Shown in pieces: positions 1 through 64,000 of a DNA stretch of 64,000 bases. The DNA is from Asterias amurensis (taxonomy: Eukaryota): the NCBI RefSeq assembly GCF_032118995.1, contig NC_092661.1, positions 19,526,621 to 19,590,620 on the forward strand, given 5' to 3'. The notes beneath the pieces are model-generated. The model was given only the letters and a program-made list of their open reading frames with translations. It did no database searches and was not told the origin of the DNA. The position numbers were made by a program, and so were the translations under genes. How positions within the stretch are numbered: the stretch's first letter is position 1; each line of letters opens with the position of its first letter.

Positions 1-950
1 ATCCACCATATCTCAAAAAGGCTAACTGCAGCAGTGATGATGTCATGATTTATGATTCATGAAAGACAAGCATTGACATAAAATATAACATGGCTAAAAA
101 TAATCCGATTTCTGGAGCAACCTTGTCCAAGAATGGTCAAGGATTGGGGTCTGTACCATAGTAAATAATCCAGATCAGATACACAAACAAATGCGTCTCT
201 TTCATAACACGGCCGCTAATGGACCTCATAATGTATATCAAAAATTCATTAGAAGGCAATCTTTAATATTAAAGGTAAAATAAACTGACACGGTTAAAGT
301 AGATCGGAACGATGGCAAGTGGTGGATAATGGAGGTAAGAAGTGGTGCAAGCTTGCGGTTGTTATATTGAAGGACATTGGAATATTATTATTATTACATA
401 ACAGGTTTTTGCATGCAGATGGACTTTTTTTAAAATTCTGCATGCATATTGTTGTGTACATTATGTTCATATATGGTTTTGTTATGTAAATTCAGATTCA
501 ATTAACGGATATATACGAACCATTAGATTATAGAGAAACCTTCATCACAATTTAATTCCATAAAACACAACTTTCTTTTGTATATGGTTACGTTGTTTTA
601 TTACTTTAGCGGCTTGAAGCACCAAAAGCATATGAGGCTCATTCAAAGTATAATGCAACGATTATCAGGTGTCATCAGTACACCGTGGGGAAATAAAATA
701 CACCCGCATCTGTTTTCGCTATAAAAGAAAAAAAACACTTCGAGCTTGTTGACGGATGTGAAGGCGCAATTATAACCAACATAATGTTAAATACAACACA
801 ATATGATTACTAACTACACTATTTTGGTCACAAAGTAATTTTGTACATATGATATGTACGTGGTGCATGTAGAATGATCGATAGTTCTAGTTACATACAT
901 CTGACATTAATTAACTTCAGACGAATTTACCTGGAAAATGGAACACTTCT

Positions 951-1336
951 TAAAGACAGTGGACACTATTGGTAAATGTCAAAGACTAGCCTTCACAGTT
1001 GGTGTATCTCAACATATGCATAAAATAACAAACCTGTGAAAATTTGAGCTCAATTGGTCGTCGAATTTGCGAGATAATAATGAAAGAAAAAAACACCCTT
1101 GTCACACGAAGTTGTGTGCTTTCTGATGCTTGATTTCGAGACCTCAAATTCTAAACTTGAGGTCTCAAAATCAAATTTGTGGAAAATTACTTCTTTCTCG
1201 AAAACTACGTCACTTCAGAGGGAGCTGTTTCTCACAATGTTTTATACCATCTATCTCTCCCCATTACTTGTAATCAAGACAGATTTTATGATGATAAAAA
1301 TTTTGAGTAATAACCAATAGTGTCTACTGCCTTTAA
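951..1336 (+). mobile_element. 385-bp TTAA-flanked MITE (family M1), full copy
   Basis: TIR TTAAAG(A/G)CAGTGGACACTATTGGTAA...TTACCAATAGTGTC(T/C)ACTGCCTTTAA, with an internal perfect hairpin GATTTCGAGACCTCA...TGAGGTCTC(G/A)AAATC. Seven related copies lie in the window. Confidence 0.8.
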
Positions 1337-2304
1337 ACAACATTGGTTTCCTTGAATAATCCAAACTCACTACGTTAAATTATATCGGGTCGGGTTTGCA
1401 AAAAAGGAATAATTGGAAAACCTAATTTTAGACCATGGAAAGCTAATTATTCCTCTAATTACAACACCCAAACATCAACGTCATAGGAACCGCCCATTTT
1501 GGTATCTGCTTTATAGACAATGGACATAAAACTGCCTCGTACCCAGTTTATTGTCGTTAATTTTGCCGTACAATGGAACACAGAATGTATGAAGATTGTT
1601 TTCATCGGTTTTTGTTCTCAGTCGATACACGTCATTTAGCCAGCAATTTATTAATAACAAGTTGGCAATGCGACCACGGTTGTTTTGCTAGCGACTGTAG
1701 TTTGTTGATATTTGCACATGGTTTGGCCTCGTAGCCAGGCTGGTGGCTAAACAGTGACCTTATCGTTCACTTAACTGTGACCAGAATAACTGTTGTTACC
1801 AAATGACCGTAATAGGAATATTATTTTCATCAAACATTCACAATAGGTCGACAATTGTTCACATACAAAAAGTTCTGAATCAACTGTCATCGATTGTTGA
1901 TGTTGTCACATAGTGGAGCCTTGGTACGGTTACTATTGGTGACCTTACAGGGTACGCGACTGTGTCCAACAGACTATTTCTAAATGGCCCATCTTTTTGA
2001 TAGGCAGAGGGCATCTCTTTAGTTGTTTTGATATGCAGAATGCATACGTTTAATCAGTCTACTGTAATATACAAGGTTCGCCTATGATATAAATTAATGA
2101 GGCTTATTTGTAATGATGTATTGCAGGGTGGAAAAGGGAGAGGCTCCTTAGGGACAAAGCAACGCGACGAAGCGGCCATGACCACGTCAGACTACTTGAT
2201 ATCACTGCTGAGAGTTTGACGCAGTGAGGACGTGTTATCCTCATCAGCTTAGATCTACCGTGCATTGCCCACCGTCATACCGCTCAAGCAACAGCAGTGT
2301 CAAA

Positions 2305-2520
2305 ATGGCAACCTGTACCCTAAGAACAATGTTATTATCTCTCCTAATGATGATAATTGTCTTAACCCGAATGACTTCTGCACTAGTGGTGCCCTTGACT
2401 GTAAATGGAGAATGCCCAATCCACACTGTGCGAACTTTAGATGGAAACAATTGTATGTCATGTGCGTCTTGCTATTCGGACTACTCACCGCAGGATTGGC
2501 TTTGCATGAACTGCACACAA
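2305..2520 (+). CDS. candidate first exon of a secreted Cys-rich protein (unassigned)
   Basis: AAAATGG Kozak-like start. MATCTLRTMLLSLLMMIIVLTRMTSALVVP is a plausible signal peptide, followed by 8 Cys in 40 aa (CPIHTVRTLDGNNCMSCASCYSDYSPQDWLCMNCTQ) and the donor GTAAAT. No downstream exons found. Confidence 0.25.
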
Positions 2521-2585
2521 GGTAAATATTAGTTTCTAACAGTGTACGATATAATGTGTGTGACAGTTATTAATTTGCGTTTTTA

Positions 2586-2880
2586 CCCATACACCGATGT
2601 GTGTTAGCACTGTATACTCAGTACTTTCCCGAGTCCTGTGAAAAAATCTCACAGGTATGTTACTCGGGTGGGATTCGAACCCACGACCCTTGCAATTCTA
2701 GAGCAGTGTCTTACCTACTAGACTACCGAGGTTGCCCGGCAGCTAGAGGCAGTTCGAATCCTATGTTTTGGCAGCGGGTACTGCAACGATATAATAGATG
2801 TTAAATTTGCATCGGGGATAAAGAATATTAATTTTGGTTTTTACCCATACACCGATGTGTGTTAGCACTGTATACTGTGA
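2586..2880 (-). mobile_element. tRNA-derived SINE family S1, about 1.3 tandem/rearranged units
   Basis: tRNA-like core GGGTTCGAATCCCACCCGAGTA (T-arm) and D-arm-like GTCTAGTAGGTAAGAC on the - strand. Its tail repeat TTTTACCCATACACCGATGTGTGTTAGCACTGTATACT occurs at both ends. Confidence 0.65.
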
Positions 2881-5800
2881 TAGTTATTGTCATCTATATT
2901 ATAGTGAACAGTGTACATTACTAAGCATGCAACTTGAAGAATAAACCCTTTTATAAGCAAACCTTTTTGAATTGTATATACAATTAACCAACTTTGGTTT
3001 GAAACTATTTACAGTTAATTCTTTCTCCATAAATACTTATGAGTATATAGACTGATGTGTTACCAACTGGAGTAAGGTTTGCACCCATGAACAGTGGTAT
3101 GAACTTTCCACCATGAGTTCGTTTCATTCAGAGAGGGTATCCAAACAACTTATGTCTGCGGATTATAGTGCATCAGTTGCTGCCGTCAAAGCGTTTTGAC
3201 CATCCGTTAAGCAACAAAACCTTTGTTATCTCGATGTTAACTAGCAATGAAGACATTATAAACGGTTCTGTTGATTTAAGTTACTGTTTTAAGAACAATT
3301 AGCCATCGTATTAGGGGATAACTCGAGTTCACGGGATGGGTGAAGAAATTAACTTACAATTGTGATCACAGTTAGATGACAAATGGGTTGAAAATGGAAA
3401 CAGTCGTATTGACAAAAGACGCGTCTCAATACCCGTGCATTTATTCTGTTTATATAAAAGTTCACTAGCGGGTTTACTTTGATATCCATTAGAGCAGAAT
3501 CACCTCAGGCATCGGACTGTGATTAATACTATCACGAACTTGACTCTTCCTTAAACTGCTTTACACACTGTTAAATGACAAACGCTAAAAGGCGTGCGTG
3601 TCCAGATAAAAGGGGAATTAAAAGCCGATTTTTACATCTCATTGACGAAAACAGTAAAGCGATACAAGATAATGTCTTCAACCTGATCAAATTGTATTTT
3701 GTCTTTGTATCTATCTCTAGGCGCGGTGTTCGCACGATCGGCACTCTTTGCCTCGGGGGAACTTTGCTTAATTTCTAAACACGCCTTGAAATTTACCCGT
3801 CGCTGAATTCGTCAATTTCACAGTGCGTGTTGTATATACTTTGTCGCTGTCAAGTCGAGGTGAATCATGCATTTATTTTCTTCAAACAAGCGAATAGAAA
3901 AATACATTTTCAGGTTTTCCGTGTGACTATGTTTTCATCTTTATCTTTTCGTTTGGGTGATCTTCATCACCATGACGACGGCAATCTTCAACTTTATTTA
4001 TATTAAACTTGTCAAAATTTAACTCAATATGCATCTCAAACCGCATCGGTCAAATCCCATTAAGCCTTACACAATGGCGCTTTCATAATCCTTACTGGGA
4101 ATGAAAAAGAATATCAAGTTGTGTCTTTAGTGAGGTGGTTTTATATCTAACGAAAATAAACCAATTCAAACCGACTCAAAATATGGATTGTTATTACAAT
4201 GGATTTCATGAACAGGAAAGATTTATCCGCTCATGAGAAATATGAATGAAAACAATTTATTGTCTGCTTTATCTGCACATACTTCAGAAACCTGGCTTGT
4301 GTAATTTTATGATATCTCTGAAGTAAATTTCACAGGAAAATAGTCTGAGAACTTGGAATGATTCTATAATGTTGTAAACGTGAACATTATACGCTTAAGC
4401 TGAGTATTATGTGAAGCCGCTTCATAGCCACACTGATGTAACAAATTTAGCTCAAATCTAAATAAAAGGCGTGGGACTTGCCGTTATAGAAAACAAAGAA
4501 GATGTCTCTGAAGATGTCTCTGAATATGTCACTGAGTTACTCTGTGTAGGAGTAAAACTCAAGGCTAACCTGTGGTCATGATACCTCTTGCTGAGATAAA
4601 TCTTCACAACAAATATTGGAATTGTATGTCTTAAACCAGCATCGATTAATCGATCCTGTATCGTGAATCAATCATAGAATCAATCAGTAATGGATCAATA
4701 GTATCTGATGTGTAAACCAATCAGCATCATATGACAACACACCAATAAATAGGCCAAGGCTTTAATTATAAAAGTATCAATTATTAACAAATACAATTAA
4801 TTGCGTTTTTATGAATTATTAATGCTGCCATACCTACTTTTACAATTTATATTCCAAGCTACAGTAAATTACACATGCCTTTATCGTATACACAACATAA
4901 CAGTAATCGCGTAAAACAAAAAAATCAGCATAATTAATATTTTGATTGTATCAATACAACATGCACATGGCCCGATCCATTGCAGTATTGTTTAGCCTGC
5001 GGCATTCCATCACTCAATAACTCTCGTCATTGAAATCTCGTCTTGGGGGAAATTGGACAAACAATGAGCATGGTGAGATTTCGTTTGATTAGTCGAGCGA
5101 TATGCGAACTTGGTATCATAACATGGCGCGCACAAACTCTGTTTTAATTTGCACAGAAACCATATTGTATGTATGGTGACACGTCTGTTCTGACCTATTA
5201 TAACTCGGCTAGATCTATTTACATGAAACTGTTTTTGTTATAACACACGTTTTAACAAAACCTCTGATGAAACATGTTGGAGCATGTTTGCTGAAGGTTG
5301 ATTTATTGCGGTATAATTTATGAACCAAAACAGAACGCGAAATTGAAGAAATGCAAATTAACTCATTTATATTGCCGCAACTGCTGCCTGTATTGTCACT
5401 TATGCATCGTGGCGTGCATGCCAAACGTCATATTATTGTGTAAATAGATAAAAGGCCAATTTACTACCGTGAGTATAACGTTGTATTCGGACGAAGTTTA
5501 TATTCTAACATAATTTAATATCAGGCGAGATAATTTATAAACTATTTGACTCTCATTTGGATACTTCTTATTATAGCCCTCATCCATCGTGGCTGTGAGC
5601 CATTTAATGTCTTGGGATATCAAAGATGATTAACCTTTCGAAGAATTGTATTTTTAATGAATAAGTGTACCATGGGAAATACATGGTCTCCTCTCACGTT
5701 AATGAGAAGATTATTAAAGGCTGCTTGCGCTGCTTTTAAAAAACAAGGGCAACGTCAACATTTGTTTCTTTATATAAATTAGTATGTCATAACAGTATAC

Positions 5801-8715
5801 CAATAGGAGTGAATCTTCATTCTTCCTAAAAGCTCACTTGAAATCTACGTGTTAAACAGGAACAACTTCACCCAAACCCTTTTTAAGCATATAGAATGAT
5901 TAGTTGGATTTTGATTGGTATCAAGTTTTGCTTATCCCTAGATGTTTTAGTTGCTGTGTTTTTGACGTAGACATGCCTTGTTGAAAATTGACATTATATA
6001 TTTTCTACGTATGTATATACTTCTGCCCTGCATGCATGAAGCATGCACACACGTCTTGACTATTTTTGACATGAGTTGTTATGAAAGCACGGTCAGCGCT
6101 GGATTTAATCCCAATTCACGCTATTGCATATGACCCTTTCGCAGCTATAACTATACCGTGGCCCAGACCTGATTCCAACGCTAATTTTATTATCATCTTT
6201 GATTCGGAATCTATCACAGTTGCCCAAGGTTATTATTATTTTCATTTTGACTCCTTTTTTTGCCTAGCGCGCCCCGTCCATCATCGCTTCATGTTCACTG
6301 TTCACCTTATTTTCCCCACCGCTCTGCCTAATTCTTTGAGAATGCCATTTATAACAACCTCCCCTCCAGTCGCCCTTAAAGGAACACAATGTGTTTGTTT
6401 GATTCATGGTAACTTCACAGAAAGGTCATTACTTTAAAAAGAAGAAATTGTACTGGCGCCTTGTTTAGTTTAATTTGTTGTAAGAAATGGCATCATGCCT
6501 TTTCAATTAACCTGTTGTTATATAGATCCTGAATAATATAAACAACGAATGCTCGCTGCAGTAAACAGTGTGCGCCATATGCGTTTAAATGTCTCATGCT
6601 GATAATCTCAAATTATGGATACCGATTTATGTTCACAGATTGGGTATAACAGAGTTTTGTTTCACCTTTTTCTGTTCTATAATCCAGTGGGTTGTCAAAC
6701 AAGTCCTGTAAGAGATCCTCAATAGACCAGGTAACCTTTTAGCAGCTTGGAAGTATAAGATAAGACACTTGAGTAACACTCAAGTCTCAGCCAGACGCAA
6801 CTCTTCATTGGCGGTTAATATTGCTAGCGAATTTACCTTGAAGGGCAGAGGGTTTAGACGGCCGCCTCAAGCCTGATGGCAATTTCAAGGTTCAAATGTG
6901 AAATCACTTGATGATGTGCAAGGAGTTTGACAGGCGAGATTATTAACAATCGGTCACTGTTGTCATTGGGAGATAGCTAGTTTTTCCACTTCAGGGATAT
7001 TTCTGATTTTCAACTAGCAATATTATGTAGGCTATATGCATAGCATAAGCAATGTATGAAAGTGTCTTTATTGTAAGTGATCATGACGTTGATTTTGATT
7101 TTAGAAAGCACTACAAACAAATAAACGCAAGGTGAATGCGCAAGCGTGGTTTTGATTTATAAGCGTTATAATTTCCCACAGGATTTAACAGATAAAAAAC
7201 TACCATTTCATAATCCAGCACCTAGCATGCCATGAGGTAATAATGCCATCTTTTAGAGGCTCCGTCCATGATTATAGCCAGCTTAGCCCAAATGCCAAAG
7301 CTGGGTTTTAAAGAAGTTCGTCGTCTTCTTTGAAATTGATCTTCATCCTGTCTGTTTCGTCTCTCATATTAAAAACATATCTTATCTTTCAGCGGCAAGG
7401 GTATCAGAACCTGTTACCGCGCGGATGAGGTCCCTCTTCTTTGAAAACACTCATGGCAAGACTGTAACTCAACACTCAAGCAACATTAAAACCCTGTCTC
7501 TCGTAGAGCTTCTTCATGTTTCACGGCTTAAGGGACCCAAACTCTCTCCCTGTCTTCAAAATGAAAGCTTTTGGCTCTAGTATTATAGAGACTATTAGTT
7601 TCAGCTCTCAGGAAACGAAGTGAGACTTCGGCTTTAATTTCCTGGGCAGGGGACACTCTCTACTGTAGTTGTGGTAATGACACAACCGCTGGGCAATATT
7701 AACACTGGGGCCAGAAATAACCGGTTATTACATCGCACGGTTCATAAATTATTGTAGAGAAAGTCATCGCTGAAGTGTGAGTCGGTCCAAGTGAAAGAGA
7801 TCTACAAATATAGTGTTTTTCTTTAAGTAAACTAAAGGACGCTGTTTTTTTGGCCTTCCGAAACAACTATTTCCATTCGGGTATATTAAATTCGAATAAT
7901 GTAATTTCATGATATAGGTCAACAGGTTGCTTTACTGTAAAGATCGCGACAATTCCAGTTACGTTATTTAATATATTGAATATCCATCACTGTGAACTCA
8001 TAGTGTTAAATTTCCCCTTTATCTGATGGTTGCAGAACTAATATTAAATATTGTTTGGCTGGAAGGTTAGATTAACAAAACAGTTATTGTGTAAAAACAG
8101 AAACTGTTTGGTAACTATTTGTATCCATTATTAAAACATGATCATCTCATAAAAGATGAGCATGGGTTCGTGTAAGTCTCACAGACGTCACCAAACATTA
8201 ATATTGATGTGTTTTCTTGTAGACGCAAGATCAGTGAGCAAAGAGTGATGGGGGAAAACATATAGTGATTCCCCCTCCCTCCCCCTTCTTCCTACTACAT
8301 CACCCGAGAGTCAATAACATACTAATGTTACAGTCTATATGGACACATATTGGTGGTATCACATTTAGTGCTATGGTTAGAATTTGAGTTGTATTATTAT
8401 GTACGAGGCAAGCGTTTGGATATTGGATATTGAGCTCCGGGGAAAGCCATTGATATTACCCATATAGCAAGGTTTGACGTCTTTATGGCGTGAGGGCAAG
8501 GGCAAAGAAGAACCATTGGCTCAAATTAAATTACAACCAAAGATATGATTAACATTACGACCTGTTCACTCAAAGGGCACGAAGTACTTGTATTTTCTAT
8601 ACAGTCACAATTGTTTCTCAGCCAGATGTTTAAATCAAAATCATAGTTTAAATCAATTTGGTTGGTTGACTTCAATCAATAACAGCCAATGATATGTACG
8701 CCGGTTATGATATCC

Positions 8716-9104
8716 TTAAAGGAACACGTTGCCTTGGATCGGACGAGTTGGTCAAAACAAAAGCGTTTGTAACCGTTTTTTATAAAATGCAAATGGTTGG
8801 AAAGATGTTTTAAAAGTAGAATACAATGATCCACACAAGTTGCCTCGAAATTGCGTGGTTTTCCTTCTACTAAGCGAACTAACATGGTCGGCCATTTATG
8901 GGAGTCAAAATTTTGACCCCCATTAATGGCCGACGTGTTAGTTGACAAGTTAAAAGGAAAACCACGCAATTTCGAGGCATGTTTGTGTGGATCATTGTAT
9001 TCTACTTTTACAACATCTTTCTACCCATATGCATTTTATAAAAAACGGTTACAAACGCTTTTCAAAGACCAACTCGACCGATCCAAGGCAACGTGTTCCT
9101 TTAA
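8716..9104. mobile_element. foldback MITE family A: ~390-bp near-perfect palindrome
   Basis: Arms of about 190 bp are reverse complements of each other (TTAAAGGAACACGTTGCCTTGGATCGG...CCGATCCAAGGCAACGTGTTCCTTTAA), with centre near 8908. Confidence 0.8.
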
Positions 9105-12100
9105 ATATATACTGCACACGTGATTCAGATGCAGTTATTGGGACCTCCCCCTTGCTATGTTAATCGATCAGAAAGCAAATATGATTATGCAGTGTTTTAC
9201 ACCATTGAAAGGTCAACAATATACTTTTAAGGAAAGGGGAAATATGGCCACAGTGAATCGATTGAACTTGAATAGTGTTGGTTTAAGGCGTACGTACAAG
9301 TATACGTGCCCAGCAGTGGGTTGATATTACACGCAGAGATACAATGACATAGTGACTTGAAATGACGGTCTTCTGCCATGGTTCATCTGGTATCTCCTTT
9401 AAAGTCCACTGAAAGTACACTTAAACTAATAGACGCACAGGGGAATCTTAAGATAACATGTCCACTATCACTGATGAGACTAAATCTGGGCCTGCGATGA
9501 GGCAAAAAAGGTCGCTGTTCATTCCACGCCATTGCTTTGCTACAGTATCGTACCAATTGCTCGCTTCATTTGCTGCACCAGGCAGGGCGAATGCTTACAG
9601 CCATGTGCAAGATAAAGGAGTCAGATTGGGGCTGGTTCAACCACAAGTTCAATCATATGGGAATACTCAAATGTAAACTGTTTTGACTCTCATGCATGTG
9701 CTCTTTTTAATGAATGGCCTATTTGCTATTCCACTTTCCTATACTTATTCATGATTTTCATGCTAGCTTTTATTTTTAATGCATAGCTGATTGTTTATGC
9801 CTAGTGAACACATTCATTAGATATCGATTTCAAACAGAGAAATTTATCTTTGGAGGCGAAGCGGTATATTTCGGCCCACCCCCTCTGCCCGTAAACACGT
9901 GCATATGATAAAAGGGTACAAGTACTCTTCATGTCATATTACGTTCGTCATCCTTGAAACGGAATTACCGTACTTCTCTATCAAAAGTACATGTGAGCTT
10001 TTAGTAAAAGCAAAACAGGCACTTATGCAGAGTGGGAAATGTTGAGCTGCAGATCGAAGACTAGTCGTGCGTACCAGTTCAATGGGAAGGGACTCATCTA
10101 GTATCACAGACATTGGGAAAACATCTCCCGCTGAAGAAGAATTTTTTTTTTTAAATCCGGGAACTTGATCGTGTCCATGTCCTTATCTTTAAACTTTGAC
10201 ATGAGTTCCACTCCTTTATGCTCTCAATATATAAAATGAGCTCAGCTGTCGGCACCATGCGCGCCTGCGCGTTTTTTAAAGTCTGGAAGTACAGTGACTG
10301 AACATTTAACAATCGATGAAGCAAGACTCTAATAGTTGTCCCTGAACGCTCTAAACCCCGTCAGCTATCTGTGTAATAGTAGGAAGAAAAGTGCATCAGC
10401 ACACCTACCCTTGATAATGGTGATGTGTAAATCCCCTGTTATTGGAGTGTGGCCTTCACTTCAGCCGCTGCAATTGTTTCATTGTCTTCCTTGACGCCAC
10501 TGATGCACTTATCTAAATGAAAAATGGCAACATTTTAATAATGAGCTGCCATTTTTCTTTTATGAGAATATTAGATCTAGACACAGGGTGATGACGCACA
10601 ACCCGTCGGTATTTCGAAATGACAATGCTAATGAAAGAAAACCAATCTACGCATGGGGTAATAATTGTGTTACCGGCCATAGACAAAATCTCAATTCAAA
10701 TGGTGAACAGGATTTAAAAATTTACATTTGCGGGAGTCAAATGGTGAAAGTCCTTCTATACATAGCTCATCCATCAAACATAAAGTTTTCACCGATTATC
10801 AATCCATGTAGGCCGTTTGTATTAATAGCAGGGTTCGTGGGAGCAGAGATAACATCGGAGATGTTACTTGGGGTATCTCATTTTCAGAATCATTAAAATA
10901 TACACGTGTACATCTACATATTGGACAGTTTAATCTTTAAGGTAACTGAAACCGTGGATCAATATTTTGTCATGCCTTGCTCATTGGCCTATATAATTGG
11001 CATGCTACTGCGCTGCTTTTACGAAGATAAAATACCCACAGAATTATGCATCGCTCATGTACAACTGATCTTTGAAAATGTCCCTATGCATGTCCGCTTT
11101 CCCCCAACAACAAGACACGAGTTAATGTGTAATTTCTCAGAGGAATAAAATCTGAGCGAATCACAAATAGCTGTTGACATAAATTTGCTGTTTTCTTTGA
11201 GCGTAGGCGCTTTCAATGAAAGGAACATTGGTTACCCACTTCAGCGTCTTTCGAGCGAGGCGGCATGCTGTCCAGGCTCACCACCGTTCGGCACACAGCA
11301 ATTCGTTTTGAAAGCCGTAACGACTATAGAATTTTCCTTAGTGCAACGTTAGTTGACGATGGTTAATAAAATTAAACAATAAAAGTATGGCAAATCTTTT
11401 AAGTGCAGACCAACTTAACGACTGTTTTTCATATGAGTAATTACTTACAGGAGGCGTTGGACTTTCCTGCACAATTAATTTTCTTTGATGGTTTTTAATG
11501 GGAAATTATTGCAGCATTGTGTTTTGAGATGTTTGTACGCGTGCCCTCCTAATGATACAGTCCATTATTGCTATTGCGAACTTAACAAACAACTGGGGCA
11601 TTTTTCGTATTCATTAAAACATTTATGTCCTATGTTTCACAACAGTATTACAATGAATGACACACACGTTTAAGGCAGCAAAATGTCATGTATGAAAATG
11701 CTTTCCACAAAATAAATCCATTAGTGTTTTTGTTAAGCTTACATGTGGCGGACACAATCATTTCAATGCTGTCTCGTTGCTTAAAGTAAATGCCTAAAGT
11801 AATCCGCTCATTAAGTATACAGAAATTTACTATTTTTATGCTTAAAATAAAACAAGGGCAGACAACGACGGTGTTTTAAGCTACTGATTTATCGAAAGTG
11901 ATAGTCAGTAATCATGAAAGATTTGCCGACGGTACATTCCATTACTACGTCTCAACAAATAAATCATGATTTTTATCACCCATTTACCCACTAAATAGAA
12001 TGAGTGAAAACTGCAGAGATGTACATCGTGGATCTCATATAAGAAGAAACCCAAATGATAGCAGATGCAAACCGTCGCAAATTACTGCTGGGACATCCAG

Positions 12101-12452
12101 GACAATCTTTTAATCTTTCTTATACCCGATGATTGCAATTGATGCCTGGGTCTTAATGTTTAGGAGACCACAGATCAAAGGCCCACTTACTTTTCAAATA
12201 TTCCTCCAGGGAAAGAACAGCTATAGCCCCAATAAAGAAGACCCATTGCATCATTGATAATGTTGGCCAAAACAAGTCTGTACTGTATGCGTGCTTCCTC
12301 TATTAAAAGGCACTGTAAATCAAATAGACCATTGATGACTAATTATAACAATTGAATTCACGTCCAAAAAAAACAAGCAAATTCTTTTTAACATGTTATT
12401 GAATAATGCAATTATTAGCCTTGCATCTTTTTGACACTGTGTGTTGAGAAAG

Positions 12453-12588
12453 TTGTTTAATTTATGTGTTACTTCATTTCCTTGTGTTGCCAATGAAACA
12501 TAACAACCTTTCATTCTTTTTATTGTTTAATTTATTTGTTACTTCATTTCCTTGTGTTGCCAATGAAACATAACAACCTTTCATTCTT
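12453..12588. repeat. tandem duplication, 2 x ~71 bp
   Basis: GTTTAATTTATGTGTTACTTCATTTCCTTGTGTTGCCAATGAAACATAACAACCTTTCATTCTTTTTATT repeated head to tail. Confidence 0.8.
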
Positions 12589-14349
12589 TTTATTAACCAA
12601 AAACTAAAACTGGTTGATCATATTTCGGTTTTTTTGTTGCCAAGATAAAAGGTTTAAATTTATTGGCGTGTATACCTTAATTATTCTGAATTTGGCTCCG
12701 ATTAAACACTTTGAATATTGGCCTTGCACAACTGTCCACGTTTACCCACGTCCATATTTATGATCACGTATTTTCAACTCGTTGTTGAAGTAAAAACACA
12801 AAAACAAAATCCTGAAATCTTATAAGTGCATGTTGATGTGAGCGCAGGTGTATGCTAAGTTGTATCGCCCATGGAGTGCCATAACTGATGTATTATTGAT
12901 ACGTTTTGCCTGCGATTCACACAATACATGGTGTGAATACCTGTAAGGTGTCAGTCTAAGGAGATTAAAATATGCATCTTGTCAGGCTTACTAGCAAAGG
13001 ACCATCAAGTTCTTGACCATTTGAAACAAGTTAATCTTGGATGGCGTGAAATGGTTTTCAAATGTAGGGTTATTGCAGTACGCGTACAACAATATCATGT
13101 ACTTCTTGGATTTAAATGACCAGAATATCAAACTTTCCAACGTGACTCTTATGTTGCACAGCGCCACTGACACCAATATCATTCTTTGCACAGTCTGTAA
13201 ATATTGATACATTTTCAAAGGTTGTGTTTTTGGTAGCTATAGTTTATTTAGCCTAAATTGTACATGGACAATATATATCGAGGACGAGAACGAGCCAGGC
13301 GGTCTTATATGCCACATCATCATTGCAGATTGTGTGCATGCACACTGCGAACAACTGCAGATGACATCTGTTCAACGCTAAATTCATTTTGCATCACCCA
13401 GACATAAGCCAATATTACAAAGCATAATTATGTTTTTATTAATTAGCCATAAAAGGGCCGTCTATTAGTCTCCTACAAGTCGTTTAGCTGTGAACCGCCT
13501 GTTTGAAATGCACGCATCGATGCGTAGTCTCCGAATCATTCATTACCTGAGTGATTTGTGTCCCCATCAGAAAACCTACCAGGAAGCCAATTGTACAGTA
13601 ATTGCGCCTTAATCAAATTGACTTCATTTTGGTACCGTGTGACAACTTAATGCGTGCCCGTCTGACAACTGCCGATCATGTAGAACGTCATGCGTAAATG
13701 AGAATACAGTGGACTATAGAGAGGCACGATACATCATTAGAATAACGCAGCCAAAATTGTTGGACACATCAGGAACATCAATTTGTTTGGGGAAAAAATA
13801 GAAGAAGTGAAGATGAGGTTGTTTACTCTTTGCACAATGACCCAAATAATAATGACCGCGTCTGGATATTATTATTACTGCATTGTTCTATATTCTGAAG
13901 GCGCTTGGTCAGAGAAACAAAATAATGTAATATTGATATAGTACAATGACCAGTCGATGGACAATTTAATAAAAACACATAAATTATGTTTTGACCATGG
14001 CGAGGGGAATGAGCAGTATGTTGATGCTCACTATAGGGAATGTAATTGTATTATTTTATTTATACCAATAATTTAAGTTTTCCAATCTTATCAACGCCAC
14101 GGGAAATGTTTTGTTCTACCTGCCCCTCCCAAGTTTGACAGATGAAACCAACAGAGGGCAGTATGATGACCTATTAAAAATTCTAACCGCAAGTTTAGTA
14201 ATAAAACCAAAACCAGGCATTAATTTTTAACAATAAAGTAGGCATACGTTGGTACTGTTTTTTCCAGCAGTACAGCCTCTTTACTTTAAATTCATACGGG
14301 ATACGTTCTTGCTTTAAATTATATCAAATTCCCACGGCTATTGTTTATT

Positions 14350-14880
14350 TAATTCATCGCCCCGTTGGGTCTATAGTGCAGCTGCTAAGGTGAACAATTG
14401 TGCACTTTGTGGTAAAAGCATGAAATTTGCTATGATGGTTGGTATTGGGCTAATTAACAATTTAAGACCGGGACCCACCTTGGGTCTCGCCTATTTAGGG
14501 GCGGAGCCTCATTTGCATAAAAGGGGGGTCTTTGATATAAATATTGGGCAAAATCATACTTAGAAATTTTTTTTTTGTTCTTTTGACCAGAAATATAAAC
14601 TTGAAAATCATAATTATAAGTGAGAACAAAAAATTAGTGGAAAAAATGCCCTTTTTGTGGGCGGAGTTTCAATATTTCTAAAAGTGGGCGTTTTTAAAAC
14701 AAAGTGTTATCTTCAGTGAACTATTACTGTTTTTTAATTTTTTTTTCAGCTGATTTATGTTATTTGAATAGAAATACTATACAAAACAACATTTTTTATA
14801 CATTAGTTTAAACAGTTTCTTTATTTCCCCCTCTTTTGTGGGCGGGGCCAGAGTAGTAAACGAGGGTTTGCTAAATTACA
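14350..14880. repeat. left inverted arm of a composite element (unique outer segment plus satellite-like units)
   Basis: The outer 120 bp (GTGCAGCTGCTAAGG...TGTGCACTTTGTGGTAAAAGCATGAAAT...GGGTCTCGCCTATTTAGGGGCGGAGCC) is the reverse complement of 18130-18260. This is followed by degenerate repeat units containing TGTGGGCGGAG. Confidence 0.7.
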
Positions 14881-15179
14881 CAAGTGTAATGATCACTAAG
14901 CTGTAGCATACTTGTCGGAATACTGAAATAGGTAACATGTACAGGGAAAAAGAAAAGTGGTGAGTTGGTATTTGATGAGGCCATTAGAGAGGCCATTGAA
15001 ATCTACCAGTCTGACCCAAGTTAATGGGGGTTTAGGAAATGTGCTGTGGATAGAGGGTCGATATCCATTGGTCAGGAAGAGTAGGAGCCAAATGTCACTT
15101 AGCTGGAGGCTAATGTTCTAAAGAAGGGTGTTGTGCTGGTAACTTCTTCTTATCGTGTTCACACACACTATATATTGTG

Positions 15180-16320
15180 TTTCAGCCAGAACTGGACACA
15201 GTTCCTAGCAAGAGCGTTGTACTCTGCAAGGTCCTCAGTTCTGTATTTCTGCTCCATAGTTTGTGGCTCTGTCTTACATATGCAGGTAACGTCTTCAGAG
15301 TCTTGATATCCCCACTTCTTGAGAGACACGTTGCACCGGCCAGTTGATGTTCTTAGTCTGTTGAGGCACTTCTATTCAGCCCAACCTGAGTCAGCATCAG
15401 GGGGGGGGGGGAGTTCTTCCGAAGCACTTATGTCCATGGATGTTCTAGGTGGAAGTTAACCAAGTCTCTCATGTCACATGGCAGTTCAAAGAGCCCCAGC
15501 TTCTGCACTTGGTTTGACTTTGTTGAGGAAGCTTTTCCTGGACCGAGTCTATTCTTAGCAGGTGTGTGGCTGAATTGAGGGTTTCGCTTGTGGTATGGCT
15601 ATACCAGAAAGTTTGTACAGACTATCAGTTGGTGTTGGTCTGAGGCATCCAGTGATGAGTCGCCATGTAGCATTGATGGCTAGATCAATTTTCTTAGCGT
15701 GGGTAGATCTTTCCCAGACTGGGCACGCATACTCTGCAGATGAATAACAAAGGGCTAAGGCTGTTGATCGAAGAGTGTCTGGACTGGCACTCCATCTTGT
15801 TCCAGTAAGTTTGTTGACAATGTTGTTTCTTGCACAGACTTTGGCTTTGGTCTTCGCAACATGAGTCTTAAAGGAGAGGCAGCGGTCTAGGGTGACACCT
15901 AGATACACTGTATGGTCACAGTTTTCAAGAAGAGCCCCAGACCAGGATTCTTTCAGTTGGCATTTGGCTTCTCGATTACAGAGATAAAAGGCTGAATGAG
16001 AGTGATGACTTCTGCAGCACTATAGTCAATTCGGTGGTCGGTTAAAGAATCCCTCGTTTTATGATGAAGTTTCTTGTTAGCGGAAGGTATATTGGCCTTA
16101 TGCCTGCTTGATGGAACATACACGGAAGAAAGTGAGTAGTGATATGTGGTTGACCTTGGGTATGGGAACATATAGTTAAGTTTGGGGCGGCTTGGTGGTG
16201 TTAATCTGGTTGAAACTGTAGCTGTCCATACGATTGCGGTGACCCTACAATTGTCTTTAAAACTCCTCTGCAGAAAGTGACTGGCAAAATTGGGACCAGA
16301 AACAATACGATCCACAATGT
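15180..16320 (-). mobile_element. degraded non-LTR retrotransposon (LINE) RT remnant inside the inverted-arm composite element
   Basis: The - strand ORF 15555-15908 encodes YLGVTLDRCLSFKTHVAKTKAKVCARNNIVNKLTGTRWSASPDTLRSTALALCYSSAEYACPVWE, the conserved block C-terminal to RT motif 7 in CR1/jockey-like LINEs. It is interrupted by stops and frameshifts. Confidence 0.6.
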
Positions 16321-17584
16321 CACTGGTAAATTCTTGGTAGCAAATGCCGAAACACTTTGCTCATCGGCGCTAGCTGGGGGCTGAATATTGTGATCAAGTT
16401 TAGAGAACCTCTCAAGCCTACTCGATCTTCAATTGAACAGCACCATGAGGACCATCGCTGGTGCTGTTAGCTGCACAAAGACTGACTGGCTACCAGTCCT
16501 GAGTAAGGCAAATTTCCCTATTCAGATGATCCAAAGAGAGTGTGCCATATCAGTGATGGTTCTCTAAAGCTAAAGCAGAAGAGCGGCGCACGCAGTGGCA
16601 AGGTCCAGACGGCACAAGTTCCTGATGAAAAAGAATCGCACCATCCAGTTCCCGTGGATAGACCTTCCCAATGGTAAAGTGTACCTCCTGAACCGGTTCC
16701 GCACCAACTCGTCACTCCAACTAGCCAATTCTCTTCACTCTGACTCAATTAATCAACTGCAGAGACAGCAAGGGTCAGTCGCACTACGATCTCCTGTGTC
16801 GACGTCCAATAGAGCTTTGTGGTCGATTTCACTAGGCCAGGCAGCTGTTTACCTCAAGATGATCTTGGACGGCCTCTAGATGTTTTCCAGCCAGGAGCTG
16901 GTGCTAGGCCTCCCCTGGAGTTACTGGCGATGCGAAGAGCCTTTTTAGCTGGGGTGTTGTCAGCCACGCGAGCGACATGACAAAAGAAAGCAGAACGGCG
17001 GCATTGAATTACTCAGACTGGCAAACCCACAACTCCGACAAAGGCTATCCTGTCCTATATATTGAACACCATAGACACAAGTTGTAGGAACCATGAACAA
17101 GACGGTGTGTTTAGATGCTAAGGTAATGAAAGAAGAACTGGTGTACAACGGTCAATGTTGGTTATTTTTCATTGGAAACCGTGGTGGAGGCTGTTGTCTT
17201 GTTTCTTTGCGGTGGGGATCAGGCATAGACAGCTTTTGCCAGACTGCCCTTGTCCCATGGTGAACACGGTGAACTTGATGCTTGGTTGTTGCTGGTTGAG
17301 GTATCTGTATAGCATTTTGGGGGCTGATGGGTAGAGTCGGGCCACATCATCAGTTCCAATGAGCTCTTGTGGGAATTTGGAGAGGCAAAAACTGTGTAAG
17401 AATATTCAACATTAAGGCATCACTGCTGGTTTAATTTGTTTAGCACCCAATCGTTTACTCTCAAGAGGGAGCAAAGAAGTGCTGTGAGTAAAATGTAAAC
17501 ACTGTTACTGCAACTTAAAATGTAGAAATATTGTAATTAAATGTCTATACATGTATTTACACGGTTTTGCATGTACAGTACAAC

Positions 17585-18260
17585 AACCAAGGGGCTAGAA
17601 ATGGTTTTATTTTATCCCCACTTTCAAAAAATGTGACTCCCCCCACACAAGGGGGGGGGGAAGACAGTTATTAATTTTTAAATAACTATTTTACTGTTAT
17701 TATGTATTTTACTATAAAAGCTATGAATGAGCAGAGAAAAGCAAATTTAGTCAAAATTAACTTATTACATTTTTTCTGCCCCCACTTTCTTAAAAATACG
17801 ACTCCGCCCACTAAAGGGGCAGTTATCAAGACAGTTATTAATTTTTGAATAATTATTGAACTGTCATCATGTGTTTTAGTCTAAAAGAAAGAGCAGAGAA
17901 AAGTAAATTTAGTCAAAATTAACATTATTACATTTTTACCCCCTTCTTTCTTAAAAATATGACTCCGCCCACAAAATGGGCAGAATTCAAGACAGTTATT
18001 AATTTCAAATAATTATTGAACTGTTGTCATGTATTTTAGTCTAAAAAAATTAGCAGAAATGTTTTTCAAATAGTCAAAACTGACATATTAAATTTTTTAC
18101 CCCCCACTTTCTTAAAACGTAGCTCCACCCCTAAAATGGGTGAGATCCAAGATGGGTCCAAGTCTCAAAATGATCTTTAGGGTGTATATAACGACTGTAG
18201 GAAGTTTCATGCTTTTACCACAAAGTGCACAATTTGTCCACATAATGGGCCTTAGCAGCT
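17585..18260. repeat. right inverted arm: 3.5 tandem ~163-bp satellite units plus a unique outer segment
   Basis: Units begin at about 17585, 17765, 17928 and 18093. Each contains CTTTCTTAAAAAT(A/G)(C/T)GACTCCGCCCAC..GACAGTTATTAATTT. The outer part is inverted relative to 14350-14470. Confidence 0.75.
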
Positions 18261-20304
18261 GGACTACTATGATATCCCACTGATAACTGAGGTTTTATGT
18301 GCATTGTTCAAAATCAAAGGCGTGAATGGGAAGGACAAGGTAATTTGTTTAGGAGCTGTGGTTGAACTTTGCATCACTGTGTCATATTAACGATGTCAGG
18401 GACGGTTCTGCCACCCCCCCCCCCCTCTCCCTCAGGATTTATTAACGACCGTGGTTTTATTTTGTACTCAAAACAAACCCGCTCAAAAACTCGAAACATT
18501 TATTGATTCTCACTTAGTTTTTAAAGACATTTTTGTGCAAATAAAGCCTTTAATTTGAGTTGTTTTCCCCTTCCATTTAAAGTTTATTTTGTCTACTGTT
18601 TTAAATTTACGCACATAGACTTCATTCTGCTGACAGGAGTGTAGTTGGCAGTGACATGAAATTAGGACCCCGGGGTCCAATTTCGTGCTGCTGCCAATTC
18701 CAAGTCACCTAACGACCATTGCTTTCCTCTCAACAGAGTTATCCCCGCATAATAGCTAGCTACGTACATATGGAATGCTTAAAGCTATGCGAGCAGAGAC
18801 TTTCAAATGTTAGTCAGTACAAAAACGTAATATTTCCACCCTGCTGTACATATTAGTCAAGAACGTTTCTGTGAGACGTTCTCCGTCGTTGTTTTTTTTT
18901 TAGGTGGGGGGCATACATATTAAATGCAATGTTGGAGACCAACACTGCTTGTATGAATAAAAGGCTACACTTCAGGCACGAGGCTAAAAAAAATAGACCT
19001 CCGTGTTACAGCAACTTAGTACTAATATAGGCTAGAGGGAAGCTGGCAATGTCTCTGGCGGTACTCACAGATAGACAATTCAGGCAACTCAGTCCGCAAA
19101 ACAAGTCAGACCAGAGTGAGAGGGGCAATCTCCTACTCATTAGGGCCTAGCCTAGCATCCAGCCTAAGTAACATAAGGCCTATTGTTACAATGGCCGATC
19201 AAGCCGATGGCTGTTTGACAGTTCAAAAGATAAAGTAGCTCCAGAATTACCACAAAACAACAACATTTCGACCGTGAAGCGTATTTATTATGTGTTTATT
19301 GAAATCTTTAAATATGCCTTATTAGTGCAAACTCTCAAACTTTGAACTCATAGGTGTGCCCTCAAGACAAATTTAAATTTGCGCGCGCATTTGCAGACGT
19401 TCACAAACACACAAAAGTGTCTGCAGACGTATATATATCGAGATAATATACACCATTACAACAAAGTACAAGACTAAGCCAAGAGATCAAATGTATTTTT
19501 TACCTGTTGTACACACATTTTACTCACTATTGTTATTCTTCTTGTATGTAATCATGATGTTTAAACCTCTTGGTAGAATTTCACTTCATCATATGCTGCA
19601 AGCAAAACATTCTTTTTCACCAACGAACTGCTGATTCTTGTATTTTTAACGGTGGACTTACATAGCGCCCTCTACGAGTAAAGTAAGCTCAACAGTTAGA
19701 TATGTATGTTTTAAAAGGTAACTGTTAGCTGCGATCTTGCTTTTAATTACCTACGTAAACCTACGTTGATGACATCTAGAGGATCGCGGTACTAATTACC
19801 TTTTAGTAGCAGCAAGTGGAATAGATTCTGCCAACGGTGTCTCAAATGGCGCCCTCTTGAGTAAACGTTGAGCCACGTTATAACTGTTGTATCTCTACGC
19901 CAGTGAATCGAAAGAAAATCAAAGTTAAATGACTCATTGTGACAAATCAGCAGATATTTTTTGTAAAGATATAAAACATGATATTTTTAAAGCATTACGT
20001 ACATTGGCAACTATTAAATGAAATCAACCACTACCGGACTACACTTTTTCAACCATGCATGGATCACTTCCTAAAATTAGTGGTGATGAGGCGATCAGAA
20101 ACGCCATAAAGACCATAGACTTGTTTTCGTACGAAACAGTTTGATTATCTTCTTAAAATTTCTCTAAAATGAGGTATGTGCTCATTAAAATGTCACCAAA
20201 TGATACGTTTTATGTGTGGTTGTGTAATTGTCAATCGTCACAGGTTTCTCGTCGCTTACTTTTGCCATTCAGCTTTCGCTGACTGATCTGAACACCAACT
20301 GGCA

Positions 20305-20568
20305 ATGGCAACCTCAAACTACCTTCTTTTATTTCTACTAGGCCTACAACTTCTTATGTTATTCTTTAATGTTTGTCAATTTCATCTTTGTATTTTGGAA
20401 CCATTAATCTGTTCAGGTGGAGCCCCATTTCTAGGAGATGAGCAGCGTTTATATCAGCGACTGTTTCTAAAGAAACCCTACTACAACAGCCAGCTGCGAC
20501 CTCTGAAGAATAACTCGGATCAAGTCGTCGTACAGTTCACCATGTTGATCAAGCAGATTGTTGACATT
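20305..20568 (+). CDS. nicotinic acetylcholine receptor alpha-like subunit, exon 1 (signal peptide plus start of extracellular domain)
   Basis: ATG followed by a hydrophobic signal peptide (MATSNYLLLFLLGLQLLMLF...). Then ...EQRLYQRLFLKKPYYNSQLRPLKNNSDQVVVQFTMLIKQIVDI, typical of the Cys-loop receptor N-terminus. Donor GTAAGT at 20569. Confidence 0.7.
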
Positions 20569-21073
20569 GTAAGTTGTATTTTCAACATCAGTTTATAAAA
20601 CGAAATTAAGTAGGAATTTCAAGGAAAGACAATTTCTCTTTGTTTCAATGTTGTGGAGCACTGCCTACAAATCCCGGCCATATCTCGCTGGGCCTTCGCA
20701 CCACAACGTGATGCCTTTTCGTCCGATGTTGGCTCTCTCTGTGAGGTTCGTCACTGTGCAGTGTCTGTGTGCCATCAATATGGGGAAAGAATGTTTATAG
20801 TCATGTTGCAAGTAGACGATTTCTGAGAAAATGCCAATCATATTCATTTAATTATTTTTAGTGTTAAATATTGTTTCAGTTTTGTGAATTGCTTTTAACA
20901 ATTTACTGTCACTGTTGGGTCACTGTATCCTAGAATCGAAGACCAACAATGTTATCGTTAAATCAAAGAGAGGTAAGACTTTATACGCTTTATTAAACCT
21001 CACTTAAGGTATCGGTCTAAATGATGGAAACATTAATAGCATGATTTTTGATTTTCATAAATTCTTTAAACAG

Positions 21074-21228
21074 GACGAGCGGAATCAGATAATGAAGATG
21101 AACATCATACTACAGCAGAATTGGAGAGATCACTGGCTACATTGGGATCCTGATGACTATGGAGGATTGATGGAGCTAAGAGTCCCTGCTTATGATGTCT
21201 GGCTCCCAGACACAACACTTTATGACAC
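21074..21228 (+). CDS. nAChR alpha-like subunit, exon 2
   Basis: Acceptor ttaaacAG. Peptide DERNQIMKMNIILQQNWRDHWLHWDPDDYGGLMELRVPAYDVWLPDTTLYD matches the conserved nAChR block (DEKNQ...W.D..L.WNP.DYGG). Donor GTACGG. Phase continuous with exon 1. Confidence 0.7.
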
Positions 21229-21836
21229 GTACGGTTTGTTTATTACACTTTCTAGTTCCAGGATGGTGACAAGCAGAAGTTACCAGGTTTTGGTCTTTCA
21301 CAGATTTGTGGTGTAGAAAAAAGGTGTATTCCTGATGAATAAAGAAGCCCTACTACACTACCCCTCAAAAAGAAATCAAATGAGTAAATGTTGGAGCTAA
21401 TGTACCCAAAGCCTCATCCTCCTGAAGTTGTAACTGTGTACTTTATATTAATGATAGTCACTCCAACACTACTCTAAGCAAATGAATAAAATACTTGTTA
21501 ATACTAGTTGATTTGCAACCAATTGTTTTCTTACAATTAAATTGTAAACTTTTGATCACATTATCATAATTCTTGAAAACTTTCCAGACCTGTAATATTC
21601 AAAAGGTGACGGATTTGAGTTTCCACCGAGAATTTACAGTTATATACATTTTCAAGTATTGTAATCAAAAGTTTACCATAAAATTGTATCCAATTTATAA
21701 CAACTCAGATGAAGTTTCAATTTTTTTTCCTCATTTTAAAGCGGCAAGGAACTGTTTGGGTTGATTTGGAAAAAACCCTGATCAAACCAAACTTTAAAAT
21801 GGTTTTTAAAAGCATCACTGTTATTTATTATTGCAG

Positions 21837-22384
21837 AGCGGACACAAACTCGGCCTATTCTGGCATCACAGGCACAAATGTTGTACTGAGACATGATGGA
21901 CTGGTGCAGATGAAAACCAAACCTTACATACAACGTAGCACATGCCACATCAAGATTCGCTTCTTTCCTTTCGATGAACAGAAATGCCAACTGAAATTTG
22001 GGCTGTGGACATATGACTGGAATCATGTAGATCTACAAAACTCAACTGCAGGACCAGACAAATCGCAGTATTTAGAGAATGAGCAATGGGACTTGATGTA
22101 TTCATGTTTCAAGAGGAATCTTGAGAGCTACATATGTTGCCCAACTAAGTATGTGGATGTGACGCTTTTCGTTGGCATACGCAGGAAGCCTCTGTACTAC
22201 ATGTACAAGTTGGTGATGCCGATTGTTTTACTCTCTGCATTGTCTATGGTGGGTTTCCTGATGCCTTATAATGTGGGTGTGGTCAAGGCAAACCTCAGCA
22301 TCACTCTTATCTTGTCAATGACTGTCTTCCTACTTCTGGTGGCTGAGACTATTCCTAAGACATCAGAAGGACTTCCACTTATCA
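21837..22384 (+). CDS. nAChR alpha-like subunit, exon 3 (Cys-loop, vicinal CC, M1, M2)
   Basis: Acceptor tattgcAG. Contains the Cys-loop CHIKIRFFPFDEQKC, the alpha-subunit vicinal cysteines YICCPTKYVDVT, M1 RRKPLYYMYKLVMPIVLLSALSMVGFLMP and M2 ANLSITLILSMTVFLLLVAETIP. Donor GTAAGT at 22385. Confidence 0.8.
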
Positions 22385-22790
22385 GTAAGTATTCGTCTCG
22401 TTTGGATTCATTGGAGATGTCTCAGACATTTTGTACTTGTAATGTCACAGTAACATTACAACGCACTAAGTTCACAGTCCTTTTTAACAATCAAACCCCT
22501 CAGGTGAATACAGTTTATTAGCGTTTTGTCCCCCGAGAGATAACCTTACAGAAACACTTAACAATCATTTTTTCTGCGCCTCGGAATAGGGTCTTGTACA
22601 CTAGATAGATGGCGCATTATAAATGCATTATTATTATTATTATCATTCCTAAACCTTTGATAGCTGAAGTGTGACCTTGCAGGAACAATCATGTTGCAGC
22701 TGTGTTCCTTTCACTCATCCTCCACCTCACAATCTAATATGTTCCCATCACATTGACATTTTAATCTTATTTGCACATCATCAACTACAG

Positions 22791-23046
22791 GTGAATACTA
22801 TCTAAGCATCATGTTCCTCATAGCAATCTCAACAGCGATGAACATCACAGTTCTAAACATTTTCCACCGTGGGGAGGATGGTAGTGTTGAGGTGCCTCAA
22901 TGGCTCCGAACGTTGGTGCTCAAGTACATGGCTAGAATCATGTGTATGGATTGTAAGGGTGAATATTTCCTGACCAGACCCAATGAGCCCAAGATTGACC
23001 AAGCACGACTGGCAATGCTCAGGAAACAAAGATGGTTCAATGCAAG
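22791..23046 (+). CDS. nAChR alpha-like subunit, exon 4 (M3 plus start of cytoplasmic loop)
   Basis: Acceptor caactaCAG. EYYLSIMFLIAISTAMNITVLNIFHRGEDGSVEVPQWLRTLVLKYMARIMCM matches nAChR M3 and the post-M3 region. Donor GTGAAC. Phase consistent with exon 3. Confidence 0.7.
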
Positions 23047-23318
23047 GTGAACAGGAGTTGATTCATTCTTTAAAAAATGGAGACTCAATGAAAGTGGGAA
23101 AGCCCCTCCAAGTCTACTTTCATGTTTCAAGTTTCAACATGTTCACTTATTTAGCGGAACTTCCTTAATGCCAAACAATTATGCAGTTATTTTTCATAGA
23201 ATCACAGGGCCGGGATTGTAAGCAGTATTTTATTGGGTCATCGTGTGCAAGATGTGGAGATTAATTTCAGAACATTAGTTTGGGAAACCATAGTCAAACT
23301 GTTCTTTTTTATCTTCAC

Positions 23319-23346
23319 ATTTTCAATTCAATTCAATTCAATTCAA
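23319..23346. repeat. (CAATT)n microsatellite
   Basis: CAATTCAATTCAATTCAATTCAATT inside nAChR intron 4. Confidence 0.9.
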
Positions 23347-23758
23347 TTTTTATTGGTCCTACCATGGAGGAAATTCAGCTTGAATACATGCAATTTGAAC
23401 CTGACATTAATCACAAATTTGACAAGTTCAACGACTACACATTGTGATCATTGGTATATTGGAAATATTTTCATAATCATAGTGTACAAGTCTACTTCGG
23501 AATACAACATTCATTTCATTCTCAGAGATGTCAACATTAATTGCATCTTGCAATCAATGAGATTTTGTGTAGCAATCAGGGAGATATTGATGCTTCAACA
23601 TAACAGGGAAAACATTCCCATATCAGGGAGGATTTTCATAAGATAAGTTCATTTCCAAAGTACTCTCTGGGCGAATTGGCTGATCTGTATACACTGCAGA
23701 AATGGCTTAACATTTTGAATGATAAAAACTTACCTCATTTCATTTGCTACTTGCTCAG

Positions 23759-24149
23759 GTATGGCACATCATATACACCGCTAATTCAAGACTCGTCAAG
23801 GATGAATAATGATGGCATGCAAGGAGGCTGCAGTAATGGCCACAATGCACAAGCTGAGTTAGACCACTTTGTTGAGAATCTTGGAGAATCTGATAACATA
23901 AGACTAACCAAGATGGAATCCAACGTCTATGGAATCCTCAGACAGATCCGTTCAGTGCAGAAAAAGAGTGACCGCACAGGCAGAGTGCATAGAGAATGGG
24001 CCTTGGTGGCCACAGTAACTGACCGCTTGCTGTTCTACATCTATGCCTGCTTTACAGTTGCAATGTCTGTCATAATCTTACTAGTCAACCCAACTTTAGA
24101 CGTCCATGATGGAGCTATATGCGGTAACACAGAAAGTGAGGCAGCATAA
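23759..24149 (+). CDS. nAChR alpha-like subunit, exon 5 (cytoplasmic loop, M4, stop)
   Basis: Acceptor ttgctCAG. M4-like REWALVATVTDRLLFYIYACFTVAMSVIILLV, then TAA. Total CDS 1614 nt (537 aa). The acceptor choice is the least certain junction of this gene. Confidence 0.55.
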
Positions 24150-26098
24150 CTTAAGTTTTAAACATACACAAATACATGTACACCCATATCAATGTTGTAG
24201 CCCTGGAAATAATTCACTTGGGCCTTTGTTACAACATGGATACCTAACTGGTTCAACTGTAGTCTGGATAGGCTACACTTAACCGTTTACAAATATTGTC
24301 CAGGTAAAATAAATTTTGGGGCCCAATTTATGTAAAAGATGACCAACTTCAAACTCGACTTCTGTATTACAGCAAACCCTGGTACTTTTTCAAATGGCTA
24401 TAAATGCAATGCATCTTTACAACAAGTCTTCTTTTGAAGAAAGTCTTCAAGACCTTATGGATGGTAAAATGTCAATCAAGCTTTTGATTCAAGATGACAT
24501 GCTTAAATTCACTGCATCAAAGTCAGACAAGGAACTCACTGCTGAATTTTATGAGAATTGAAAAAGTTAAACTTGCATCCCAATTGGGAGCTCGACCCAA
24601 TATGCCATTTAGTGGAATCATAAATCTTGCTTGGCTACTTTTTGTGTTTAAAAGAAAATATAGCTGAACAGTTCTCTACTTAGCAAGAATAAGCAGGAAA
24701 CCAATCACAAAAGGTACATATCTTATTATGGCAAGCACATTTGCATTTTGCTTAGCTACTTTGTGTGCGTAAACAGCTCTATGCATTGGGCCCTGATTAT
24801 TATTAATATAATTAGCATTCCAATGACAGGTGTTTAATGAAGATGTAAGATTGTGGTGGTAATGTCAAACCTGGTTCTATGAGTTTTTAATCTTTTTACT
24901 TTATATTTATGTCTTAGTTTCTTTAAAGTGTTCCACATATACATGAACATTTTAACAAAAATGTTTGTTAATTTGTAAACAAAGGGTGAATTTTATGTAA
25001 TTGCTTTGCAGAGTTGTCAGTTACATTGCTTAACCGTCTTTCAATTTTCAGGGGTGAAAACCATTTTAGTTTACAATTTGTATATTTTTTATAAATTTGA
25101 AAGAAAAACTCCCACCATTTATGCAAGTCCTGTAAGGCTCTTGCATTTTGTAAATAATGTATAATTTCAATAAATATCTGTAATCTGTAAGGATTTATGT
25201 ACTCAAAATACTAAGAAAATCACATAATGAAGCTATTTTAGAGTGGAAGTAACAACTTGAAGCATTTAATGGTTGTGTACAAACATTCCACTTGATCATC
25301 AACCAAGTTCATCATTGAGTTTGTGTTTCAGTTTTTATTACTTTTGGTGCAAGGTTTGGATCACAGTGAAATGATGTTCCTTGATCATTCTTACCAAACT
25401 ATTTACTACTGGCACAGTCAGGGGTTTGTTTTGCGTTTTTTATCTCACAATCTTGACATAATTTTAGATTGATTTCACATATTGTTTTTGTGTCCAATAG
25501 GCAAATGGCCTTACCTGAAATGAAAAATGGTTGAGCATTATTTCGATGGCTACATATTTAATAACAGAAAACACCAATGTCAATTCTTTGTCTTTTTGAT
25601 ACTTAATCATTTTTGTTCCAAGGTACAGCATTGGTTATGTAGATACAAAAAATGATACTTTTGTTCCCCATGCCTCCATAGTCAAACTCATGTATGCCGA
25701 GGGAGTTTTCGTTTTGGGTGATGGATGGTTCTGTAGTGAAAATTTACACCATCACCGTTCGCTGTATCAAGTATCCGTTCAATGGACAACCCATAGATTT
25801 TTCAGGCTGATGAACTTTGAGTTGATCACATGACCAACAAGTTCAGTATTCGGACTGCGCATGTATGAATATTTATCAGTATGTTGAAACACCAAATGTC
25901 GGTTTTAAGCAAAACGTAGAATCATTCCAGGTAGAAATGGACGGGCGACTGTCCTCAAAGTGGACGCATGCGCCGAAAAATCAATGTGTAGTTTTCACCG
26001 TCGCAGAACCATCCATCATCCACAAACTCCCTAATCACAAAACAGGAGACCATTGTGGTGAAGGGAGGGGGGGCGGATAAATCACCTGGGGCAGTGGG

Positions 26099-26490
26099 TT
26101 AAAGGAACACGTTGCCTTGGATCGGTTGAGTTGGTCTTTGAAAAGCGTATGTAACCGTTTGTTATAGAATGCATATACATGTACATGTAATTATAAAGAT
26201 AGTGGAATATAATGATCCACACAAGTTTCACTCAAAGTTGCGTGGTTTTCCGTTTACTTTGTCGACAAACACGGTCGGCCATTTATGGAAGTCAATTTTT
26301 TTACTCTCATGAATGGCTGACCATGTTAGTTCGCAAAGTCAAACGAAACGCAGGCAATTTTGAGGCAAATGTGTGTGGATCATTGCATTCTACTTATACA
26401 ACATCTTTCTACCCATATGCATTTTATAACAAATGGTTACAAATGCTTTTCATAGACCAACTCGACCAATCCAAGGCAACATGTTCATAA
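26099..26490. mobile_element. foldback MITE family A, second copy
   Basis: Same palindromic element with the same termini, about 85% identical to the 8716 copy. Confidence 0.8.
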
Positions 26491-27276
26491 TCTGTAACAT
26501 TTCTGCTTCCAAAGGTCCTATGCTGTACCTTCCTTTAAACATTGTTTCTTCCTAGTTGACTATCACTGTAACGTGAACATAAATGCACAACGTAAACTGT
26601 AACAAATTTAAATTTCCAGCAAGTATTTGTTTCAGTAAGTAAATAAAAATGCCTTTGCTTTTATTAAATGATATATGCCAGAGTGTTGCTTAAATTTGTT
26701 ATAGATTATATTTAAGCCCAAAAATATGATGGGTTCCTGAAGTGACAATATGCTTTCTACTTGGAATGAGATAGAAACATAAAATCATTTGATGCCGAGA
26801 AAACAATTATTTAGAATACCTTTTAGAAAACTGTCGGAGTTTTCTCATGTTCCATGCAGGTTGATGCAACCAGTTCAAAACCACATTACATTTATAGGGG
26901 CAGGGAATTGGCCCGAACTTGAAAAAGACCTTTAAGGTTTGCTTTAATTTGCTCATGCAATTACAAGAGTTAAAAAGAAACAATAAGATAGCAATGTGCT
27001 TAAATTGGGTTGTTTTTGTCAATGGCTTGGGAGGGAGGAGGGGGTGGGGGTTGAAACACAGCCTGATACTTCACAGAGAGGCTAACTGAGCCAAACTGCC
27101 TTGATGCCCCTAGAACTTTACATTTCACAGAAGAGCCCTTAACGATGTTTAACTGCCTTGATATTTACCAGAATGAGTATCAGGTCGGCCAACAACCTCA
27201 TCCTTAAATTAAGAAAAAGACAAGAAAGAAACTTGATGACACCATCTTTGTCAGTATTTCAACCGTGAACTGGCTT

Positions 27277-27282
27277 TTTATT
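27277..27282 (-). promoter_or_regulatory. RPL24: candidate polyadenylation signal AATAAA for RPL24
   Basis: tttatt on the + strand is AATAAA on the - strand, about 120 nt downstream of the RPL24 stop codon. Confidence 0.4.
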
Positions 27283-27400
27283 CATATTTGTACACGACCA
27301 AGAATGAATAAAAAGTAATTATGAGCTTCTTGAGTGAAGGGAGACGAGTTTACCAGGATTTGATATTGATGACTAGTGAATGATTATCGGATGTTAAAGT

Positions 27401-27475
27401 TTATCTTTTGCCAGAGACACGTGGCGCTTTGACCTTGGGCATCTGGGCTGCCTTTTGCTTCACTGGCTTGGCCGT
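27401..27475 (-). CDS. RPL24: ribosomal protein L24 (eL24), exon 5 with stop
   Basis: Minus-strand peptide TAKPVKQKAAQMPKVKAPRVSGKR* matches the eL24 C-terminus (…KIVKPVKVSAPRVGGKR). Acceptor tttcacAG. Confidence 0.8.
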   Translation of the reverse strand, partial: TAKPVKQKAAQMPKVKAPRVSGKR

Positions 27476-27854
27476 CTGTGAAAAAGAAAAGAAAGTATAG
27501 TGTCATAACAAGGAAAATCCAAACAAGCATAAAAATACAGGGTAACATTAACAGGAACAGTCAAAATAAGGAAACTATTGTAATGGAACATGTGCAACCA
27601 AGGGGAAATAAACCAACCCAACAAGCTCTGCCTATTAGTGCAATAAATCACTGCAAAACAAAAAGTGGTAAAAAGCATTTTATACTTGATCCCTCGTGCA
27701 AATTGTTACAATCTCTTTAAAAGTCCCAAACATTGCAAAATGCAAAGAAGTTTTTATGATTGCTGTCTTGTGCATTTTGTTTGTGACATGATGTAAATGT
27801 GTTCAACCCTAAAATGGTCACATGAATATACAATGTAGGCAGAGCTTTATGGAT

Positions 27855-27897
27855 AGGTTTATTGTTAGCGCTGTTAAGCACATGAATGGCACATGAA
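27855..27897. repeat. 11-mer tandem repeat (GCACATGAATG) x3.5
   Basis: CATGAATGGCACATGAATGGCACATGAATGGCACA. Confidence 0.8.
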
Positions 27898-28746
27898 TGG
27901 CACATGAATGGCACAAGCACCAAAATGGTTTTGATTATAAAGAACGGTTAACCAGCCAAAACGATTTTTTGTTTTTAAATGTGCAGTTTGTGACTGTCCC
28001 CTGCTTATTTATGCATAGTTGGCATTCTCCACTAAGCAGCAACGGATTGTTCCCCTTGACAAAAATGGGGGTTGTGCATGTGTTCAACAATTCAGGGCCA
28101 GTAACGTAGAGCTGCCTAAGCCCAAAGTGTCCAAGCACAACAAAATGATGCTTTACAGAAAAAAAATTACAGTAATTATTAGCCAAACATTATTCTACAT
28201 CTAAAATCTATTACTGGTATCGTGCTTATGTTTGCTTGGTACAATTTGTTCAAGTAATAGTTGATGCTTAGCAGCTCTTTGAAACTGTGCCCTGGATAAC
28301 CTTGGCTACCAAAGTAAGCTTATTCTAAAAGTTCATTGCTTTGAAGTGTGAAAGAAAAAATCCACACAGGTATTCAGAGTTCAAAAACACTCAAGACCTA
28401 CACAACAGTCCATTATTTTAAGGGATACTGTGCTAGCCCTGAGCTTGAGCAATTTAAGTCAAAATAATAAAAACGATAAAACAAAAACAGATGGATCTTC
28501 TGCACAAAAAAGCAGCTGTGATACTTCACTAAGCAACTGCCTCCATGCCCCTAACCATTGCCTAGGTGTAGGGGTATAAATTAACGGTGGCCTGTTGGCC
28601 CAGACAAGTGTATTCGCGCCACTGAAGTCACCAAAACTGTTAGCCCGGTGGAAAAGTGAACAAAAATGATCTTCCTCAAAATATCGCTGAATCCTTCTCA
28701 GCTTTCCAGCAAGCTACATGTCCGATGAGATTGTTATGGTTTGGAG

Positions 28747-29131
28747 TTAAAGGCAGTTGACACTATTGGTAATAACTCAAAATATTATTAGCATAAAACC
28801 TTTCTCGGTGACGAGTAATGGGGTGAGGTTGGTGGTATAAAACATTGTGAGAAACAGCTCTCTCTGAAGTGAGGTAGTTTTTGAGAAAGAAGTAGTTTTC
28901 CACGAATTTGATTTCAAGACCTCAGATTTAGAACTTGAGGTCTCAAAATCAACCATCTAAACGCACACAACTTCATGTGACTTGGGTGTTTTTTTCTTTC
29001 ATTTTTATCTCGCAAGTTCAACGACCGATTGAGCTCAAAGTTTCACAGGTTTGTTATTTTATGCATATGTTGAGATACACCAACTGTGAAGGCTAGTCTT
29101 ATACAATTACCAATAGTGTCCACTGCCTTTA
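28747..29131 (-). mobile_element. MITE family M1, full copy (in RPL24 intron 4)
   Basis: Same TIRs and central hairpin as the other M1 copies; inverted orientation. Confidence 0.8.
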
Positions 29132-29228
29132 ACCGTTACAAAAAAGTACCCCAAAGTGCCGCAAAATGCATAACCTGTTGCGATCATGGTGTACACAATT
29201 CTTTGAACCAACACTGCTTTGATCTTAC

Positions 29229-29286
29229 CTTCTGTTGTGATGCTTTCTTTGAAGCGCTATTTGCCTTCGCCTTCTCCTTGGCAGCT
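29229..29286 (-). CDS. RPL24: ribosomal protein L24, exon 4
   Basis: (K)AAKEKAKANSASKKASQQK. Acceptor cttcacAG, donor GTAAGA. Phase consistent with neighbouring exons. Confidence 0.75.
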
Positions 29287-31137
29287 CTGTGAAGTTAACA
29301 TTAGAAGAAAAACAAATCATTTTTAAAATGGTTCATCAGGAAATGTCTGGCAAATGAACACAATACAAATTAGACAATGGAACAATTTTAGAATTGTAGT
29401 CCATGTGGTGAGAAGTATCAGTTAATTTATGCACAACGTGTTAGCTAGCGAGCCGTGCACGCCGTGTTAGCACGGTCAGTTGGGCTGAAAACACGGGCAG
29501 AAATTTGATGCACGGCTTGGGTGAAGCCGTGCTGTTAAATAATTTCAGTGAAAATTACTGAACTTCTTTTATTATTTTGTTGTTGTTGAACAGTTTAAAA
29601 ACAGCAGTGAGTAAGATTAGATTTGGCTTTACCAGATTTCCTGCTTTTTGAATCAAAATTTCAATGACGCAACCATAAAACAATCACTCCAAGTTGCCTC
29701 GAAAACCCTGACCACATTGCGACTATACAAAACACAACGCACAAAACACACATTACACAACGCACGTGCAAATTACACGTCATCGACCGTCATCAGCAGG
29801 CAGCATGAACTCCATGCACGTGTGGTATGATAGAGGCAAATTCACACGCATTTTCGTTCCGATTATTTTAGGTACCAATCTCATCTCCACGATCCTACAA
29901 ACCATCGCGCTCTGGATTTTTCTACTATGACGTCAGTGAAACAGACTTGGCGGTGCGCGCTCGTTTTGTGGGCTACGCACATGTTTCTATTTTTTTTAGT
30001 GATTTTAGGTTGCACTCCCACTTTTTCAGTTTGCACTCCCACTTTCCAAATTCCTGGCTAAGACACTGTTTATGCATTAGGTTTAGTACCTAAAAAATTG
30101 ATGTCGGACTAGGCAGACCATTAGCCCAGGTTGGACTCCTCCGTTGCATGCAACGCAACGAAGTCCAGGGTATAAAGGTCCTGTACCATTGCGAAAAATG
30201 TTCAAAAATCTGTTAAAAATATTTCTACCTTAGTTGGGATTATGAACTTTTACTCACATGTTCCTTGTAGTTGGAACTCCAAGCCCGCATTATTTAAAAT
30301 TGTTGAATTGGTGTTAATATTTTGTGAAAAGAAAATTGAAATTGACATTTTCCCATTCCCACGTCGTGCACTAACTACCGTGTGCACTGATCACTGGCGG
30401 CGCCGTCAACCACCCACTAAGCAGATGGATAATAGTCAGCGAGCAATTTACACAAAGCGCATAACATAGTATACCGAGCATAGAAGTCTTGTGCCAAGAC
30501 GTCATGTGCTGGAAGCGTATCTTTTTCCCACGACAGACGAGGCTGTTAAATTGGCGCATGCTAAGTGGCCTCATCTGTCGTAGGAACAAAATATGTGCGT
30601 GCAGGAAAGCGCCCTTTGGTGTCCGTCCATATGACAAGGCGAGTTGATGGCACCTACCCAGTTGATGGCGAATAGCGGCACGACAACACACTGTACTCAA
30701 AGCCATGCGCACTTGGGCTCACACTTTGAACTTTGACATATTTTCGAAAAATAATTTCTTCCATGGATATATTTGTTAGCTGTAAACTCGTTGAAAATAT
30801 AGTGAGGGACACTATGAATATATAAACAGAATTTCAACTTCGCATTGTAAAGAACCTTTATACCCAGGACGTCAGTGCAGTGGCACTGACTGACATCCTA
30901 CCAGGGCTAAGCAGACCATTAACCACACTCAAGTTGGAAGGTACACACAAACAGCTTTGTCTATTTAGTATTTCAATAATTGCCAAGTCAGTCATTCATT
31001 TTATTACGCATTAATGAACAGAGTTGACTGCACCCCAGTAGTACACTACTACTAGGTCTCCTCCTCCATTAGACCTTTAACACCCAACAACCCACCACCA
31101 CTCCCCACCAACACCCCCTCAGTTCCTATGTACTTAC

Positions 31138-31385
31138 TTGATGGCTTGCTCCCTCTGAGCCTTGCGCACCTCAGGCTTCTGGTTTCTCTTCGCATTGATC
31201 TGCTCCAGGGAGACACCAACGATGGCACGATGAAACTTTGTGGCACGTCTTGTCCTCTTCTTGGACACCTCTTCTTGAGTTCCCTTCTTGTGTTTACGAC
31301 GGTAGAGGACCGTCCAGTTGATCTTCCTGGGGTTTTTCTTCATCATAAATGAAGCCAGGCATTTGTTGCTGACAAAGCTGAACAC
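31138..31385 (-). CDS. RPL24: ribosomal protein L24, exon 3
   Basis: [82 protein letters not shown] is about 75% identical to human RPL24 by recall. Donor GTAAGT. Confidence 0.9.
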
Positions 31386-31489
31386 CTGTTTTAGGAGACA
31401 GAGAAATGAAGGCAGGTCAGAGCACAAGTAGCTCTACATGTAACATGCTGAATGCTTAGTCCACTCTTTCGGCTGTGTGCAAAAAGTGT

Positions 31490-31612
31490 ACATACTGGTA
31501 CACTGTCAGGGTTCGAAATTAGCGGTCGCCCGATCGCAAAATGCGAGTGAAAATAGCGGTGGGCGACTGAAAACCCTCTCTCACTAGCCCGCCGGGCGAG
31601 TCAAATAGTTAT
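31490..31612. repeat. inverted repeat partner 1 (GC-rich ~110-bp element) in RPL24 intron 2
   Basis: CACTGTCAGGGTTCGAAATTAGCGGTCGCCCGATCGC...CACTAGCCCGCCGGGCGAGTCAAA is related to the reverse complement of 32375-32480. Confidence 0.5.
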
Positions 31613-32329
31613 TCCTTTTCACATATAAATGAGGGTTTAGTGGCAAAATCCCACAGAAAACTTTTACTAAAGCTTTTAAATTAGTAACTTTGACACTTCT
31701 AGATACTTGCTAGATTTAATTTTGCCGTGATCGGGACCGGAATTGGTGGCATTCGTTTCAGAAAACACGTACAATCAACTGAAAACACGATGCACAAACC
31801 ACATGGTGCCGAGTATCCTCACAGTACACGGTCGCCCACTGGTGGTACATCCATGCAGTATGTACAGCACATGCACAATGCACACAGTCGTCCAAAGTCC
31901 ATTCTGACCAAATCTCTGCACGCTGTGATTGGCCGTTGATGGCTGTTAATAATTCCATATTCATTACGTTCTTGACTAGACTTCAATGCAGTACATGTTC
32001 ACGAACGGAGTAAAGAATTGCCCCACGTTGTGCATAATGACTGTAGACTGTGCACAATGTACAGCCTTGGACAACCAATGACATGGACAACTTTTGCCAA
32101 CAGAGGGCGTTGCGAGGCAAAAGTTCATTGAATTATTTCTCGATGTGCATTGTTGACTGATCGTTTATTCATGAAGATTTTGTTGCAAATAGAATTCAAA
32201 ACATGTTCAAATCAACCGACCCCCTGACCACGAAGTCATTAAAGTTGTTGTTGATGGAAAAGGGATAGTTTAAGGTAAAAATTCAGATATAAAATCCTCA
32301 AAAAAGCAATTTTAAGGGCTTCACTTTCG

Positions 32330-32356
32330 TGAGTTTTTTTTTTTTTTTTTTTTTTT
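32330..32356. repeat. poly(T) tract, 24 nt
   Basis: Homopolymer in RPL24 intron 2; possibly the poly(A) tail of a - strand retroposon. Confidence 0.8.
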
Positions 32357-32374
32357 CGTTTTGAAAGTTTTGTG

Positions 32375-32480
32375 TATAATTACATGTGGGCTAGTGAAAA
32401 AACCTGCGGGCGATCGAGAATTTTGGTTGACTTGCCCGGCGGGCGATTGAAAAAAAAAGTTAAGGGAAACCCCTGACTGT
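32375..32480. repeat. inverted repeat partner 2
   Basis: GGGCTAGTGAAAAAACCTGCGGGCGATCGAGAATTTTGGTTGACTTGCCCGGCGGGCGATTGAAA...CCCCTGACTGTG. Confidence 0.5.
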
Positions 32481-33627
32481 GCGAGCTTCGTGGTTCCGTG
32501 TATGTTTTGTACACAAATCACGGATCAGACCCGCCCTCTCGTGACGCATTCTCGCAAAACGAGGTCGGGTAATTTTCAATTATTGTTGGCAGAGGAGTAA
32601 CACATACAGTAGATAGGGAATCTGAATATTACGGTAAGAATTTATCATGTTAACAATTTTTGAGATTGCGGAGTGGATTCTCTGGTTGAAAGCATACACA
32701 TTGATATATCAAAAGACACATAGAGCCTAATTTTGGCGAGATTAAAAAAAAAAAAAAGGAGAGATTTCTGATTCCAAAATTCATTGAACCATGGGTCGTT
32801 GAACGCGTGACAGATGACCCTCTATGAGGTTAAGGGAGAAGATAGCCGGACGAAACCAAAATAGTTCTAGGAGTACACGTGATCCATCTAGCGACTAAAG
32901 CAGAATGAAACTCAATCTAGCTGATAGTAATTTTGTTTTGAACTTTCGAGGTTGGATGATGTTTCTTTGACTCACTTGAAATTGAATGTTGGCATAATAA
33001 TGCACTAGTGATTAGTACCAAAAATCAATCATTTTATAAATGTTTGAGCATAACCAACGACAGGAAACTTTATTCTCAGCATGATTAAACCTGATGAAAA
33101 TAGAGACCGTGAGTAAACTGCATAGCTTCTGCCACCGGTGCAGCTTGCACAATTTCGCGGTAAACGGGAATCAAAGTTGGGGAACGAAAACATATTTTTA
33201 TGAGGGTCGATAATGTATGACGCTACGATATAGTCCGAGGTAAGGCAACATTTTATCCCAAAAATAATTACTTTCTTTGTGATATTGACTGTCTATAATT
33301 CATTGTTAAATCTGATCACTAGTCCGACATTTAATGGTCGAAATTGCACAGAACTGTCTCCATAACTGGTCGGTGGCTCGGTCGGTCTGTATAGTAATCT
33401 GTAGTAAGTAGCATTACGACGATCGAGTGGAGCGGGCTGAATACGATTATTGCAACTTTTAGAGTCGTTAGGGCATGAATTGTTCACTTAGGGAGCATTT
33501 GGCAAAGAAAAGCGGGGATAACTCAATTAAAAGACCCTTTACTATTATATTAATGTGTTTAAAAAATTACAAATAAGACTACGATAAAAAGAGTAAAACG
33601 GCAGTAGGACGACTGTTACTAGCTCAC

Positions 33628-33703
33628 CTTGCCATCGATTCTTGCGAACCGGATGCCATGTCCGGCATGAATTTTGTACCCACTGAAATGGCACAACTCC
33701 TGC
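33628..33703 (-). CDS. RPL24: ribosomal protein L24, exon 2
   Basis: (K)[25 protein letters not shown] corresponds to the eL24 N-terminus ([26 protein letters not shown]). Acceptor ttttAG, donor GTGAGC. Confidence 0.85.
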
Positions 33704-33838
33704 CTAAAATAAAAACAAAATACAAAGAAATGTCAAATTCAAGAACTGAAATTTGAACAGGTATTACGAGAAATATATATTTTCCCGGTTTTATGGTGAT
33801 GTGGTGAGATTGAATAAGATCGGATTCCAGATACTTAC

Positions 33839-33843
33839 TTCAT
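33839..33843 (-). CDS. RPL24: ribosomal protein L24, exon 1 coding part (ATGAA|gtaagt)
   Basis: ATG AA followed immediately by donor GTAAGT. A start codon split by an intron is typical of ribosomal protein genes. 5'UTR about 25 nt. Confidence 0.7.
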
Positions 33844-33870
33844 TTTGACGACTTTCTATGGAAAAGGCTG
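33844..33870 (-). promoter_or_regulatory. RPL24: RPL24 5'UTR with 5'TOP-like start (CCTTTTCC)
   Basis: Minus strand reads CCTTTTCCATAGAAAGTCGTCAAAATG. A C followed by a pyrimidine tract at the presumed TSS is the hallmark TOP motif of ribosomal protein mRNAs. Confidence 0.55.
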
Positions 33871-33889
33871 TAGGTCATCGTCCTGGCAT

Positions 33890-34170
33890 TAAACCTACAC
33901 AGGAGGGCGCTATGCCGATTTAACGGTGGCGATTTTATTTTTATGCAGAAAAATTAACGGTGGTGTTAAATACCGCCCTCATACGTTTGGACGTAAGTAT
34001 GTGACGTCACCATTCTGAAACGCAATGCATGACGGGACAATATCAAGGGTTAAAGGTCAATTGGTACTGCATAAACTTTAAATGTAAGAGGGGGCGCTAT
34101 TTAACCACACCGTTAAGTAAACTACCCTCAATTAGTCCATAGCGGGCGCTATTTAAGGACAACGTTACAG
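33890..34170 (-). promoter_or_regulatory. RPL24: RPL24 proximal promoter with three GGGCGCTAT...TTAA(C/G)G motif repeats and one TGACGTCA (CRE)
   Basis: Three spaced copies of GGGCGCTAT(G/T)..TTAAC/GG upstream of the TOP start, plus a palindromic TGACGTCA at about 34003-34010. Confidence 0.4.
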
Positions 34171-34179
34171 TATTTGTAG

Positions 34180-34222
34180 GGCGGGGGCGGGGGCGGGGGC
34201 GGGGGCGGGGGCGGGGGGGGGG
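34180..34222. repeat. (GGGGCG)n microsatellite followed by a G-run
   Basis: GGGCGGGGGCGGGGGCGGGGGCGGGGGCGGGGGCGGGGGGGGGG, about 340 bp upstream of the RPL24 start. Confidence 0.9.
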
Positions 34223-34261
34223 TGCTGGTGTATCCAGGTATAACAAGCGCAGAATGATAAA

Positions 34262-34320
34262 CTTGCAGGGTGTGACCATGGAGGAAGGTGTGACCATGCC
34301 TCCATGGTGTGACCATGGAG
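34262..34320. repeat. short tandem repeat GGTGTGACCATGGAGG x3
   Basis: Direct repetition visible. Confidence 0.7.
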
Positions 34321-35439
34321 GTAGACTGACGTCCGTCTGCTGATTGGTCCGCTCCTATGAGCACTCTTTCTCGAAAAAAAAAATGACAGAAGGCAGGAAT
34401 CAATTTCACTAGTACTATATTAATGTGTACCTTCTAGCCAACCTCGTTGGGCTGATGGTGCTCTTCTTTTCGGTCTTGCCTTGGAGCTACCTCAATGGGG
34501 GTAGATTCTACCTCCACATACAGGCAGAGTCCATGTTCTCACTATGGAGCTATCACAGAGCCATATAGAACAGCATAGACCCAGTAACTGGGGCGCTGTA
34601 CTCCTTTTCGAATTTTTACATTATCGGTCATATCGAAAATGTCAAAATTTTGAAAAAGGAATACAGCCCCCAGTTACTGGGTCTTATAACAGCACATTGT
34701 TGGAACAAGGTGGTGGGCCCATGACTTTTATTTCTAGCCCTGTTTAGGATAGGAGCAAAAAACTAAAAAGTGAGCACCTGCCAGGAGTAAAATTTAGCGG
34801 AATAAAGTTTATTGAAACAAAGTAATAAATCAAAGTGCTTTTAGACCCTCATTTTTAAGATTGTTTTATTTCAGAGTAAATACAAATATTTCCCAGCACT
34901 GAACTTTGTATGACATTTCAAAAAAGTGTATAAAATATTCCTTTAAAGGTTATTAAATAAAATTTACTTGGCAAGGTATAAAACATTATTTCAGATAAAA
35001 TAGTTAATAAAACAACTAACTATTTTTATGTCATTCTGAGACAAGATCATAAAACCTTGGTGCTATGCTTTTCACAGTAAATCAATCAATCTATATGCCT
35101 ACAATAGTAGAGTACAATCAATTAAGTTTCTTGCAGTAACACTATAAATCAAGATTACTTCTCCAATAGTCGATAGGCAAACTCCTTTCAGTTGTTATGT
35201 TGAGTGCAAACTTTAAACCTGCTCAAGGTCAAAGCGAGTTGTGGTGTTACTTCATTACGCTCACTGAACTTTAGTTTTTGACTGAAAACTCTTAAAGTTA
35301 CCTGGTAGTGGTATTTTTTCCAAATAAAGCTTTTGCCACTAATATATGTGTTTTGATGAGTGGAATGTGAATAAACAGTCAACTAAGGTTTTAAAAAATC
35401 AGTTCTTATGTTATTTACAAATTTAGGAGTAGACCCCCC

Positions 35440-35735
35440 GACCCAAGAGGGCGCTGTTCGTGACGTCATTCGAGGCAGACTTTGCCAGTAATGCGTAGAG
35501 TAAACACAATTGCAAAGTACATGTACGGACCAAGTCGTGAGTTTGTACGTTTAAAAAACTTTAAAAAATTGTTTTTTTCCAGCAATGCCGACCAGGTGTA
35601 TTGGTGCTGAATCTAGAAAAACACTTTTTGGAATGTACCAACTCACGACTTGGACGTACATGTACTTTGCACGTGTGTTTACTATACACATTGCAGGCAA
35701 AGTCTGCCTCGATTGACGTCACAAAAGGGGTAGGC
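35440..35735. repeat. palindrome C: about 90-bp inverted arms, each ending in TGACGTCA
   Basis: GTGACGTCATTCGAGGCAGACTTTGCC...GTCGTGAGTTTG is mirrored by CCAACTCACGAC...GGCAAAGTCTGCCTCGATTGACGTCAC. Confidence 0.7.
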
Positions 35736-35932
35736 GGAGTCAGCCCCAAAAAAACTTTATATATTTTTTAAACATAAATCGTGACAAACAATTACTGAAA
35801 AAATTGTTTTATTGTTCGTAAGCATATACCCTTATGTTTGAAAGAAAAAAAATTCTATTTCCAGGTGACTTTAATTTCTTTCAGTTATTTCAGAGTAAGA
35901 ATCATTATGTTACACTTCTCAACTAAATAATG

Positions 35933-36003
35933 AATAGATGTAAATTTGCATAGGGGATAAGGAATATTAATATGGTTAACCCATTTTACACTGATGTGTG
36001 AGA
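35933..36003 (-). mobile_element. SINE S1, tail fragment
   Basis: GATGTAAATTTGCATAGGGGATAAGGAATATTAAT matches the S1 tail. Confidence 0.4.
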
Positions 36004-36104
36004 TGAATGCCAAAGAATAAATAATGCTGTGATTTTTTACAAAATATTAATTTAAAAAAATAATTAATACTTTGTAAAAAACAAAAAACACAAAGAGTTG
36101 TTCC

Positions 36105-36322
36105 TTATTCTTTTACATTCATGTCATGTTTGAGTTTAGCCAAGGCCACCAGTCTTCCATCTCGCCATTGACGTCTCTCCTGCAGTTGATCAAGTGGAAA
36201 TCTTTCAGCACTTTCTGCAAAAATAGCATCACTGCCTTCTTCCTTGAAGGTTGGAGGTGGTCCAAATGATGAAGTGACTCTGTTGATAGTGGGACCGTAA
36301 CGTTCCATGTAATTGGATGTAC
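36105..36322 (-). CDS. CRYL1: lambda-crystallin / L-gulonate 3-dehydrogenase (CRYL1), exon 7 with stop
   Basis: (G)TSNYMERYGPTINRVTSSFGPPPTFKEEGSDAIFAESAERFPLDQLQERRQWRDGRLVALAKLKHDMNVKE* is co-linear with the human CRYL1 C-terminus (…REWRDECLKRLAKLKRQMQPQ). Confidence 0.75.
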
Positions 36323-36437
36323 CTAAACAAGATAAACATTCCACATTTTTAAAACAGAAAGTCTTGACACATTTAGTAGACTTCTATATCAAGGAGGCCC
36401 CAAATGACTATGTGGTGCTTTTGTTGATAATTCTTAC

Positions 36438-36543
36438 CCTCAGCATTGAGGTGAATGACTTCAAATGGTCCACAGAACGCATATCGCATTCCCAATCCAG
36501 CTGTGAAAACCTTGTCCACATCTTCTGATGACATTACACCATC
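36438..36543 (-). CDS. CRYL1: CRYL1, exon 6
   Basis: [36 protein letters not shown] matches human [30 protein letters not shown] (3-hydroxyacyl-CoA dehydrogenase C-terminal domain). Acceptor cccAG, donor GTAAGA. Confidence 0.85.
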
Positions 36544-36984
36544 CTGGGACAAAAAAGGTGGTATAAATGAAACAGAATGATGAGTGTCTTTCATTTCGAA
36601 ATAAATCATGAACCACAAAATGACTTGCAACAAAACTTAACTTTTCACTAAAGTACATGTAGTAAGTTTTCCTAAAGCTAAATAGGATCGATACACGTAC
36701 ATGTATAAATACAGCTGTATCAACACTTTTTGAAGAATAAAAGCAAAAGATAAATTCTAGGTTTCACATTACAAAATAATAACTTTTTCAATCATCACAC
36801 AAAAGCTGTAACCATTACAGCACTATGAATAAATTTCACAAAGAGATATGATTGATCTTTAGATGTACATCTATTGTAAATGCTTAGCAAAATGTGACAT
36901 CACGATACAAAACACTTAAGCATTTTGACAAATCATTTTACAATGAATCTTGGTGTTTTATGAAACCTAGCCCTAGATACTTAC

Positions 36985-37179
36985 AGCAACCAACCTCCAG
37001 GCTTCATTGATGAGGGCATACTGCATACGGTTTGCAGCAAACCCATCAATCTCTCTCTTGACCGTCACAGGAACCTGACCAACTTCCTCTAGTAGTGACC
37101 GGGTTCGTGACATAATGGACTGGTTAGTCCAAGAGTTGGGTATGATCTCCACAAGAGGGCAATAGTACGGTGGGTTACA
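36985..37179 (-). CDS. CRYL1: CRYL1, exon 5
   Basis: CNPPYYCPLVEIIPNSWTNQSIMSRTRSLLEEVGQVPVTVKREIDGFAANRMQYALINEAWRLVA matches human VNPPYYVPLVELVPHPETS...[23 protein letters not shown]. Donor GTAAGT. Confidence 0.85.
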
Positions 37180-37292
37180 CTGTAATCAAAGATATAAGAA
37201 AATAAACAAAACTTACAACAATCATGTTCCTTTATGACCAAAAGCTTATAAAGTACATGTAGTATCCCACATTCCTTGTCCATATTACTTAC

Positions 37293-37454
37293 TGGATGGG
37301 CCACAATGCATTGGTTGCGGCGTTTGAGTTGATCAGTGAATTTAGACGGCACTATACAGGATGTAGAACTACAAAGGACAGTAGAATCATCAGCGTACTG
37401 TTCCATCTGCATAAAGACTTTCCTCTTAAGATCTTCATTCTCTGGCACACATTC
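37293..37454 (-). CDS. CRYL1: CRYL1, exon 4
   Basis: ECVPENEDLKRKVFMQMEQYADDSTVLCSSTSCIVPSKFTDQLKRRNQCIVAHP matches human [54 protein letters not shown]. Donor GTAAGT. Confidence 0.85.
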
Positions 37455-37622
37455 CTGACAAGAAAAACAAGCAAAATCAACTCATATTATTGATAGGTAC
37501 ACATCATAATCAAAATAGTGTGCGAACCATCACTGTAAGAAATGTTTCCACATTAGAGTCAACATTGAATACTTGTTACGATTTCATGACAAAAACAAAT
37601 CCAAAGTACAATATGACCCAAC

Positions 37623-37775
37623 CTGTACATGCATGGCACCAGTGACTGCATCCTTCATCTCCATGGTAACACTGATTAGCGCCATCTGTTGCTCAGGAGA
37701 CAGTGAGCCTCTTAACAGACCAGACTTCTTTAGTTCCTCCAACTGCTTTTCAATGTCTTCGAGAGCATTAGTCAA
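37623..37775 (-). CDS. CRYL1: CRYL1, exon 3
   Basis: LTNALEDIEKQLEELKKSGLLRGSLSPEQQMALISVTMEMKDAVTGAMHVQ matches human [51 protein letters not shown]. The donor GTTGGG is weak. Confidence 0.75.
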
Positions 37776-37985
37776 CTGAAAGATAATCAACATTTTGAAC
37801 TTACTCAGAACAAGGCAATTGTTGAATCTAGTAAATTTAGCAAAGGAGGATCAAGGGATCACAGATAGTAAAAATTCCTGATCTTTTTTTGCCAACTTCT
37901 TATTTTTTTTTACTGAATTGAGTAAAGTTTGTTCATTCTTTTCGTTTTGATTGACAAGGAGAAAAGGAAACACAATTAAGCTTAC

Positions 37986-38067
37986 CTGTGATTGTTCAAT
38001 GTCATATATGGTGACACTGAAACCTGCGCCAGCAAAGATCAAGGCCCAACTCCTTCCAATCAGACCA
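37986..38067 (-). CDS. CRYL1: CRYL1, exon 2 (Rossmann GxGxxG)
   Basis: (S)[27 protein letters not shown] matches human [28 protein letters not shown]. Acceptor ttttttttacAG, donor GTAAGC. Confidence 0.85.
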
Positions 38068-38610
38068 CTGTAAAAAAAACAGAGGGAAAACATAATTCAG
38101 AAATGAAAAATGGTTGAACACGGCCCATGCATCACGGCCTTTCCCTGACTGATTCACTAGGCACCCCTAGTTGCGATAACGTAACCCTCCTCCCAATGGA
38201 GAAGCCGGCGGAGGAGGGTTACTGATAGCTCACAGCTCTCTCCTCCAGTAAAGTTGGGCTAAAATCATAGAGCTATATTAGCTCTTAGTAATAGTATATG
38301 GCTTCAGTTTCTACTCCTTTTTTAAGTCAGATTTTGTTGTTTTTTGTAATTTTTAATAATAATGAATATAATATCAGCAAATTTTTATCAAATTTAATCA
38401 ATTTTTTCATTTTTGTGCATTCATGCCTGCAGCTTTTCTTCTCTTTTTTAAGTCAGAGTTCGTTGTTTTTTGTAATTTTAAACAATATAATGAATTTAGA
38501 CACGCCAATTTATTTTAAGTCTTTTTAATTAACTTCTGTCGTGTATTTTGTGACATTTTTAATAAACCTTAGTTAGGGGGGCCTAATTGATAATGAATTG
38601 AATTGAATAC

Positions 38611-38684
38611 CTGCCAATAATTCCAATCTTTTCTTTTCTAGTTGATGCTGGTGGTGGTAGCTCTGCTGCACTAGAATCTGCCAT
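38611..38684 (-). CDS. CRYL1: CRYL1, exon 1 with start codon
   Basis: ATG GCA GAT TCT...: MADSSAAELPPPASTRKEKIGIIG(S), ending at donor GTATTC. Joins exon 2 in phase to give ...[14 protein letters not shown]. Total CDS 990 nt (329 aa), the same size class as human CRYL1 (about 320 aa). Confidence 0.7.
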
Positions 38685-38735
38685 TTTGTATCCACTTCCA
38701 GCAACGTTTGTTGTGTGGAGCCAAACTGGAACTTT

Positions 38736-38782
38736 TTGTTCTCAACTCAACCAATCAATCAATCAACTCAATCAATCAAATC
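38736..38782. promoter_or_regulatory. CRYL1: CAATCAAT repeat cluster (multiple inverted CCAAT boxes) just upstream of CRYL1
   Basis: CAACCAATCAATCAATCAACTCAATCAATCAAATCAAC lies 50-100 bp upstream of the CRYL1 ATG on the - strand; it reads as repeated ATTGG. Confidence 0.4.
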
Positions 38783-39689
38783 AACCCCTGCTTCAGTGCT
38801 TGTTGAAAACTTGAACTTGTTGGAACGTTGTGCGAGTTGTGGTTTGCAACTGAACTAGTTGAGACTGGCACAGTCCCTCCCATTGTTATCTTTCTCATCT
38901 CATTCATGGGGTCAATGATTTGGAAAAATAAAGATTGCACTTGTAAAAAAATATTGTAAAGCAGTAAACAATACACTTTTTGATACAGTTGACAAGGGGA
39001 ACGAGCGGAACTACATGATCTGGGTACGCGTTATGCTTCACGTCACGAACCCATTAATGCAGAACACAGTAAAATAAATGACCCCTGGATATACAGAGGA
39101 AAACATTACTAATATTGACCGTAAGGGGGCGTTATTGCTCGATGTTGAGTTGACGACGAAAGAGGGCGTTCTTGTAAAAGGTGGAGGTTTGACAGTTTTT
39201 GAAGTTTATTCCAACTCAATAAATCTTATCCAGATAGAAGCTACAAAACTGCTTTTCCAACAAACATGGGAAGTAGTTCAAGGTAAAGGCAGTATCCTCA
39301 GTTTTAATTTCTGTATTTTAATCCCCATGAAAACAAACAACATGTCAAAAATTAGGCTGTTCGTATGTAGTGCCCAGTTTCCGGACATTAGAACTGCTAC
39401 TCACCCGGCCTACTTTTAGGCTCCCTCGTGAGCCTTATAGGGGTCTTAATATTTTGGGCCTCCTCTTTAACGCTATTTGTTTTTATTAAAATCGGCATTG
39501 ATGGATGAAAGTTTTACGACCGTTAGCCACCAATAACTGAAGTTTCCTTTGTATATTGTAGTAAAAAAAAATTACAACAGTCATAACCAACAAAATTTTC
39601 CCAGACCCCACACACTCAAATAGACATAATGCTTGCATTTAATTTCCTTTTTGTTGAGTGAAGTTAAAAAACATCTTCAAAAAATGCAA

Positions 39690-40135
39690 CTAACTGCTCG
39701 GATACTCACTGTTCTTTTTCTGCCGCATCGCCAGTTTTTTTACTTCTCAATATATATGCTCAACGCTTTATTTTTTGGGTCACCAAGCGCTGAACCGCGG
39801 GTACAAGCCTATTGGATTGACGAACTGCCGCGGCCGAGTTAGACTAAAACCTTTCTGTGGAAGGGGTGTTACAGTTGGGCAGTGCGTGCAGCTATATGCG
39901 TGAACGGCGGGTATTGTAAACGGACAGCATTCACGCACTGCCGTACTGACTTTTAACACCCCTTTTACAGAATGGTTAAGTCCGACTCGGCTGCAGCTCA
40001 GCAGTTCCTCGATCTAGTAGGCTGGTGCTCGCGTGTACAGCGCTTGGTGACCAAAAATAAAGCGTTGAGCAAAGAAGTAAAAAAAAAAAGACTGTTTTTT
40101 TCAGTTGTTTTGCACTTAATGCTATTTTTGTTTTG
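39690..40135. mobile_element. foldback element B (about 200-bp inverted arms around a palindromic core)
   Basis: TTACTTCTCAATATATATGCTCAACGCTTTATTTTTTGGGTCACCAAGCGCTG pairs with CAGCGCTTGGTGACCAAAAATAAAGCGTTGAGCAAAGAAGTAA. The centre has GGGGTGTTACAGTTGGGCAGTGCGTG...CGCACTGCCGTACTGACTTTTAACACCCC. Confidence 0.7.
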
Positions 40136-40305
40136 CCTTGGCTATGTTATATTTGCCTTCCCAAAATAGCCAGTTTGCCGTTAATGATGATTTGTGGGAC
40201 ATAGCATTATAACAACAATCGGCATACATTTTGTAAACATTGAAATGGCATCCAGTATTTTGATTTTCTCAATTTATTTTTTAACCTTTGAACTTTTTAA
40301 ATTAG

Positions 40306-40400
40306 GGGAAAGAACTCTAAGGAAGAAAGCAGATCAAGTAAGCGTCATGTTAGCAGCAGTGGTAGCAGCGAGGACAGCAATTCAAGTAGTTCATCTTCAG
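40306..40400 (+). CDS. Lys/Arg/Ser-rich nuclear-type protein (unidentified family), Ser-rich exon; upstream exon(s) with the ATG not found
   Basis: Acceptor aaattAG. (G)KNSKEESRSSKRHVSSSGSSEDSNSSSSSS(E). Donor cagGTGATT. Only this frame joins the next exon in phase. The N-terminal exon is unresolved. Confidence 0.4.
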
Positions 40401-40724
40401 GTGATTTATTCTTGGCAACAAGAAACTTTATGAAATTATATTTCATTAATCAATATGACAACTCATGCTATTTGCCAGGTTTGCTGTTAAATTAAAATAT
40501 TCAAGGACACTCTCATTAGGGGGCTTGAGGATAGCACAAGGATTCTCAGTTGTGGACTTGGCCAACCCTTCCCCATGTAATCCCCTGGGTTTCTGGCGAC
40601 GCTACTGCTCTTTATGTATAATAAGGTTTTTACATACTATAATATCATAATCTTTGCTTGGGCATTTCTAAAATATCCCTGATATTTTTTTAAATTAAAT
40701 TTATTTCAAACTGTTCCCATGCAG

Positions 40725-40841
40725 AGTCCGAGTCAGAATCTAAGATTCACTTCAAGAAGCAGAAAGTAGACTCAGCAACTAAGAAGCAGCGGAAACGAGA
40801 AAAGAAACGAGAACGAGAGAAGAAGAAAAAGAAAGAAACAA
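40725..40841 (+). CDS. K/R/S-rich protein, exon (basic KRKREKK tract)
   Basis: Acceptor catgcAG. SESESKIHFKKQKVDSATKKQRKREKKREREKKKKKET. Donor aGTGAGA. In phase with the flanking exons. Confidence 0.5.
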
Positions 40842-41103
40842 GTGAGAATGGAATCATCTTAGTTTTTAAAGATTTGAAATAACAAGTTCCGCTTGAATAA
40901 TATTGAATAAAAGTGTTGTCAGATCTGATTATTTCCTTTGAAGAATTTTGTTTGTGTTTTTTGTAAGGAAGTGAGTTAAAAAAGCAACCAAGAAAATAAC
41001 TACTTGTAATTTCGTAACTAATTGTTTTGTCATGTCATACAATTCAATGCATTCTCTGCACAATCAAACCCAAAATACTTAATATTCTTTATTTTTTGTA
41101 CAG

Positions 41104-41168
41104 ATAAGATCTCCAAGGATGACTTTTACCACAAAAGCACAGAGTTCAGATTATGGCTTGTTGAAGAG
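41104..41168 (+). CDS. K/R/S-rich protein, exon
   Basis: Acceptor tgtacAG. (N)KISKDDFYHKSTEFRLWLVEE. Donor GTAATT. Confidence 0.6.
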
Positions 41169-41285
41169 GTAATTTATACAGCATTTTCCCCCATACAAGT
41201 TAAACATCCAGAATAGTACCTTTTTATAATTTCTTGTCATCTCATGCCTATTAATTAATACATATTGTGTTTGTGTCACTGTACA

Positions 41286-41378
41286 GAAGGGCAAATACTT
41301 TGATCAACTTACGGGTGCAAAAGCCAAGAACTATTTCAAGAAATTTGTGAAGAGATGGAATGCAGGGAAGCTTTCAAA
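41286..41378 (+). CDS. K/R/S-rich protein, exon
   Basis: Acceptor ctgtacAG. KGKYFDQLTGAKAKNYFKKFVKRWNAGKLSK. Donor GTTAGT. Confidence 0.6.
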
Positions 41379-41526
41379 GGTTAGTATTAGGCCTAACTCC
41401 ATGATTAGGCATAGTTGGTATTTAGATTAATCTTTCAATACCTTGCCTTTTATTGTTCTATCCCTTACATGTTGTTCCATTCTTTTAAAAATTGTGTTCA
41501 CCAATGTTGCTGTTATTTGGGAAAAT

Positions 41527-41730
41527 AGACACTGGACACTATTGGTAATTGCCAAAGACCAGTCTTCTCACTTGGTGAATCTCAACATATGCATAAAATA
41601 ACAAACCTGTGAAAGTTTGAGCTCAATCGGTCATCAAAGTTGGGAGATTATGATGAAAGAAAAAACACCTTTTGCACACGAAGCTGTGTGCTTTCAGATG
41701 CTTGATTTCGAGACCTCATAATCGAATCCA
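41527..41730 (+). mobile_element. MITE family M1, 5' half copy (in an intron of the K/R-rich gene)
   Basis: Matches the left half of M1 up to the central hairpin. Confidence 0.6.
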
Positions 41731-41957
41731 TTCCTTACACTTGCCTGTAGCTTTGTAGGCCTACACACTCTATAGCTTTACAATTGAATCAGTTGTACAC
41801 AACCATGGATGATCATCGGAATGTGTAAATGATTTTTGATAGTGGTTAGTGGGCTCCCAATCTAAAGCAAGTAGAAGGGGGTTTTATGTTTATATATTTC
41901 AAATTCCTGCCAATAAGTTATATTTAATCTTTTCTTTCTTTCTTTTCTCTATTGCAG

Positions 41958-42020
41958 AAATTTTATCGAGGAATAGACCATGAGGATGCCAGAGCATCTC
42001 TGACTAAATATAAATGGAAG
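41958..42020 (+). CDS. K/R/S-rich protein, exon
   Basis: Acceptor tattgcAG. KFYRGIDHEDARASLTKYKWK. Donor GTGATT. Confidence 0.6.
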
Positions 42021-42198
42021 GTGATTATCTTTAGTTGGCTCTTTGTTTTTGCGGCTGCATTTATATATTATTCATGTAACTTTTTCTCAATTCATTTTTA
42101 TCCCAGACAGCCCCAAAAAGCTTGCAATCACTTAATTTGACCAAATTAGTTGTTTGATTTCACTTTAATCTCAGAAACCCTTTTTAATATCTCTTTAG

Positions 42199-42441
42199 TT
42201 TGCAGAGCGTCACACACCCACAAACATAAAGAAGCTTGACATTGCCAGCTACGATAACAGACATAATACAACGCTTAGTGGAGATCACATGACCCCAGTG
42301 GCTGATGGTCTCATGAAACCCAAGACCTTCTCAACCTTCGGCAAATCAACAGCATCGGGATCAAGAGATGACAGTGATCAAATTGGACCAAGTCGACCTG
42401 TACAAGGACCCGCAAGGCCAGTACAGGGACCTATGCGACCA
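42199..42441 (+). CDS. K/R/S-rich protein, exon with a threefold GP-R-P(V)Q repeat
   Basis: Acceptor ctctttAG. FAERHTPTNIKKLDIASYDNRHNTTLSGDHMTPVADGLMKPKTFSTFGKSTASGSRDDSDQIGPSRPVQGPARPVQGPMRP. Donor GTAAGT. The acceptor could instead be the tgcAG 7 nt downstream, but that breaks the frame. Confidence 0.55.
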
Positions 42442-42908
42442 GTAAGTTATCCAATTGTTGTAATATGTATGTGATATGGTAAGGTTTGCGGTAACACCAT
42501 TAATGACTATCTCTGAATGAATTGGGGTGGTTCTGATGAGAACTGTTGGTTTCAAATCGACGTTTTGATCAGTATGCTCTGCTTGTCTTCTGGAGACAAT
42601 ATATGTATGTGTTTTTCCTTCTGTTTGTATTCTCAAATGATGGTTGCAACCAGGCCTCAAAACAACCCACATCAATTGCCGTGGTGCCCAGTGCTTGTGC
42701 TGTGGTGCCCTCTGCAAGAGGAATACAAACTTAGATTTTCCCCATGGAAGTGCTCCTTAGCGGAGGAAAATTGCAGTGCCCCTTCAAAAGCGAAATTCAA
42801 GGCCTGGCTGTAATCATTGTGGTATAGTGTAAAACTACCGCTAAATCATTTTGTAGTGAATTTAATTATTTCAAAATCAATCATTTTTTTGTTTTATCCT
42901 TCTTTTAG

Positions 42909-43004
42909 CCATCTTCGTCACAAGCTGAGTATGAAATTACACAAGAGCAGAGAATGAAGCAACTCAGGAAAGAGCGAAAACAGTTTAGAGAACATGATAA
43001 AATG
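42909..43004 (+). CDS. K/R/S-rich protein, exon
   Basis: Acceptor cttttAG. PSSSQAEYEITQEQRMKQLRKERKQFREHDKM. Donor GTAAGC. Confidence 0.6.
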
Positions 43005-43280
43005 GTAAGCCCAACATTGAAAACTCTCTTCAGCAGATAGTATAAATGTGGTGCAAACAGCTCCAGAGTCTCAGAGTATGGGGTAGTAGTAAATTTATGC
43101 TGAATGAGCATGTAGCGGATTAATGGAATTATGGTAGGAATTCTTTTACACTTGGACCATTGTATGTTCACAGTGACAGTGATTGTAACGAAAGCCAAAA
43201 CAATAAAGAAGCCACATTTTTTTGAACCGATTTTATCTTTCTAACCATCTTTGAAATGAATTGAATTTGTTTGTGTGCAG

Positions 43281-43411
43281 GTTATGGAAGAGCTTGCACC
43301 GAGGGCTACTGGCCATGACGCCAAGATTGAAAAGAGATTGCTCCGAGCAGAGCAGAGAAAACGAAAAGGAAACAGCCCTGAGACAAGAGAGTCATTCCTG
43401 TATGGGGGAAA
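43281..43411 (+). CDS. K/R/S-rich protein, exon
   Basis: Acceptor gtgtgcAG. VMEELAPRATGHDAKIEKRLLRAEQRKRKGNSPETRESFLYGG. Donor GTAAGT. Confidence 0.6.
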
Positions 43412-43477
43412 GTAAGTAATAATAACATCCCTAAAACAGTGCAATTCCAAAGATATGGTTGTTGTTCTTTAAAAGCA

Positions 43478-43636
43478 CGGGACACTATTGTTAATTACTC
43501 AAAATAATTGTTACCATAAAAACTTACTTGGTAACAAGCAATTGAGAGCTGTTGATAGTATAAAACATTGTGAGAAACGGCTCCCATTAAAGTAATACAG
43601 CATAGTTTTTGAGAAAGAAGTATTTTTGTATTGTTG
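43478..43636 (-). mobile_element. MITE family M1, partial copy
   Basis: Matches the right arm of M1 (GGACACTATTGTTAATTACTCAAAATAATTGTTACC...). Confidence 0.5.
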
Positions 43637-43795
43637 TTATCCAAGAGAAATTCTGTTAGCCCAGAGCCTCGGTTTTTATGCACATTTTGGTTTCTTTTCA
43701 AGAAGACAGCAGCTTGAGAAAAGACTACTTTACAGGATTCTCTTTTAGGATGAAATGACTCTATTAAATGTTTCCGTTTATCCCTTGACCAATAG

Positions 43796-43919
43796 GACTG
43801 ACATTCAGTCACAGGTAGATGCACAAAGGCATAAAAAGGAGCAGAGAAAAGAGCATTGGGAGAACAAAGCTGCCACCAAAGCAGAGGAATATAGGGCGAA
43901 GGAAAAGGCAAAGATGTCT
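43796..43919 (+). CDS. K/R/S-rich protein, exon
   Basis: Acceptor ccaatAG. (K)TDIQSQVDAQRHKKEQRKEHWENKAATKAEEYRAKEKAKMS. Donor GTAAGT. Confidence 0.6.
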
Positions 43920-44274
43920 GTAAGTACAAAGTGACATAATATCTCTTGCAATGGACCCTTCCCATGAAATATGCTAATTACATTTACGCATGCATACAGA
44001 CCCTGTTGGTTGGCAAACGCCATAGAGTTGTGCACTAAGCAGACGCGCAATCGCGTCTGCGTCACGCACCCATTAGCCGTGTACAAAACAGCGCGATGTT
44101 CCCTCATTTTGCCAACCAAAACGTTAGTGCGCATGCGCTATTTGCAATTTACATATTTCATGGGAAGGGTCTATTCAGCTACCTACCAGACCTGTTGAAC
44201 AATGTCATCAGGATCTTACAATGACTTATAAATGCGCTTTACATTAGTGCCTTAGTCATTGGGCCAATAACATT

Positions 44275-44530
44275 CCTGTTATCTTTCTCAGCTCGCTGGG
44301 AGTATAACAGCGCGGGCTACCGTACGCTGTGCTCAGTAGGCTTTTTTATACACAATATCTACCTCTACCCTGGCAGGTACCCGTTTATATATACCACTGG
44401 GTGAAGAGCAATTCAATGAAGTGTCTGTTCAAAGACATGAGTGTCATGACTAGGATTCGAACCCACATCCCTAAGGCCTAATTACCAGAACTTGAACTTC
44501 ATGATCTTTACTGCTCGGCCATGACACCCT
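44275..44530 (-). mobile_element. SINE family S2 (tRNA-Ser/Leu-like head GTCATGGCCGAGCAG...GGGTTCGAATCC)
   Basis: tRNA type-II-like head on the - strand. Its body shares GAATTGCT..TCTTCACCCAG and TGTATACTCCCA blocks with the 56758 copy. Confidence 0.55.
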
Positions 44531-44806
44531 ATTGAAACATGTGATGATTGGGCAACTTCTAAAGATTAACCAAACCTAGTGACCTTAATGAACTATTGTG
44601 TAAAATAGTCTGCATCCAGTTTATGTTTGCCAGTGGCACTGCATCTTGCTGGCAAACAAAATGCAGGGAGGCATCGAACAATCATATTCAAATCAGCAAT
44701 TTCAGTAGACCAAATTGGTGGAGGTTTATCTATCATCCCCAAAACTCTGAAAAGCATTTCCACAAATATCTTAAACTTATTGTTTGAACTATGTTTTTGT
44801 ACACAG

Positions 44807-44857
44807 GCACTGTTGGAGCTTGCAAGAGCAAACAAAAGTGAGAATGCACTCTGGTGA
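44807..44857 (+). CDS. K/R/S-rich protein, terminal exon with stop
   Basis: Acceptor gtacacAG. ALLELARANKSENALW*. The terminal exon assignment is tentative. Confidence 0.4.
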   Translation, partial: ALLELARANKSENALW

Positions 44858-45574
44858 TTGACATGAGGGATGATGAACAAAGCACAGAGCTTACTGATGA
44901 TGAACTTTAACAAATACCACAGCTCCATGTGTCTTTCCAAGTGTACATACATACCAACAACTTCTATTACTTCAGGTATCCGTATATTTATGTTTAAGTT
45001 TGAACTCTCTTTGATCTTAGTGATTGGATTTGTTGGGAATTGGCAACTAGGTGCAACAAAAGATTGTCAACAATTTTGTTTTTAAATTTTTTAATTACAG
45101 TATTTGGATTACAGGTTTTGTCTAGGTTTATTTTAGATAATATTTTATGGGTGTCCCTAATGACTTCAAATTGTGTATTAAAGATTTTTTATTTTTGTAA
45201 CATAATAGACTTTTATTTGATACATGTCATCAAATTTGTAAAGGGTTATTCCTTGCTTCGTTAGAATCGGTGTACAATAGCTTATGGGCTACTAGAAGAA
45301 AAAACCTTATTAGAAGAAATTACCTTTGCAAGAACGTTAACTAGTTAAGGGTGGCAAAGATCCAAACTTGTACACACATTTCATGTAGTTTCATGGCAAA
45401 ATCATTATTTCAGATTTAAACGCATGACTCGACAATCAGTCTTATTTTTACTTTCATGAATTTTTAATCAAACACTTCTAGAAATGCAAATGCTCCTGTA
45501 TCAAATAATCCATTCTATCTGGTATCCAGGCTCCCAATCACAACCTGCTATGCAGATTGTTTGATAGGCACCAG

Positions 45575-45960
45575 TTAAAGACATTGGACACTATTGGTAA
45601 TTGTCAAGGACCAGTCTTCTCACTTGTTGTATCTCAACATATGCATAAAATAACCAACCTGTGAAAATTTGAGCTCAATTGGTCGTCGAAGTTGTGAGAT
45701 AACTATGAAAGAAAAAACACCCTTGTCACACGAAGTTGTGTGCTTTCAGATGCTTGATTTCGAGACCTCAAATTCTAAACTTGAGGTCTCGAAATCAAAT
45801 TCATGGAAAACTACTTCTTTCTCGAAAACTACTTCACTTCAGAGGGAGCCGTTTCTCACAATGTTTTATACTATCAACCTCTCCCCGTTACTCGTTACCA
45901 AGTGAGGTTTTATGCTGCTAATTATTTTGAGTAATTACCAATAGTGTCCACTGCCTTTAA
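45575..45960 (+). mobile_element. MITE family M1, full copy
   Basis: Both TIRs with flanking TTAA. Confidence 0.8.
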
Positions 45961-48900
45961 ACCATGAGACTCACTTTGATTCCCACAGTTGTGTGAATAA
46001 GAAATCCAAGATGGCTGCTGTGAGAGAAAGTCTGTATCAATGATATAATTTAAGACTTTTTAGTCTACAATTTATTTTTCGTTTGTCTATATTAATAATA
46101 GTTTGGGATGTACAGTTTAATTGCTTTGACAAATTTCTTATTTAAGATGAATTAAAACAATAACAAACAGTAATAAATGTTCCTAATGATTCATCTTTTT
46201 GGTGTGGCTTACAATAACAACATGACAACGTATTAGAGTTTCAATGGTTGTAAGTTTATTTCATTTTTGTTCAGGGATTAATTTTGGTGGTGGTAATGGC
46301 CTTGAAAATGTTCTTGTATTCTTCCAAAAATGAGTGTTCCTTTGCTTAATTACTTGAAAATTAACGTTGGATCAAATATTGAGTAAGATAAATGAGCAGA
46401 TTGAGGACAACAGTAAATTGCATTGACAAATAGAATTGCAATGTGTAAATATGTTTGGATACAAAATAATTGATCGTTTGGTTGAGAGTAAATAAGAGAG
46501 AAAAATAACAGTAAATATCAATCATACATGTCTACAATAGTGACCTTGGCTAAGTAACCAATAAGACATGCTAAAACCTTTAACTTTCCAATACTTGTTA
46601 TATCACAAATATACTACACCACCAAGACATCCCCAACAAAATTCAAAACTCTGTAAAATTAAACAAGACTAATAAGTGCATGACAAAAATGCATACTGAA
46701 GAGATTGGCACTGAAACTTTGAAGGGGTATGGTAGCTTTGAAGTGGTATGGTAACCTCTTAAACCACTCCAGAAAGGTTCATTATTGTGCATTTCATTCA
46801 AACAATGCATTGCTTAACATATAACAAGTTTACACCAAAATGTATGAAATATTTCAGGGCTTTTGCATATTTTGGTTCAGAATTTTTACTTGTATGTTGG
46901 CTCGCACCTTGTTTTCACATATATAAATAGGTTTTTTAAAGAGTTCATTGGGCCGATTTAGTGTGAATCAATCTTAATTGCTAAGCAAAGTGTGATGTCA
47001 CAATACAAATCACTATGGTAATACTGACACTCATCTTAAGATTAATCTTATTGGTGCCTTATGAAATCCAGCTCTAGTTAAAGAATTTTGACAGATACGT
47101 AGTTTTGATGTATTCAGGCTCATGTGAGATAATAACTCCATTATTACTGGTTCACAATGGCGTATTAGTTCAAACCATTGCTACTTGTCCCATATACTAC
47201 AGTTGTGTTTAAGTGATAAATAAAGGACTCCCACATTGTGACTTGTCCCAATCCATTATTATTGAAAGCCTTCTGTTACACAGATTACATCACACACGCT
47301 TGGTTTGGGAGTCCACATAGAACCTTCTTTGATAACAAAAATATGGCCATATGCAAAAAATAGTTCATACCTCGACGTTTCAACTCGCCTAGCAGAGTCT
47401 TTCTCAAAGGCTAAAGGAACTTAAATGTTGACATATCAACCTTTTATTTCAAGTCTTTCATTTCAATGTAGATTTGTGTACAAACATGCACAGTTAGACT
47501 GTGTTCATCTGTGTTGATGACTACAATATAACTTAATGAACTAAACCACTATTTTATAACTCCATATTTACGATAATCTTAATCCCCACAGCATGAACCA
47601 GAGAAAAGTAGAAAATGTTATCAAACCGATAGAAAATTGTTAAAAAGATTATTTAGTTTTGTACTTTTCAAATTAATTTATTGCTAAGGTCAAGTTATCC
47701 ATACTTGTAACACAAGCTGCAACAAATTAAAAGTTTGAACCACTTTCATAAATTTGATATGATATCAATACTGAACGACGCTGATATCACTGCTGGAACT
47801 TTCAACACACTTGATCATAAAAAGATGATTCTACATCAACACCACAATTACCTGAAGGCCAATCCCACAAAACTTTAAATTGACTGTGAAATATCTAAAT
47901 ATATCCTGATAAGATACAACCCATACCAAGTATAACAAATGACATCCCTCTACCAAGTACATTGATGTAAATACAAAAAGGTGAAAATATATATTTATAC
48001 ATTTGTAAAATGCATATACACCAAACTCCACTTGTAAAAAAAAAAGTCAGCTGACAATACTAAATATAATTCTACAGAAAACACACATATCTCATTGAGA
48101 TATGAATCTGTCAGACTTTAAAAATTGGATTACAAATTAATAAGAATGTCATCAGTTTATGTGCACATTATTTCATTACATCATAACATCCCCTTGTGAG
48201 ACCAGCTTCATTTTTATATTGTGTTGTTGATGGAATGTTAAAAGCCGGTCTTGAGCCAATATTACATTGTTATGCGGAAATCGCTCAAAAGTACCATCAA
48301 ATTCAACAGTAACAATGGATAAAAAATAACTAAACAATTATTTATTCTTGCTTTTTTAATAGTATTGGCCCAGCTTTATCAACGCAACTGACCACTGAAA
48401 TCAAAATAGTATAACCATTTTCTGTATACATAATTTTTTACCGAAGTATATTCAAAATTCATTCCAAAATACAGATATATATTGATAAAATATTTAAATT
48501 CCATATACACGCAGATACTTTTGTTCTGTCCATAACACAAACAATGGGGTTTGTTATTACTTGATGCAGAATTGTAAAAACTAAAACATAATCAATATTT
48601 AGTGTGTCTTTGAGACATGTCCATGTAACCATGATAACTACAACAAACAATACATGAATAGGTGACCTTCAAAAATGTATTCAATATTTTACATATTCAC
48701 ACAATTCAGCAACATTAAGTGAGTTTAAAAAATGTTGATATACAAGAGTATTAATAAACTGATCACACAACCTTTCAAAAAACTCTCTCCAAAACTATAG
48801 GCACTGTTTGTGTATTATACAAATAGATAACATTTAATCAACTTTTCTTTATCTACCAATATACCTGGTTTAAAAAACTGAGAGAGACCACAAAAATACT

Positions 48901-49358
48901 TAGTACTAATCCTTTAAGTTCCATTGATTTTCATGATTATGCTCGAAAGTGGCAAAGCATGACAGCACATTTGACATAACTTGCATAAAATTTGCATTCA
49001 TTTGCATGGTAATAGAAAGTATTCAGAAACAAAAAACAACAGATCACAATATTTTTCTGACTCTACCCAAATACAGTTTGACCATAATTTTTTCAGCATA
49101 GAATGGATGAAAAGAAAACGGATGAAATCTCACTTACAAAAAAAAAACAAATGATGGCAAGCCTCTTTGAGGCAGTAGGTCAATCTAGTTGAAAAACAAT
49201 TACATAAACTGGCTATAAAATAAATTTACCCCAAAGCATCACCATATCTCTTAATGAAACCAACCAATGACATGGAGTGTATTAACAGCTCAAGGTAATA
49301 CAGTATAACTCATCTGATTGGACATAATTTCCTTTAAAGAATATATCTTCACGACAGA

Positions 49359-49512
49359 CGGCCAATCCTCACAGGTCTTCTAGAAGCTGTAGGTAGAAAG
49401 GTACTTGCCCAAGCTGTCTTAGTAGTTTGTTGGTCTTGAACATCACAGGGCAGTCCAGAGAAATGCAGCCATGTGTTCCCTGCTCACTAAAATTGCAGCA
49501 ACTTGCACAAAT
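49359..49512 (-). CDS. REV3L: REV3L (DNA polymerase zeta catalytic subunit), terminal exon with stop
   Basis: ICASCCNFSEQGTHGCISLDCPVMFKTNKLLRQLGQVPFYLQLLEDL* matches human ICKNCTGCFDRHIPCVSLNCPVLFKLSRVNRELSKAPYLRQLLDQF* (CysB / Fe-S motif). Confidence 0.85.
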
Positions 49513-49782
49513 CTATCAGAAAAAAACAAAACATCAACACAAATCAACTTGTGTGGCAACACAAACCCTCACTAACCAGAATTCCCATCTAGCCTTTGAG
49601 TAACACTTCGCTAGCGTGGAAACACAAAGCTATTAGTAATTGCTTTCATTTATAGCGTCAGTCTTTCACTCGGTTAGCAGTTTGCAACAGCTAAGTTATT
49701 TTCTGATTAAAACTTTGTTTGGTAAACATAAATCTTGCTGAGTTAACTGGCAGCCTGAGGTCAATAACTAATCAAGAGCTAC

Positions 49783-49944
49783 CTTGGCAATGTCTTGCTG
49801 CGCTTTCTGCCATTGCTGAACCCGACTCATGAGGGCGGTAGACGTGACTTGACTTTTACTCTTACATTCATCGCAGATACTTGTCTGGGTGACTTTCTCA
49901 CAGATGACGCAATTCAAACTGACAAAGTATTGGGATATCGTACC
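49783..49944 (-). CDS. REV3L: REV3L exon (C-terminal zinc-finger CysA region)
   Basis: GTISQYFVSLNCVICEKVTQTSICDECKSKSQVTSTALMSRVQQWQKAQQDIAK matches human GTISQYFTTLHCPVCDDLTQHGICSKCRSQPQHVAVILNQEIRELERQQEQLVK. Confidence 0.85.
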
Positions 49945-50309
49945 CTGAAAATTGAAAACAGTTTCAGATGACAGAATCTCTAAAGATAATAAAATAAAGA
50001 CAATGGCTACAAAATACTAATCCTGGAGAAAATGAAATGTAAAAGGATTTTGTCTTCACACAAAACTGAAAATAATCCCAAAATCTGTTGATAAAGAAAC
50101 CAAGTAGAGGGTGGTCTACCAATAGATCACAGGAATGGAGTTTTGATTATCCAACTGTCATTGGACAATTGGTTTGTTTGTTAGTTTCAAATAAGCCAAT
50201 CACTGAGAAGATGAGCCAACACTTTGGCAGTTTCCATGTTTTGTTTTCTTCCTATTGGCTAACTGATGTTTCAAAAGATGTCTTATTTAAAATAAAAAAA
50301 GTGTTAAAC

Positions 50310-50477
50310 CTTCTTCCCAGGGGTGCCAAGCTGATGGTGTGATGTCACCCTTTGCCACCGTGGTAACTCCTGATACCACTGCATGGTGTCCACTCCAAGC
50401 AATCCAAATACCCTGTTAAGGGAGGGTACCAGTTGACGTGTCAAGTAGTAGGTTGTGTTCAATCTTAGGCTCGGATC
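50310..50477 (-). CDS. REV3L: REV3L exon
   Basis: DPSLRLNTTYYLTRQLVPSLNRVFGLLGVDTMQWYQELPRWQRVTSHHQLGTPGKK matches human DPTLRLNATYYITKQILPPLARIFSLIGIDVFSWYHELPR. Confidence 0.85.
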
Positions 50478-50746
50478 CTTAGAAAATAAAAACAACAAAC
50501 TCTGATGAACTAAATTTATTAAATTGTGCCATAATAAATAACTCAAAACTTTTGTGGGCATCGGATGTTAAATCTTTCCACAACAAAAAAGTGACAAGAC
50601 AAGAAAACTTAGTGAAACAAAGTTATAGAAAAGTTAAGAAAACTTCCTGAAAAATGAAGACAAAGTATATTAAGACTGCTGCAAACTACATGCAATGGTT
50701 GAAACACACATTGGTCACAACCACATTTACTCATCATTGATTTTAC

Positions 50747-50873
50747 CTCAAGAACTTGACTTGGAGTGCGTACAAGCTGAATAAGAGGCAATCCAGGACT
50801 GCCGTACACAACAACATAAGGCACTCTCTGACCAACTCGAGGCTCTGCACGACGATCAACGGCAAGTAGACGT
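50747..50873 (-). CDS. REV3L: REV3L exon
   Basis: (R)RLLAVDRRAEPRVGQRVPYVVVYGSPGLPLIQLVRTPSQVLE matches human KMLTYDRRSEPQVGERVPYVIIYGTPGVPLIQLVRRPVEVLQ. Confidence 0.85.
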
Positions 50874-51381
50874 CTAATTCAAATTAGAAGAAAAAAAAAT
50901 GGATAAAACAATTACTCTAATGATTCAGGCATATCTGCCCAACTACAAGATTTTCAATATACTAATGCTTAATATTAATTCTTTAGCATTTCAATTTTAA
51001 TCTCATTAAACAAATTCTGCTCTATTAAAAATTTTTAGCTGCCAGCCCTGCCCTCTTGTGGCTTTCCCCCAATTCTGACCTGTGAGTATCAGCTGGAAAT
51101 GGCAAAGTATACATCACAATTATACAGTTTATGTACTCTTTGGAATGGTATAAAGTTTTTGGGATGTGTTTATTTACAATGCAGTAAACAATGAATGTTT
51201 ATCATAGAGTACTACATAGGCTTAGGTAGGAACGGCACTTAGTGCCATGGCCAGTCAGGTGGAATAATGAAAAAAAAAAATTATTTACAACTTTTGCAAA
51301 ATCCCATCATTAGCCTTACTGCCATTGGCATTGTGTCTAAATCAGAATTCCTTCTTCAGAATATGAAGTAATAATCCGCAC

Positions 51382-51572
51382 CTTGTGATTTCAAGGGATG
51401 GTACACAAGCCCCCGGTCGATAGGAGTGCTGACCACGGTACTCCTTGGCAAATATCAGGTCTTGCATTGTTGCTTGGCCATCAAGGATCTTCAAGAACTG
51501 CTTCTGAACGTACTTCTTGACTTGTGAGACATCATGTGTGGTGAAGAGAGTCTTCAGAGCTTTCTCAAGTAT
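51382..51572 (-). CDS. REV3L: REV3L exon
   Basis: ILEKALKTLFTTHDVSQVKKYVQKQFLKILDGQATMQDLIFAKEYRGQHSYRPGACVPSLEIT matches human ILEKSLRLLFETRDISLIKQYVQRQCMKLLEGKASIQDFIFAKEYRGSFSYKPGACVPALELT. Confidence 0.9.
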
Positions 51573-52006
51573 CTATGAACAATTGGACCAAATTTATTAC
51601 CAATTGATCTTCAACATAGTTTATGTACTTGTTAAAAGATTTCAAAACGAAAGTTTGACAAATCTTGAGAGAATAAAAGCTTAATTGAAAGAGCATTTAT
51701 CATTATTTATTTATTTCTGAAAATAATACCAAAAGAACCCTTGAAAGTGCAATGTAGCACATTGGCCTGGCCTACCCGAATTTTCGATGTAAGAAGAAAA
51801 GCCTAACAGAAAAAAACCAGCCGAATGTGGAAGGAACTAAAAACCCAATCCACACACCAAAGGGGATGTGTGCCACAAAGGTCAAAGGCATAGAAGAAAC
51901 AACTAAGCTGACCTGTATGCATTTATAAAAACTATTAAAGTCTCATTCAATAAGTTTGTAGTTTCATTCGCTCTGGCAATATTTATCAAGACAAATCTCC
52001 TGTTAC

Positions 52007-52144
52007 CTTGCCAACAGCAGGGCATGAATCTCGACGCACTGTTTCAATTCCCTTAGCATCAAAGTCTGGTTCTGATTGGTCAGGAGACTCGTAGCTATAA
52101 CCAACATAACGCTTCTTGGATTGTAGGACACATGGATGGTAAAC
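52007..52144 (-). CDS. REV3L: REV3L exon (polymerase motif C region)
   Basis: VYHPCVLQSKKRYVGYSYESPDQSEPDFDAKGIETVRRDSCPAVGK matches human VYQPCVLQTKKRYVGYMYETLDQKDPVFDAKGIETVRRDSCPAVSK. Confidence 0.9.
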
Positions 52145-52358
52145 CTGCAAAACAACAACAAAAGAGAACAATGTACTTTCAGTATTTGACTACATAAAGC
52201 TGTCATTGTCAAGAACCAAATTTTATTCCAAATTGTAAAGTTCCAGTTTTTGTTTCATTGACTTCTAGAATACAGCGTTTATTAGATTAAGAGAGGAAAC
52301 TGGATGCCAGTGTTGAACCCTGACAATCTAAAATGAAGGCACGGGTATTTCAACTTAC

Positions 52359-52473
52359 CTTTTCCAGTTTCAGTTTGACAGGTTTAGGGTTCGCTGCAGT
52401 CACAGCATCTCGGATTTCTCGACCAACTTCAAAGGCTCGCTCCTTACTGGCTCCTTCAACTAACACAAACATA
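52359..52473 (-). CDS. REV3L: REV3L exon
   Basis: (S)MFVLVEGASKERAFEVGREIRDAVTAANPKPVKLKLEK matches human MFVLLKGATKEQSFKIGQEIAEAVTATNPKPVKLKFEK. Confidence 0.9.
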
Positions 52474-53085
52474 CTGAGGACAAATACAAGAGATTTTTTT
52501 TCCTTAAAATCAATCCAATGCCTTTGAAAAGGCAAGTTAATTCAAGAGAATTCACTGAAAATCTTCAGGCTAACAGCAACTGTAAACTTCTTCAACTATG
52601 ACTACAGAGGGAGTAAAACAGAAGAGTGACTCTGATACAATACACTCTTTCCCTTGCCTTGGAGAAAAACTATTTTTACATCAAACTTAAAGTTACAACA
52701 ATTTTCTTTGAAGTCAAATGGGTCCACTCTTACAGCAACAGCTTGCACGCTACTTCGATAAGTGCAAACATACTGCACTAAAAGAATAAATACAAGATAC
52801 TTATAAAATAACAAAAGGTCCATTTTGAAATAGGGCTTGTTTTTAACCTTGCATGGTGGGAATACAATCTAGAAAAGTTTGCAGAGACACCATGTACGTA
52901 AAGTCTCTGTGTGAGTTGTTGTGGTTATGAGAAGAACTGGTAGTTTACCAAGTTGTTAAAACTCTAGTTCTTCTCAGAGATCCACCACAACTCAAAAAGA
53001 GGTTTTATGTACTGTACAAGGTGTCTCTGCAAACCACACTAGTTTAAGAAACTGCTTATAACTTCAGAATGTCTCCAAAACCAAC

Positions 53086-53195
53086 CTGTCTGTGTCCCCA
53101 TACACTACTCTAGCTCCCCATTTCTTGGTTGTTTCTACAAGATGTATGGCTCTCTCCAACGTCTCACGCCCCTTCCGTACAACACTGTCACCAAC
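53086..53195 (-). CDS. REV3L: REV3L exon (contains YGDTDS catalytic motif)
   Basis: VGDSVVRKGRETLERAIHLVETTKKWGARVVYGDTD(S), the family-B polymerase motif C. Confidence 0.9.
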
Positions 53196-53513
53196 CTGCA
53201 AGAAATAATCAGTAAATCTGACAAACTGTCTTCAACCAAAAATAAGGCAGTCATTAGTTGAAACAATCAAAGGTGATTTGCCTACACATTGGCAGAAATG
53301 GACACAGATTGATTCAGGAATACTCAGTATGCATACTTCAGCGATGGAATAAAGTGCATGCTGGTCTAGTTAGTGACAAAGTTTGGTTGCTTGGTAGACC
53401 AGCATTCCCCTCATTCCACAGCAATGCGGGCACGCCAAGAAAATGTGAAGTAGTCTTTGGGAGATAGTTGGGTAATATTTTTACAAAGAAATTTAAATGA
53501 ATCTTGAATCTAC

Positions 53514-53621
53514 CTCAATACAAGGCATCCGTCCAGAGAAGCTAGCTGATGTATATCCATAGGTGAAGTTAGCGATATATTTAAGGGCAAGCTGACGACT
53601 ATTCAACATACGATTCAATGC
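53514..53621 (-). CDS. REV3L: REV3L exon (motif A/B region)
   Basis: ALNRMLNSRQLALKYIANFTYGYTSASFSGRMPCIE matches human ALSRMLDARQLGLKLIANVTFGYTSANFSGRMPCIE. Confidence 0.9.
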
Positions 53622-53871
53622 CTGTGGGAAAAGAAAGAAAAATTTAAAAGTACTCTAATACTAAAAACTACAAGGAAAGCATTAATCTCATCCTGTTGCC
53701 ATTTAGAGGTAAAACGATGCAAAAAATGATGCAAATTATTGGAAATACCCAGCAGACGCGCAGCGCACAGAATGGACCAAAAAGTAACTGCCTTTTGGCC
53801 TCTATGAGGGCGCCCTACTGCAGTGACATCTTGCATTAAGTCTATTTTACAAATGAAGACATTCGTAATAC

Positions 53872-53941
53872 CTTGTTATCCTTAAAGTCCTTCAGCGCTT
53901 TCTTGACAATTAGACGAAGATTTAGAATCTGTTCCAACATC
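53872..53941 (-). CDS. REV3L: REV3L exon
   Basis: (T)MLEQILNLRLIVKKALKDFKDNK matches human RMLEEILKTRFMVKQSMKAYKQDR. Confidence 0.8.
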
Positions 53942-54415
53942 CTGAAATAAATTGTAAAACTGGTATTTATATACACTCCTCATGAATCTGTTGACGAAGA
54001 TAAACATGCTGTGATAAGGTCTTCGTCTAAAGGATCTTATGAGCGGAAGCCCGCGAAAATGAAATCGCTGGAAGGTGCCATTTTGGTAATATTATGTAAG
54101 AGAGATAAAGTTAAACTAAACAAGTCTATTTAGACTGCGGCATTTGCAATAGTTCATGACTGTCACAATTGATAATCACATCCAATTTGGCCTGTAGGCC
54201 ATGAAATGTGATGCTAGGATTTCATTGTTCAATAGACTGTGCATGTCTCACACTTTGGTCCCACACACATTGCTTTATTGTGCAAACTCCAGTATTGTAA
54301 CAGGTCCCAACGTTAGAATAAGTGTGAGACTTGCAGTCTATAAGACATTTTGATTCATTGAGAAACAGCCGCTTTTGAAACCTTTAGGTAGTAGAAACAC
54401 AAGATGTGAACTTAC

Positions 54416-54559
54416 GTTGGGACTACACCACGCCTGATATGAGACTTGACAAACACAATACCATTAGGGGATATATGAAGACCATCTGACTGTAGAAGCT
54501 TCTTGAATTGACTTATGGAATTAGATAAAGTACCACATCCCATAGCATATTCACCACCA
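54416..54559 (-). CDS. REV3L: REV3L exon
   Basis: (N)GGEYAMGCGTLSNSISQFKKLLQSDGLHISPNGIVFVKSHIRRGVVP matches human ...ITVSPNGVAFVKPSVRKGVLP. Donor GTAAGT. Confidence 0.8.
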
Positions 54560-55209
54560 CTGAAAATAAACACAACACAATTTAACAATCAAGACAATCA
54601 TTTCATACTATGAAACACATCTTTACTCAATGGTAAAAAATTCCAAAACTTAATAGTATTTGGAAACACAAAGTACAATCGCATCAACCACATTTCAAAA
54701 GCGTTATTCAGATTAGAAAGCCCAAATGAAGTGTATTGATACCTATGCAATCAATGGTTAACCAATGTTTAAACAATTGTAACCAGTGGTTTATGGTTAA
54801 AGGAACGTTACAGAATTGGTAAGAAACAAAAATCGTGAAGATTACAGATTAACATAAAACTTACACAGTCTAATGATGATAGTTGAAAACATCCCTTAAA
54901 ATATTTCTGTCTGAAATGTCATATTTGATGAGAAATAAGTAATCTAACTTCGTGTTTGGAGTTTATCGCTCAGTGAGCGTTTTATTAATTTTTATTTTGG
55001 CATCGATGCAATGCAAAATTTGTAATCGGTTTTTCACTATTCTCTCATGACCCAGACGGCTGATCGATCTCAAACTTCTACAGGTTTGTCAGTTTATGTA
55101 CATGGTGGATTACATAAAGTGCTTACACTGCCAGCAATTGTTTTGTTAGCAAAAACCAATTCTGTAATGTTCGTTTAATGCAATAGCCGTAGTCAACTAA
55201 TGGTCTCAC

Positions 55210-55371
55210 TTTGCAATGTGTTCTAAGCGGCCAAGACAAGTTGAGTAGCAGTAGTTATATGCAATCATCATTGAAGGATACAGAGACTGGAAGTCTAAAA
55301 CAATAACTGGATCTTTATAGAAACGAGATTCTGGCTCCATCACCAAAGGAATGCACTCCGGAGCTTTCATT
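55210..55371 (-). CDS. REV3L: REV3L exon (SLYPS motif A)
   Basis: (R)[53 protein letters not shown] matches human [50 protein letters not shown]. Confidence 0.9.
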
Positions 55372-56003
55372 CTGCAAAGAAAATATCACAATTTCACGGT
55401 TAAAATAAATTCCTTGGGTAACCAGGAGTGGAAGATTTGCAGAAAAAAATATCTGGAAATAGTATCAAAATTGTAGGTATGTTGTAATGATTGCATTTCA
55501 GGCATTTTTATACCGCCGAGTCGTTAGAATTCAAGGTAATTTGGGGAAAAGTATACTTATAACAGCACAAGAAAAGTGGTTCAAAGCGAATGGTTTCTTC
55601 ATATCTGTAAAAAATAACAGCTTTATTTTTCCACCAGGCAAAACTGAAAATGTTTTTAACTTAAATATATTCCTTATTTTATATATGAAGAATACTTCAA
55701 GGTTGTGTATGCATTGTAGGAACTCTATCTTACAAATGTGAGCTTTTTTTTTATCCACTAATTATTAGTAATTTTGTCAAACAGTAAATTGAGATTGCTG
55801 TGTTTTTCCACAATGCTGTTCATCCAATTTAAGTCCAGTATCATTATTTATCAAACTTCTCAGTTCAATCAAATTTCTTAATCAAATCACTTTTAAAAAG
55901 TTCATAATGTGGAATATAAGGTTGATAAGCAAAACTCATTTTTCTTAAGATCTTTTCTAGTTTTGATGTTGACAACTTATTCCACCTGGAAGGTTTTACA
56001 TAC

Positions 56004-56086
56004 CTAGATCTTTGCTGTACACTGGGCGACATGGCAACGTAATTCTGTGGTTTTGCTGTTCTCATCATCATAGACTCCACACGATA
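56004..56086 (-). CDS. REV3L: REV3L exon
   Basis: YRVESMMMRTAKPQNYVAMSPSVQQRS matches human YRVESMMLRIAKPMNYIPVTPSVQQRSQ. Donor GTATGT. Confidence 0.85.
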
Positions 56087-56569
56087 CTGTCAATGAAGAA
56101 GAAGTATCTGATTGTAATAACTTATAACAAACCTTCTTTTCTTTTTATCAAAGCAGTTGTTATTATAAGTAATCACACAAGCGCGAGTGGAATACGGACA
56201 AAATATAGCACTTCTGCGTCCCATATCCAACCAGGCCGAATATCTTCCAGTTTCTCAGACGTCAATGCGCAGAACGTTATTTTGCGACGAAGCGCACAAA
56301 GTTTAGAATGTAATTTTTGCTCTGTATCTGTATACAGAGCGTGATGCATTGACATTCACAATACGCACTGTGTAATAAAAACAGAGGAAGTAGGATATAA
56401 AACAGAGGAATTAGTATACAGTATATATGTTTTTATCCCCCTAATAGTTCGAGCATCTGATTGGTGGATTAGTGCGTACTGGAAGATAACATTTGATACA
56501 GAGAAACAATGTAGACACACAAGAAATGGTTAAATGCAATCTCTAGTTGAATCAAATGTACTTTAGTAC

Positions 56570-56711
56570 CTGAGATCCTCTTGACAGGACACAGTAAAAC
56601 TGAATCCCAAACACACGAGCGAGTTCACTAGTTCGTCCAATCAGATCTAACTGATGAAGAAGCTTCAGAGAGCCACGCACACGCACTGTGTAGTACTCCA
56701 TCACTCGCCAC
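56570..56711 (-). CDS. REV3L: REV3L exon
   Basis: (R)WRVMEYYTVRVRGSLKLLHQLDLIGRTSELARVFGIQFYCVLSRGSQ matches human WKMVDHYVSRVRGNLQMLEQLDLIGKTSEMARLFGIQFLHVLTRGSQ. Confidence 0.9.
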
Positions 56712-56757
56712 CTTAATAAAACAAATCATCAGCAAAAAAAACATCAATATACATTGG

Positions 56758-56990
56758 AGTGTTGTGGCCGAGCGGTTTAGTGTATCGAACTCGAGTTCTG
56801 ATGTGTAAACCATCAGAATGTGGGTTTGAATCCTGGTCAATACAAATGTAGAATTGCTTCTCTTCACCCAGAGATAAATGGGTACCTATGAGGGCAGAGA
56901 TTGTTCTTGTGATTGATTTAGCTTAGTGCGCTATATATTTGATAGCAAAGGCTGTATACTCCCAAGAGAGCTGAGATGGTTTTAGAAAAC
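56758..56990 (+). mobile_element. SINE family S2 (head GTTGTGGCCGAGCGGTTTAG...GGGTTTGAATCC)
   Basis: tRNA-Ser-like head followed by a body related to the 44275 copy. Confidence 0.55.
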
Positions 56991-57200
56991 TGAAATAAAT
57001 GGCACAGTGACCAAGGGTAATAATGATACACACAAACTCCATATCACACTTTAAAACAATCTTGAGGAAGTGTGAATTCAAAATGAAAGTTGTTTCATAA
57101 ATGGCAAGGAATTTAAAATGTATCAAAGGAAGAATGTTTGATAACAGAAATGATTTGAACAAGGATTTTAAACATTTTTGAATGAGAGTAATCAACTGAC

Positions 57201-57322
57201 CTGTAGAGTTGTGGATTCTTGTGATCAAACCAGTCAGTCAGTGTACGATATGAGAACAGAGGAATGCGCTGATGTAAAACATGGAAAGCAATATTCTCAA
57301 ATGTGTAGTTGGTTAAGGCCAC
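57201..57322 (-). CDS. REV3L: REV3L exon
   Basis: VALTNYTFENIAFHVLHQRIPLFSYRTLTDWFDHKNPQLY matches human VALTNYTFENVSFHVLHQRFPLFTFRVLSDWFDNKTDLYR. Confidence 0.9.
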
Positions 57323-57359
57323 CTGAAGAATAGAAATACACAAGAAAGATGCATCAAAC

Positions 57360-57749
57360 TTAAAGGCAGTGGACACTATTGGTAATTACTCAAATAATTA
57401 TTAGCATAAAACCTTACTTGGTAATGAGTAATAGGGAGCTGTTGATAGTACAAAACATTGTGAGAAATGGCTCCCTCTGAAGTAACATAGTTTTTAGGTG
57501 AAAGAAGTAATCTTCCACGAATTTGATTTCGAGACCTCAGAACTATATTTTGGGGTCTCAAAATCAAACATCTGAAAGCACACAACTTCAGTCGACATGG
57601 GTGTTTTTCCTTTCATTATTATCTCGCAACTTCAACGACCAATTGAGCTCAACTTTTCACAGGTTTGTTATTTTATGCAAATGTTGAGATACAGCAAGTG
57701 AGAAGACTGGTCTTTGACAATTACCAATACTGTCCAGCATCAGTCTTAA
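57360..57749 (-). mobile_element. MITE family M1, full copy (REV3L intron)
   Basis: TIRs plus central hairpin. Confidence 0.8.
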
Positions 57750-57912
57750 TGGAGCACAGTTATAAAATACTGACATCACAACTGAATACAATTTTGGGCT
57801 TTACAAAACAGTGGAAAAATAACCTTGCACAAATTTGAATGAAAGCCTAATGAGCACTGCAATGATTCTGCTCAACTACTTTGTGAGTAGTATTGAGTAG
57901 TTTGAGTGTTAC

Positions 57913-58031
57913 CTCGTGTCTCATAAGTCTCCAGAGATTGAGCGTTATGCGACCAGCGATGTTGATTTCTGATTGGTGATCTGCTCCGTAGGCGTCACGC
58001 TCAGATGCAAAATGGCTCTCCTTCTTAAACT
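57913..58031 (-). CDS. REV3L: REV3L exon (exonuclease-like domain)
   Basis: (E)FKKESHFASERDAYGADHQSEINIAGRITLNLWRLMRHE matches human DDKIENRFAAERDEYGSYTMSEINIVGRITLNLWRIMRNE. Confidence 0.85.
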
Positions 58032-58139
58032 CTGAAACAATAAAAATAAACTCAGTCTTACTTCAGGTCATGGCAACAAGATAAAATTGACAGCATTAAT
58101 TTAAATGATTTTTGGGGTTGAACAAAGAAAAATTTACTA

Positions 58140-58212
58140 TAGTGGGATTTGAACCAACGACCTCTGGATTAACGTGCCGGCGCTCTACTAACTGAGCTAT
58201 CTAGCCCTATGT
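58140..58212 (-). pseudogene. tRNA-Asn(GTT)-like pseudogene or SINE head remnant
   Basis: The - strand reads GGGCTAGATAGCTCAGTTAGTAGAGCGCCGGCACGTTAATCCAGAGGTCGTTGGTTCAAATCCCAC. The D-arm and T-arm are canonical, but the acceptor stem cannot pair. Confidence 0.4.
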
Positions 58213-58327
58213 TAGCGGTCTCCCTATTGACAATATCTTTGTTCAGGGGTGCAAACAATTTACCCAGTCAGTTTCCCTTGTGGTTTATATTGATAGCATT
58301 AATTTAACTTGGAGGAAGAATTCTCAC

Positions 58328-58443
58328 CAGGAAGTCTTGAGATTTGAGTACAGAGATCAACGTCAAGAAAAGCTGCTCTTTCCAAGAGGTAGCCCCAAGA
58401 ATGCTGCTGGATCTCATAACCAACCAAGATATCTGGATCATAT
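58328..58443 (-). CDS. REV3L: REV3L exon
   Basis: (K)YDPDILVGYEIQQHSWGYLLERAAFLDVDLCTQISRLP matches human YDPDILLGYEIQMHSWGYLLQRAAALSIDLCRMISRVP. Confidence 0.9.
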
Positions 58444-58737
58444 CTACAAAGAAATAACTCATGTTTAACTACCCTGTGCTGAATCAAATACATGTCAAAA
58501 ATTATCTTAGAGAAATTTGAAGCTTTCACATGTCAGCTTTTTGAGTTGTACATGTATTTTGCTTACATTTACAAACACTGAAAATTGTTATTTCCCTTCA
58601 TAAACATAGTGAGTTGCAAAAACGATAGGCACTTGCCACCATTGCCCCCACGAACACAAAATATAAACAAAAAATTATTACCAAAACATGGTTTACGATA
58701 CTTCATATAACAAAACTGAACAATGATCTAGACTTAC

Positions 58738-58915
58738 TTCCTGATAACACACAGAATCTGATCCAGTAGTTCAGCCTCGGATGCTACTGATGTAATCTTG
58801 GTATCATTCAAACCACTATGTGCAAGATGTGATGATAGATGACATGAGGTTGATGGTCCTGCGTTACTATGGTTACTATCATCAACCATGATCACACCGT
58901 GAAACATATTTAGAT
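58738..58915 (-). CDS. REV3L: REV3L exon
   Basis: (D)LNMFHGVIMVDDSNHSNAGPSTSCHLSSHLAHSGLNDTKITSVASEAELLDQILCVIR(K). A weakly conserved linker, in phase with the flanking exons. Acceptor tattAG, donor GTAAGT. Confidence 0.65.
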
Positions 58916-59147
58916 CTAATAACAAAGGAATATCAAAAATATAACTTTGAAAATAATTTTTTAAATTCCAATAATGTTGCTTTGATAAGAAAGTTTGTCA
59001 AAACTGTTTTCCTTAGAGAAAAATAAAGTATGAAAATAAAATAAAAGGGACTAAACTGGATTCATGCTTCTTAAGAATGGGTAGGTAAAGTGAACAAAAT
59101 AATGCAAATAATCAGCAAGTGCTGTTTTTCTAATTGAGACACACAAG

Positions 59148-59363
59148 AGATGTTAAATTTGCATCGGGATAAAGAATATTAATTTTGGCTTTTACCCATA
59201 CACTGATGTGTGTTAGCACTGTATACTCAGTACTTTCCCCGAGTCCTGTGAAAAAATATCACAGGCTTGTTACTCGGGTGGGATTCGAACCCACGACCCT
59301 TGCAATTCTAGAGCAGTGTCTTACCAACTAGACTATCAAGGTTGCCCGGTAGCTAGAGGCAGT
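59148..59363 (-). mobile_element. SINE S1, full copy (REV3L intron)
   Basis: Tail plus tRNA-like head; about 90% identical to the 2586 and 60292 copies. Confidence 0.75.
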
Positions 59364-59591
59364 TCACACACACAATTCACATTACGTATTCCACCGTCTG
59401 CTAAGAACTGACTCTTAGATAATCCATCTCCTTAAATAAAAATTGTTTTATTTAAGGCAAGCTGGTCTGTTTTTACATGAAAGGCATTAGGTCTTAGCTG
59501 CTCAACCCTTGCAAATTATAAGGCTTGGAATTCAAACTATGAGAGGCCAATACTGATTTCGTTCACAAAGGGTACTTCCAATGGAAAAACT

Positions 59592-59972
59592 TTAAAGGCA
59601 GTGGACACTATTGGTAATTGTCAAAGACTAGCCTTCACAGTTGTTGTATCTCAACATAAGCAGAAAATAAACCTGTGAAATTTTGAGCTCAATCGGTCAT
59701 CGAAGTTGCGAGATAATAATGAAAGAAAAATAACCCTTCTCACACGAAGTTGTGTGCGTTTAGATGGTTGATTTCGAGACCTCAAGTTCTAAATCTGAGG
59801 TCTCGAAATCAAATTCGTGGAAAATTACTTCTTTCACAAAAACTATGGCACTTCAGAGGGAGCCATTTTTCACAATGTTTTTACCATCAACCTCTCCCCA
59901 TTACTCGTCACCAAGAAAGGTTTTATGCTAATAATAATTTTGAGTAATTACCAATAGTGTCCACTGCCTTTA
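59592..59972 (+). mobile_element. MITE family M1, full copy (REV3L intron)
   Basis: TIRs plus central hairpin; flanked by TTAA. Confidence 0.8.
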
Positions 59973-60074
59973 AGTCTATGGGAAAGTTCTGAGGGGCTAC
60001 CAAGCCAAGACTAGGACAACATTGGAAATACAGTGAACATCATGTATTAAGATTTAAGAGTAAAGACTGCTTAC

Positions 60075-60243
60075 CACCATCGCTCTGTTCGCTGCTTCCT
60101 TGGCTAGCTCCGTCATGTTGTAGAGGTGTATCTTGTTGGATGCTATAAAACAATGCTCTGATTGGATCAGAGTCTGGGTCTGGATGGTAGTCACGTCTTG
60201 TCTTGATGTGTAGCTCTAGGCTCATAATACTCAGATGCTGAAT
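60075..60243 (-). CDS. REV3L: REV3L exon (169 nt; bracketed by an inverted SINE pair)
   Basis: IQHLSIMSLELHIKTRRDYHPDPDSDPIRALFYSIQQDTPLQHDGASQGSSEQSDG matches human IQNLTLISVELHARTRRDLQPDPEFDPICALFYCISSDTPL. Donor GTAAGC. Confidence 0.8.
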
Positions 60244-60291
60244 CTTCAATCAAAACATACAACACAGACATAAGAGATCTTATAACAAATC

Positions 60292-60507
60292 ACTGCCTCT
60301 AGCTACCGGGCAACCTCGATAGTCTAGTTGGTAAGACACTGCTCTAATATTGCACGGGTCGTGGGTTCTAATCCCACCCGAGTAACATGCCTGTGATATT
60401 TTTTCACAGGACTCGGGGAAAGTACTGAGTATACAGTGCAAACACACATCGGTGTATGGGTAAACAACCAAAATTAATATTCTTTATCCCCGATGCAAAT
60501 TTGTTAT
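60292..60507 (+). mobile_element. SINE S1, full copy in the orientation opposite to the 59148 copy
   Basis: Reverse complement of the 59148-59363 copy. Together they bracket the REV3L exon at 60075-60243. Confidence 0.75.
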
Positions 60508-60948
60508 CTCTTACATGTTGTGACTATTAAGTGAACTAAAATTGACTTTATAACTTTATGACTTCACTGAAACTGTCAAAGACTGAAGAAAATAATCACC
60601 TAAGAACATTAGTGATTCAGTATTTGTATTAGTACTATGTCACCCGCAAGAACTATCAGAAACGAGAACTGATAATAAAAAAACAAATAACAGAATCTGC
60701 ATTGAATAAACTGTATGAGAATTTGTGCATGGATCCTAGGTTGACTGAACCACAAAATTAAATTTCTTGCAAACAACATAAACTTACATAATACTAGTTT
60801 GTTGCTTGAATAAGTCCATACCAAGCAAATGTACATCTTTTAACTTTACAAATCTTGTGTAAAACAGCCTCAAGTTACAGTTAAAAAACAAGTCAAGACA
60901 GCATTGAATTCAAGGCAATGATTTTTGGACTGAATTTCAGATTGATAC

Positions 60949-61068
60949 CTCATGGGTAGCCTTGGCATACTGCATATTAATATCTCCAAACTTGAAGCCA
61001 CAAGTGTTACTGGGCGTGGCACCTTCTATTTGAGACCAGTCCTTGGCATGCCTTCCATCTCCTGAACC
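60949..61068 (-). CDS. REV3L: REV3L exon
   Basis: GSGDGRHAKDWSQIEGATPSNTCGFKFGDINMQYAKATHE matches human ...QIDGTTLQNSHGFKVSMENLQEAKALHE. Donor GTATCA. Confidence 0.7.
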
Positions 61069-61521
61069 CTGATGGTCAAATGTTAATTCAAATTACAATC
61101 AATGTATGATAAGAAATAAACATTTATAGAACATGATCAAGTACTTGTTTATCCACAGTTCTGCCAATTGAAGATAAAAATTTCATCACCTCAAATAACT
61201 TATGCTGATTCCTGGTTTAACTTTCGCATCACATTCTTTTTTTAGTTTATGCTTCCTAAAAACAAGGCCATGTCCGAATTAGCGGCTACGGCTATGGCTA
61301 GATTTCTGTGACATCACGCATTGAAGAATAGGCCGTCCTAAGAAACACACTAAGCATCAGTCAGAGCCAGAGCTAAAGCCTCCAATTTGGATACAACCTT
61401 AGGCTGGTTTTTTTTATCGCAGAGAAATATGCGCAAAACTTAAATTACAGATATTTTGTTATACAATTAGAAAAAAGAAACAATATTTGTAAACTAAATT
61501 CTTAAAAATGAACCACATTAC

Positions 61522-62332
61522 CTCTCTTGGTGTGAAGAGCAATGACTGTCTCATACTAGATGAAGAAGATTGTCTCTCACAAGATGGTCCAGCTGACATT
61601 GGGTCACGCGGCTTCTTCCATCCACTAATAGGGGTGACAGGAAGAGGAGTACCTTTTGACTGTGTGTGAACGCGTAGAGGAGTACTGTGCTGTGGTTGGC
61701 TGCTCTCCCTCCCAACCAATGGTGTATCCCGTTGGGATAAGGAGCTGTTTGTATTCCAGGGGGTTGGACTCAAACGAGATGGGCCTTCCATTGGTGAGGA
61801 AACTACTTTGGATGATTGTGTGCCGTTATTAATCCAGAGGGGTAGATTAAACTTTGGAGTTTGCATTTGGGACATTGATGGTTTGTTCTGTGAGTCGTTT
61901 GCCTTTGTGTTTAGAATGGCACTGTGCACGTCTTCCTTCATGGTTGCTGCCAAATGTTCCTTATCATCTTTAGGCTGAGAGGTTTTGGTCACAGTTTGAT
62001 TAGTTTTATCCTTGTCTTTGTCATTTTTGTCTTCCTCATCTTCTTTACATTTATCAGTCTCATTGTTCTTATCATCCAACCACTCCTGAACCTGTTTAAC
62101 AGAGGGAGGGGACCTACAAGGTGTAATCACAGCATCCACATCTCCCACCAGAGCCGCTTTTAATCCACATTCAGGGGCAATGTTGCTAGGCAACAATAAG
62201 GGGTGTGGACTCAAGGCCATCATGTTGGCTTGCCATTGGTTGAGACCTGTTTGGGAAAGTTTACTTTCAGCTTCAGGTAGAGAGGATGGCAGATTGGATT
62301 GCAAATGACCTTCGTCGTGAACACCTGGTTTA
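61522..62332 (-). CDS. REV3L: REV3L exon (811 nt, S/K/D-rich low-complexity region)
   Basis: Open frame (S)KPGVHDEGHLQSNLP...SSSMRQSLLFTPRE bounded by acceptor tttttcttcAG and donor GTAATG. In phase with the upstream giant exon across a 224-bp intron. Confidence 0.75.
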
Positions 62333-62556
62333 CTGAAGAAAAATATAAGTGTGTATATCAAAATAAAGTCTGCTTCAATACATCATTTCATGTTGACTTT
62401 GAATAATACCCACGTAGACTGATAGTAAAACAACTTCTTGCTCACATCTTATTAGGTTTGATTGCAACCAGAACTAAGAATTATAACTCTACCTTTATAA
62501 AAAATAATTGGGCAATTATTCCAGAGATACTTATAAGATTATTACAACTCACATAC

Positions 62557-64000
62557 CTGGACTGATGGACATCATTTGGATTCCCGCAAAATGCTTTCTT
62601 GTGTCGTAGCTGAGGGAGTCCATACTCTTGCAGCGATGCTTGTATATCATCAGCACTTGGAGGAGGATGAAGTGGTGTCCACACCTTGCTAGGCTTATCT
62701 GATAAACTCTCATCCTCCTTTGTTGTTGTAGTATTTCTGAGAATTGATGGGACTCTTGTTGAGGTTGTTGGAGGTGATTCAGATGTTGATTGGAGAGGAT
62801 CTTGTACTGATTGTGAGATGAGTTGAAGACTGTTAGTGGTCAGGTCTTCAATCATCTCTGTGCTGATTCCATCTTGCTCCTGTGAGCCACTTTGTTGACT
62901 TCCTTTACAATATACTAGAGCCTCATCTTTATCACAAGGTTCATCTGATAACTTATCCACAAGGCTTTGGGATTGATTCATGGTTGAAGTTTGTCTAGCA
63001 GAAAGACAATCTTCCTGAGATGAAACTGAGTGTTCATGGGGTATAGATTTTTCAGGATCAGTACAGTCGGACACAGACATTGGGTTTGAGGAACCTGATT
63101 CAGATGAGTCTGGACACACACCCCCTTCCTGTGATGTATCAATTTCCATTGGTTCCACTTCATCTGACTCCCACTCTCCACTGTCTTCTCTTGCACTAAG
63201 CTCCTCCGAGGATGGAACCTGGTGATCTCTGGGTTTAAGAACTAGGTTCAAGGGTTCCTCTTCTAATTCCTTGGAGGTGCTAACGCTGGAATCTTCAAGA
63301 TTTGATGCTTTCATATTTGAGTTGTCATGGTAGGAATCAGGGTTTGGCACATAGGTATTTGTTCTGTCATAGTTTGAAGATTCTTCATTGAATTTATCTT
63401 TGTAGTTGATTCTCAACAGTCCTTCAGCAATGTCTCGATCAATCTTACTCTTTGTGTTTGTTGAAAGCTTTACTTTACAATGTAAAGTGGGGCTTTTACC
63501 AGGAGTTGATGGAATCGTCTTCCCATCAGCATCTGACTGAGAATCTGTGATTGAATTTGACTGGCTACTGATGTACTGCGTACCATGTGGTGAGGGGGTC
63601 TCTGGGCAAACAAGCTGAGAGAAAGATTCATTATTGTCACTTAGAGTATCCTTTGAGTTCAGTTTCCCACAAGGTTTCCCTTTTGAAAATGATGAAGTGC
63701 TTTCACTAGAGCTGCTCCAAGATGATGCACTTGGCATCTCGCTTACTCTATTCTTTTGAAACTTACTATTTTCAGAACAATCAGAGTCTGTGTTTCTACA
63801 TGTGCTTTCCTGATGCATCTTTTTATAAGACACATCAGTTATGTTTAGAATGCTTGAGGAGGCTTGACTTGTGTCACTTTCAATCTCTGTGTGTCTTGTC
63901 TCATCTACCTGAGTTCTCACTGACTCACGCTGTCTTGATTGTCTTCCTGGAGTAAAGAGACTACCACTTGAAGGTTCAAAAACTTCCCTGGTTGGTGAGA
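62557..64000 (-). CDS. REV3L: REV3L giant Ser-rich exon (partial; continues beyond the window end)
   Basis: Uninterrupted - strand frame from the window edge to the donor AG|GTATGT at 62556/62555. Ser/Asp/Glu-rich low-complexity sequence, like the ~4 kb exon characteristic of REV3L. The ORF-track M is a GTG artefact, and the frame stays open to position 64000. Confidence 0.8.

What the first reader, a model, noticed from the sequence alone, without database searches (positions are those of the whole stretch)
951..59972. A 385-bp MITE and a ~390-bp foldback MITE share TTAAAGG...CCTTTAA termini: a piggyBac-type mobilisation signature
All five full M1 copies (951, 28747, 45575, 57360, 59592) are bounded by TTAA on both sides with termini AGGCAGTGGACAC. 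The unrelated foldback family A (8716, 26099) starts TTAAAGGAACACG and ends CGTGTTCCTTTAA. TTAA target duplication with short G-rich termini is diagnostic of piggyBac-superfamily transposases. Two sequence-unrelated non-autonomous families with the same end architecture suggest a single active or recently active piggyBac-like transposase in this genome. No transposase ORF is present in the window.
Basis: partly seen in the sequence, partly recalled or inferred. Interest (0 to 1): 0.55.

Follow-up and report, generated by a model that had tools for sequence, protein, structure and literature searches.

The report
Kolobok-type TTAA MITEs, sea star genome
The repeats are real small non-coding transposons that sit in TTAA sites of what is probably a sea-star genome, but their ends (TTAA|AGG...) match the Kolobok transposon superfamily rather than piggyBac, so this is an ordinary find.

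Summary
The window carries five full and two partial copies of a 386-bp MITE (M1) and two copies of a 389-bp foldback MITE (A). Homology stops exactly at a TTAA on each intact end.

I found two more TTAA-flanked families in the window: R2 at 54797-55178 and C at 35292-35874. Eleven marine-metagenome contigs also carry M1 copies, with the same termini, TTAA flanks and unrelated DNA beyond.

The interpretation needs correcting. TTAA duplication is not unique to piggyBac; Kolobok makes it too. Published surveys find that piggyBac TIRs always start with C (CCY). Kolobok termini are 5'-RR...YY-3', and Xenopus T2-MITEs read TTAA|AGGRR. Every family here starts AG or AA, and A and R2 read TTAA|AGGAAC.

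I fetched seven loci encoding Kolobok-type transposases. The three with recognisable TIRs all begin TTAA|AGGG(G)AAC.

No transposase is present in the window. M1 copies lie 5-10% from their consensus, so recent activity is not shown. The M1 terminus occurs in a published Asterias rubens transcript, so the host is probably a sea star.

Verdict: new members of a known kind, T2-like Kolobok MITEs. Interest is low. The autonomous partner and an empty site could not be reached.

The parts
950..1336 (+). M1 MITE, full copy; TTAA|AGACAGTGGACAC … GTCTACTGCCT|TTAA
   Evidence: 7.3% from consensus
28747..29132 (-). M1 MITE, full copy in reverse orientation; TTAA on both sides
45575..45960 (+). M1 MITE, full copy; TTAA on both sides; closest to consensus (4.7%)
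57360..57749 (-). M1 MITE, full length but with small indels in the far terminus; TTAA kept at 57746-57749; lies in an intron of a B-family DNA polymerase gene
59592..59973 (+). M1 MITE, full copy with perfect 28-bp TIRs; TTAA on both sides; lies between two inverted tRNA-derived SINE copies
41527..41726 (+). M1 5' half (about 200 bp); flanking TTAA mutated
43463..43627 (-). diverged M1 3' part (77-83% identity)
8716..9104 (.). family A foldback MITE; two arms 87% complementary over the whole length; TTAA|AGGAACACGTTGCC at both ends
26099..26538 (.). family A copy 2 (82% to copy 1 up to 26486); 3' terminus interrupted by about 46 bp, with CCTTTAA at 26532-26538
54797..55178 (+). family R2 MITE (not in the finding); TTAA|AGGAACGTTACAGAATTGGTAAG … TTAA; TIR matches the M1 TIR at 15 of 23 positions; copies in L003 and L005 are also TTAA-flanked
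35292..35874 (+). family C element (not in the finding); TTAA|AGTTACCTGG … CCAGGTGACT|TTAA, with an internal 270-bp foldback at 35457-35725; a second copy end is in L006
6376..6395 (+). solitary family-A-like terminus TTAAAGGAACACAATG, with no matching partner end found

Best explanation
M1, A, R2 and C are non-autonomous cut-and-paste DNA transposons (MITEs) of the Kolobok superfamily, of the T2-like kind first described in Xenopus. They lie in the genome of a marine animal that is most likely a sea star.

Inferred mechanism: a Kolobok DDD/E transposase encoded elsewhere in the genome binds the terminal inverted repeats, excises the element and inserts it at a TTAA. The TTAA is duplicated, so every copy reads TTAA|AG…CT|TTAA.

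Shown here:
- the copies, their TIRs and the invariant TTAA at the limit of homology;
- the purine-purine (AG/AA) termini;
- the same TTAA|AGG(G)AAC ends on elements that do encode a Kolobok transposase;
- the lack of a transposase in the window.

Inferred: that TTAA is a duplication rather than part of the element, that the mobilising enzyme is a Kolobok one, and that it is or was present in this genome. The copies seen are old (5-10% from consensus), so current activity is not implied.
For: (1) TTAA at every end of the five full M1 copies in the window, with flanks unrelated beyond it. M1 copies on 11 independent marine-metagenome contigs show TTAA at 13 of 15 readable ends.

(2) All families start with RR after TTAA: M1 AGGCAG/AGACAC, A AGGAAC, R2 AGGAAC, C AGTTAC/AGTCAC, and M2 (on L006) AAACAT/AAGCCA.

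(3) Literature: Kolobok makes TTAA TSDs and, unlike piggyBac, has 5'-RR…YY-3' termini (PMC9587614). T2-MITEs are defined by TTAA + AGGRR (PMC6004289). Full-length Xenopus Kolobok elements end AGGACATG…, AGGAGAAG… and similar, flanked by TTAA.

(4) Direct check: a profile of six Kolobok transposase cores found 307 proteins. Of seven encoding loci fetched, three have clear TIRs bracketing the transposase. In two of them (L020, L021) the bracketed gene set is THAP + transposase + P2RX7_C (KolX). All three begin exactly TTAA|AGGGAACC… or TTAA|AGGGGAAC… (L020, L021, L023).

(5) The Kolobok superfamily is reported in Asteroidea (PMC9587614). The M1 terminus occurs in a published Asterias rubens transcript (PMC4792854).
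Against: No autonomous element with M1, A, R2 or C termini was found. There is none in the window, nor in the 11 metagenome loci, nor in scans of viral or prokaryotic genome contigs.

No empty site was available, so duplication of TTAA is inferred.

M1's fourth base is C (AGGCA), which departs from the strict T2 motif AGGRR.

The three Kolobok elements with matching ends come from unrelated organisms and share no repeats with the window. Their TIRs match A and R2 only over the first 6-7 bases.

KolobokP LTDRs from the sea star Patiria are unrelated to M1.
Confidence: 0.75

Rival explanations
1. One reading: these are piggyBac-superfamily MITEs, mobilised by a piggyBac transposase that duplicates TTAA.
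For: TTAA lies on both sides of all intact copies. piggyBac is the best-known TTAA-specific superfamily, and piggyBac MITEs exist in marine invertebrates, for example the coral CMITEs (PMC2872659).
Against: piggyBac TIRs begin with C: C[C/A/T][C/A/T] in 157 elements (PMC5381638), or CC[C/T]T. Every family here begins with A. piggyBac TIRs are 12-19 bp, whereas M1's is 24 bp past the TTAA and A is a full-length foldback. TTAACCC is not enriched in the window. The same TTAA|AGG ends were found on Kolobok-encoding elements.
Confidence: 0.08
2. The duplication is only TA (Tc1/mariner or pogo-like, Stowaway-type MITEs). The elements would then be AAGG…CCTT and would insert into the TA of a TTAA context.
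For: The string T-TA-AAGG…CCTT-TA-A is formally compatible. The predicted empty site (TTAA) is identical under both models, so even an empty site would not separate them (my reasoning, noted). The M1-M2 junction on L006 fits both models.
Against: It needs an invariant T before and A after the TA at about 20 independent insertions, which a TTAA duplication explains without extra assumptions. The same ends occur on Kolobok-encoding elements. There is no mariner or pogo coding remnant in the window.
Confidence: 0.05
3. These are MITEs of an undescribed or different TTAA-specific transposase lineage that merely converges on AG termini, or relics whose transposase has been lost from the genome.
For: No autonomous partner was found. 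M1's TIR does not match any Kolobok terminus I could compare beyond the first 3-5 bases. Copies are 5-10% diverged from consensus.
Against: Terminal sequence plus TSD is the accepted basis for classifying non-autonomous DNA transposons (PMC4455052), and both point to Kolobok. Kolobok is widespread in marine invertebrates, including sea stars.
Confidence: 0.12

Closest known systems
Xenopus T2-family MITEs (Xmix and others), non-autonomous Kolobok elements (PMC6004289)
   Same: TTAA target, terminal AGGRR-type motif (A and R2: TTAAAGGAA; M1: TTAAAGGCA/AGACA), several subfamilies with unrelated interiors sharing one end architecture, a few hundred bp in size, no coding capacity.
   Different: The host is a probable sea star, not a frog. 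There is no sequence similarity beyond the first bases. M1's fourth base is C rather than a purine. Family A is a complete foldback.
Kol0-type autonomous Kolobok elements (Kolobok-1_XT type: THAP-transposase plus KolX), as retrieved here in L020, L021 and L023
   Same: TTAA flanks and TIRs starting AGGG(G)AAC, close to A and R2 (AGGAAC). Cut-and-paste DDD/E mechanism assumed.
   Different: They are 4.7-7 kb with 160-225-bp TIRs and coding genes. They come from unrelated organisms, and similarity to the window elements is limited to the first 6-7 bases.
piggyBac-superfamily MITEs (for example coral CMITEs, PMC2872659)
   Same: TTAA on both sides; small non-autonomous TIR elements in a marine invertebrate.
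   Different: piggyBac termini are CCY…RGG with 12-19-bp TIRs. The elements here begin AG/AA and have longer TIRs.
KolobokP long terminal direct repeats (solo LTDR elements) of the sea star Patiria miniata (PMC9587614)
   Same: Kolobok-related non-coding units of a few hundred bp with their own short TIRs, in Asteroidea.
   Different: LTDRs are 428-483 bp, start GGGTGC or GGTAGC, show no strong target preference, and have no sequence match to M1, A or R2.

Membership tests
Kolobok superfamily (T2-like MITEs) | TTAA present on both flanks, at the exact limit of copy-to-copy homology | tested here: met
   10 of 10 ends of full M1 copies in the window and 13 of 15 ends on metagenome contigs. A copy 1, R2 (window, L003, L005) and C (window, L006) also comply.
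Kolobok superfamily (T2-like MITEs) | TTAA is shown to be duplicated on insertion (an empty site holds a single TTAA) | not testable with these tools
   No orthologous, allelic or paralogous empty site was found in the window or in any fetched locus. The only same-species contig (L001) does not span a MITE.
Kolobok superfamily (T2-like MITEs) | Termini 5'-RR…YY-3' (T2: AGGRR) | tested here: met
   AG or AA starts all families. A and R2 fit AGGRR exactly. M1 is AGGCA/AGACA, so RR is met but the strict AGGRR motif is not. Definitions are from PMC9587614 and PMC6004289.
Kolobok superfamily (T2-like MITEs) | The same end architecture occurs on elements that encode a Kolobok transposase | tested here: met
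   L020, L021 and L023 read TTAA|AGGGAACC… or TTAA|AGGGGAAC…, with TIRs bracketing transposase genes that match the Kolobok profile; L020 and L021 also carry THAP and P2RX7_C genes. These are from other organisms, not the host.
Kolobok superfamily (T2-like MITEs) | An autonomous Kolobok element with matching TIRs exists in the same genome | not testable with these tools
   The host genome is not searchable here. The window and 11 related contigs hold none.
Kolobok superfamily (T2-like MITEs) | Repbase rule: terminal positions 1-11 align with a classified member with at most 1 mismatch (PMC4455052) | tested here: inconclusive
   Not met against the few termini available (ten Xenopus elements; three fetched elements). 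Repbase and Dfam themselves could not be searched.
piggyBac superfamily | TTAA target site duplication | tested here: met
   Same evidence as above. This feature does not discriminate piggyBac from Kolobok.
piggyBac superfamily | TIR begins with C (CCY, or C[C/A/T][C/A/T]) | tested here: not met
   All termini begin with A. TTAACCC is not enriched. Criterion from PMC5381638 and PMC2872659.
piggyBac superfamily | Short TIRs of 12-19 bp | tested here: not met
   M1 TIR is 24 bp past the TTAA. A is a 190-bp-arm foldback.
Tc1/mariner (Stowaway-like MITEs) | TA duplication with otherwise variable flanks | tested here: inconclusive
   TA is contained in TTAA, but the outer T and A are invariant at about 20 insertions. 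An empty site would not separate the two models.

The most novel reading that the evidence does not exclude
A sea-star lineage may still carry an active T2-like Kolobok transposase that cross-mobilises several unrelated MITE families. These include a perfect-palindrome foldback (A) and M1, with its conserved internal 17-bp stem. M1 and R2 share a TIR core (ACA.AATTGGTAA) that could be the binding site. If so, this would be a second, non-piggyBac TTAA-specific system open to experiment in an echinoderm.
Probability: 0.1. Interest if true: 0.35.

Novelty: new member of a known kind. Interest (0 to 1): 0.15.

Why it matters
The main value is for annotation. TTAA-flanked MITEs should not be filed under piggyBac by default. 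The first bases of the TIR separate piggyBac (C…) from Kolobok (RR…), and here they point to Kolobok.

These families make up about 6% of this 64-kb window and sit in introns of host genes, so they matter for repeat masking and gene models in sea-star genomes. Nothing here challenges current understanding of transposons.

Tried and rejected
- **Empty sites.** The only same-species contig (L001, 98.3% identical) does not cover a MITE. The related-species contig L002 aligns only in exons. No nested insertion into a repeat with an intact copy was found. The M1-M2 tandem on L006 shares one TTAA but fits both the TTAA and TA models.
- **Autonomous partner by TIR scan.** Viral contigs gave nothing. 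Genome contigs gave nothing for M1 and two chance 18-mers in bacterial MAGs for A (L014, L015).
- **KolobokP.** No M1, A or R2 terminus occurs in the supplementary consensus file. Patiria LTDRs are unrelated.
- **Transposase in the window.** There are no Pfam hits other than host domains. tblastn with nine Kolobok cores gave nothing below E = 0.05.
- **Kolobok transposase loci without usable ends.** L016, L017, L018/L019 and L022 gave no TTAA-bounded TIR pair.
- **Organism by protein search.** The nAChR-like exon hit only unnamed metagenome proteins. The sea-star assignment rests on one literature sequence match.
- **Literature.** A first full-text search for TTAAAGG was too unspecific. The Yuan & Wessler PNAS paper is not held.

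Full report
**What is in the sequence.** The window is animal DNA with 35-42% G+C.
- It holds exons of a neurotransmitter-gated channel at 21.7-24.1 kb on the + strand (Pfam Neur_chan_LBD and Neur_chan_memb).
- It holds a 3-hydroxyacyl-CoA-dehydrogenase-type exon at 37092-37448 on the - strand.
- It holds a B-family DNA polymerase gene on the - strand, running from about 49.8 kb to at least 58.5 kb (DNA_pol_B_exo1 and zf-C4pol).

- Full copies: 950-1336 (+), 28747-29132 (-), 45575-45960 (+), 57360-57749 (-), 59592-59973 (+).
- Partial copies: 41527-41726 and 43463-43627.
- The two minus-strand copies look different in a naive alignment only because they are inverted.
- The TIR is 28 bp including TTAA: TTAAAGGCAGTGGACACTATTGGTAATT.
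- All ten ends of the full copies carry TTAA, and similarity stops there.
- A conserved internal 45-bp palindrome (for example 1130-1174) is present in every copy.

Family A copy 1 (8716-9104) is a near-perfect 389-bp palindrome (dG -182 kcal/mol, z -32.6) ending TTAA|AGGAACACG on both sides. Copy 2 (26099-) has the same 5' end. Its 3' end is interrupted, with CCTTTAA found 46 bp further on.

**More families and more copies.** I scanned for TIR pairs flanked by a given tetramer. TTAA gave 12 pairs, against 0-6 for 19 control tetramers.
- R2 at 54797-55178: TTAA|AGGAACGTTACAGAATTGGTAAG.
- C at 35292-35874: TTAA|AGTTACCTGG.
- There is also a solitary A-like end at 6376.

An exact-pattern scan of public metagenome contigs with the M1 TIR returned 11 contigs from marine samples.
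- All carry M1 copies at 67-92% identity.
- Termini are conserved, TTAA is present at 13 of 15 readable ends, and flanks beyond it are unrelated.
- The same contigs hold further R2 and C copies with TTAA flanks.
- L006 holds a related element (M2, TTAA|AAACATTGGACCC) that abuts M1 through a single shared TTAA.

**Host.**
- A contig from an ENA marine metagenome (ERZ23498486, record SOLA22-1) is 98.3% identical to window 21456-23375, so the same species is in that sample.
- A full-text search for the M1 TIR 14-mer hit one relevant paper. A published Asterias rubens transcript contains TTTAAAGGCAGTGGACACTATTGGTAATTGTCAAAGACTAGC…, which is the first ~85 bp of M1 (PMC4792854).
- The host is therefore most likely a sea star. 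This rests on that single match.

**Which superfamily.** TTAA duplication is not diagnostic of piggyBac.
- PMC6004289 defines the Xenopus T2-MITE family by a TTAA target and a terminal AGGRR motif. It lists ten full-length Kolobok elements ending AGGACATG…, AGGAGAAG…, AGCGATTC… and similar, nearly all with TTAA on both sides.
- For piggyBac, a survey of 157 elements found the first three TIR bases to be C[C/A/T][C/A/T] and TIRs of 12-19 bp (PMC5381638). A coral MITE study gives CC[C/T]T (PMC2872659).
- Every family here starts with A (AGG, AGA, AGT, AAA). A and R2 fit TTAAAGGRR exactly.
- TTAACCC is not enriched in the window: 4 seen, 8.4 expected.

**A direct check of the association.**
This gave 307 hits at E ≤ 1e-10, many from named marine invertebrates and fishes.
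- I fetched seven distinct encoding loci.
- Three have long inverted repeats that bracket the transposase gene; in L020 and L021 these also enclose THAP and P2RX7_C (KolX) genes:
  - L020, 8388-15392: TTAA|AGGGAACCTCCACTC.
  - L021, 8039-13336: TTAA|AGGGGAACTCCTGGG.
  - L023, 8319-13017: TTAA|AGGGGAACACCACTG.
- In all three the repeat begins exactly at TTAA|AGGG(G)AAC. This is the end architecture of families A and R2 (TTAA|AGGAAC).
- The other four loci gave no usable ends.
- These organisms are unrelated to the host and share no repeats with the window. The result shows what Kolobok ends look like. It does not identify the partner of M1.

**Relations among the families.** The M1 and R2 TIRs agree at 15 of 23 ungapped positions (p about 1e-4), with a shared core ACA.AATTGGTAA. 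A shares only AGGAAC with R2 and nothing beyond AGG with M1. One transposase for all families is possible but not shown.

**Age.** M1 copies differ from their 386-bp consensus by 4.7-9.6%, and no near-identical pair exists. The claim of recent activity is unsupported by this window.

**What could not be done.**
- No empty site was reachable.
- A TA duplication inside a TTAA context predicts the same empty site as a TTAA duplication. An empty site alone would therefore not separate those two models.
- The host genome could not be searched for an autonomous partner. The window and related contigs contain no transposase.
- KolobokP LTDRs of the sea star Patiria are unrelated to these elements.

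**Verdict.** The finding is a real and correctly described set of TTAA-flanked MITEs. They are best classified as T2-like non-autonomous Kolobok elements of a probable sea star, not piggyBac derivatives. They are new members of a known kind, and the interest is low.

Noticed in passing
window 2568-2876, 58134-58206, 59145-59365, 60292-60520: A tRNA-derived SINE family of about 220 bp, with copies 92-94% alike. Rfam tRNA hits fall at 2660-2732, 59271-59342, 60313-60385 and 58134-58206. The ARAGORN 'tRNA-Ser(AGA)' at 2659-2732 is most likely a SINE head rather than a tRNA gene. Two inverted copies flank the M1 copy at 59592.
   Followed up: partly
window 22558-22641 versus L001 about 1102-1113: The window has a 73-bp insertion relative to a same-species metagenome contig. 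It is bounded by the direct repeat ATCATT and ends in (ATT)n. This looks like a polymorphic short retroposon-tail insertion, or a deletion between repeats, in an intron of the channel gene. No other copy occurs in the window.
   Followed up: partly
window 15558-16019 (-): An ORF fragment (…YLGVTLDRCLSFKTHV…CPVWE…) that I read as the C-terminal part of a non-LTR retrotransposon reverse transcriptase. Pfam gave no hit at E ≤ 0.01, so this rests on my own recognition of the motif.
   Followed up: partly
window 49771-58532 (-), possibly to 63920: Exons of a B-family DNA polymerase (DNA_pol_B_exo1 at 58302-58532, zf-C4pol at 49771-50016). The long Ser-rich ORFs at 61459-62361 and 62481-63920 may be a large central exon, as in REV3L; that is my guess and they have no Pfam hit. 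M1 copies at 57360 and 59592 and R2 at 54797 lie in its introns.
   Followed up: partly
window 34577-34684, 39735-40085, 43950-44175, 52877-53034: Four further foldback or inverted-repeat elements that are not TTAA-flanked (ends AGACCCAGTAAC, TTTTTTTACTTC, AATGGACCCTTCC, GTTTGCAGAGAC). They presumably belong to other MITE families.
   Followed up: no
window 12453-12594; 17661-18117; 34179-34222: Tandem repeats: 70 bp x 2 (98% matches), 161 bp x 2.8 (82%), and (GGGCGG)7.
   Followed up: no
L006 1-419: An M1 right end and a related MITE (M2, TTAA|AAACATTGGACCC…GGGTCCAATGGCTT|TAAG) lie head to tail and share a single TTAA. This is as expected if one inserted into the other's flanking TTAA.
   Followed up: partly
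L020 7780-8299 and 15782-16003: The complete Kolobok element on L020 is flanked on both sides by copies of another TTAA-bounded MITE (TTAA|GGACGGTGCC, including a foldback at 7819-8090). Its termini also start with two purines.
   Followed up: no
L012 about 430-640 and the Asterias rubens transcript in PMC4792854: A further repeat (…TTTGCAGTAACACCATGTG…GGGAGACTTCTCAGTTC.GAAAAGAA.TGTCCTGCTT…) is shared between metagenome contig L012 and the published A. rubens transcript. This adds support that these contigs are sea-star DNA.
   Followed up: no

What the first reader, a model, noticed from the sequence alone, without database searches (positions are those of the whole stretch)
14350..18260. 3.9-kb composite element: long inverted arms made of satellite units enclosing a dead LINE
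The outer ~120 bp at 14350-14470 and 18130-18260 are reverse complements. Internal to each lies an array of ~163-bp units (3.5 on the right, about 2 degenerate on the left), each carrying a CCGCCC/GGGCGG box. The 2.7-kb interior holds only a decayed CR1/jockey-like RT remnant on the - strand. Long TIRs built from tandem repeats are the signature of foldback-type DNA transposons (Drosophila FB, sea-urchin TU elements), not of LINEs. So this is either a foldback transposon that captured a LINE fragment, or a LINE inserted into a foldback.
Basis: seen in the sequence. Interest (0 to 1): 0.6.

Follow-up and report, generated by a model that had tools for sequence, protein, structure and literature searches.

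The report
Foldback-like transposon carrying two dead LINEs
The 3.9-kb structure is one copy of a dispersed, non-coding cut-and-paste-type mobile element with imperfect inverted ends and repeated GC-box units, and the two dead LINE fragments inside it are a fixed part of the family; it is an ordinary kind of genomic parasite.

Summary
The inverted heads are 14374-14507 and 18122-18266, about 80% alike, and share an identical 30-mer. A ~21-nt GC-box motif recurs every ~160 bp, three times on the left and four on the right. Only the right side is a true 161-bp tandem array.

The interior holds two 5'-truncated LINE tails lying head-to-head (15144-16013 minus, 16178-~17136 plus). No RT domain is detectable.

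The key result is a second complete copy. A 4.5-kb marine-metagenome contig (L015) matches 14374-18266 end to end at 91-96%, with both arms and both LINE pieces. Homology stops exactly at the two termini and the flanks are unrelated. A third contig (L016) carries the left arm and both LINE pieces up to its end. L017 extends about 110 bp past the left arm. At least eight loci share the same left terminus.

So this is one non-autonomous TIR element family with foldback-like architecture. Its cargo is constant: the LINEs entered the master copy before it amplified.

Flanking duplications are 2-3 bp (CTA/CTA here). That excludes the 8-10-bp duplications of the Tetris foldback (read here) and of hAT, Mutator, P and classical FB (from memory).

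No transposase partner was found and the superfamily is unresolved. It is ordinary biology and probably a new member of a known kind.

The parts
14371..14373 (.). Putative 3-bp target-site duplication CTA, left copy. The alternative reading is a TA duplication at 14374-14375.
   Evidence: CTA lies directly outside both termini of the window copy. In L015, TTA lies on both sides, displaced by 1 nt on the left. No 4-10-bp duplication fits either copy.
14374..14507 (+). Left head (terminal inverted repeat, final domain). It starts TAGTGCAGCTG.
   Evidence: Reverse complement of 18122-18266. It is 94-98% identical, from exactly this base, at eight or more other loci with unrelated flanks.
14396..14425 (+). 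Invariant 30-mer AATTGTGCACTTTGTGGTAAAAGCATGAAA, a candidate transposase-binding site.
   Evidence: Identical in both heads, in all family copies except one substitution in L002, and in three divergent head families on WLWD01/WLWI01 contigs.
14486..14510 (+). GC-box 1 of the left arm (CGCCTATTTAGGGGCGGAGCC), about 124 bp from the terminus.
   Evidence: A box sits 121-124 bp from the terminus in the left arm here and in the related heads of L004, L005 and L008 (133 bp in the right arm, which has a 10-bp insertion).
14647..14667 (+). GC-box 2 of the left arm (TGCCCTTTTTGTGGGCGGAGT).
   Evidence: 95% complementary to 17962-17982 and 88% complementary to 17801-17824. Present at the same spacing in L002, L003, L015, L016 and L017.
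14829..14849 (+). GC-box 3 of the left arm (TCTTTTGTGGGCGGGGCC).
   Evidence: Conserved in L015, L016 and L017.
14871..15143 (.). Inner, non-LINE segment of the element.
   Evidence: Conserved at 92-96% in L015 and L016 (14885-15144); L017's contig ends at 14983. L015 and L016 have an extra 337-339 bp at 14885-14890.
15144..16013 (-). LINE fragment A: 5'-truncated ORF2 C-terminal tail plus 3' UTR, ending in the clade-typical ...ACACGATAAGAAGAA.
   Evidence: tblastn gives 70-78% aa identity for the best alignments (E to 1e-64) to LINE tail proteins, one labelled 'RNA-directed DNA polymerase...' by UniRef. The DNA and the 3' end align to LINEs in L012-L014; L012 carries Exo_endo_phos_2 and RVT_1. 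No RVT domain here.
16014..16177 (.). Spacer between the two LINE 5' truncation points.
   Evidence: No similarity found. Part of the contiguous 92% alignment to L015.
16178..17136 (+). LINE fragment B: a second, more divergent and decayed 5'-truncated LINE tail on the opposite strand. The 3' end near 17136 is inferred.
   Evidence: tblastn 16178-16558 at 31-44% aa to the same tail domain. Only weak DNA similarity to fragment A (64% over 166 nt, z about 5.8). The end is inferred from ...ATGAAAGAAGAA at 17125-17136.
17137..17609 (.). Inner, non-LINE segment of the right side.
   Evidence: Inside the contiguous alignment to L015. L016 covers it as far as 17450, where its contig ends.
17610..18121 (-). 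Right subterminal array: about 3.3 units of 161 bp, each with a GC box (CTCCGCCC at 17802-17809 and 17963-17970; degenerate at 17636-17654).
   Evidence: TRF, the repeat finder families D1-D5 and self-blast at 80%. L015 has one unit fewer.
18122..18266 (-). Right head (terminal inverted repeat). It ends ...CAGCTGGACTA and contains box 1 (CTCCACCCC, 18123-18131) and the 30-mer (18205-18234).
   Evidence: It is 97% identical to the right end of L015, where homology also stops at this base.
18267..18269 (.). Putative 3-bp target-site duplication CTA, right copy. The alternative reading is TA at 18265-18266.

Best explanation
Window 14374-18266 is one copy of a dispersed, non-autonomous DNA transposon family of 3.9-4.2 kb with foldback-like architecture.

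Layout. Each end has a ~135-bp head. The two heads are imperfect inverted repeats of each other (~80%). Both carry the terminal TAGTSCAGCTG, an invariant 30-mer about 22-32 bp in, and a GC-box hairpin at about +125 to +135. Inside each head the GC-box motif recurs every ~160 bp. On the right this is a true 161-bp tandem array whose unit number differs between copies. The middle has no coding capacity. It contains two 5'-truncated LINE tails that retrotransposed into the master copy before it amplified, so every sufficiently long copy carries them.

Shown: dispersal with exact shared termini; a constant interior; asymmetric arms as a property of the family; variation in unit number; only a 2-3-bp duplication at T/A-rich targets.

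Inferred: the element moves by cut-and-paste, using a transposase supplied in trans. That enzyme would recognise the terminal 11 nt and the invariant 30-mer, with the GC boxes as possible accessory sites. The array would grow and shrink by unequal exchange or slippage. The superfamily is unresolved. The short duplication points away from hAT, Mutator and P, and towards a TA or 3-bp-TSD group (Tc1/mariner-like, PIF/Harbinger-like or CMC-like).
For: Complete second copy: L015 176-4341 matches window 14374-18266 (93.5% left arm, 95.8% for 14885-15144, 92.1% for 15144-17956, 91.1% right arm). Homology ends exactly at both termini and the flanks are unrelated.

Other copies: L016 matches 14372-17450, up to the end of its contig, and contains both LINE pieces. 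L017 matches 14372-14983 at 96%. L001/L010, L002, L003 and L011 share the left head from the same base, each with a different flank.

Termini: TAGTSCAGCKG occurs only twice in the window, at the two termini, against 0.05 expected.

Heads: they are better conserved between copies (98.5% and 97.2%) than the rest of the left arm (93.3%). Left versus right head identity is 81% in the window and 84% in L015, so the asymmetry predates amplification.

Unit number: four boxes in the right arm here, three in L015.

Target duplication: CTA|...|CTA in the window. L015 sits in a CORE/MIR-like SINE at CC|TTAA|GC, with TTA on both sides.

Pairing: single strands of the arms would pair, with the outer 150 nt at dG -91 against -40 for a shuffled partner.

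LINE A has its own conserved 3' end at 15144, as expected of a retrotransposed insert.
Against: No transposase or autonomous relative was found. The only transposase near a related head (a hAT in L008) lacks a partner head and would predict 8-bp duplications.

Only two copies have both ends, so the TSD length (2 or 3 bp, or none) is not settled. L015 fits 3 bp only with a 1-nt slip.

All other copies come from marine metagenome contigs of unidentified origin. The copy number in the source genome is unknown.

Related heads on WLWD01/WLWI01 contigs and the copy in L001 are solo or truncated. This shows that many members are not intact TIR pairs.

The binding-site roles of the 30-mer and the GC boxes are inference only. 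Covariation support for the hairpin is weak.
Confidence: 0.78

Rival explanations
1. Classical foldback transposon (Drosophila FB, sea-urchin TU or Tetris type). The arms would be long, near-identical inverted arrays of tandem repeats around a variable loop, so this copy happened to capture or receive a LINE.
For: The layout of head, tandem units, inner domain and middle domain matches the foldback scheme (PMC4079207). The box also lies at the inner edge of the head. Tetris is similar: its TIR-220 repeats share 37 bp with the final domain. Unit number varies between copies. The arms can pair as single strands.
Against: The cargo is the same in three copies. Arm-to-arm homology is only ~135 bp at ~80% plus the 21-nt boxes, and inter-box segments are unrelated between the arms. 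No 8-10-bp duplication is present in either complete copy, whereas Tetris has 8-10 bp (PMC4079207).
Confidence: 0.1
2. Two independent single-ended elements of related families lie by chance in opposite orientation. Alternatively, the arms are the 3' UTR ends of the two LINEs, which point outward towards them.
For: The left head is 94-96% identical to other loci, but the right head only 77%. No inverted partner was found in L001, L004, L007 or L008. Each LINE fragment has its 3' end towards the nearer arm.
Against: L015 carries both heads, both LINE fragments and everything between as one unit at another locus. LINE A ends at a conserved LINE 3' end at 15144, 770 bp from the terminus. Its relatives in L012-L014 have no head sequence downstream. 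No LINE tail lies next to heads in L001-L011.
Confidence: 0.03
3. A local inverted duplication or a segmentally duplicated low-copy repeat, not a transposable unit.
For: No other copy exists in the 64-kb window. The interior is identical between copies.
Against: Eight or more loci with unrelated flanks begin at the same nucleotide. Two loci also end at the same nucleotide. Targets are short T/A-rich sites, one of them inside a SINE whose paralog is uninterrupted.
Confidence: 0.03
4. A Helitron/Helentron-type non-autonomous element (HINE- or pearl-like) carrying a central array of ~160-bp satellite-like monomers and moved by rolling-circle transposition.
For: Short arrays of 140-180-bp monomers flanked by conserved 50-100-bp segments are typical of Cg_HINE elements. 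Some of those families share flanks but not monomers (PMC7492417).
Against: HINEs have one central array between unlike left and right flanks, with 11-12-bp subTIRs, a microsatellite and a 3' palindrome. Here there are two arrays in inverted orientation, each behind a ~135-bp inverted head. There is no 5'-TC or CTRR-like end (sequence; Helitron end rule from memory). No microsatellite module was seen.
Confidence: 0.05

Closest known systems
Tetris, the foldback-like non-autonomous transposon of Drosophila virilis (PMC4079207)
   Same: The modular ends are alike: a final domain, ~200-bp-class internal tandem repeats that share a motif with the final domain, an inner domain and a non-coding middle. 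The repeat number varies. No autonomous partner is known.
   Different: Tetris has 8-10-bp TSDs (suggesting Mutator), a variable middle domain and many rearranged forms. Here the duplications are 2-3 bp, the middle is constant with two LINE fragments, and the two arms are only ~80% alike in the head and unrelated between boxes.
Galileo, a P-superfamily element with long, internally repetitive TIRs (PMC3573991, PMC3688188)
   Same: Long ends contain tandem repeats that carry extra copies of a short GC-containing motif. In Galileo these are THAP-domain binding sites. The box core here, TGTGGGCG, resembles the THAP-type TxxGGGC pattern; that resemblance is from memory and is a lead only.
   Different: Galileo encodes, or derives from, a P-type transposase. 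From memory it makes 7-bp TSDs. Here there is no coding capacity and the duplications are 2-3 bp.
Drosophila FB and sea-urchin TU foldback elements (cited in PMC4079207; details from memory)
   Same: Inverted arms with internal tandem repeats and a non-coding or variable centre.
   Different: FB and TU arms consist almost wholly of short tandem repeats and are highly complementary, with 8-9-bp TSDs (from memory). Neither feature is met here.
IR/DR-type Tc1/mariner elements (Sleeping Beauty-type fish Tc1-like elements, Tc3); from memory
   Same: TA-containing targets. The inverted ends are long (200-460 bp) and conserved mainly at repeated binding sites. Spacing between sites in SB is about 165 bp.
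   Different: The repeated motif here is not at the very terminus. The termini do not start with CAGT. TA versus 3 bp is unresolved, and no Tc1-type transposase relative was found.
Cg_HINE / pearl tandem-repeat-carrying Helentron derivatives of bivalves (PMC7492417)
   Same: Dispersed short arrays (2-5 monomers) of 140-180-bp satellite-like units carried inside a non-autonomous mobile element. Related elements keep their flanks but swap monomers.
   Different: A HINE has a single central array, unlike ends, subTIRs of 11-12 bp, a microsatellite and a 3' palindrome. None of these were seen here.

Membership tests
TIR (cut-and-paste) DNA transposon, non-autonomous | Terminal inverted repeats at both ends of the dispersed unit | tested here: met
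   Heads 14374-14507 and 18122-18266 (E 1e-14). The same pair bounds the L015 copy.
TIR (cut-and-paste) DNA transposon, non-autonomous | Multiple copies with identical termini and unrelated flanks | tested here: met
   Eight or more left ends and two right ends.
TIR (cut-and-paste) DNA transposon, non-autonomous | Target-site duplication of fixed length | tested here: inconclusive
   The window has CTA/CTA (or TA/TA). L015 has TTA(T)/TTA (or TA/TA). Only two complete copies are available.
TIR (cut-and-paste) DNA transposon, non-autonomous | An autonomous relative encoding a transposase with the same termini | tested here: not met
   None was found in the window or in 17 loci. The hAT gene in L008 lies near a solo, divergent head with no partner. 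The source genome could not be searched.
Foldback elements (FB / TU / Tetris type) | Long arms composed largely of tandem repeats and highly complementary to each other | tested here: not met
   Only the right arm has a true array. Inter-box segments of the two arms are not significantly similar. The heads are ~80% alike.
Foldback elements (FB / TU / Tetris type) | Middle domain variable between copies | tested here: not met
   The same middle is present in the window, L015 and L016 at 92-94%.
Foldback elements (FB / TU / Tetris type) | 8-10-bp target-site duplication (Tetris: PMC4079207; FB 9 bp from memory) | tested here: not met
   The flanks are TGGGTCTA / CTATGATA in the window and GTCCTTAT / TTAAGGCT in L015.
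hAT superfamily | 8-bp TSD; short TIRs fitting YARNG (rule from memory) | tested here: not met
   TAGTG fits YARNG, but neither complete copy has an 8-bp duplication.
Tc1/mariner superfamily | TA target duplicated at both ends | tested here: inconclusive
   TA directly precedes GTSCAGC at all 13 ends. It cannot be told apart from TA being part of the TIR. The SINE empty-site comparison for L015 does not fit TA adjacent to GTGCAG.
Tc1/mariner superfamily | DD(E/D) Tc1/mariner transposase in autonomous members | not testable with these tools
   The source genome is not available, and no related coding copy lies in the fetched loci.
PIF/Harbinger superfamily | 3-bp TSD, usually TTA/TAA (rule from memory) | tested here: inconclusive
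   The three bases outside TAGT... are TTA or TAA at 5 of 11 loci, and ATA, CTA, AAA or AGA at the rest (plus TAT at L015, where TTA is displaced by 1 nt). The window has CTA on both sides.
Helitron/Helentron derivatives (HINE) | Unlike ends; 11-12-bp subTIRs with adjacent IR; microsatellite; 3' palindrome; single central array (PMC7492417) | tested here: not met
   Two inverted arrays sit behind ~135-bp inverted heads. No microsatellite module was seen. The GCAGCTGC palindrome at the terminus is not conserved in related heads.
APE-type LINE (the two internal fragments) | Homology to LINE ORF2 and a family-typical 3' end | tested here: met
   Fragment A: E to 1e-64, 70-78% aa for the best alignments, and a conserved 3' end ACACGATAAGAAGAA. 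Relative L012 has Exo_endo_phos_2 and RVT_1. Fragment B: E to 8e-9. No RT domain is retained in either. Assignment to the CR1 or jockey clade was not tested; only a UniRef label supports it.

The most novel reading that the evidence does not exclude
The heads may define an unrecognised, widely distributed group of DNA transposons that target TA or 3-bp sites. The heads consist of the terminal TAGTSCAGCKG, an invariant 30-34-mer and a GC-box hairpin at about +122. In this lineage the group would have evolved foldback architecture independently of Mutator- and P-type foldbacks. The binding-motif-bearing unit has nucleosome-scale length (~160 bp) and could seed satellite DNA. The identical 30-mer in very different head families on contigs of another organism (L004-L009) would then reflect a conserved transposase-DNA interface or horizontal spread.
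Probability: 0.12. Interest if true: 0.45.

Novelty: new member of a known kind. Interest (0 to 1): 0.22.

Why it matters
The main value is for annotation. The 3.9 kb should be masked as one repeat family, not as a foldback plus a LINE. The two LINE pieces should not be counted as independent LINE insertions, because they hitch-hiked and were multiplied by a DNA transposon.

The family is also a small, clean example of three things:
- foldback-like architecture combined with short target duplications, which supports the idea that the architecture arises in several superfamilies;
- ~160-bp motif-bearing units inside transposon ends that vary in number between copies, a proposed route to satellite DNA;
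- a terminal motif kept invariant while the rest of the ends diverge.

None of this is surprising to a transposon specialist.

Tried and rejected
1. LINE 3'-UTR hypothesis. I proposed that the arms were the 3' tails of the two outward-pointing LINEs. Relatives of LINE A end at ACACGATAAGAAGAA (window 15144) and have no head sequence downstream. L015 then showed a single unit.

2. Two independent single-ended elements. I favoured this for a while. The left head is 95% identical to other loci but the right only 77%, and L001, L004, L007 and L008 have no partner head. Searches refuted it.

3. hAT membership. This was suggested by the hAT transposase 1.4 kb from a head in L008. That locus has no partner terminus and no copy has an 8-bp TSD.

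4. Structured RNA or tRNA/SINE origin of the head. There is no Rfam hit at E <= 1 and no tRNA. The consensus fold is weak, at -6.8 kcal/mol with one covarying pair.

5. Ancient inverted duplication of a LINE-plus-arm block. LINE A and LINE B are only 64% alike over 166 nt, and their similarity to the same reference proteins is very different.

6. A third terminus-like match at 16008-16030. It is not beyond chance: the 8-mer occurs 4 times in the window.

7. Searches that found nothing:
- Pfam on all six frames of the interior.
- The 27-mer in viral and prokaryotic genome collections.
- Sequence strings and WLWD accessions in the paper library.
- The right-unit ORF against 1.8 billion protein representatives, which gave only a chance hit.
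- Paralogous empty sites for the window flanks.

8. Organism identification. The best named relative of the nicotinic-receptor exon is Saccoglossus at 47%. The named LINE hits are teleosts at 72-73%. The source remains unidentified.


Full report
**1. What is in the sequence**

The outer segments are true reverse complements. blastn aligns 14390-14507 with 18241-18122 (76.9% over 121 bp, E 1e-14) and 14374-14390 with 18266-18250. A global alignment of the two heads gives 81% identity. They share a perfect 30-mer, AATTGTGCACTTTGTGGTAAAAGCATGAAA, at 14396-14425 and 18205-18234. The terminal 11-mer TAGTSCAGCKG occurs only twice in the 64-kb window, at the two ends, against 0.05 expected.

On the right there is a real tandem array: period 161, TRF score 556, units 80-89% alike.

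A ~21-nt motif with a GGGCGG core lies at 14498, 14659 and 14840 on the plus strand. It lies at 18131, 17970 and 17809, plus a degenerate copy at 17636-17654, on the minus strand. Its distances from the termini are similar on the two sides. The first box lies about 124 bp in on the left and about 135 bp in on the right. The next two follow at 160 and 181 bp on the left, and at 161 and 161 bp on the right.

On the left, however, the segments between boxes are not significantly similar to each other or to the right units. So "arms made of satellite units" is true for the right arm only. The left arm has the box at satellite-like spacing.

No other copy of any of this lies in the window.

**2. 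The interior**

Pfam finds no reverse-transcriptase domain in any of the six frames of 14850-17650.

A protein search with the 112-aa open frame at 15573-15908 (minus) found 136 relatives. One is labelled by UniRef as an RNA-directed DNA polymerase. Mapping those proteins back onto the window shows two LINE tails, not one. The first is 15261-16013 on the minus strand (70-78% aa identity for the best alignments). The second is 16178-16558 on the plus strand (31-44%), covering the same domain.

DNA alignment with full LINEs in L012-L014 places the 3' end of fragment A at 15144, after a conserved ...ACACGATAAGAAGAA. L012 carries Exo_endo_phos_2 and RVT_1. A similar ...ATGAAAGAAGAA at 17125-17136 probably marks the end of fragment B; this is inferred.

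The two fragments are only weakly alike at the DNA level (64% over 166 nt). They therefore come from different LINE families. Both are 5'-truncated and lie head-to-head, 165 bp apart.

**3. Is it mobile?**

No eukaryotic genome database was available. I therefore used a spurious open frame that runs through the left head as a protein query. It found five predicted "proteins" at 88-98% identity in ENA marine metagenomes. Their cluster mates added four more.

The contigs show the left head beginning at exactly the same nucleotide at eight distinct loci, counting the window: window, L001/L010, L002, L003, L011, L015, L016 and L017. Each has different flanking DNA.

An exact-match scan of JGI metagenome contigs with the 27-mer core found three further loci on WLWD01/WLWI01 contigs (L004/L009, L005-L007, L008). 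There the terminal 11-mer, the 30-34-mer and a GC box at +121 to +123 are conserved. Everything else differs.

**4. The decisive copy**

L015 is a 4,487-bp scaffold from the SOLA time series. It aligns with the window from 14374 to 18266 and not one base further:
- left arm, 93.5%;
- 14885-15144, 95.8%;
- 15144-17956, including both LINE fragments, 92.1%;
- right arm, 91.1%.

Its flanks are unrelated to those of the window.

L016 (3,894 bp) aligns from 14372 to 17450, where its contig ends. It contains both LINE pieces. L017 matches 14372-14983 at 96%.

The whole 3.9 kb is therefore one repeat family. Its arms were already asymmetric when it amplified: left versus right head identity is 84% in L015 and 81% here. 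The LINE fragments are part of its consensus.

Differences between copies are of the expected kind. L015 and L016 have 337-339 bp extra at 14885-14890. L015 has one 161-bp unit fewer in the right array. The heads are the best-conserved parts (98.5% and 97.2%, against 93.3% for the rest of the left arm). That fits constraint on the sequences needed for movement, though the sample is small.

**5. Ideas I had to drop**

Before I favoured two other readings. One was that the arms were the 3' UTRs of the two outward-pointing LINEs. The other was that they were two unrelated single-ended elements. My reasons were that the left head is 95% like other loci but the right only 77%, and that L001, L004, L007 and L008 have no partner head. 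Both readings are refuted by L015. The first is also refuted by the LINE relatives, which end at 15144 and have no head downstream.

A hAT assignment, prompted by a hAT transposase 1.4 kb from a solo head in L008, fails on the target duplication.

**6. Target duplication and class**

In the window, CTA lies directly outside both termini.

In L015 the element sits in a CORE/MIR-like SINE. An uninterrupted paralog of that SINE in L001 reads CCTTAAGC. In L015, TTA is present on both sides, displaced by one T on the left.

TA also directly precedes GTSCAGC at all 13 ends examined. A 2-bp TA duplication therefore cannot be excluded. No duplication of 4-10 bp fits either copy.

This rules out the 8-10-bp class reported for Tetris and suggested there to be Mutator-like (PMC4079207). 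From my knowledge of the superfamilies, it also rules out hAT, P and classical FB. The candidates left are a TA-type or 3-bp-type superfamily, and I could not decide between them.

No autonomous copy was found.

**7. Mechanism**

Shown: dispersal as a unit with fixed ends; a constant interior; short T/A-rich targets; variation in unit number.

Inferred: cut-and-paste movement driven in trans by a transposase that recognises the terminal 11 nt and the invariant 30-mer. The GC boxes, which are small hairpins or palindromes, may be accessory binding sites, as proposed for the repeats in Galileo ends (PMC3688188; discussed in PMC4079207). The array would change by unequal exchange.

The two LINE tails entered the master copy by retrotransposition and have since been copied passively.

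**8. Comparison with known elements**

The layout of final domain, tandem repeats that share a motif with the final domain, inner domain and non-coding middle is that of foldback-like elements such as Tetris. That paper notes that foldback structure may arise independently in different transposon lineages.

Three defining tests for classical foldback membership fail here: near-identical repeat-built arms, a variable middle, and 8-10-bp TSDs.

HINE or pearl elements also carry 140-180-bp monomers, but they have a different end structure.

I could not compare the consensus with Dfam or Repbase. "New member of a known kind" is therefore my best estimate rather than a demonstrated fact.

**9. Verdict**

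Its interpretation is right in outline (a mobile, inverted-end element with LINE debris). It is wrong in the specifics (not a classical foldback, cargo not variable, two LINE fragments). Interest is low to moderate.

The only unexplained points worth a note are these:
- the 30-mer that stays invariant across very different heads, including those on contigs of another organism;
- the ~160-bp phasing of the GC box.

Noticed in passing
window 21709-22521 (+) and 23676-24149 (+): Large exons of a nicotinic-receptor-type Cys-loop channel, with the Cys loop, a CC pair and TM1-TM3, then TM4. A 99%-identical ORF exists in an ENA marine metagenome. The best named relative is Saccoglossus 'alpha-10-like' at only 47%, so the source organism stays unidentified.
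   Followed up: partly
window 969-1100, 28984-29113, 45594-45724, 57599-57727, 59611-59738: Five copies of an old (~75-77%) ~135-bp dispersed repeat. It also occurs in the flank of L016 and in L001, which links those metagenome contigs to the window's organism or a relative.
   Followed up: no
window 2659-2732 (-): tRNA-Ser (AGA) gene predicted by ARAGORN.
   Followed up: no
window 34179-34215: (GGGGGC)n microsatellite, the only other cluster of GGGCGG-type matches in the window.
   Followed up: no
window 61459-63920 (-): Two long open frames (300 and 479 aa), serine-rich and of low complexity. They are probably one large exon of a nuclear protein.
   Followed up: no
L001 8216-9616: A 1.4-kb element with perfect 49-bp terminal inverted repeats (CTTAGGCGCGCGGTCC...). 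It is inserted about 282 bp inside a truncated copy of the head, where box 2 would lie.
   Followed up: no
L008 3158-6780: A solo, divergent head lies 1.4 kb upstream of a hAT transposase gene (DUF4371 plus Dimer_Tnp_hAT). No partner head lies within 11.5 kb, so the two are probably only neighbours.
   Followed up: partly
L014 6920-8739: About 38 tandem copies of the last 45-48 bp of a LINE related to fragment A. This is a LINE 3' end expanded into a minisatellite.
   Followed up: no
L015 691-1028 and L016 960-1299 (window 14885-14890): A 337-339-bp segment present in two copies of the family and absent from the window and L017. Whether it is an insertion or a deletion was not resolved.
   Followed up: partly
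L004-L009 (WLWD01/WLWI01 contigs): Three head families keep the terminal 11-mer, the identical 30-34-mer and a GC box at +121 to +123, but share only 70-240 bp otherwise. All are solo. L005, L006 and L007 are 99.4% identical redundant contigs, as are L004 and L009.
   Followed up: partly
window 14318-14563 (+) and 18112-18270 (-): Both heads are open in the same frame across the invariant 30-mer (peptide NCALCGKSMK). Gene callers have predicted 58-166-aa 'proteins' from it in metagenomes. Nucleotide-level invariance argues that it is not coding.
   Followed up: partly

What the first reader, a model, noticed from the sequence alone, without database searches (positions are those of the whole stretch)
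40306..44857. Unassigned Lys/Arg/Ser-rich gene with a triple GP-R-P-V-Q repeat; 5' end not found
Nine in-phase exons with canonical splice sites encode SSSSSS-ESESE-KKQRKREKKREREKKKKK, then DDFYHKSTEFRLWLVEEKGKYFDQLTGAKAKNYFKKFVKRWNAGKLSKKFYRGIDHEDARASLTKYKWK, the tract IGPSRPVQGPARPVQGPMRP, and a KE-rich coiled-coil-like tail. The composition suggests a nuclear or spliceosome-associated protein, but I cannot place it in a named family from memory (GPALPP1-, NKAP- and CWC-type proteins were considered). The exon carrying the ATG was not found between 38690 and 40300, where foldback element B sits.
Basis: partly seen in the sequence, partly recalled or inferred. Interest (0 to 1): 0.5.

Follow-up and report, generated by a model that had tools for sequence, protein, structure and literature searches.

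The report
Starfish SCI1-family nuclear protein gene
This is an ordinary starfish gene that public databases already annotate; it encodes a basic, mostly disordered protein of the SCI1 family found across eukaryotes, and its "missing" first exon is a 17-base exon at 39266-39282.

Summary
The exon chain is real and its outer coordinates are exact. Within 40306-44857 there are ten coding exons, not nine. The missing start is a 17-nt exon at 39266-39282 (ATGGGAAGTAGTTCAAG|GTAAAG, MGSSSR) that joins in phase.

The 11-exon product (364 aa) is identical at every residue to RefSeq XP_071800787.1, "uncharacterized protein [Asterias amurensis]". It is 99% identical to A. rubens XP_033635657.1, which is misnamed "corepressor interacting with RBPJ 1-like".

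[quoted passage not shown] The family spans animals, choanoflagellates, fungi, an amoebozoan, green and brown algae, an oomycete and a haptophyte. No vertebrate member was seen.

The GPxRPVQ repeat is the local form of a conserved GPxxP motif that reads GPALPP in hemichordate orthologues.

Foldback B lies in intron 1, not in the promoter or 5'UTR. The promoter region is a 581-bp head-to-head interval shared with an HADH-like gene.

A nuclear role linked to the spliceosome or nucleolus is inferred only from plant SCI1. The finding is already known and of low interest.

The parts
38685..39265 (.). Head-to-head intergenic interval (581 bp between the two start codons). Presumed shared promoter region and 5'UTR; the transcription start site is unknown.
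   Evidence: A minus-strand HADH-like gene starts at 38684 (MADSSAAELPPPAS...). It matches the called 3HCDH gene in the A. rubens locus. The promoter role is inferred.
39266..39282 (+). Coding exon 1, 17 nt: ATG GGA AGT AGT TCA AG | GTAAAG (MGSSS + first two bases of the Arg codon).
   Evidence: It joins exon 2 in phase. It is identical in the A. rubens reference, where the annotated CDS starts at the same base. RefSeq proteins start MGSSSRGK, and Patiria and Acanthaster start MGSNSR.
39283..40305 (+). Intron 1 (GT..AG), which contains foldback element B.
39735..40085 (.). Foldback B: an imperfect palindrome with collinear inverted-repeat segments, 39735-39888 against 39932-40085. It is intronic.
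   Evidence: five collinear arm pairs, 88-100% complementary. It is also present in A. rubens, where the alignment is contiguous.
40306..40400 (+). Coding exon 2: basic then Ser-rich N-terminus (GKNSKEESRSSKRHVSSSGSSEDSNSSSSSS).
40725..40841 (+). Coding exon 3: acidic-Ser tract (ESESES) and the Lys/Arg tract KKQRKREKKREREKKKKK (aa 57-74, about 40781-40834). Presumed nuclear or nucleolar localisation signal; predicted helix 53-75.
   Evidence: The localisation role is inferred.
41104..41168 (+). Coding exon 4: first helix of the SCI1 hairpin (ISKDDFYHKSTEFRLWLVEE).
41287..41379 (+). Coding exon 5: loop and second helix of the SCI1 hairpin (KGKYFDQLTGAKAKNYFKKFVKRWNAGKLSK).
   Evidence: Invariant columns F115, F118, V119, W122, N123 and L127.
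41958..42020 (+). Coding exon 6: end of the conserved core (KFYRGIDHEDARASLTKYKWK).
42199..42441 (+). Coding exon 7: predicted disordered linker with a conserved FSTFGK motif, ending in the proline motif repeat.
42385..42441 (+). GPSRPVQ-GPARPVQ-GPMRP repeat (aa 213-231). This is the local form of the family's nearly invariant GPxxP motif. The third unit runs into the 5' splice site.
   Evidence: (G227, P228 and P231 nearly invariant).
42909..43004 (+). Coding exon 8: start of the C-terminal helical region.
43281..43411 (+). Coding exon 9: conserved EELAPxATGxxAKIEK and SPE..(L/F)(M/Y)GG motifs.
43796..43919 (+). Coding exon 10: Lys/Glu-rich long helix.
44807..44857 (+). Coding exon 11: ALLELARANKSENALW plus the TGA stop (44855-44857). 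The C-terminal (A/S)LW is seen in nearly all the animal and several choanoflagellate members examined.

Best explanation
Shown:
- The region is the Asterias amurensis orthologue of the SCI1-family gene (Pfam PF27660, SCI1_hairpin).
- It is a single + strand gene of 11 coding exons (39266-44857) encoding a 364-aa, 42-kDa protein with pI 10. The protein is 15% Lys, 12% Ser and 8.5% Arg.
- Its order of parts is: a predicted disordered Ser-rich N-terminus; a Lys/Arg tract; a confidently predicted helical hairpin (the only strongly conserved domain); a predicted disordered linker ending in GPxxP proline motifs; and long C-terminal helices.

Inferred, at roughly 0.4-0.5:
- By analogy with plant SCI1, the protein is nuclear or nucleolar, with the K/R tract as the localisation signal.
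- It acts as a non-enzymatic adaptor. The hairpin and helices would dock onto RNA-processing or spliceosome-associated partners. In plants these partners are CDKG;2 (a homologue of human CDK11), cyclin L and RH35 (a DDX41 homologue).
- The Ser/acidic tract would offer phosphoregulation.
- The likely output is modulation of splicing-linked control of cell proliferation.
For: Gene model:
- All splice sites are canonical and in phase.
- The product is identical at every residue to XP_071800787.1 from A. amurensis.
- The same 11 exons in the A. rubens genome translate exactly to XP_033635657.1.
- Between the two species, exons are 98.5% identical and introns 95.7%. There are 13 synonymous differences, 3 nonsynonymous ones and one in-frame codon indel.

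Family:
- Every homologue carries PF27660.1, which names SCI1_hairpin.
- None of the residues that differ from A. rubens lies in the hairpin, so the hit on the A. rubens protein transfers directly.
- The hairpin is 47% identical to that of a green-algal member.
- The depositors of a holothurian orthologue named it 'Style cell-cycle inhibitor 1'.
- An exhaustive HMMER search with the family profile found 2160 cluster representatives.

Structure:
- AlphaFold2 predicts helices 87-98 and 107-123 with pLDDT above 90.
- Residues 1-45 and most of 155-226 have pLDDT below 50.
- Helices 233-267, 274-292 and 309-360 form the C-terminal region.

Function by analogy:
- SCI1-GFP is nucleolar and is degraded by the proteasome at mitosis (PMC9013909).
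- SCI1 binds NtCDKG;2, cyclin L and RH35 and co-localises with them in splicing speckles. Its network includes U2A', NKAP and CACTIN (PMC13552211 and PMC11720235, citing Pinoti et al. 2024).
Against: - No experiment exists for any animal or fungal member.
- From memory, land-plant SCI1 is much shorter, about 150 aa. I believe it lacks the GPxxP and C-terminal helical parts, so function may not transfer.
- I could not obtain a land-plant SCI1 sequence. The link to it therefore rests on the Pfam family name, a green-algal bridge and a depositor's label.
- No relative appears in any solved structure, including spliceosome structures. This does not support a stable core spliceosome role.
- No transcript data for this species were available, so the transcription start and any alternative isoforms are unknown.
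Confidence: 0.8

Rival explanations
1. It is a CIR1-like transcriptional corepressor, as the RefSeq name of the A. rubens orthologue says ('corepressor interacting with RBPJ 1-like').
For: Only the RefSeq product name and a shared Lys/Arg/Ser-rich composition.
Against: No Cir_N or any other CIR1-related Pfam match at E<=1 in this protein. None at E<=0.1 in 36 family members. Orthologues carry a scatter of unrelated names: triadin-like, peptidyl-prolyl isomerase G-like, CWC22 homolog, ZC3H4-like, caldesmon-like. That pattern is typical of names driven by low-complexity similarity.
Confidence: 0.02
2. It is a GPALPP1-type (DUF3752) protein, with the GP-R-P-V-Q repeat as the GPALPP motif.
For: Hemichordate orthologues carry literal GPALPP repeats at the same position: RPVQGPALPPGS three times in Ptychodera and once in Saccoglossus. 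The motif class is therefore shared.
Against: No DUF3752 match in this protein or in 35 relatives. The conserved domain here is the SCI1 hairpin, which is not a feature of GPALPP1 (from memory).
Confidence: 0.04
3. It is an NKAP, CWC-type or SR-25 (ARL6IP4) splicing-associated protein.
For: A sub-threshold SR-25 match (20.3 bits, E = 4.6e-4) over residues 6-78. It is seen in 7 of 36 relatives.
Against: The SR-25 score is half the gathering cut-off of 40 bits and covers only the Ser/Lys low-complexity tract. There are no NKAP (SynMuv_product) or Cwc/Cwf domain matches.
Confidence: 0.02
4. It belongs to the same family but has a different mechanism. It would be a direct stoichiometric inhibitor of cyclin-CDK complexes, as first proposed for plant SCI1, rather than a splicing- or nucleolus-associated adaptor.
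For: Loss of plant SCI1 increases cell number and overexpression reduces it. SCI1 was hypothesised to inhibit cyclin-CDK complexes (PMC11720235 introduction; PMC13552211).
Against: The only CDK partner reported is CDKG;2, a homologue of human CDK11 and a transcription/splicing kinase. The proteins co-localise in speckles and the nucleolus (PMC13552211). Nothing was tested in animals.
Confidence: 0.15
5. The exon chain is an artefact: two genes, or exons never spliced together.
For: None found.
Against: Collinear full-length orthologues exist across eukaryotes. A 1154-nt transcript-type contig of a holothurian orthologue carries an uninterrupted 343-codon ORF. The product is exactly identical to a RefSeq model.
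Confidence: 0.01

Closest known systems
[quoted passage not shown]
   Same: Same Pfam family. Both have a Lys-rich basic N-terminal region followed by the helical hairpin with the D-D-[YF]-[YF]-x-K-x-x-E-F-x-x-W-L ... F-x-x-F-V-x-x-W-N-x-G-x-L ... Y-Y-x-G signature. Both are expected to be nuclear.
   Different: The starfish protein is 364 aa. Like the fungal, algal and other animal members, it has an added GPxxP motif region and about 130 aa of C-terminal helices. From memory, land-plant SCI1 is about 150 aa. A pistil-specific developmental role cannot apply to an animal. I made no direct alignment to a land-plant sequence.
GPALPP1 (GPALPP motifs-containing protein 1, DUF3752/PF12572)
   Same: Repeated GP-x-x-P-P type proline motifs in a charged, predicted disordered protein. 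Hemichordate orthologues of this gene have literal GPALPP repeats.
   Different: No DUF3752 domain. GPALPP1 lacks the SCI1 hairpin (from memory).
CIR1 (corepressor interacting with RBPJ 1)
   Same: Basic, Lys/Arg/Ser-rich nuclear protein. The RefSeq name of the A. rubens orthologue refers to it.
   Different: No Cir_N domain. The name is a low-complexity artefact.
SR-25 / ARL6IP4 (PF10500)
   Same: The Ser-rich plus Lys/Arg-rich tract gives a weak match (20.3 bits).
   Different: The match is below the 40-bit gathering score and confined to low-complexity residues 6-78.

Membership tests
SCI1 family (Pfam PF27660 SCI1_hairpin) | Significant match to the PF27660 profile | tested here: met
   PF27660.1 is precomputed for the A. 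rubens orthologue and for nearly all the homologues listed. One search names it SCI1_hairpin, unmarked, meaning E<=1e-5. The window protein is in the same 90% cluster, and none of its differences lies in the hairpin residues. The local Pfam copy lacks this model, so the window protein itself was not scanned directly.
SCI1 family (Pfam PF27660 SCI1_hairpin) | Two-helix hairpin fold over the conserved core | tested here: met
   AlphaFold2 on a 36-sequence alignment predicts helices 87-98 and 107-123 with block pLDDT of 92-96.
SCI1 family (Pfam PF27660 SCI1_hairpin) | Direct sequence homology to land-plant SCI1 (NtSCI1, At1g79200) | not tested
   No land-plant sequence could be obtained: the hairpin-only search returned only fragments, and the paper's sequences are images. 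Indirect support: 47% identity over the hairpin to the green alga Ostreobium (E = 1e-20), and a holothurian orthologue named 'Style cell-cycle inhibitor 1' by its depositors.
SCI1 family (Pfam PF27660 SCI1_hairpin) | Nucleolar/speckle localisation and binding of CDKG;2 (CDK11 homologue), cyclin L and RH35 (DDX41 homologue) | not testable with these tools
   Known only for tobacco SCI1 (PMC9013909, PMC13552211).
CIR1 | N-terminal Cir_N domain | tested here: not met
   No match at E<=1, and none in 36 relatives at E<=0.1.
GPALPP1 | C-terminal DUF3752 (PF12572) domain | tested here: not met
   No match.
GPALPP1 | Repeated GPALPP motifs | tested here: inconclusive
   The starfish has GPSRP, GPARP and GPMRP. 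Hemichordate orthologues have GPALPP. A short motif alone does not define homology.
NKAP | C-terminal SynMuv_product (PF06047) domain | tested here: not met
   No match.
SR-25 / ARL6IP4 (PF10500) | Score at or above the 40-bit gathering threshold | tested here: not met
   20.3 bits, over low-complexity residues 6-78 only.
CWC-type splicing factors (Cwc15, Cwc22, Cwc25 etc.) | Match to any Cwc/Cwf Pfam domain | tested here: not met
   None. No relative appears among solved spliceosome chains.

The most novel reading that the evidence does not exclude
The SCI1 family may be an ancient pan-eukaryotic nuclear factor. It has been studied only in flowering-plant pistils. It is kept in echinoderms, hemichordates, amphioxus, sponges, placozoans and a priapulid, but it would be lost from vertebrates, and none was seen among the standard invertebrate and yeast models either. 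If so, its general eukaryotic role is entirely unexplored in animals; that role might be control of proliferation through splicing factors linked to CDK11, cyclin L and DDX41. Starfish oocytes and embryos would be a tractable system in which to define it.
Probability: 0.3. Interest if true: 0.4.

Novelty: already known. Interest (0 to 1): 0.15.

Why it matters
For the scan, this closes the finding. The gene is real, complete, already in RefSeq and assignable to a Pfam family. The foldback is intronic.

There are two modest points of wider value.

First, public names for this family in animals are misleading. They are driven by low-complexity similarity and could be corrected to "SCI1-like".

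Second, the family is widespread across eukaryotes, yet it has been characterised only in tobacco and Arabidopsis and no vertebrate member was seen. The animal members are therefore a small, genuine gap in knowledge.

Tried and rejected
I reran it with the A. rubens protein as first row.
- A hairpin-only profile search, meant to reach named land-plant SCI1 proteins, returned only 4 unnamed fragments.
- The AFDB50 fold library was unavailable. Foldseek against the PDB gave nothing (best E = 6.5).
- Sequence and profile searches of PDB chains gave only chance-level hits.
- I tried to get NtSCI1/AtSCI1 sequences from the supplement of PMC9013909, but the sequences are held as images.
- Pinoti et al. 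2024 and DePaoli et al. 2012 are not held in the library.
- No paper mentions PF27660, SCI1_hairpin or IPR044688.
- Tandem Repeats Finder finds no DNA-level 21-bp repeat under the GPxRPVQ units.
- ARAGORN finds no tRNA in 38000-46000.
- CIR1, GPALPP1, NKAP, SR-25 and CWC-type memberships were tested and rejected.


Full report
**Observation.** I read 38000-46000 and rebuilt the exon chain by script. 40306 is the first base after an AG acceptor, and 44857 is the last base of a TGA stop. Within 40306-44857 there are ten coding exons rather than nine: 40306-40400, 40725-40841, 41104-41168, 41287-41379, 41958-42020, 42199-42441, 42909-43004, 43281-43411, 43796-43919 and 44807-44857. All have AG acceptors, every intron starts with GT, and the phases are consistent.

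**The missing 5' end.** Exon 2 begins with the last base of a split codon, so the start exon must end after two bases of a codon. At 39266-39282 the sequence acaaacATGGGAAGTAGTTCAAG|gtaaag provides:
- an ATG with A at -3 and G at +4;
- five codons plus two bases;
- a GTAAAG donor.

Joining it gives an open 1095-nt CDS of 364 codons plus stop. Three independent checks agree:
- The product is identical from first to last residue to RefSeq XP_071800787.1, "uncharacterized protein [Asterias amurensis]". This also identifies the window's species.
- In the A. rubens reference genome the annotated CDS starts at the homologous base. The 17-nt exon and its donor are identical there. The 11 homologous exons translate exactly to XP_033635657.1.
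- The Patiria and Acanthaster orthologues start MGSNSR.

**Conservation.** Between the two Asterias species, exons are 98.5% identical and introns 95.7%. There are 13 synonymous and 3 nonsynonymous differences, plus one in-frame codon indel. This is the pattern of a coding sequence under purifying selection.

**Surroundings.**
- A minus-strand gene starts at 38684 (MADSSAAELPPPAS...). It corresponds to the called 3-hydroxyacyl-CoA dehydrogenase gene in A. rubens.
- The two genes are therefore head-to-head, with 581 bp between their start codons. A shared promoter is inferred.
- In A. rubens, an RPL24e-family gene lies further upstream and a REV3-like DNA polymerase zeta gene lies downstream on the minus strand. 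The window is collinear with that locus.
- Foldback B is real. Five collinear inverted-repeat segments run 39735-39888 against 39932-40085. It lies inside intron 1 (39283-40305) and is also present in A. rubens. It is not in the promoter or 5'UTR of this model.

**What the protein is.**
- The local Pfam copy gives only a sub-threshold SR-25 match over the low-complexity N-terminus: 20.3 bits against a 40-bit cut-off.
- The large protein search found the A. rubens orthologue (99% identity). It also found orthologues in other starfish, sea urchins, sea cucumbers, a crinoid, a brittle star, hemichordates, amphioxus, sponges, a priapulid and many fungi. All carry PF27660.1.
- One search gives the name of that family: SCI1_hairpin.
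- Name look-ups add Trichoplax, Sycon, several choanoflagellates, the amoebozoan Mastigamoeba, the green alga Ostreobium, a brown alga, Saprolegnia and a haptophyte.
- An exhaustive HMMER search with the family profile finds 2160 cluster representatives at E<=1e-3.
- One holothurian orthologue was named "Style cell-cycle inhibitor 1" by its depositors.
- The starfish hairpin is 47% identical to the Ostreobium one. The C-terminal half also aligns, at E = 2e-10.
- No vertebrate, tunicate, arthropod or nematode member appeared among the named hits. Amphioxus, sponges and choanoflagellates were readily detected, so loss in vertebrates is likely. It is not proven here.

**Anatomy.** The alignment and the AlphaFold2 model give this order of parts:
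- a predicted disordered Ser-rich N-terminus (residues 1-45, pLDDT below 50);
- a Lys/Arg tract, KKQRKREKKREREKKKKK, predicted as helix 53-75;
- the hairpin, helices 87-98 and 107-123 with pLDDT above 90, carrying almost all the invariant residues (E90, F91, R92, W94, F115, F118, V119, W122, N123, L127, Y132, W149);
- a predicted disordered linker with an FSTFGK motif;
- the proline motif region;
- long C-terminal helices (233-267, 274-292, 309-360), with conserved EL(A/V)PKATG(H/R)EAK and SPE...LMGG motifs;
- a terminal (A/S)LW, seen in nearly all the animal and several choanoflagellate members examined.

**The GP repeat.** The "triple GP-R-P-V-Q" tract is the starfish form of a nearly invariant GPxxP motif (G227, P228, P231). 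Copy number varies: one copy in most fungi, three to five in starfish, and four in hemichordates, where it reads RPVQGPALPPGS. At DNA level the units are not a recent duplication. The third unit's would-be Val codon supplies the GT of the splice donor.

**Rejected memberships.** No Cir_N, DUF3752, NKAP (SynMuv_product) or Cwc/Cwf domain matches this protein or any of 36 family members. RefSeq and UniRef give orthologues a range of unrelated names: CIR1-like, triadin-like, PPIG-like, CWC22 homolog, ZC3H4-like, caldesmon-like, "splicing arginine serine-rich 12". The best explanation is similarity between low-complexity Lys/Arg/Ser tracts.

**Single gene.** Full-length collinear orthologues across eukaryotes show that the parts belong to one mRNA. 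So does a 1154-nt transcript-type contig carrying the whole 343-codon holothurian ORF without interruption.

**Mechanism.** Nothing is known experimentally for any animal member. For tobacco and Arabidopsis SCI1, the papers report the following:
- nucleolar localisation in interphase, 14-3-3 binding and proteasomal degradation at mitosis (PMC9013909);
- interaction with CDKG;2, the homologue of human CDK11 (PMC11720235);
- interaction with cyclin L and the DEAD-box helicase RH35 (a DDX41 homologue);
- co-localisation in splicing speckles, and a network including U2A', NKAP and CACTIN (PMC13552211, citing Pinoti et al. 2024);
- loss increases cell number and overexpression decreases it.

From this and the anatomy I infer the following, with roughly 0.4-0.5 confidence. 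The starfish protein is a nuclear or nucleolar non-enzymatic adaptor. The K/R tract would target it, the hairpin and helices would dock onto RNA-processing partners, and the Ser/acidic tract would be a phosphoregulatory site.

Three points weigh against simple transfer of function:
- From memory, land-plant SCI1 is much shorter.
- I could not align it directly.
- No family member appears in any solved structure, spliceosomes included.

**Verdict.** The gene and its family are already in public databases, so novelty is "already known" and interest is low. The residual point of interest is that this widespread eukaryotic family is unstudied outside plants, and no vertebrate member was seen.

Noticed in passing
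window 43950-44175 (intron 10): A foldback element of about 220 bp with 33-nt terminal inverted repeats, 88% complementary. It is absent from the A. rubens reference: window 43952 and 44173 map to adjacent bases there (L001 14780 and 14779). It therefore looks like a MITE-type insertion that differs between the two Asterias species.
   Followed up: partly
window 41527-41722 (intron 5), 43468-43585 (intron 9), 45574-45961 (downstream): Copies of a dispersed repeat (core ...GACACTATTGGTAATTG...). Each matches several places in the 25-kb A. rubens locus at 82-90% identity, on both strands. The 45574-45961 copy looks like a full palindromic element. Intron 5 is also about 100 bp shorter than in A. 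rubens.
   Followed up: partly
window 38610-38684 (- strand): First coding exon of a 3-hydroxyacyl-CoA dehydrogenase (HADH-like) gene (MADSSAAELPPPASTRKEKIGIIGR). It is head-to-head with the SCI1-like gene, with 581 bp between the start codons, which suggests a bidirectional promoter.
   Followed up: partly
window about 46700-53700 and about 30900-34100, by collinearity with L001: In A. rubens the neighbours are a REV3-like DNA polymerase zeta gene downstream on the minus strand and a ribosomal L24e-family gene further upstream. The window aligns collinearly with that locus at 87-98% identity.
   Followed up: no
whole window vs L001 (A. rubens LR699102.1): The window is not the A. rubens reference. 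Introns differ by about 4% plus many indels. The exact protein match identifies the source as Asterias amurensis.
   Followed up: yes
homologues P0108-P0111 (Atractiella, Collybiopsis): Some basidiomycetes carry a second, divergent hairpin protein (EFRxWLxEER.INPE....FxxFVEDYNTATLPHxKYY). It matches the profile only weakly, and one of the four lacks the PF27660 annotation. It may be a paralogous or related family.
   Followed up: no
window 44290-44540 (intron 10): A stretch whose reverse complement contains a tRNA-like box B (GGTTCGAATCC), suggesting a tRNA-derived SINE. ARAGORN calls no tRNA there.
   Followed up: partly

What the first reader, a model, noticed from the sequence alone, without database searches (positions are those of the whole stretch)
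59148..60507. Inverted pair of SINE S1 copies brackets a single 169-nt REV3L exon
Two ~215-bp copies of the same tRNA-derived SINE sit in opposite orientation, 59148-59363 (-) and 60292-60507 (+). They flank the REV3L exon 60075-60243 and an M1 MITE. In the pre-mRNA they can form a ~200-bp intramolecular duplex that loops out the exon. In mammals, inverted Alu pairs of this geometry drive exon skipping, back-splicing (circRNA) and A-to-I editing. Skipping this exon (169 nt, not a multiple of 3) would frameshift REV3L upstream of the polymerase domain.
Basis: partly seen in the sequence, partly recalled or inferred. Interest (0 to 1): 0.55.

Follow-up and report, generated by a model that had tools for sequence, protein, structure and literature searches.

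The report
Inverted SINE pair around REV3L exon
Two copies of a short mobile element sit in opposite orientation in the introns on either side of one exon of the DNA-repair polymerase gene REV3L and could pair into a long RNA duplex, but this layout is common and already well described in mammals, and no effect on the gene could be tested here.

Summary
Two ~217-bp copies of a tRNA-derived, SINE-like retroposon lie at 59148-59363 (-) and 60292-60509 (+). They are 93.7% identical over 221 aligned nt. Between them lie one 169-nt exon (60243-60075, minus strand) and a 390-bp MITE. The exon is a genuine Pol zeta/REV3L exon with AG/GT splice sites. It encodes the start of the B-family exonuclease-like domain. 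RNA folding of the pre-mRNA segment predicts a 207-bp inter-SINE duplex. The MFE is -657.9 kcal/mol, against -433.6 when one arm is flipped, and the mean inter-arm pairing probability is 0.94. Skipping the exon gives a stop codon two codons after the new junction, upstream of all polymerase motifs.

No transcript, orthologous or allelic sequence could be reached, so skipping, back-splicing and editing remain untested. The flanks are unrelated, the substitutions are private to each copy, and roughly 1 in 20 comparable windows would hold such a pair by chance. I read it as two independent, probably neutral insertions. ADAR hyper-editing of the arms is the likeliest consequence. Low-level exon skipping or a 169-nt circRNA is possible. 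This is a new instance of a known kind (inverted Alu-like pairs).

The parts
60292..60509 (+). Right S1 SINE-like copy. It is antisense in the REV3L pre-mRNA and lies in the 705-nt intron upstream of exon A. Its 5' edge is 48 nt from the 3' splice site. The tRNA-like head is 60313-60385, and the B box is mutated (GGTTCTAATCC).
59148..59363 (-). Left S1 SINE-like copy. It is sense in the pre-mRNA and lies in the 1159-nt intron downstream of exon A, 711 nt from the donor. The tRNA-like head is 59271-59342, and the B box is intact (GGTTCGAATCC). A possible 8-bp target-site duplication TTGTGTGT flanks it.
60075..60243 (-). REV3L (Pol zeta catalytic subunit) exon A, 169 nt. It encodes IQHLSIMSLELHIKTRRDYHPDPDSDPIRALFYSIQQDTPLQHDGASQGSSEQSDG, the start of the DNA_pol_B_exo1 domain. 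The acceptor is ...gttttgattgaag| (A at -3, T/G-rich tract) and the donor is GTG|gtaagc.
59586..59980 (.). M1 MITE inside the loop. It has perfect 28-nt terminal inverted repeats (59592-59619 / 59946-59973) and an internal hairpin. It is predicted to fold on itself, which shortens the loop between exon A and the downstream SINE arm.
60949..61068 (-). Upstream REV3L exon (120 nt, ...ATPSNTCGFKFGDINMQYAKATHE). If exon A were skipped, its donor would be joined to exon 58915-58738.
58738..58915 (-). Downstream REV3L exon (178 nt). It begins ATCTAA..., so joining it to the upstream exon reads GAG ATC TAA, a premature stop.
57358..57736 (.). Second M1 MITE copy, inverted relative to 59602-59975 (86.6% over 381 nt). 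This pair interleaves with the SINE pair in a crossing topology, so it is a potential competing long-range pairing.

Best explanation
Two independent insertions of one young, tRNA-derived, SINE-like retroposon family landed in opposite orientation in the two introns that flank a constitutive REV3L exon. Both arms are transcribed within about 1.4 kb of each other, before the competing MITE copy. In the pre-mRNA they can therefore zip into a ~207-bp, nearly perfect duplex. That duplex closes a 928-nt loop holding exon A and a self-folded MITE. I judge the arrangement to be a non-adaptive by-product of transposon insertion. Its most probable molecular consequence is promiscuous A-to-I hyper-editing of the two arms by ADAR, followed by normal splicing of most transcripts. 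A minor fraction may undergo loop-out skipping of exon A, giving a premature stop and probably nonsense-mediated decay. Another minor fraction may back-splice to a 169-nt circle. Shown here: the repeat, its orientation, its position relative to verified splice sites, the thermodynamic preference for the duplex, and the coding consequence of skipping. Inferred: that the duplex forms in vivo, the editing, the skipping and circRNA fractions, and neutrality.
For: The repeat is established. The sequences outside the elements are unrelated (alignment). Target-site duplications differ or are undetectable. Against an 8-copy alignment, about 6 substitutions are private to the left copy and about 10 to the right, and none is compensatory. 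This is what two decaying independent copies should look like. Dispersed family: a third full copy lies at 2568-2753, 5'-truncated copies lie at 2803-2876 and 35935-36000, and further copies occur in unrelated contigs L001-L003. L003 itself carries another inverted S1 pair 3.8 kb apart. Folding gives MFE -657.9 against -433.6 kcal/mol with one arm flipped. The arm-arm duplex is -381.6 against -63.7 and -63.8 for the arms alone. There are 207 inter-arm pairs, mean pairing probability 0.94, and perfect helices of 56 and 51 bp. The chance rate of such a pair is 4.5% per comparable window. Literature: hyper-editing across Metazoa is concentrated in long, nearly perfect dsRNA formed by neighbouring inverted repeats, mostly SINEs (PMC5625713). 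Inverted Alu pairs flank constitutive exons almost as often as skippable ones (PMC13019027). Repeat dimers at circRNA loci are young and show no sign of selection (PMC8516420).
Against: No RNA data for this species could be reached, so nothing about in vivo pairing, editing or splicing is observed. Three features favour a stronger splicing effect than 'minor'. First, the SINE edge is only 48 nt from the 3' splice site, inside the ~100-bp zone from which Alus are depleted in human (PMC13019027). That is also within the distance range where an antisense Alu altered splicing in the RABL5 minigene (PMC2533698). Second, the acceptor looks weak and the donor strong. Third, the downstream intron is short. 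The two focal copies share two states not seen in most other copies (G to A in the D arm, and a GGGG run). This could mean a shared subfamily or gene conversion. Neutrality is inferred without any population or orthologue data.
Confidence: 0.62

Rival explanations
1. Inert arrangement. The two arms rarely or never pair in vivo, because co-transcriptional splicing, hnRNP coating or RNA helicases (DHX9-like) act first. Under this reading the pair has no measurable effect on editing or splicing.
For: Introns of 705 and 1159 nt can be removed quickly. In human, MFE differences between inverted pairs flanking skippable and constitutive exons are small (d = -0.12, PMC13019027). The MITE pair 57358-57736 / 59602-59975 offers a competing pairing.
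Against: The predicted gain from pairing is very large, about 224 kcal/mol. The arms are only 928 nt apart, and both are made before the competing MITE copy. Across Metazoa, neighbouring inverted repeats of this quality are the main hyper-edited loci (PMC5625713).
Confidence: 0.22
2. Functional splicing switch. The duplex loops out exon A often enough to tune REV3L dosage through a premature stop and NMD, or to produce an abundant functional 169-nt circRNA, and it is maintained by selection.
For: The geometry matches experimentally validated loop-out cases such as hominoid Alu pairs (PMC13019027) and the RABL5 minigene (PMC2533698). The SINE is 48 nt from the acceptor and 21 nt from the best branch-point match (CUUAU at -27, sequence). 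The exon has a weak acceptor and a strong donor. Skipping yields an immediate stop.
Against: There is no sign of constraint on pairing: all 14 differences are private and uncompensated. The family is young and dispersed, so such pairs arise by chance (L003). Loss of REV3L function is usually deleterious (own knowledge: mouse Rev3l knockouts are embryonic lethal). As far as I recall, single-exon circRNAs in human tend to come from exons longer than 169 nt (own knowledge, not checked here).
Confidence: 0.08
3. DNA-level effect. The inverted repeat acts as a recombination or replication hazard, for example by inverting the 928-bp segment through recombination between the arms or by hairpin/cruciform formation, rather than acting through RNA.
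For: The arms are 217 bp, 93.7% identical and 928 bp apart.
Against: The longest uninterrupted identity is 56 bp. The spacer is long. From my own knowledge, inverted Alus are markedly unstable mainly when nearly identical and separated by less than about 100 bp. The window shows an intact exon in the correct orientation.
Confidence: 0.03
4. Source of small RNAs. The excised intronic hairpin is diced into endo-siRNAs that target other S1-containing transcripts. This is compatible with the best explanation as an extra fate of the duplex.
For: Perfect helices of 51-56 bp within a 207-bp duplex. From my own knowledge, hairpin-derived endo-siRNAs from inverted repeats are known in flies, worms and mouse oocytes.
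Against: The arms lie in two different introns, so the hairpin exists only in unspliced pre-mRNA or in a skipped-exon lariat. Hyper-editing antagonises dicing. No small-RNA data are available.
Confidence: 0.05

Closest known systems
Inverted Alu pairs driving loop-out exon skipping (hominoid Alu pairs, PMC13019027; intronic Alus in RABL5, PMC2533698)
   Same: Two copies of one SINE family in opposite orientation lie in the same pre-mRNA close to an exon. A stable stem-loop is predicted. The upstream element is antisense and within tens of nucleotides of the 3' splice site. The exon has a weak acceptor and a strong donor. Skipping shifts the reading frame.
   Different: The SINE family is unrelated (tRNA-derived, not 7SL) and the host is an unidentified non-mammalian animal. 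No RNA evidence exists here. In RABL5 both Alus lay in the same upstream intron rather than flanking the exon.
Reverse-complementary repeat dimers flanking circRNA exons (PMC8516420 and work cited there)
   Same: Young, lineage-specific SINE copies form the complementary pair. Canonical splice sites bound the enclosed exon. There is no evidence of selection on the dimer.
   Different: CircRNA loci are typically flanked by long introns (PMC8516420). Here the flanking introns are only 705 and 1159 nt and the enclosed exon is a single 169-nt exon. No back-splice junction has been observed.
ADAR hyper-editing of neighbouring inverted repeats across Metazoa (PMC5625713; PMC9989829)
   Same: A long, nearly perfect intramolecular dsRNA made by two nearby inverted SINE copies in an intron. 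This is the substrate class that carries most hyper-editing in every animal examined, purple sea urchin included.
   Different: Editing was not tested here. The presence of ADAR in the host is assumed from its metazoan gene content.

Membership tests
tRNA-derived SINE | tRNA-like 5' head with internal Pol III A and B boxes | tested here: met
   Rfam RF00005 hits above the gathering score on both arms and on copy 3. ARAGORN calls copy 3 a tRNA. The B box is GGTTCGAATCC in the left copy and the consensus, and is mutated to GGTTCTAATCC in the right copy.
tRNA-derived SINE | Short (under 500 bp), non-coding, dispersed copies with unrelated flanks | tested here: met
   Copies are ~217 bp. The window holds three full copies and two 5'-truncated ones. 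Further copies lie in L001, L002 and L003 from three independent public records.
tRNA-derived SINE | Defined 3' end with 5'-truncated copies (target-primed reverse transcription) and target-site duplications | tested here: inconclusive
   The 3' end ...GCAAATTTAACATCT is shared, and the 5'-truncated copies at 2803-2876 and 35935-36000 fit. Target-site duplications are less clear: 8 bp (TG-rich) for the left copy, none of 5 bp or more for the right, and a 10-bp repeat for copy 3 that encloses 32 extra 5' nt.
tRNA-derived SINE | A-rich or LINE-derived 3' tail, and no internal Pol III terminator | tested here: not met
   There is no poly(A). No partner LINE tail was found in the window. A T6 run (GATATTTTTTCACAGG) is conserved inside all copies, and the common 5' end lies 21 nt upstream of the tRNA-like +1. 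I therefore call it SINE-like rather than a proven Pol III SINE.
Known SINE superfamilies (Meta, Deu, CORE, V) | Shared central domain | not testable with these tools
The MetaSINE paper has no supplement held as text, and full-text searches for sequence fragments found nothing.
Inverted-repeat SINE pair flanking an exon (IRAlu-like) | Both copies in one transcription unit, in opposite orientation, in the introns on either side of an exon with canonical splice sites | tested here: met
   REV3L exons in one frame lie on both sides (61068-60949, 60243-60075, 58915-58738). The orientations are - and +.
Inverted-repeat SINE pair flanking an exon (IRAlu-like) | Complementarity sufficient for a stable long duplex | tested here: met
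   93.7% over 221 nt, 207 bp paired in the MFE, a gain of about 224 kcal/mol over the flipped-arm control, and pairing probability 0.94.
Inverted-repeat SINE pair flanking an exon (IRAlu-like) | RNA-level consequence: A-to-I clusters, exon-skipped isoform or back-splice junction | not testable with these tools
   No transcript data for the species. Protein-database searches for the locus found no close relative.
REV3L / DNA polymerase zeta catalytic subunit | B-family exonuclease-like and polymerase domains plus a C-terminal C4 zinc finger, with Pol zeta as the closest solved relative | tested here: met
   PF03104 E 2e-17. The best PDB hits are yeast Pol zeta 7lxd and 6v8p at E 2.4e-12, against 1e-6 for Pol delta. 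PF00136 scores E 8e-43. zf-C4pol scores E 6e-6, but at 26.9 bits it falls just below Pfam's 28.9-bit cut-off.
   Perfect 28-nt terminal inverted repeats. Six other copies in the window at 80-90%. Many copies in L003 and L004. The target-site duplication was not resolved (TTTAA-like flanks).

The most novel reading that the evidence does not exclude
In a non-mammalian animal, an inverted pair of tRNA-derived SINEs, one of them only 48 nt from the 3' splice site, loops out a frame-shifting exon of the translesion polymerase REV3L. This produces a sizeable NMD-targeted isoform and/or a 169-nt circRNA. It would be a transposon-built, possibly ADAR-tunable dosage control of a mutagenic DNA polymerase, and so would show that the 'Alu loop-out' mechanism arose independently outside primates.
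Probability: 0.07. Interest if true: 0.6.

Novelty: new member of a known kind. Interest (0 to 1): 0.2.

Why it matters
If the duplex measurably diverts REV3L transcripts, it would be a clean, experimentally tractable non-primate example of exon loop-out or circularisation driven by a transposon pair, in a gene that controls damage-induced mutagenesis. As it stands, it mainly shows that the IRAlu-type configuration recurs with an unrelated SINE family. It also gives one specific locus, with exact junction coordinates, to check in RNA-seq.

Tried and rejected
1. Orthologous or allelic copies of the locus, to test presence or absence and conservation of the two insertions. Protein searches with four concatenated exons (best hit 47% identity, a spliced fragment from another species) and with the large upstream exon (no hit) found nothing usable.

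2. Organism identification. A metagenome scan with a SINE pattern and a protein search with ORFs read through the SINE and MITE found the same repeat families in ENA assembly ERZ21849167, JGI Ga0115547 and GenBank JACSEG01. None of these carries an organism name, and a literature search for the accessions was empty.

3. Assigning the SINE to a published superfamily. Full-text sequence searches were empty, and no supplement is held for the MetaSINE paper.

4. A single inverted duplication instead of two insertions. Rejected because similarity stops at the element ends.

5. The exon as an exonised repeat. Rejected because it aligns to yeast Rev3 residues from 667 on and is in frame with both neighbours.

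6. Other long inverted pairs in the visible part of the gene. Only the MITE pair was found.

7. MaxEntScan splice scores.

Full report
**What is there**

The region holds a true inverted repeat. The repeat finder gives arms 59191-59363 and 60292-60464 (173 nt, 95% complementary), plus two shorter collinear arm pairs. blastn joins them into 60292-60512 against 59363-59145, 93.7% over 221 nt, E 7e-93. The pairwise alignment shows that similarity stops abruptly at both element ends.

Both arms contain a tRNA-like head that passes Rfam's gathering score for RF00005 (59271-59342 on the minus strand, 60313-60385 on the plus strand). A third full copy lies at 2568-2753 (-). 5'-truncated copies that share the same 3' end (...GCAAATTTAACATCT) lie at 2803-2876 and about 35935-36000.

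The element between them, at 59586-59980, has perfect 28-nt terminal inverted repeats. It has six other full or partial copies in the window, so it is a MITE.

**The gene**

The minus strand from about 49.4 kb to the window end carries REV3L.

- Four concatenated exons starting with 60243-60075 hit Pfam DNA_pol_B_exo1 (E 2e-17).
- Their best solved relative is yeast Pol zeta Rev3 (7lxd and 6v8p, E 2.4e-12, aligned from residue 667). Pol delta scores only 1e-6.
- Downstream exons carry DNA_pol_B (E 8e-43; DFQSLYPS and YGDTD motifs at 55.4-53.0 kb). A zf-C4pol match (49.8-50.0 kb, E 6e-6) falls just below Pfam's cut-off.

Reading the sequence gives the following exons: 61068-60949 (120 nt), exon A 60243-60075 (169 nt; acceptor gttttgattgaag|, donor GTG|gtaagc), and 58915-58738 (178 nt). 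All are in one frame. The flanking introns are 705 and 1159 nt.

In transcript order the layout is as follows:

1. Antisense SINE.
2. 48 nt of unique intron holding the best branch-point match (CUUAU at -27).
3. Exon A.
4. 101 nt of intron.
5. The MITE.
6. 228 nt of intron.
7. Sense SINE.

Joining 60949 to 58915 reads GAG ATC TAA, so the skipped isoform ends ...KATHEI-stop. That truncates the protein ahead of every catalytic motif. The premature stop lies far upstream of later junctions, which is the classical NMD configuration (established knowledge).

**Can the arms pair?**

RNAfold of the 1461-nt pre-mRNA segment (59100-60560, minus strand) puts 207-210 base pairs between the two arms in the MFE structure (-657.9 kcal/mol).

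- Flipping the right arm in place raises the MFE to -433.6 kcal/mol.
- Deleting either arm gives -365 or -357 kcal/mol.
- The arm-arm duplex alone is -381.6 kcal/mol, against -63.7 and -63.8 for the arms folded separately.
- In the partition function, the mean probability that an upstream-arm base pairs with the downstream arm is 0.94.
- The longest perfect helices are 56 and 51 bp.

The MITE folds on its own terminal repeats inside the loop.

The only other long inverted pair in the visible part of the gene is the MITE pair 57358-57736 / 59602-59975 (86.6% over 381 nt). It interleaves with the SINE pair and is transcribed later. Whether it forms in vivo is an inference.

**Origin of the arrangement**

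The flanks are unrelated. The left copy has a possible 8-bp target-site duplication, and the right copy has none of 5 bp or more.

In an 8-copy alignment that includes copies from three unrelated public contigs, about 6 substitutions are private to the left copy and about 10 to the right. The right copy's changes include a B-box mutation. None is compensatory. Two states are shared by the focal copies only (G to A in the D arm, and GGGG). This fits a common subfamily and is too little to argue for gene conversion.

The family is dispersed. The metagenome scan found copies in JACSEG010000596.1 and Ga0115547_1060766. A protein search with ORFs read through the SINE and MITE returned 487 spurious "proteins", mostly from ENA assembly ERZ21849167. 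That assembly's contigs carry the same SINE at 96% and the same MITE at 95%. One of them, L003, holds another inverted S1 pair 3.8 kb apart.

A simulation places an adjacent inverted pair with a gap of 1 kb or less in 4.5% of 64-kb windows with three random copies. So the geometry needs no explanation beyond insertion chance.

**Comparison with what is known**

In human, inverted Alu pairs are enriched around skippable exons. However, 21,271 of the 49,891 Alu pair sequences within 1-kb flanks surround constitutive exons. MFE barely differs between the two classes (d = -0.12), and the authors conclude that such pairs are not a major contributor to skipping overall. Only exons with a weak acceptor and a strong donor show a correlation between stability and skipping, together with a higher editing burden. 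Shorter downstream introns also favour skipping, and Alus are depleted within about 100 bp of exons (PMC13019027).

In the RABL5 minigene, an antisense Alu 24 nt upstream of an exon, paired with an inverted partner, made the exon alternative. The effect vanished once roughly 70 nt or more of spacer were added (PMC2533698).

Exon A matches the susceptible profile qualitatively:

- The SINE is 48 nt from the acceptor.
- The acceptor has A at -3 and a T/G-rich tract with about 55% pyrimidines.
- The donor is GTAAGC.
- The downstream intron is 1.2 kb.

This is why I leave about 8% for a substantial effect. The splice-site strengths were judged by eye, without MaxEntScan.

For editing, hyper-edited clusters in all animals studied, purple sea urchin included, sit mostly in long, nearly perfect dsRNA formed by neighbouring inverted repeats, chiefly SINEs (PMC5625713). 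Editing is therefore the most likely consequence here.

For circRNAs, repeat dimers at circRNA loci are young, lineage-specific and not detectably selected, and most circRNAs are viewed as by-products (PMC8516420). The short flanking introns here, and the small single exon, are less typical of circRNA loci.

**Is the element really a SINE?**

Most features fit: a tRNA-like head with A and B boxes, about 217 bp, dispersed copies, a shared 3' end, and 5'-truncated copies. Three features do not fit neatly:

- A conserved internal T6 run, which would act as a Pol III terminator.
- A common 5' end that lies 21 nt upstream of the tRNA-like +1.
- No poly(A) and no identified LINE-derived tail.

I therefore call it SINE-like. 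This does not affect the pairing argument.

**Limits**

The host is an animal: the window also carries a Cys-loop receptor exon and a 3-hydroxyacyl-CoA-dehydrogenase-type gene. I could not name the species. No transcript, orthologue or population data were reachable. Every RNA-level consequence is untested.

**Verdict**

This is an ordinary, probably neutral instance of a well-described configuration built from a different SINE family. It has a modest chance of a real splicing effect because the element lies so close to a weak acceptor. Interest 0.2; new member of a known kind.

Noticed in passing
window 2549-2880 (minus strand): The third S1 copy (2568-2753) is enclosed by a perfect 10-bp direct repeat, ATTATATCGT, which also encloses 32 extra nucleotides 5' of the family's common start. 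The copy abuts the 3' end of a 5'-truncated S1 copy (2803-2876). This could be a nested or tandem insertion, or 5' transduction.
   Followed up: partly
all S1 copies, e.g. window 60392-60407 and 59253-59268: A conserved internal T6 run sits inside a 7-bp hairpin (CCTGTGATATTTTTTCACAGG). The family's common 5' end lies 21 nt upstream of the tRNA-like +1. Both are odd for an element supposed to be transcribed full-length by Pol III.
   Followed up: partly
window 58100-58228 (minus strand): A different tRNA-like sequence (Rfam tRNA 31.3 bits at 58134-58206) lies in the next REV3L intron. L004:324-450 matches it at 91%, so it is a second dispersed tRNA-derived repeat family.
   Followed up: partly
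window 57358-57736 and 59602-59975: Two M1 MITE copies in inverted orientation (86.6% over 381 nt) bracket three REV3L exons and the left SINE. Their pairing would cross the SINE-SINE pairing, so the two are mutually exclusive long-range structures.
   Followed up: partly
L003, L004 (ENA ERZ21849167), L002 (Ga0115547_1060766), L001 (JACSEG010000596.1): Public 'metagenome' contigs carry the same SINE and MITE families (83-96% identity). L001 also encodes a 571-aa EGF/TSP1 open reading frame. These records therefore contain animal host DNA from this species or a close relative. 487 database 'proteins' are ORFs read through these repeats.
   Followed up: partly
window 21682-22518 (+), 36976-37850 (-), 15558-16019 (-): Other content of the window: a Cys-loop neurotransmitter-gated channel exon (Pfam Neur_chan_LBD and Neur_chan_memb), a 3-hydroxyacyl-CoA dehydrogenase-type gene (3HCDH_N), and an ORF that by eye resembles a decayed reverse-transcriptase fragment but has no Pfam hit.
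   Followed up: partly
window 34152-34433 (minus strand): A stop-free stretch translating to a proline or Pro-Arg/Pro-Ala run reflects a CCN-type simple repeat.
   Followed up: no
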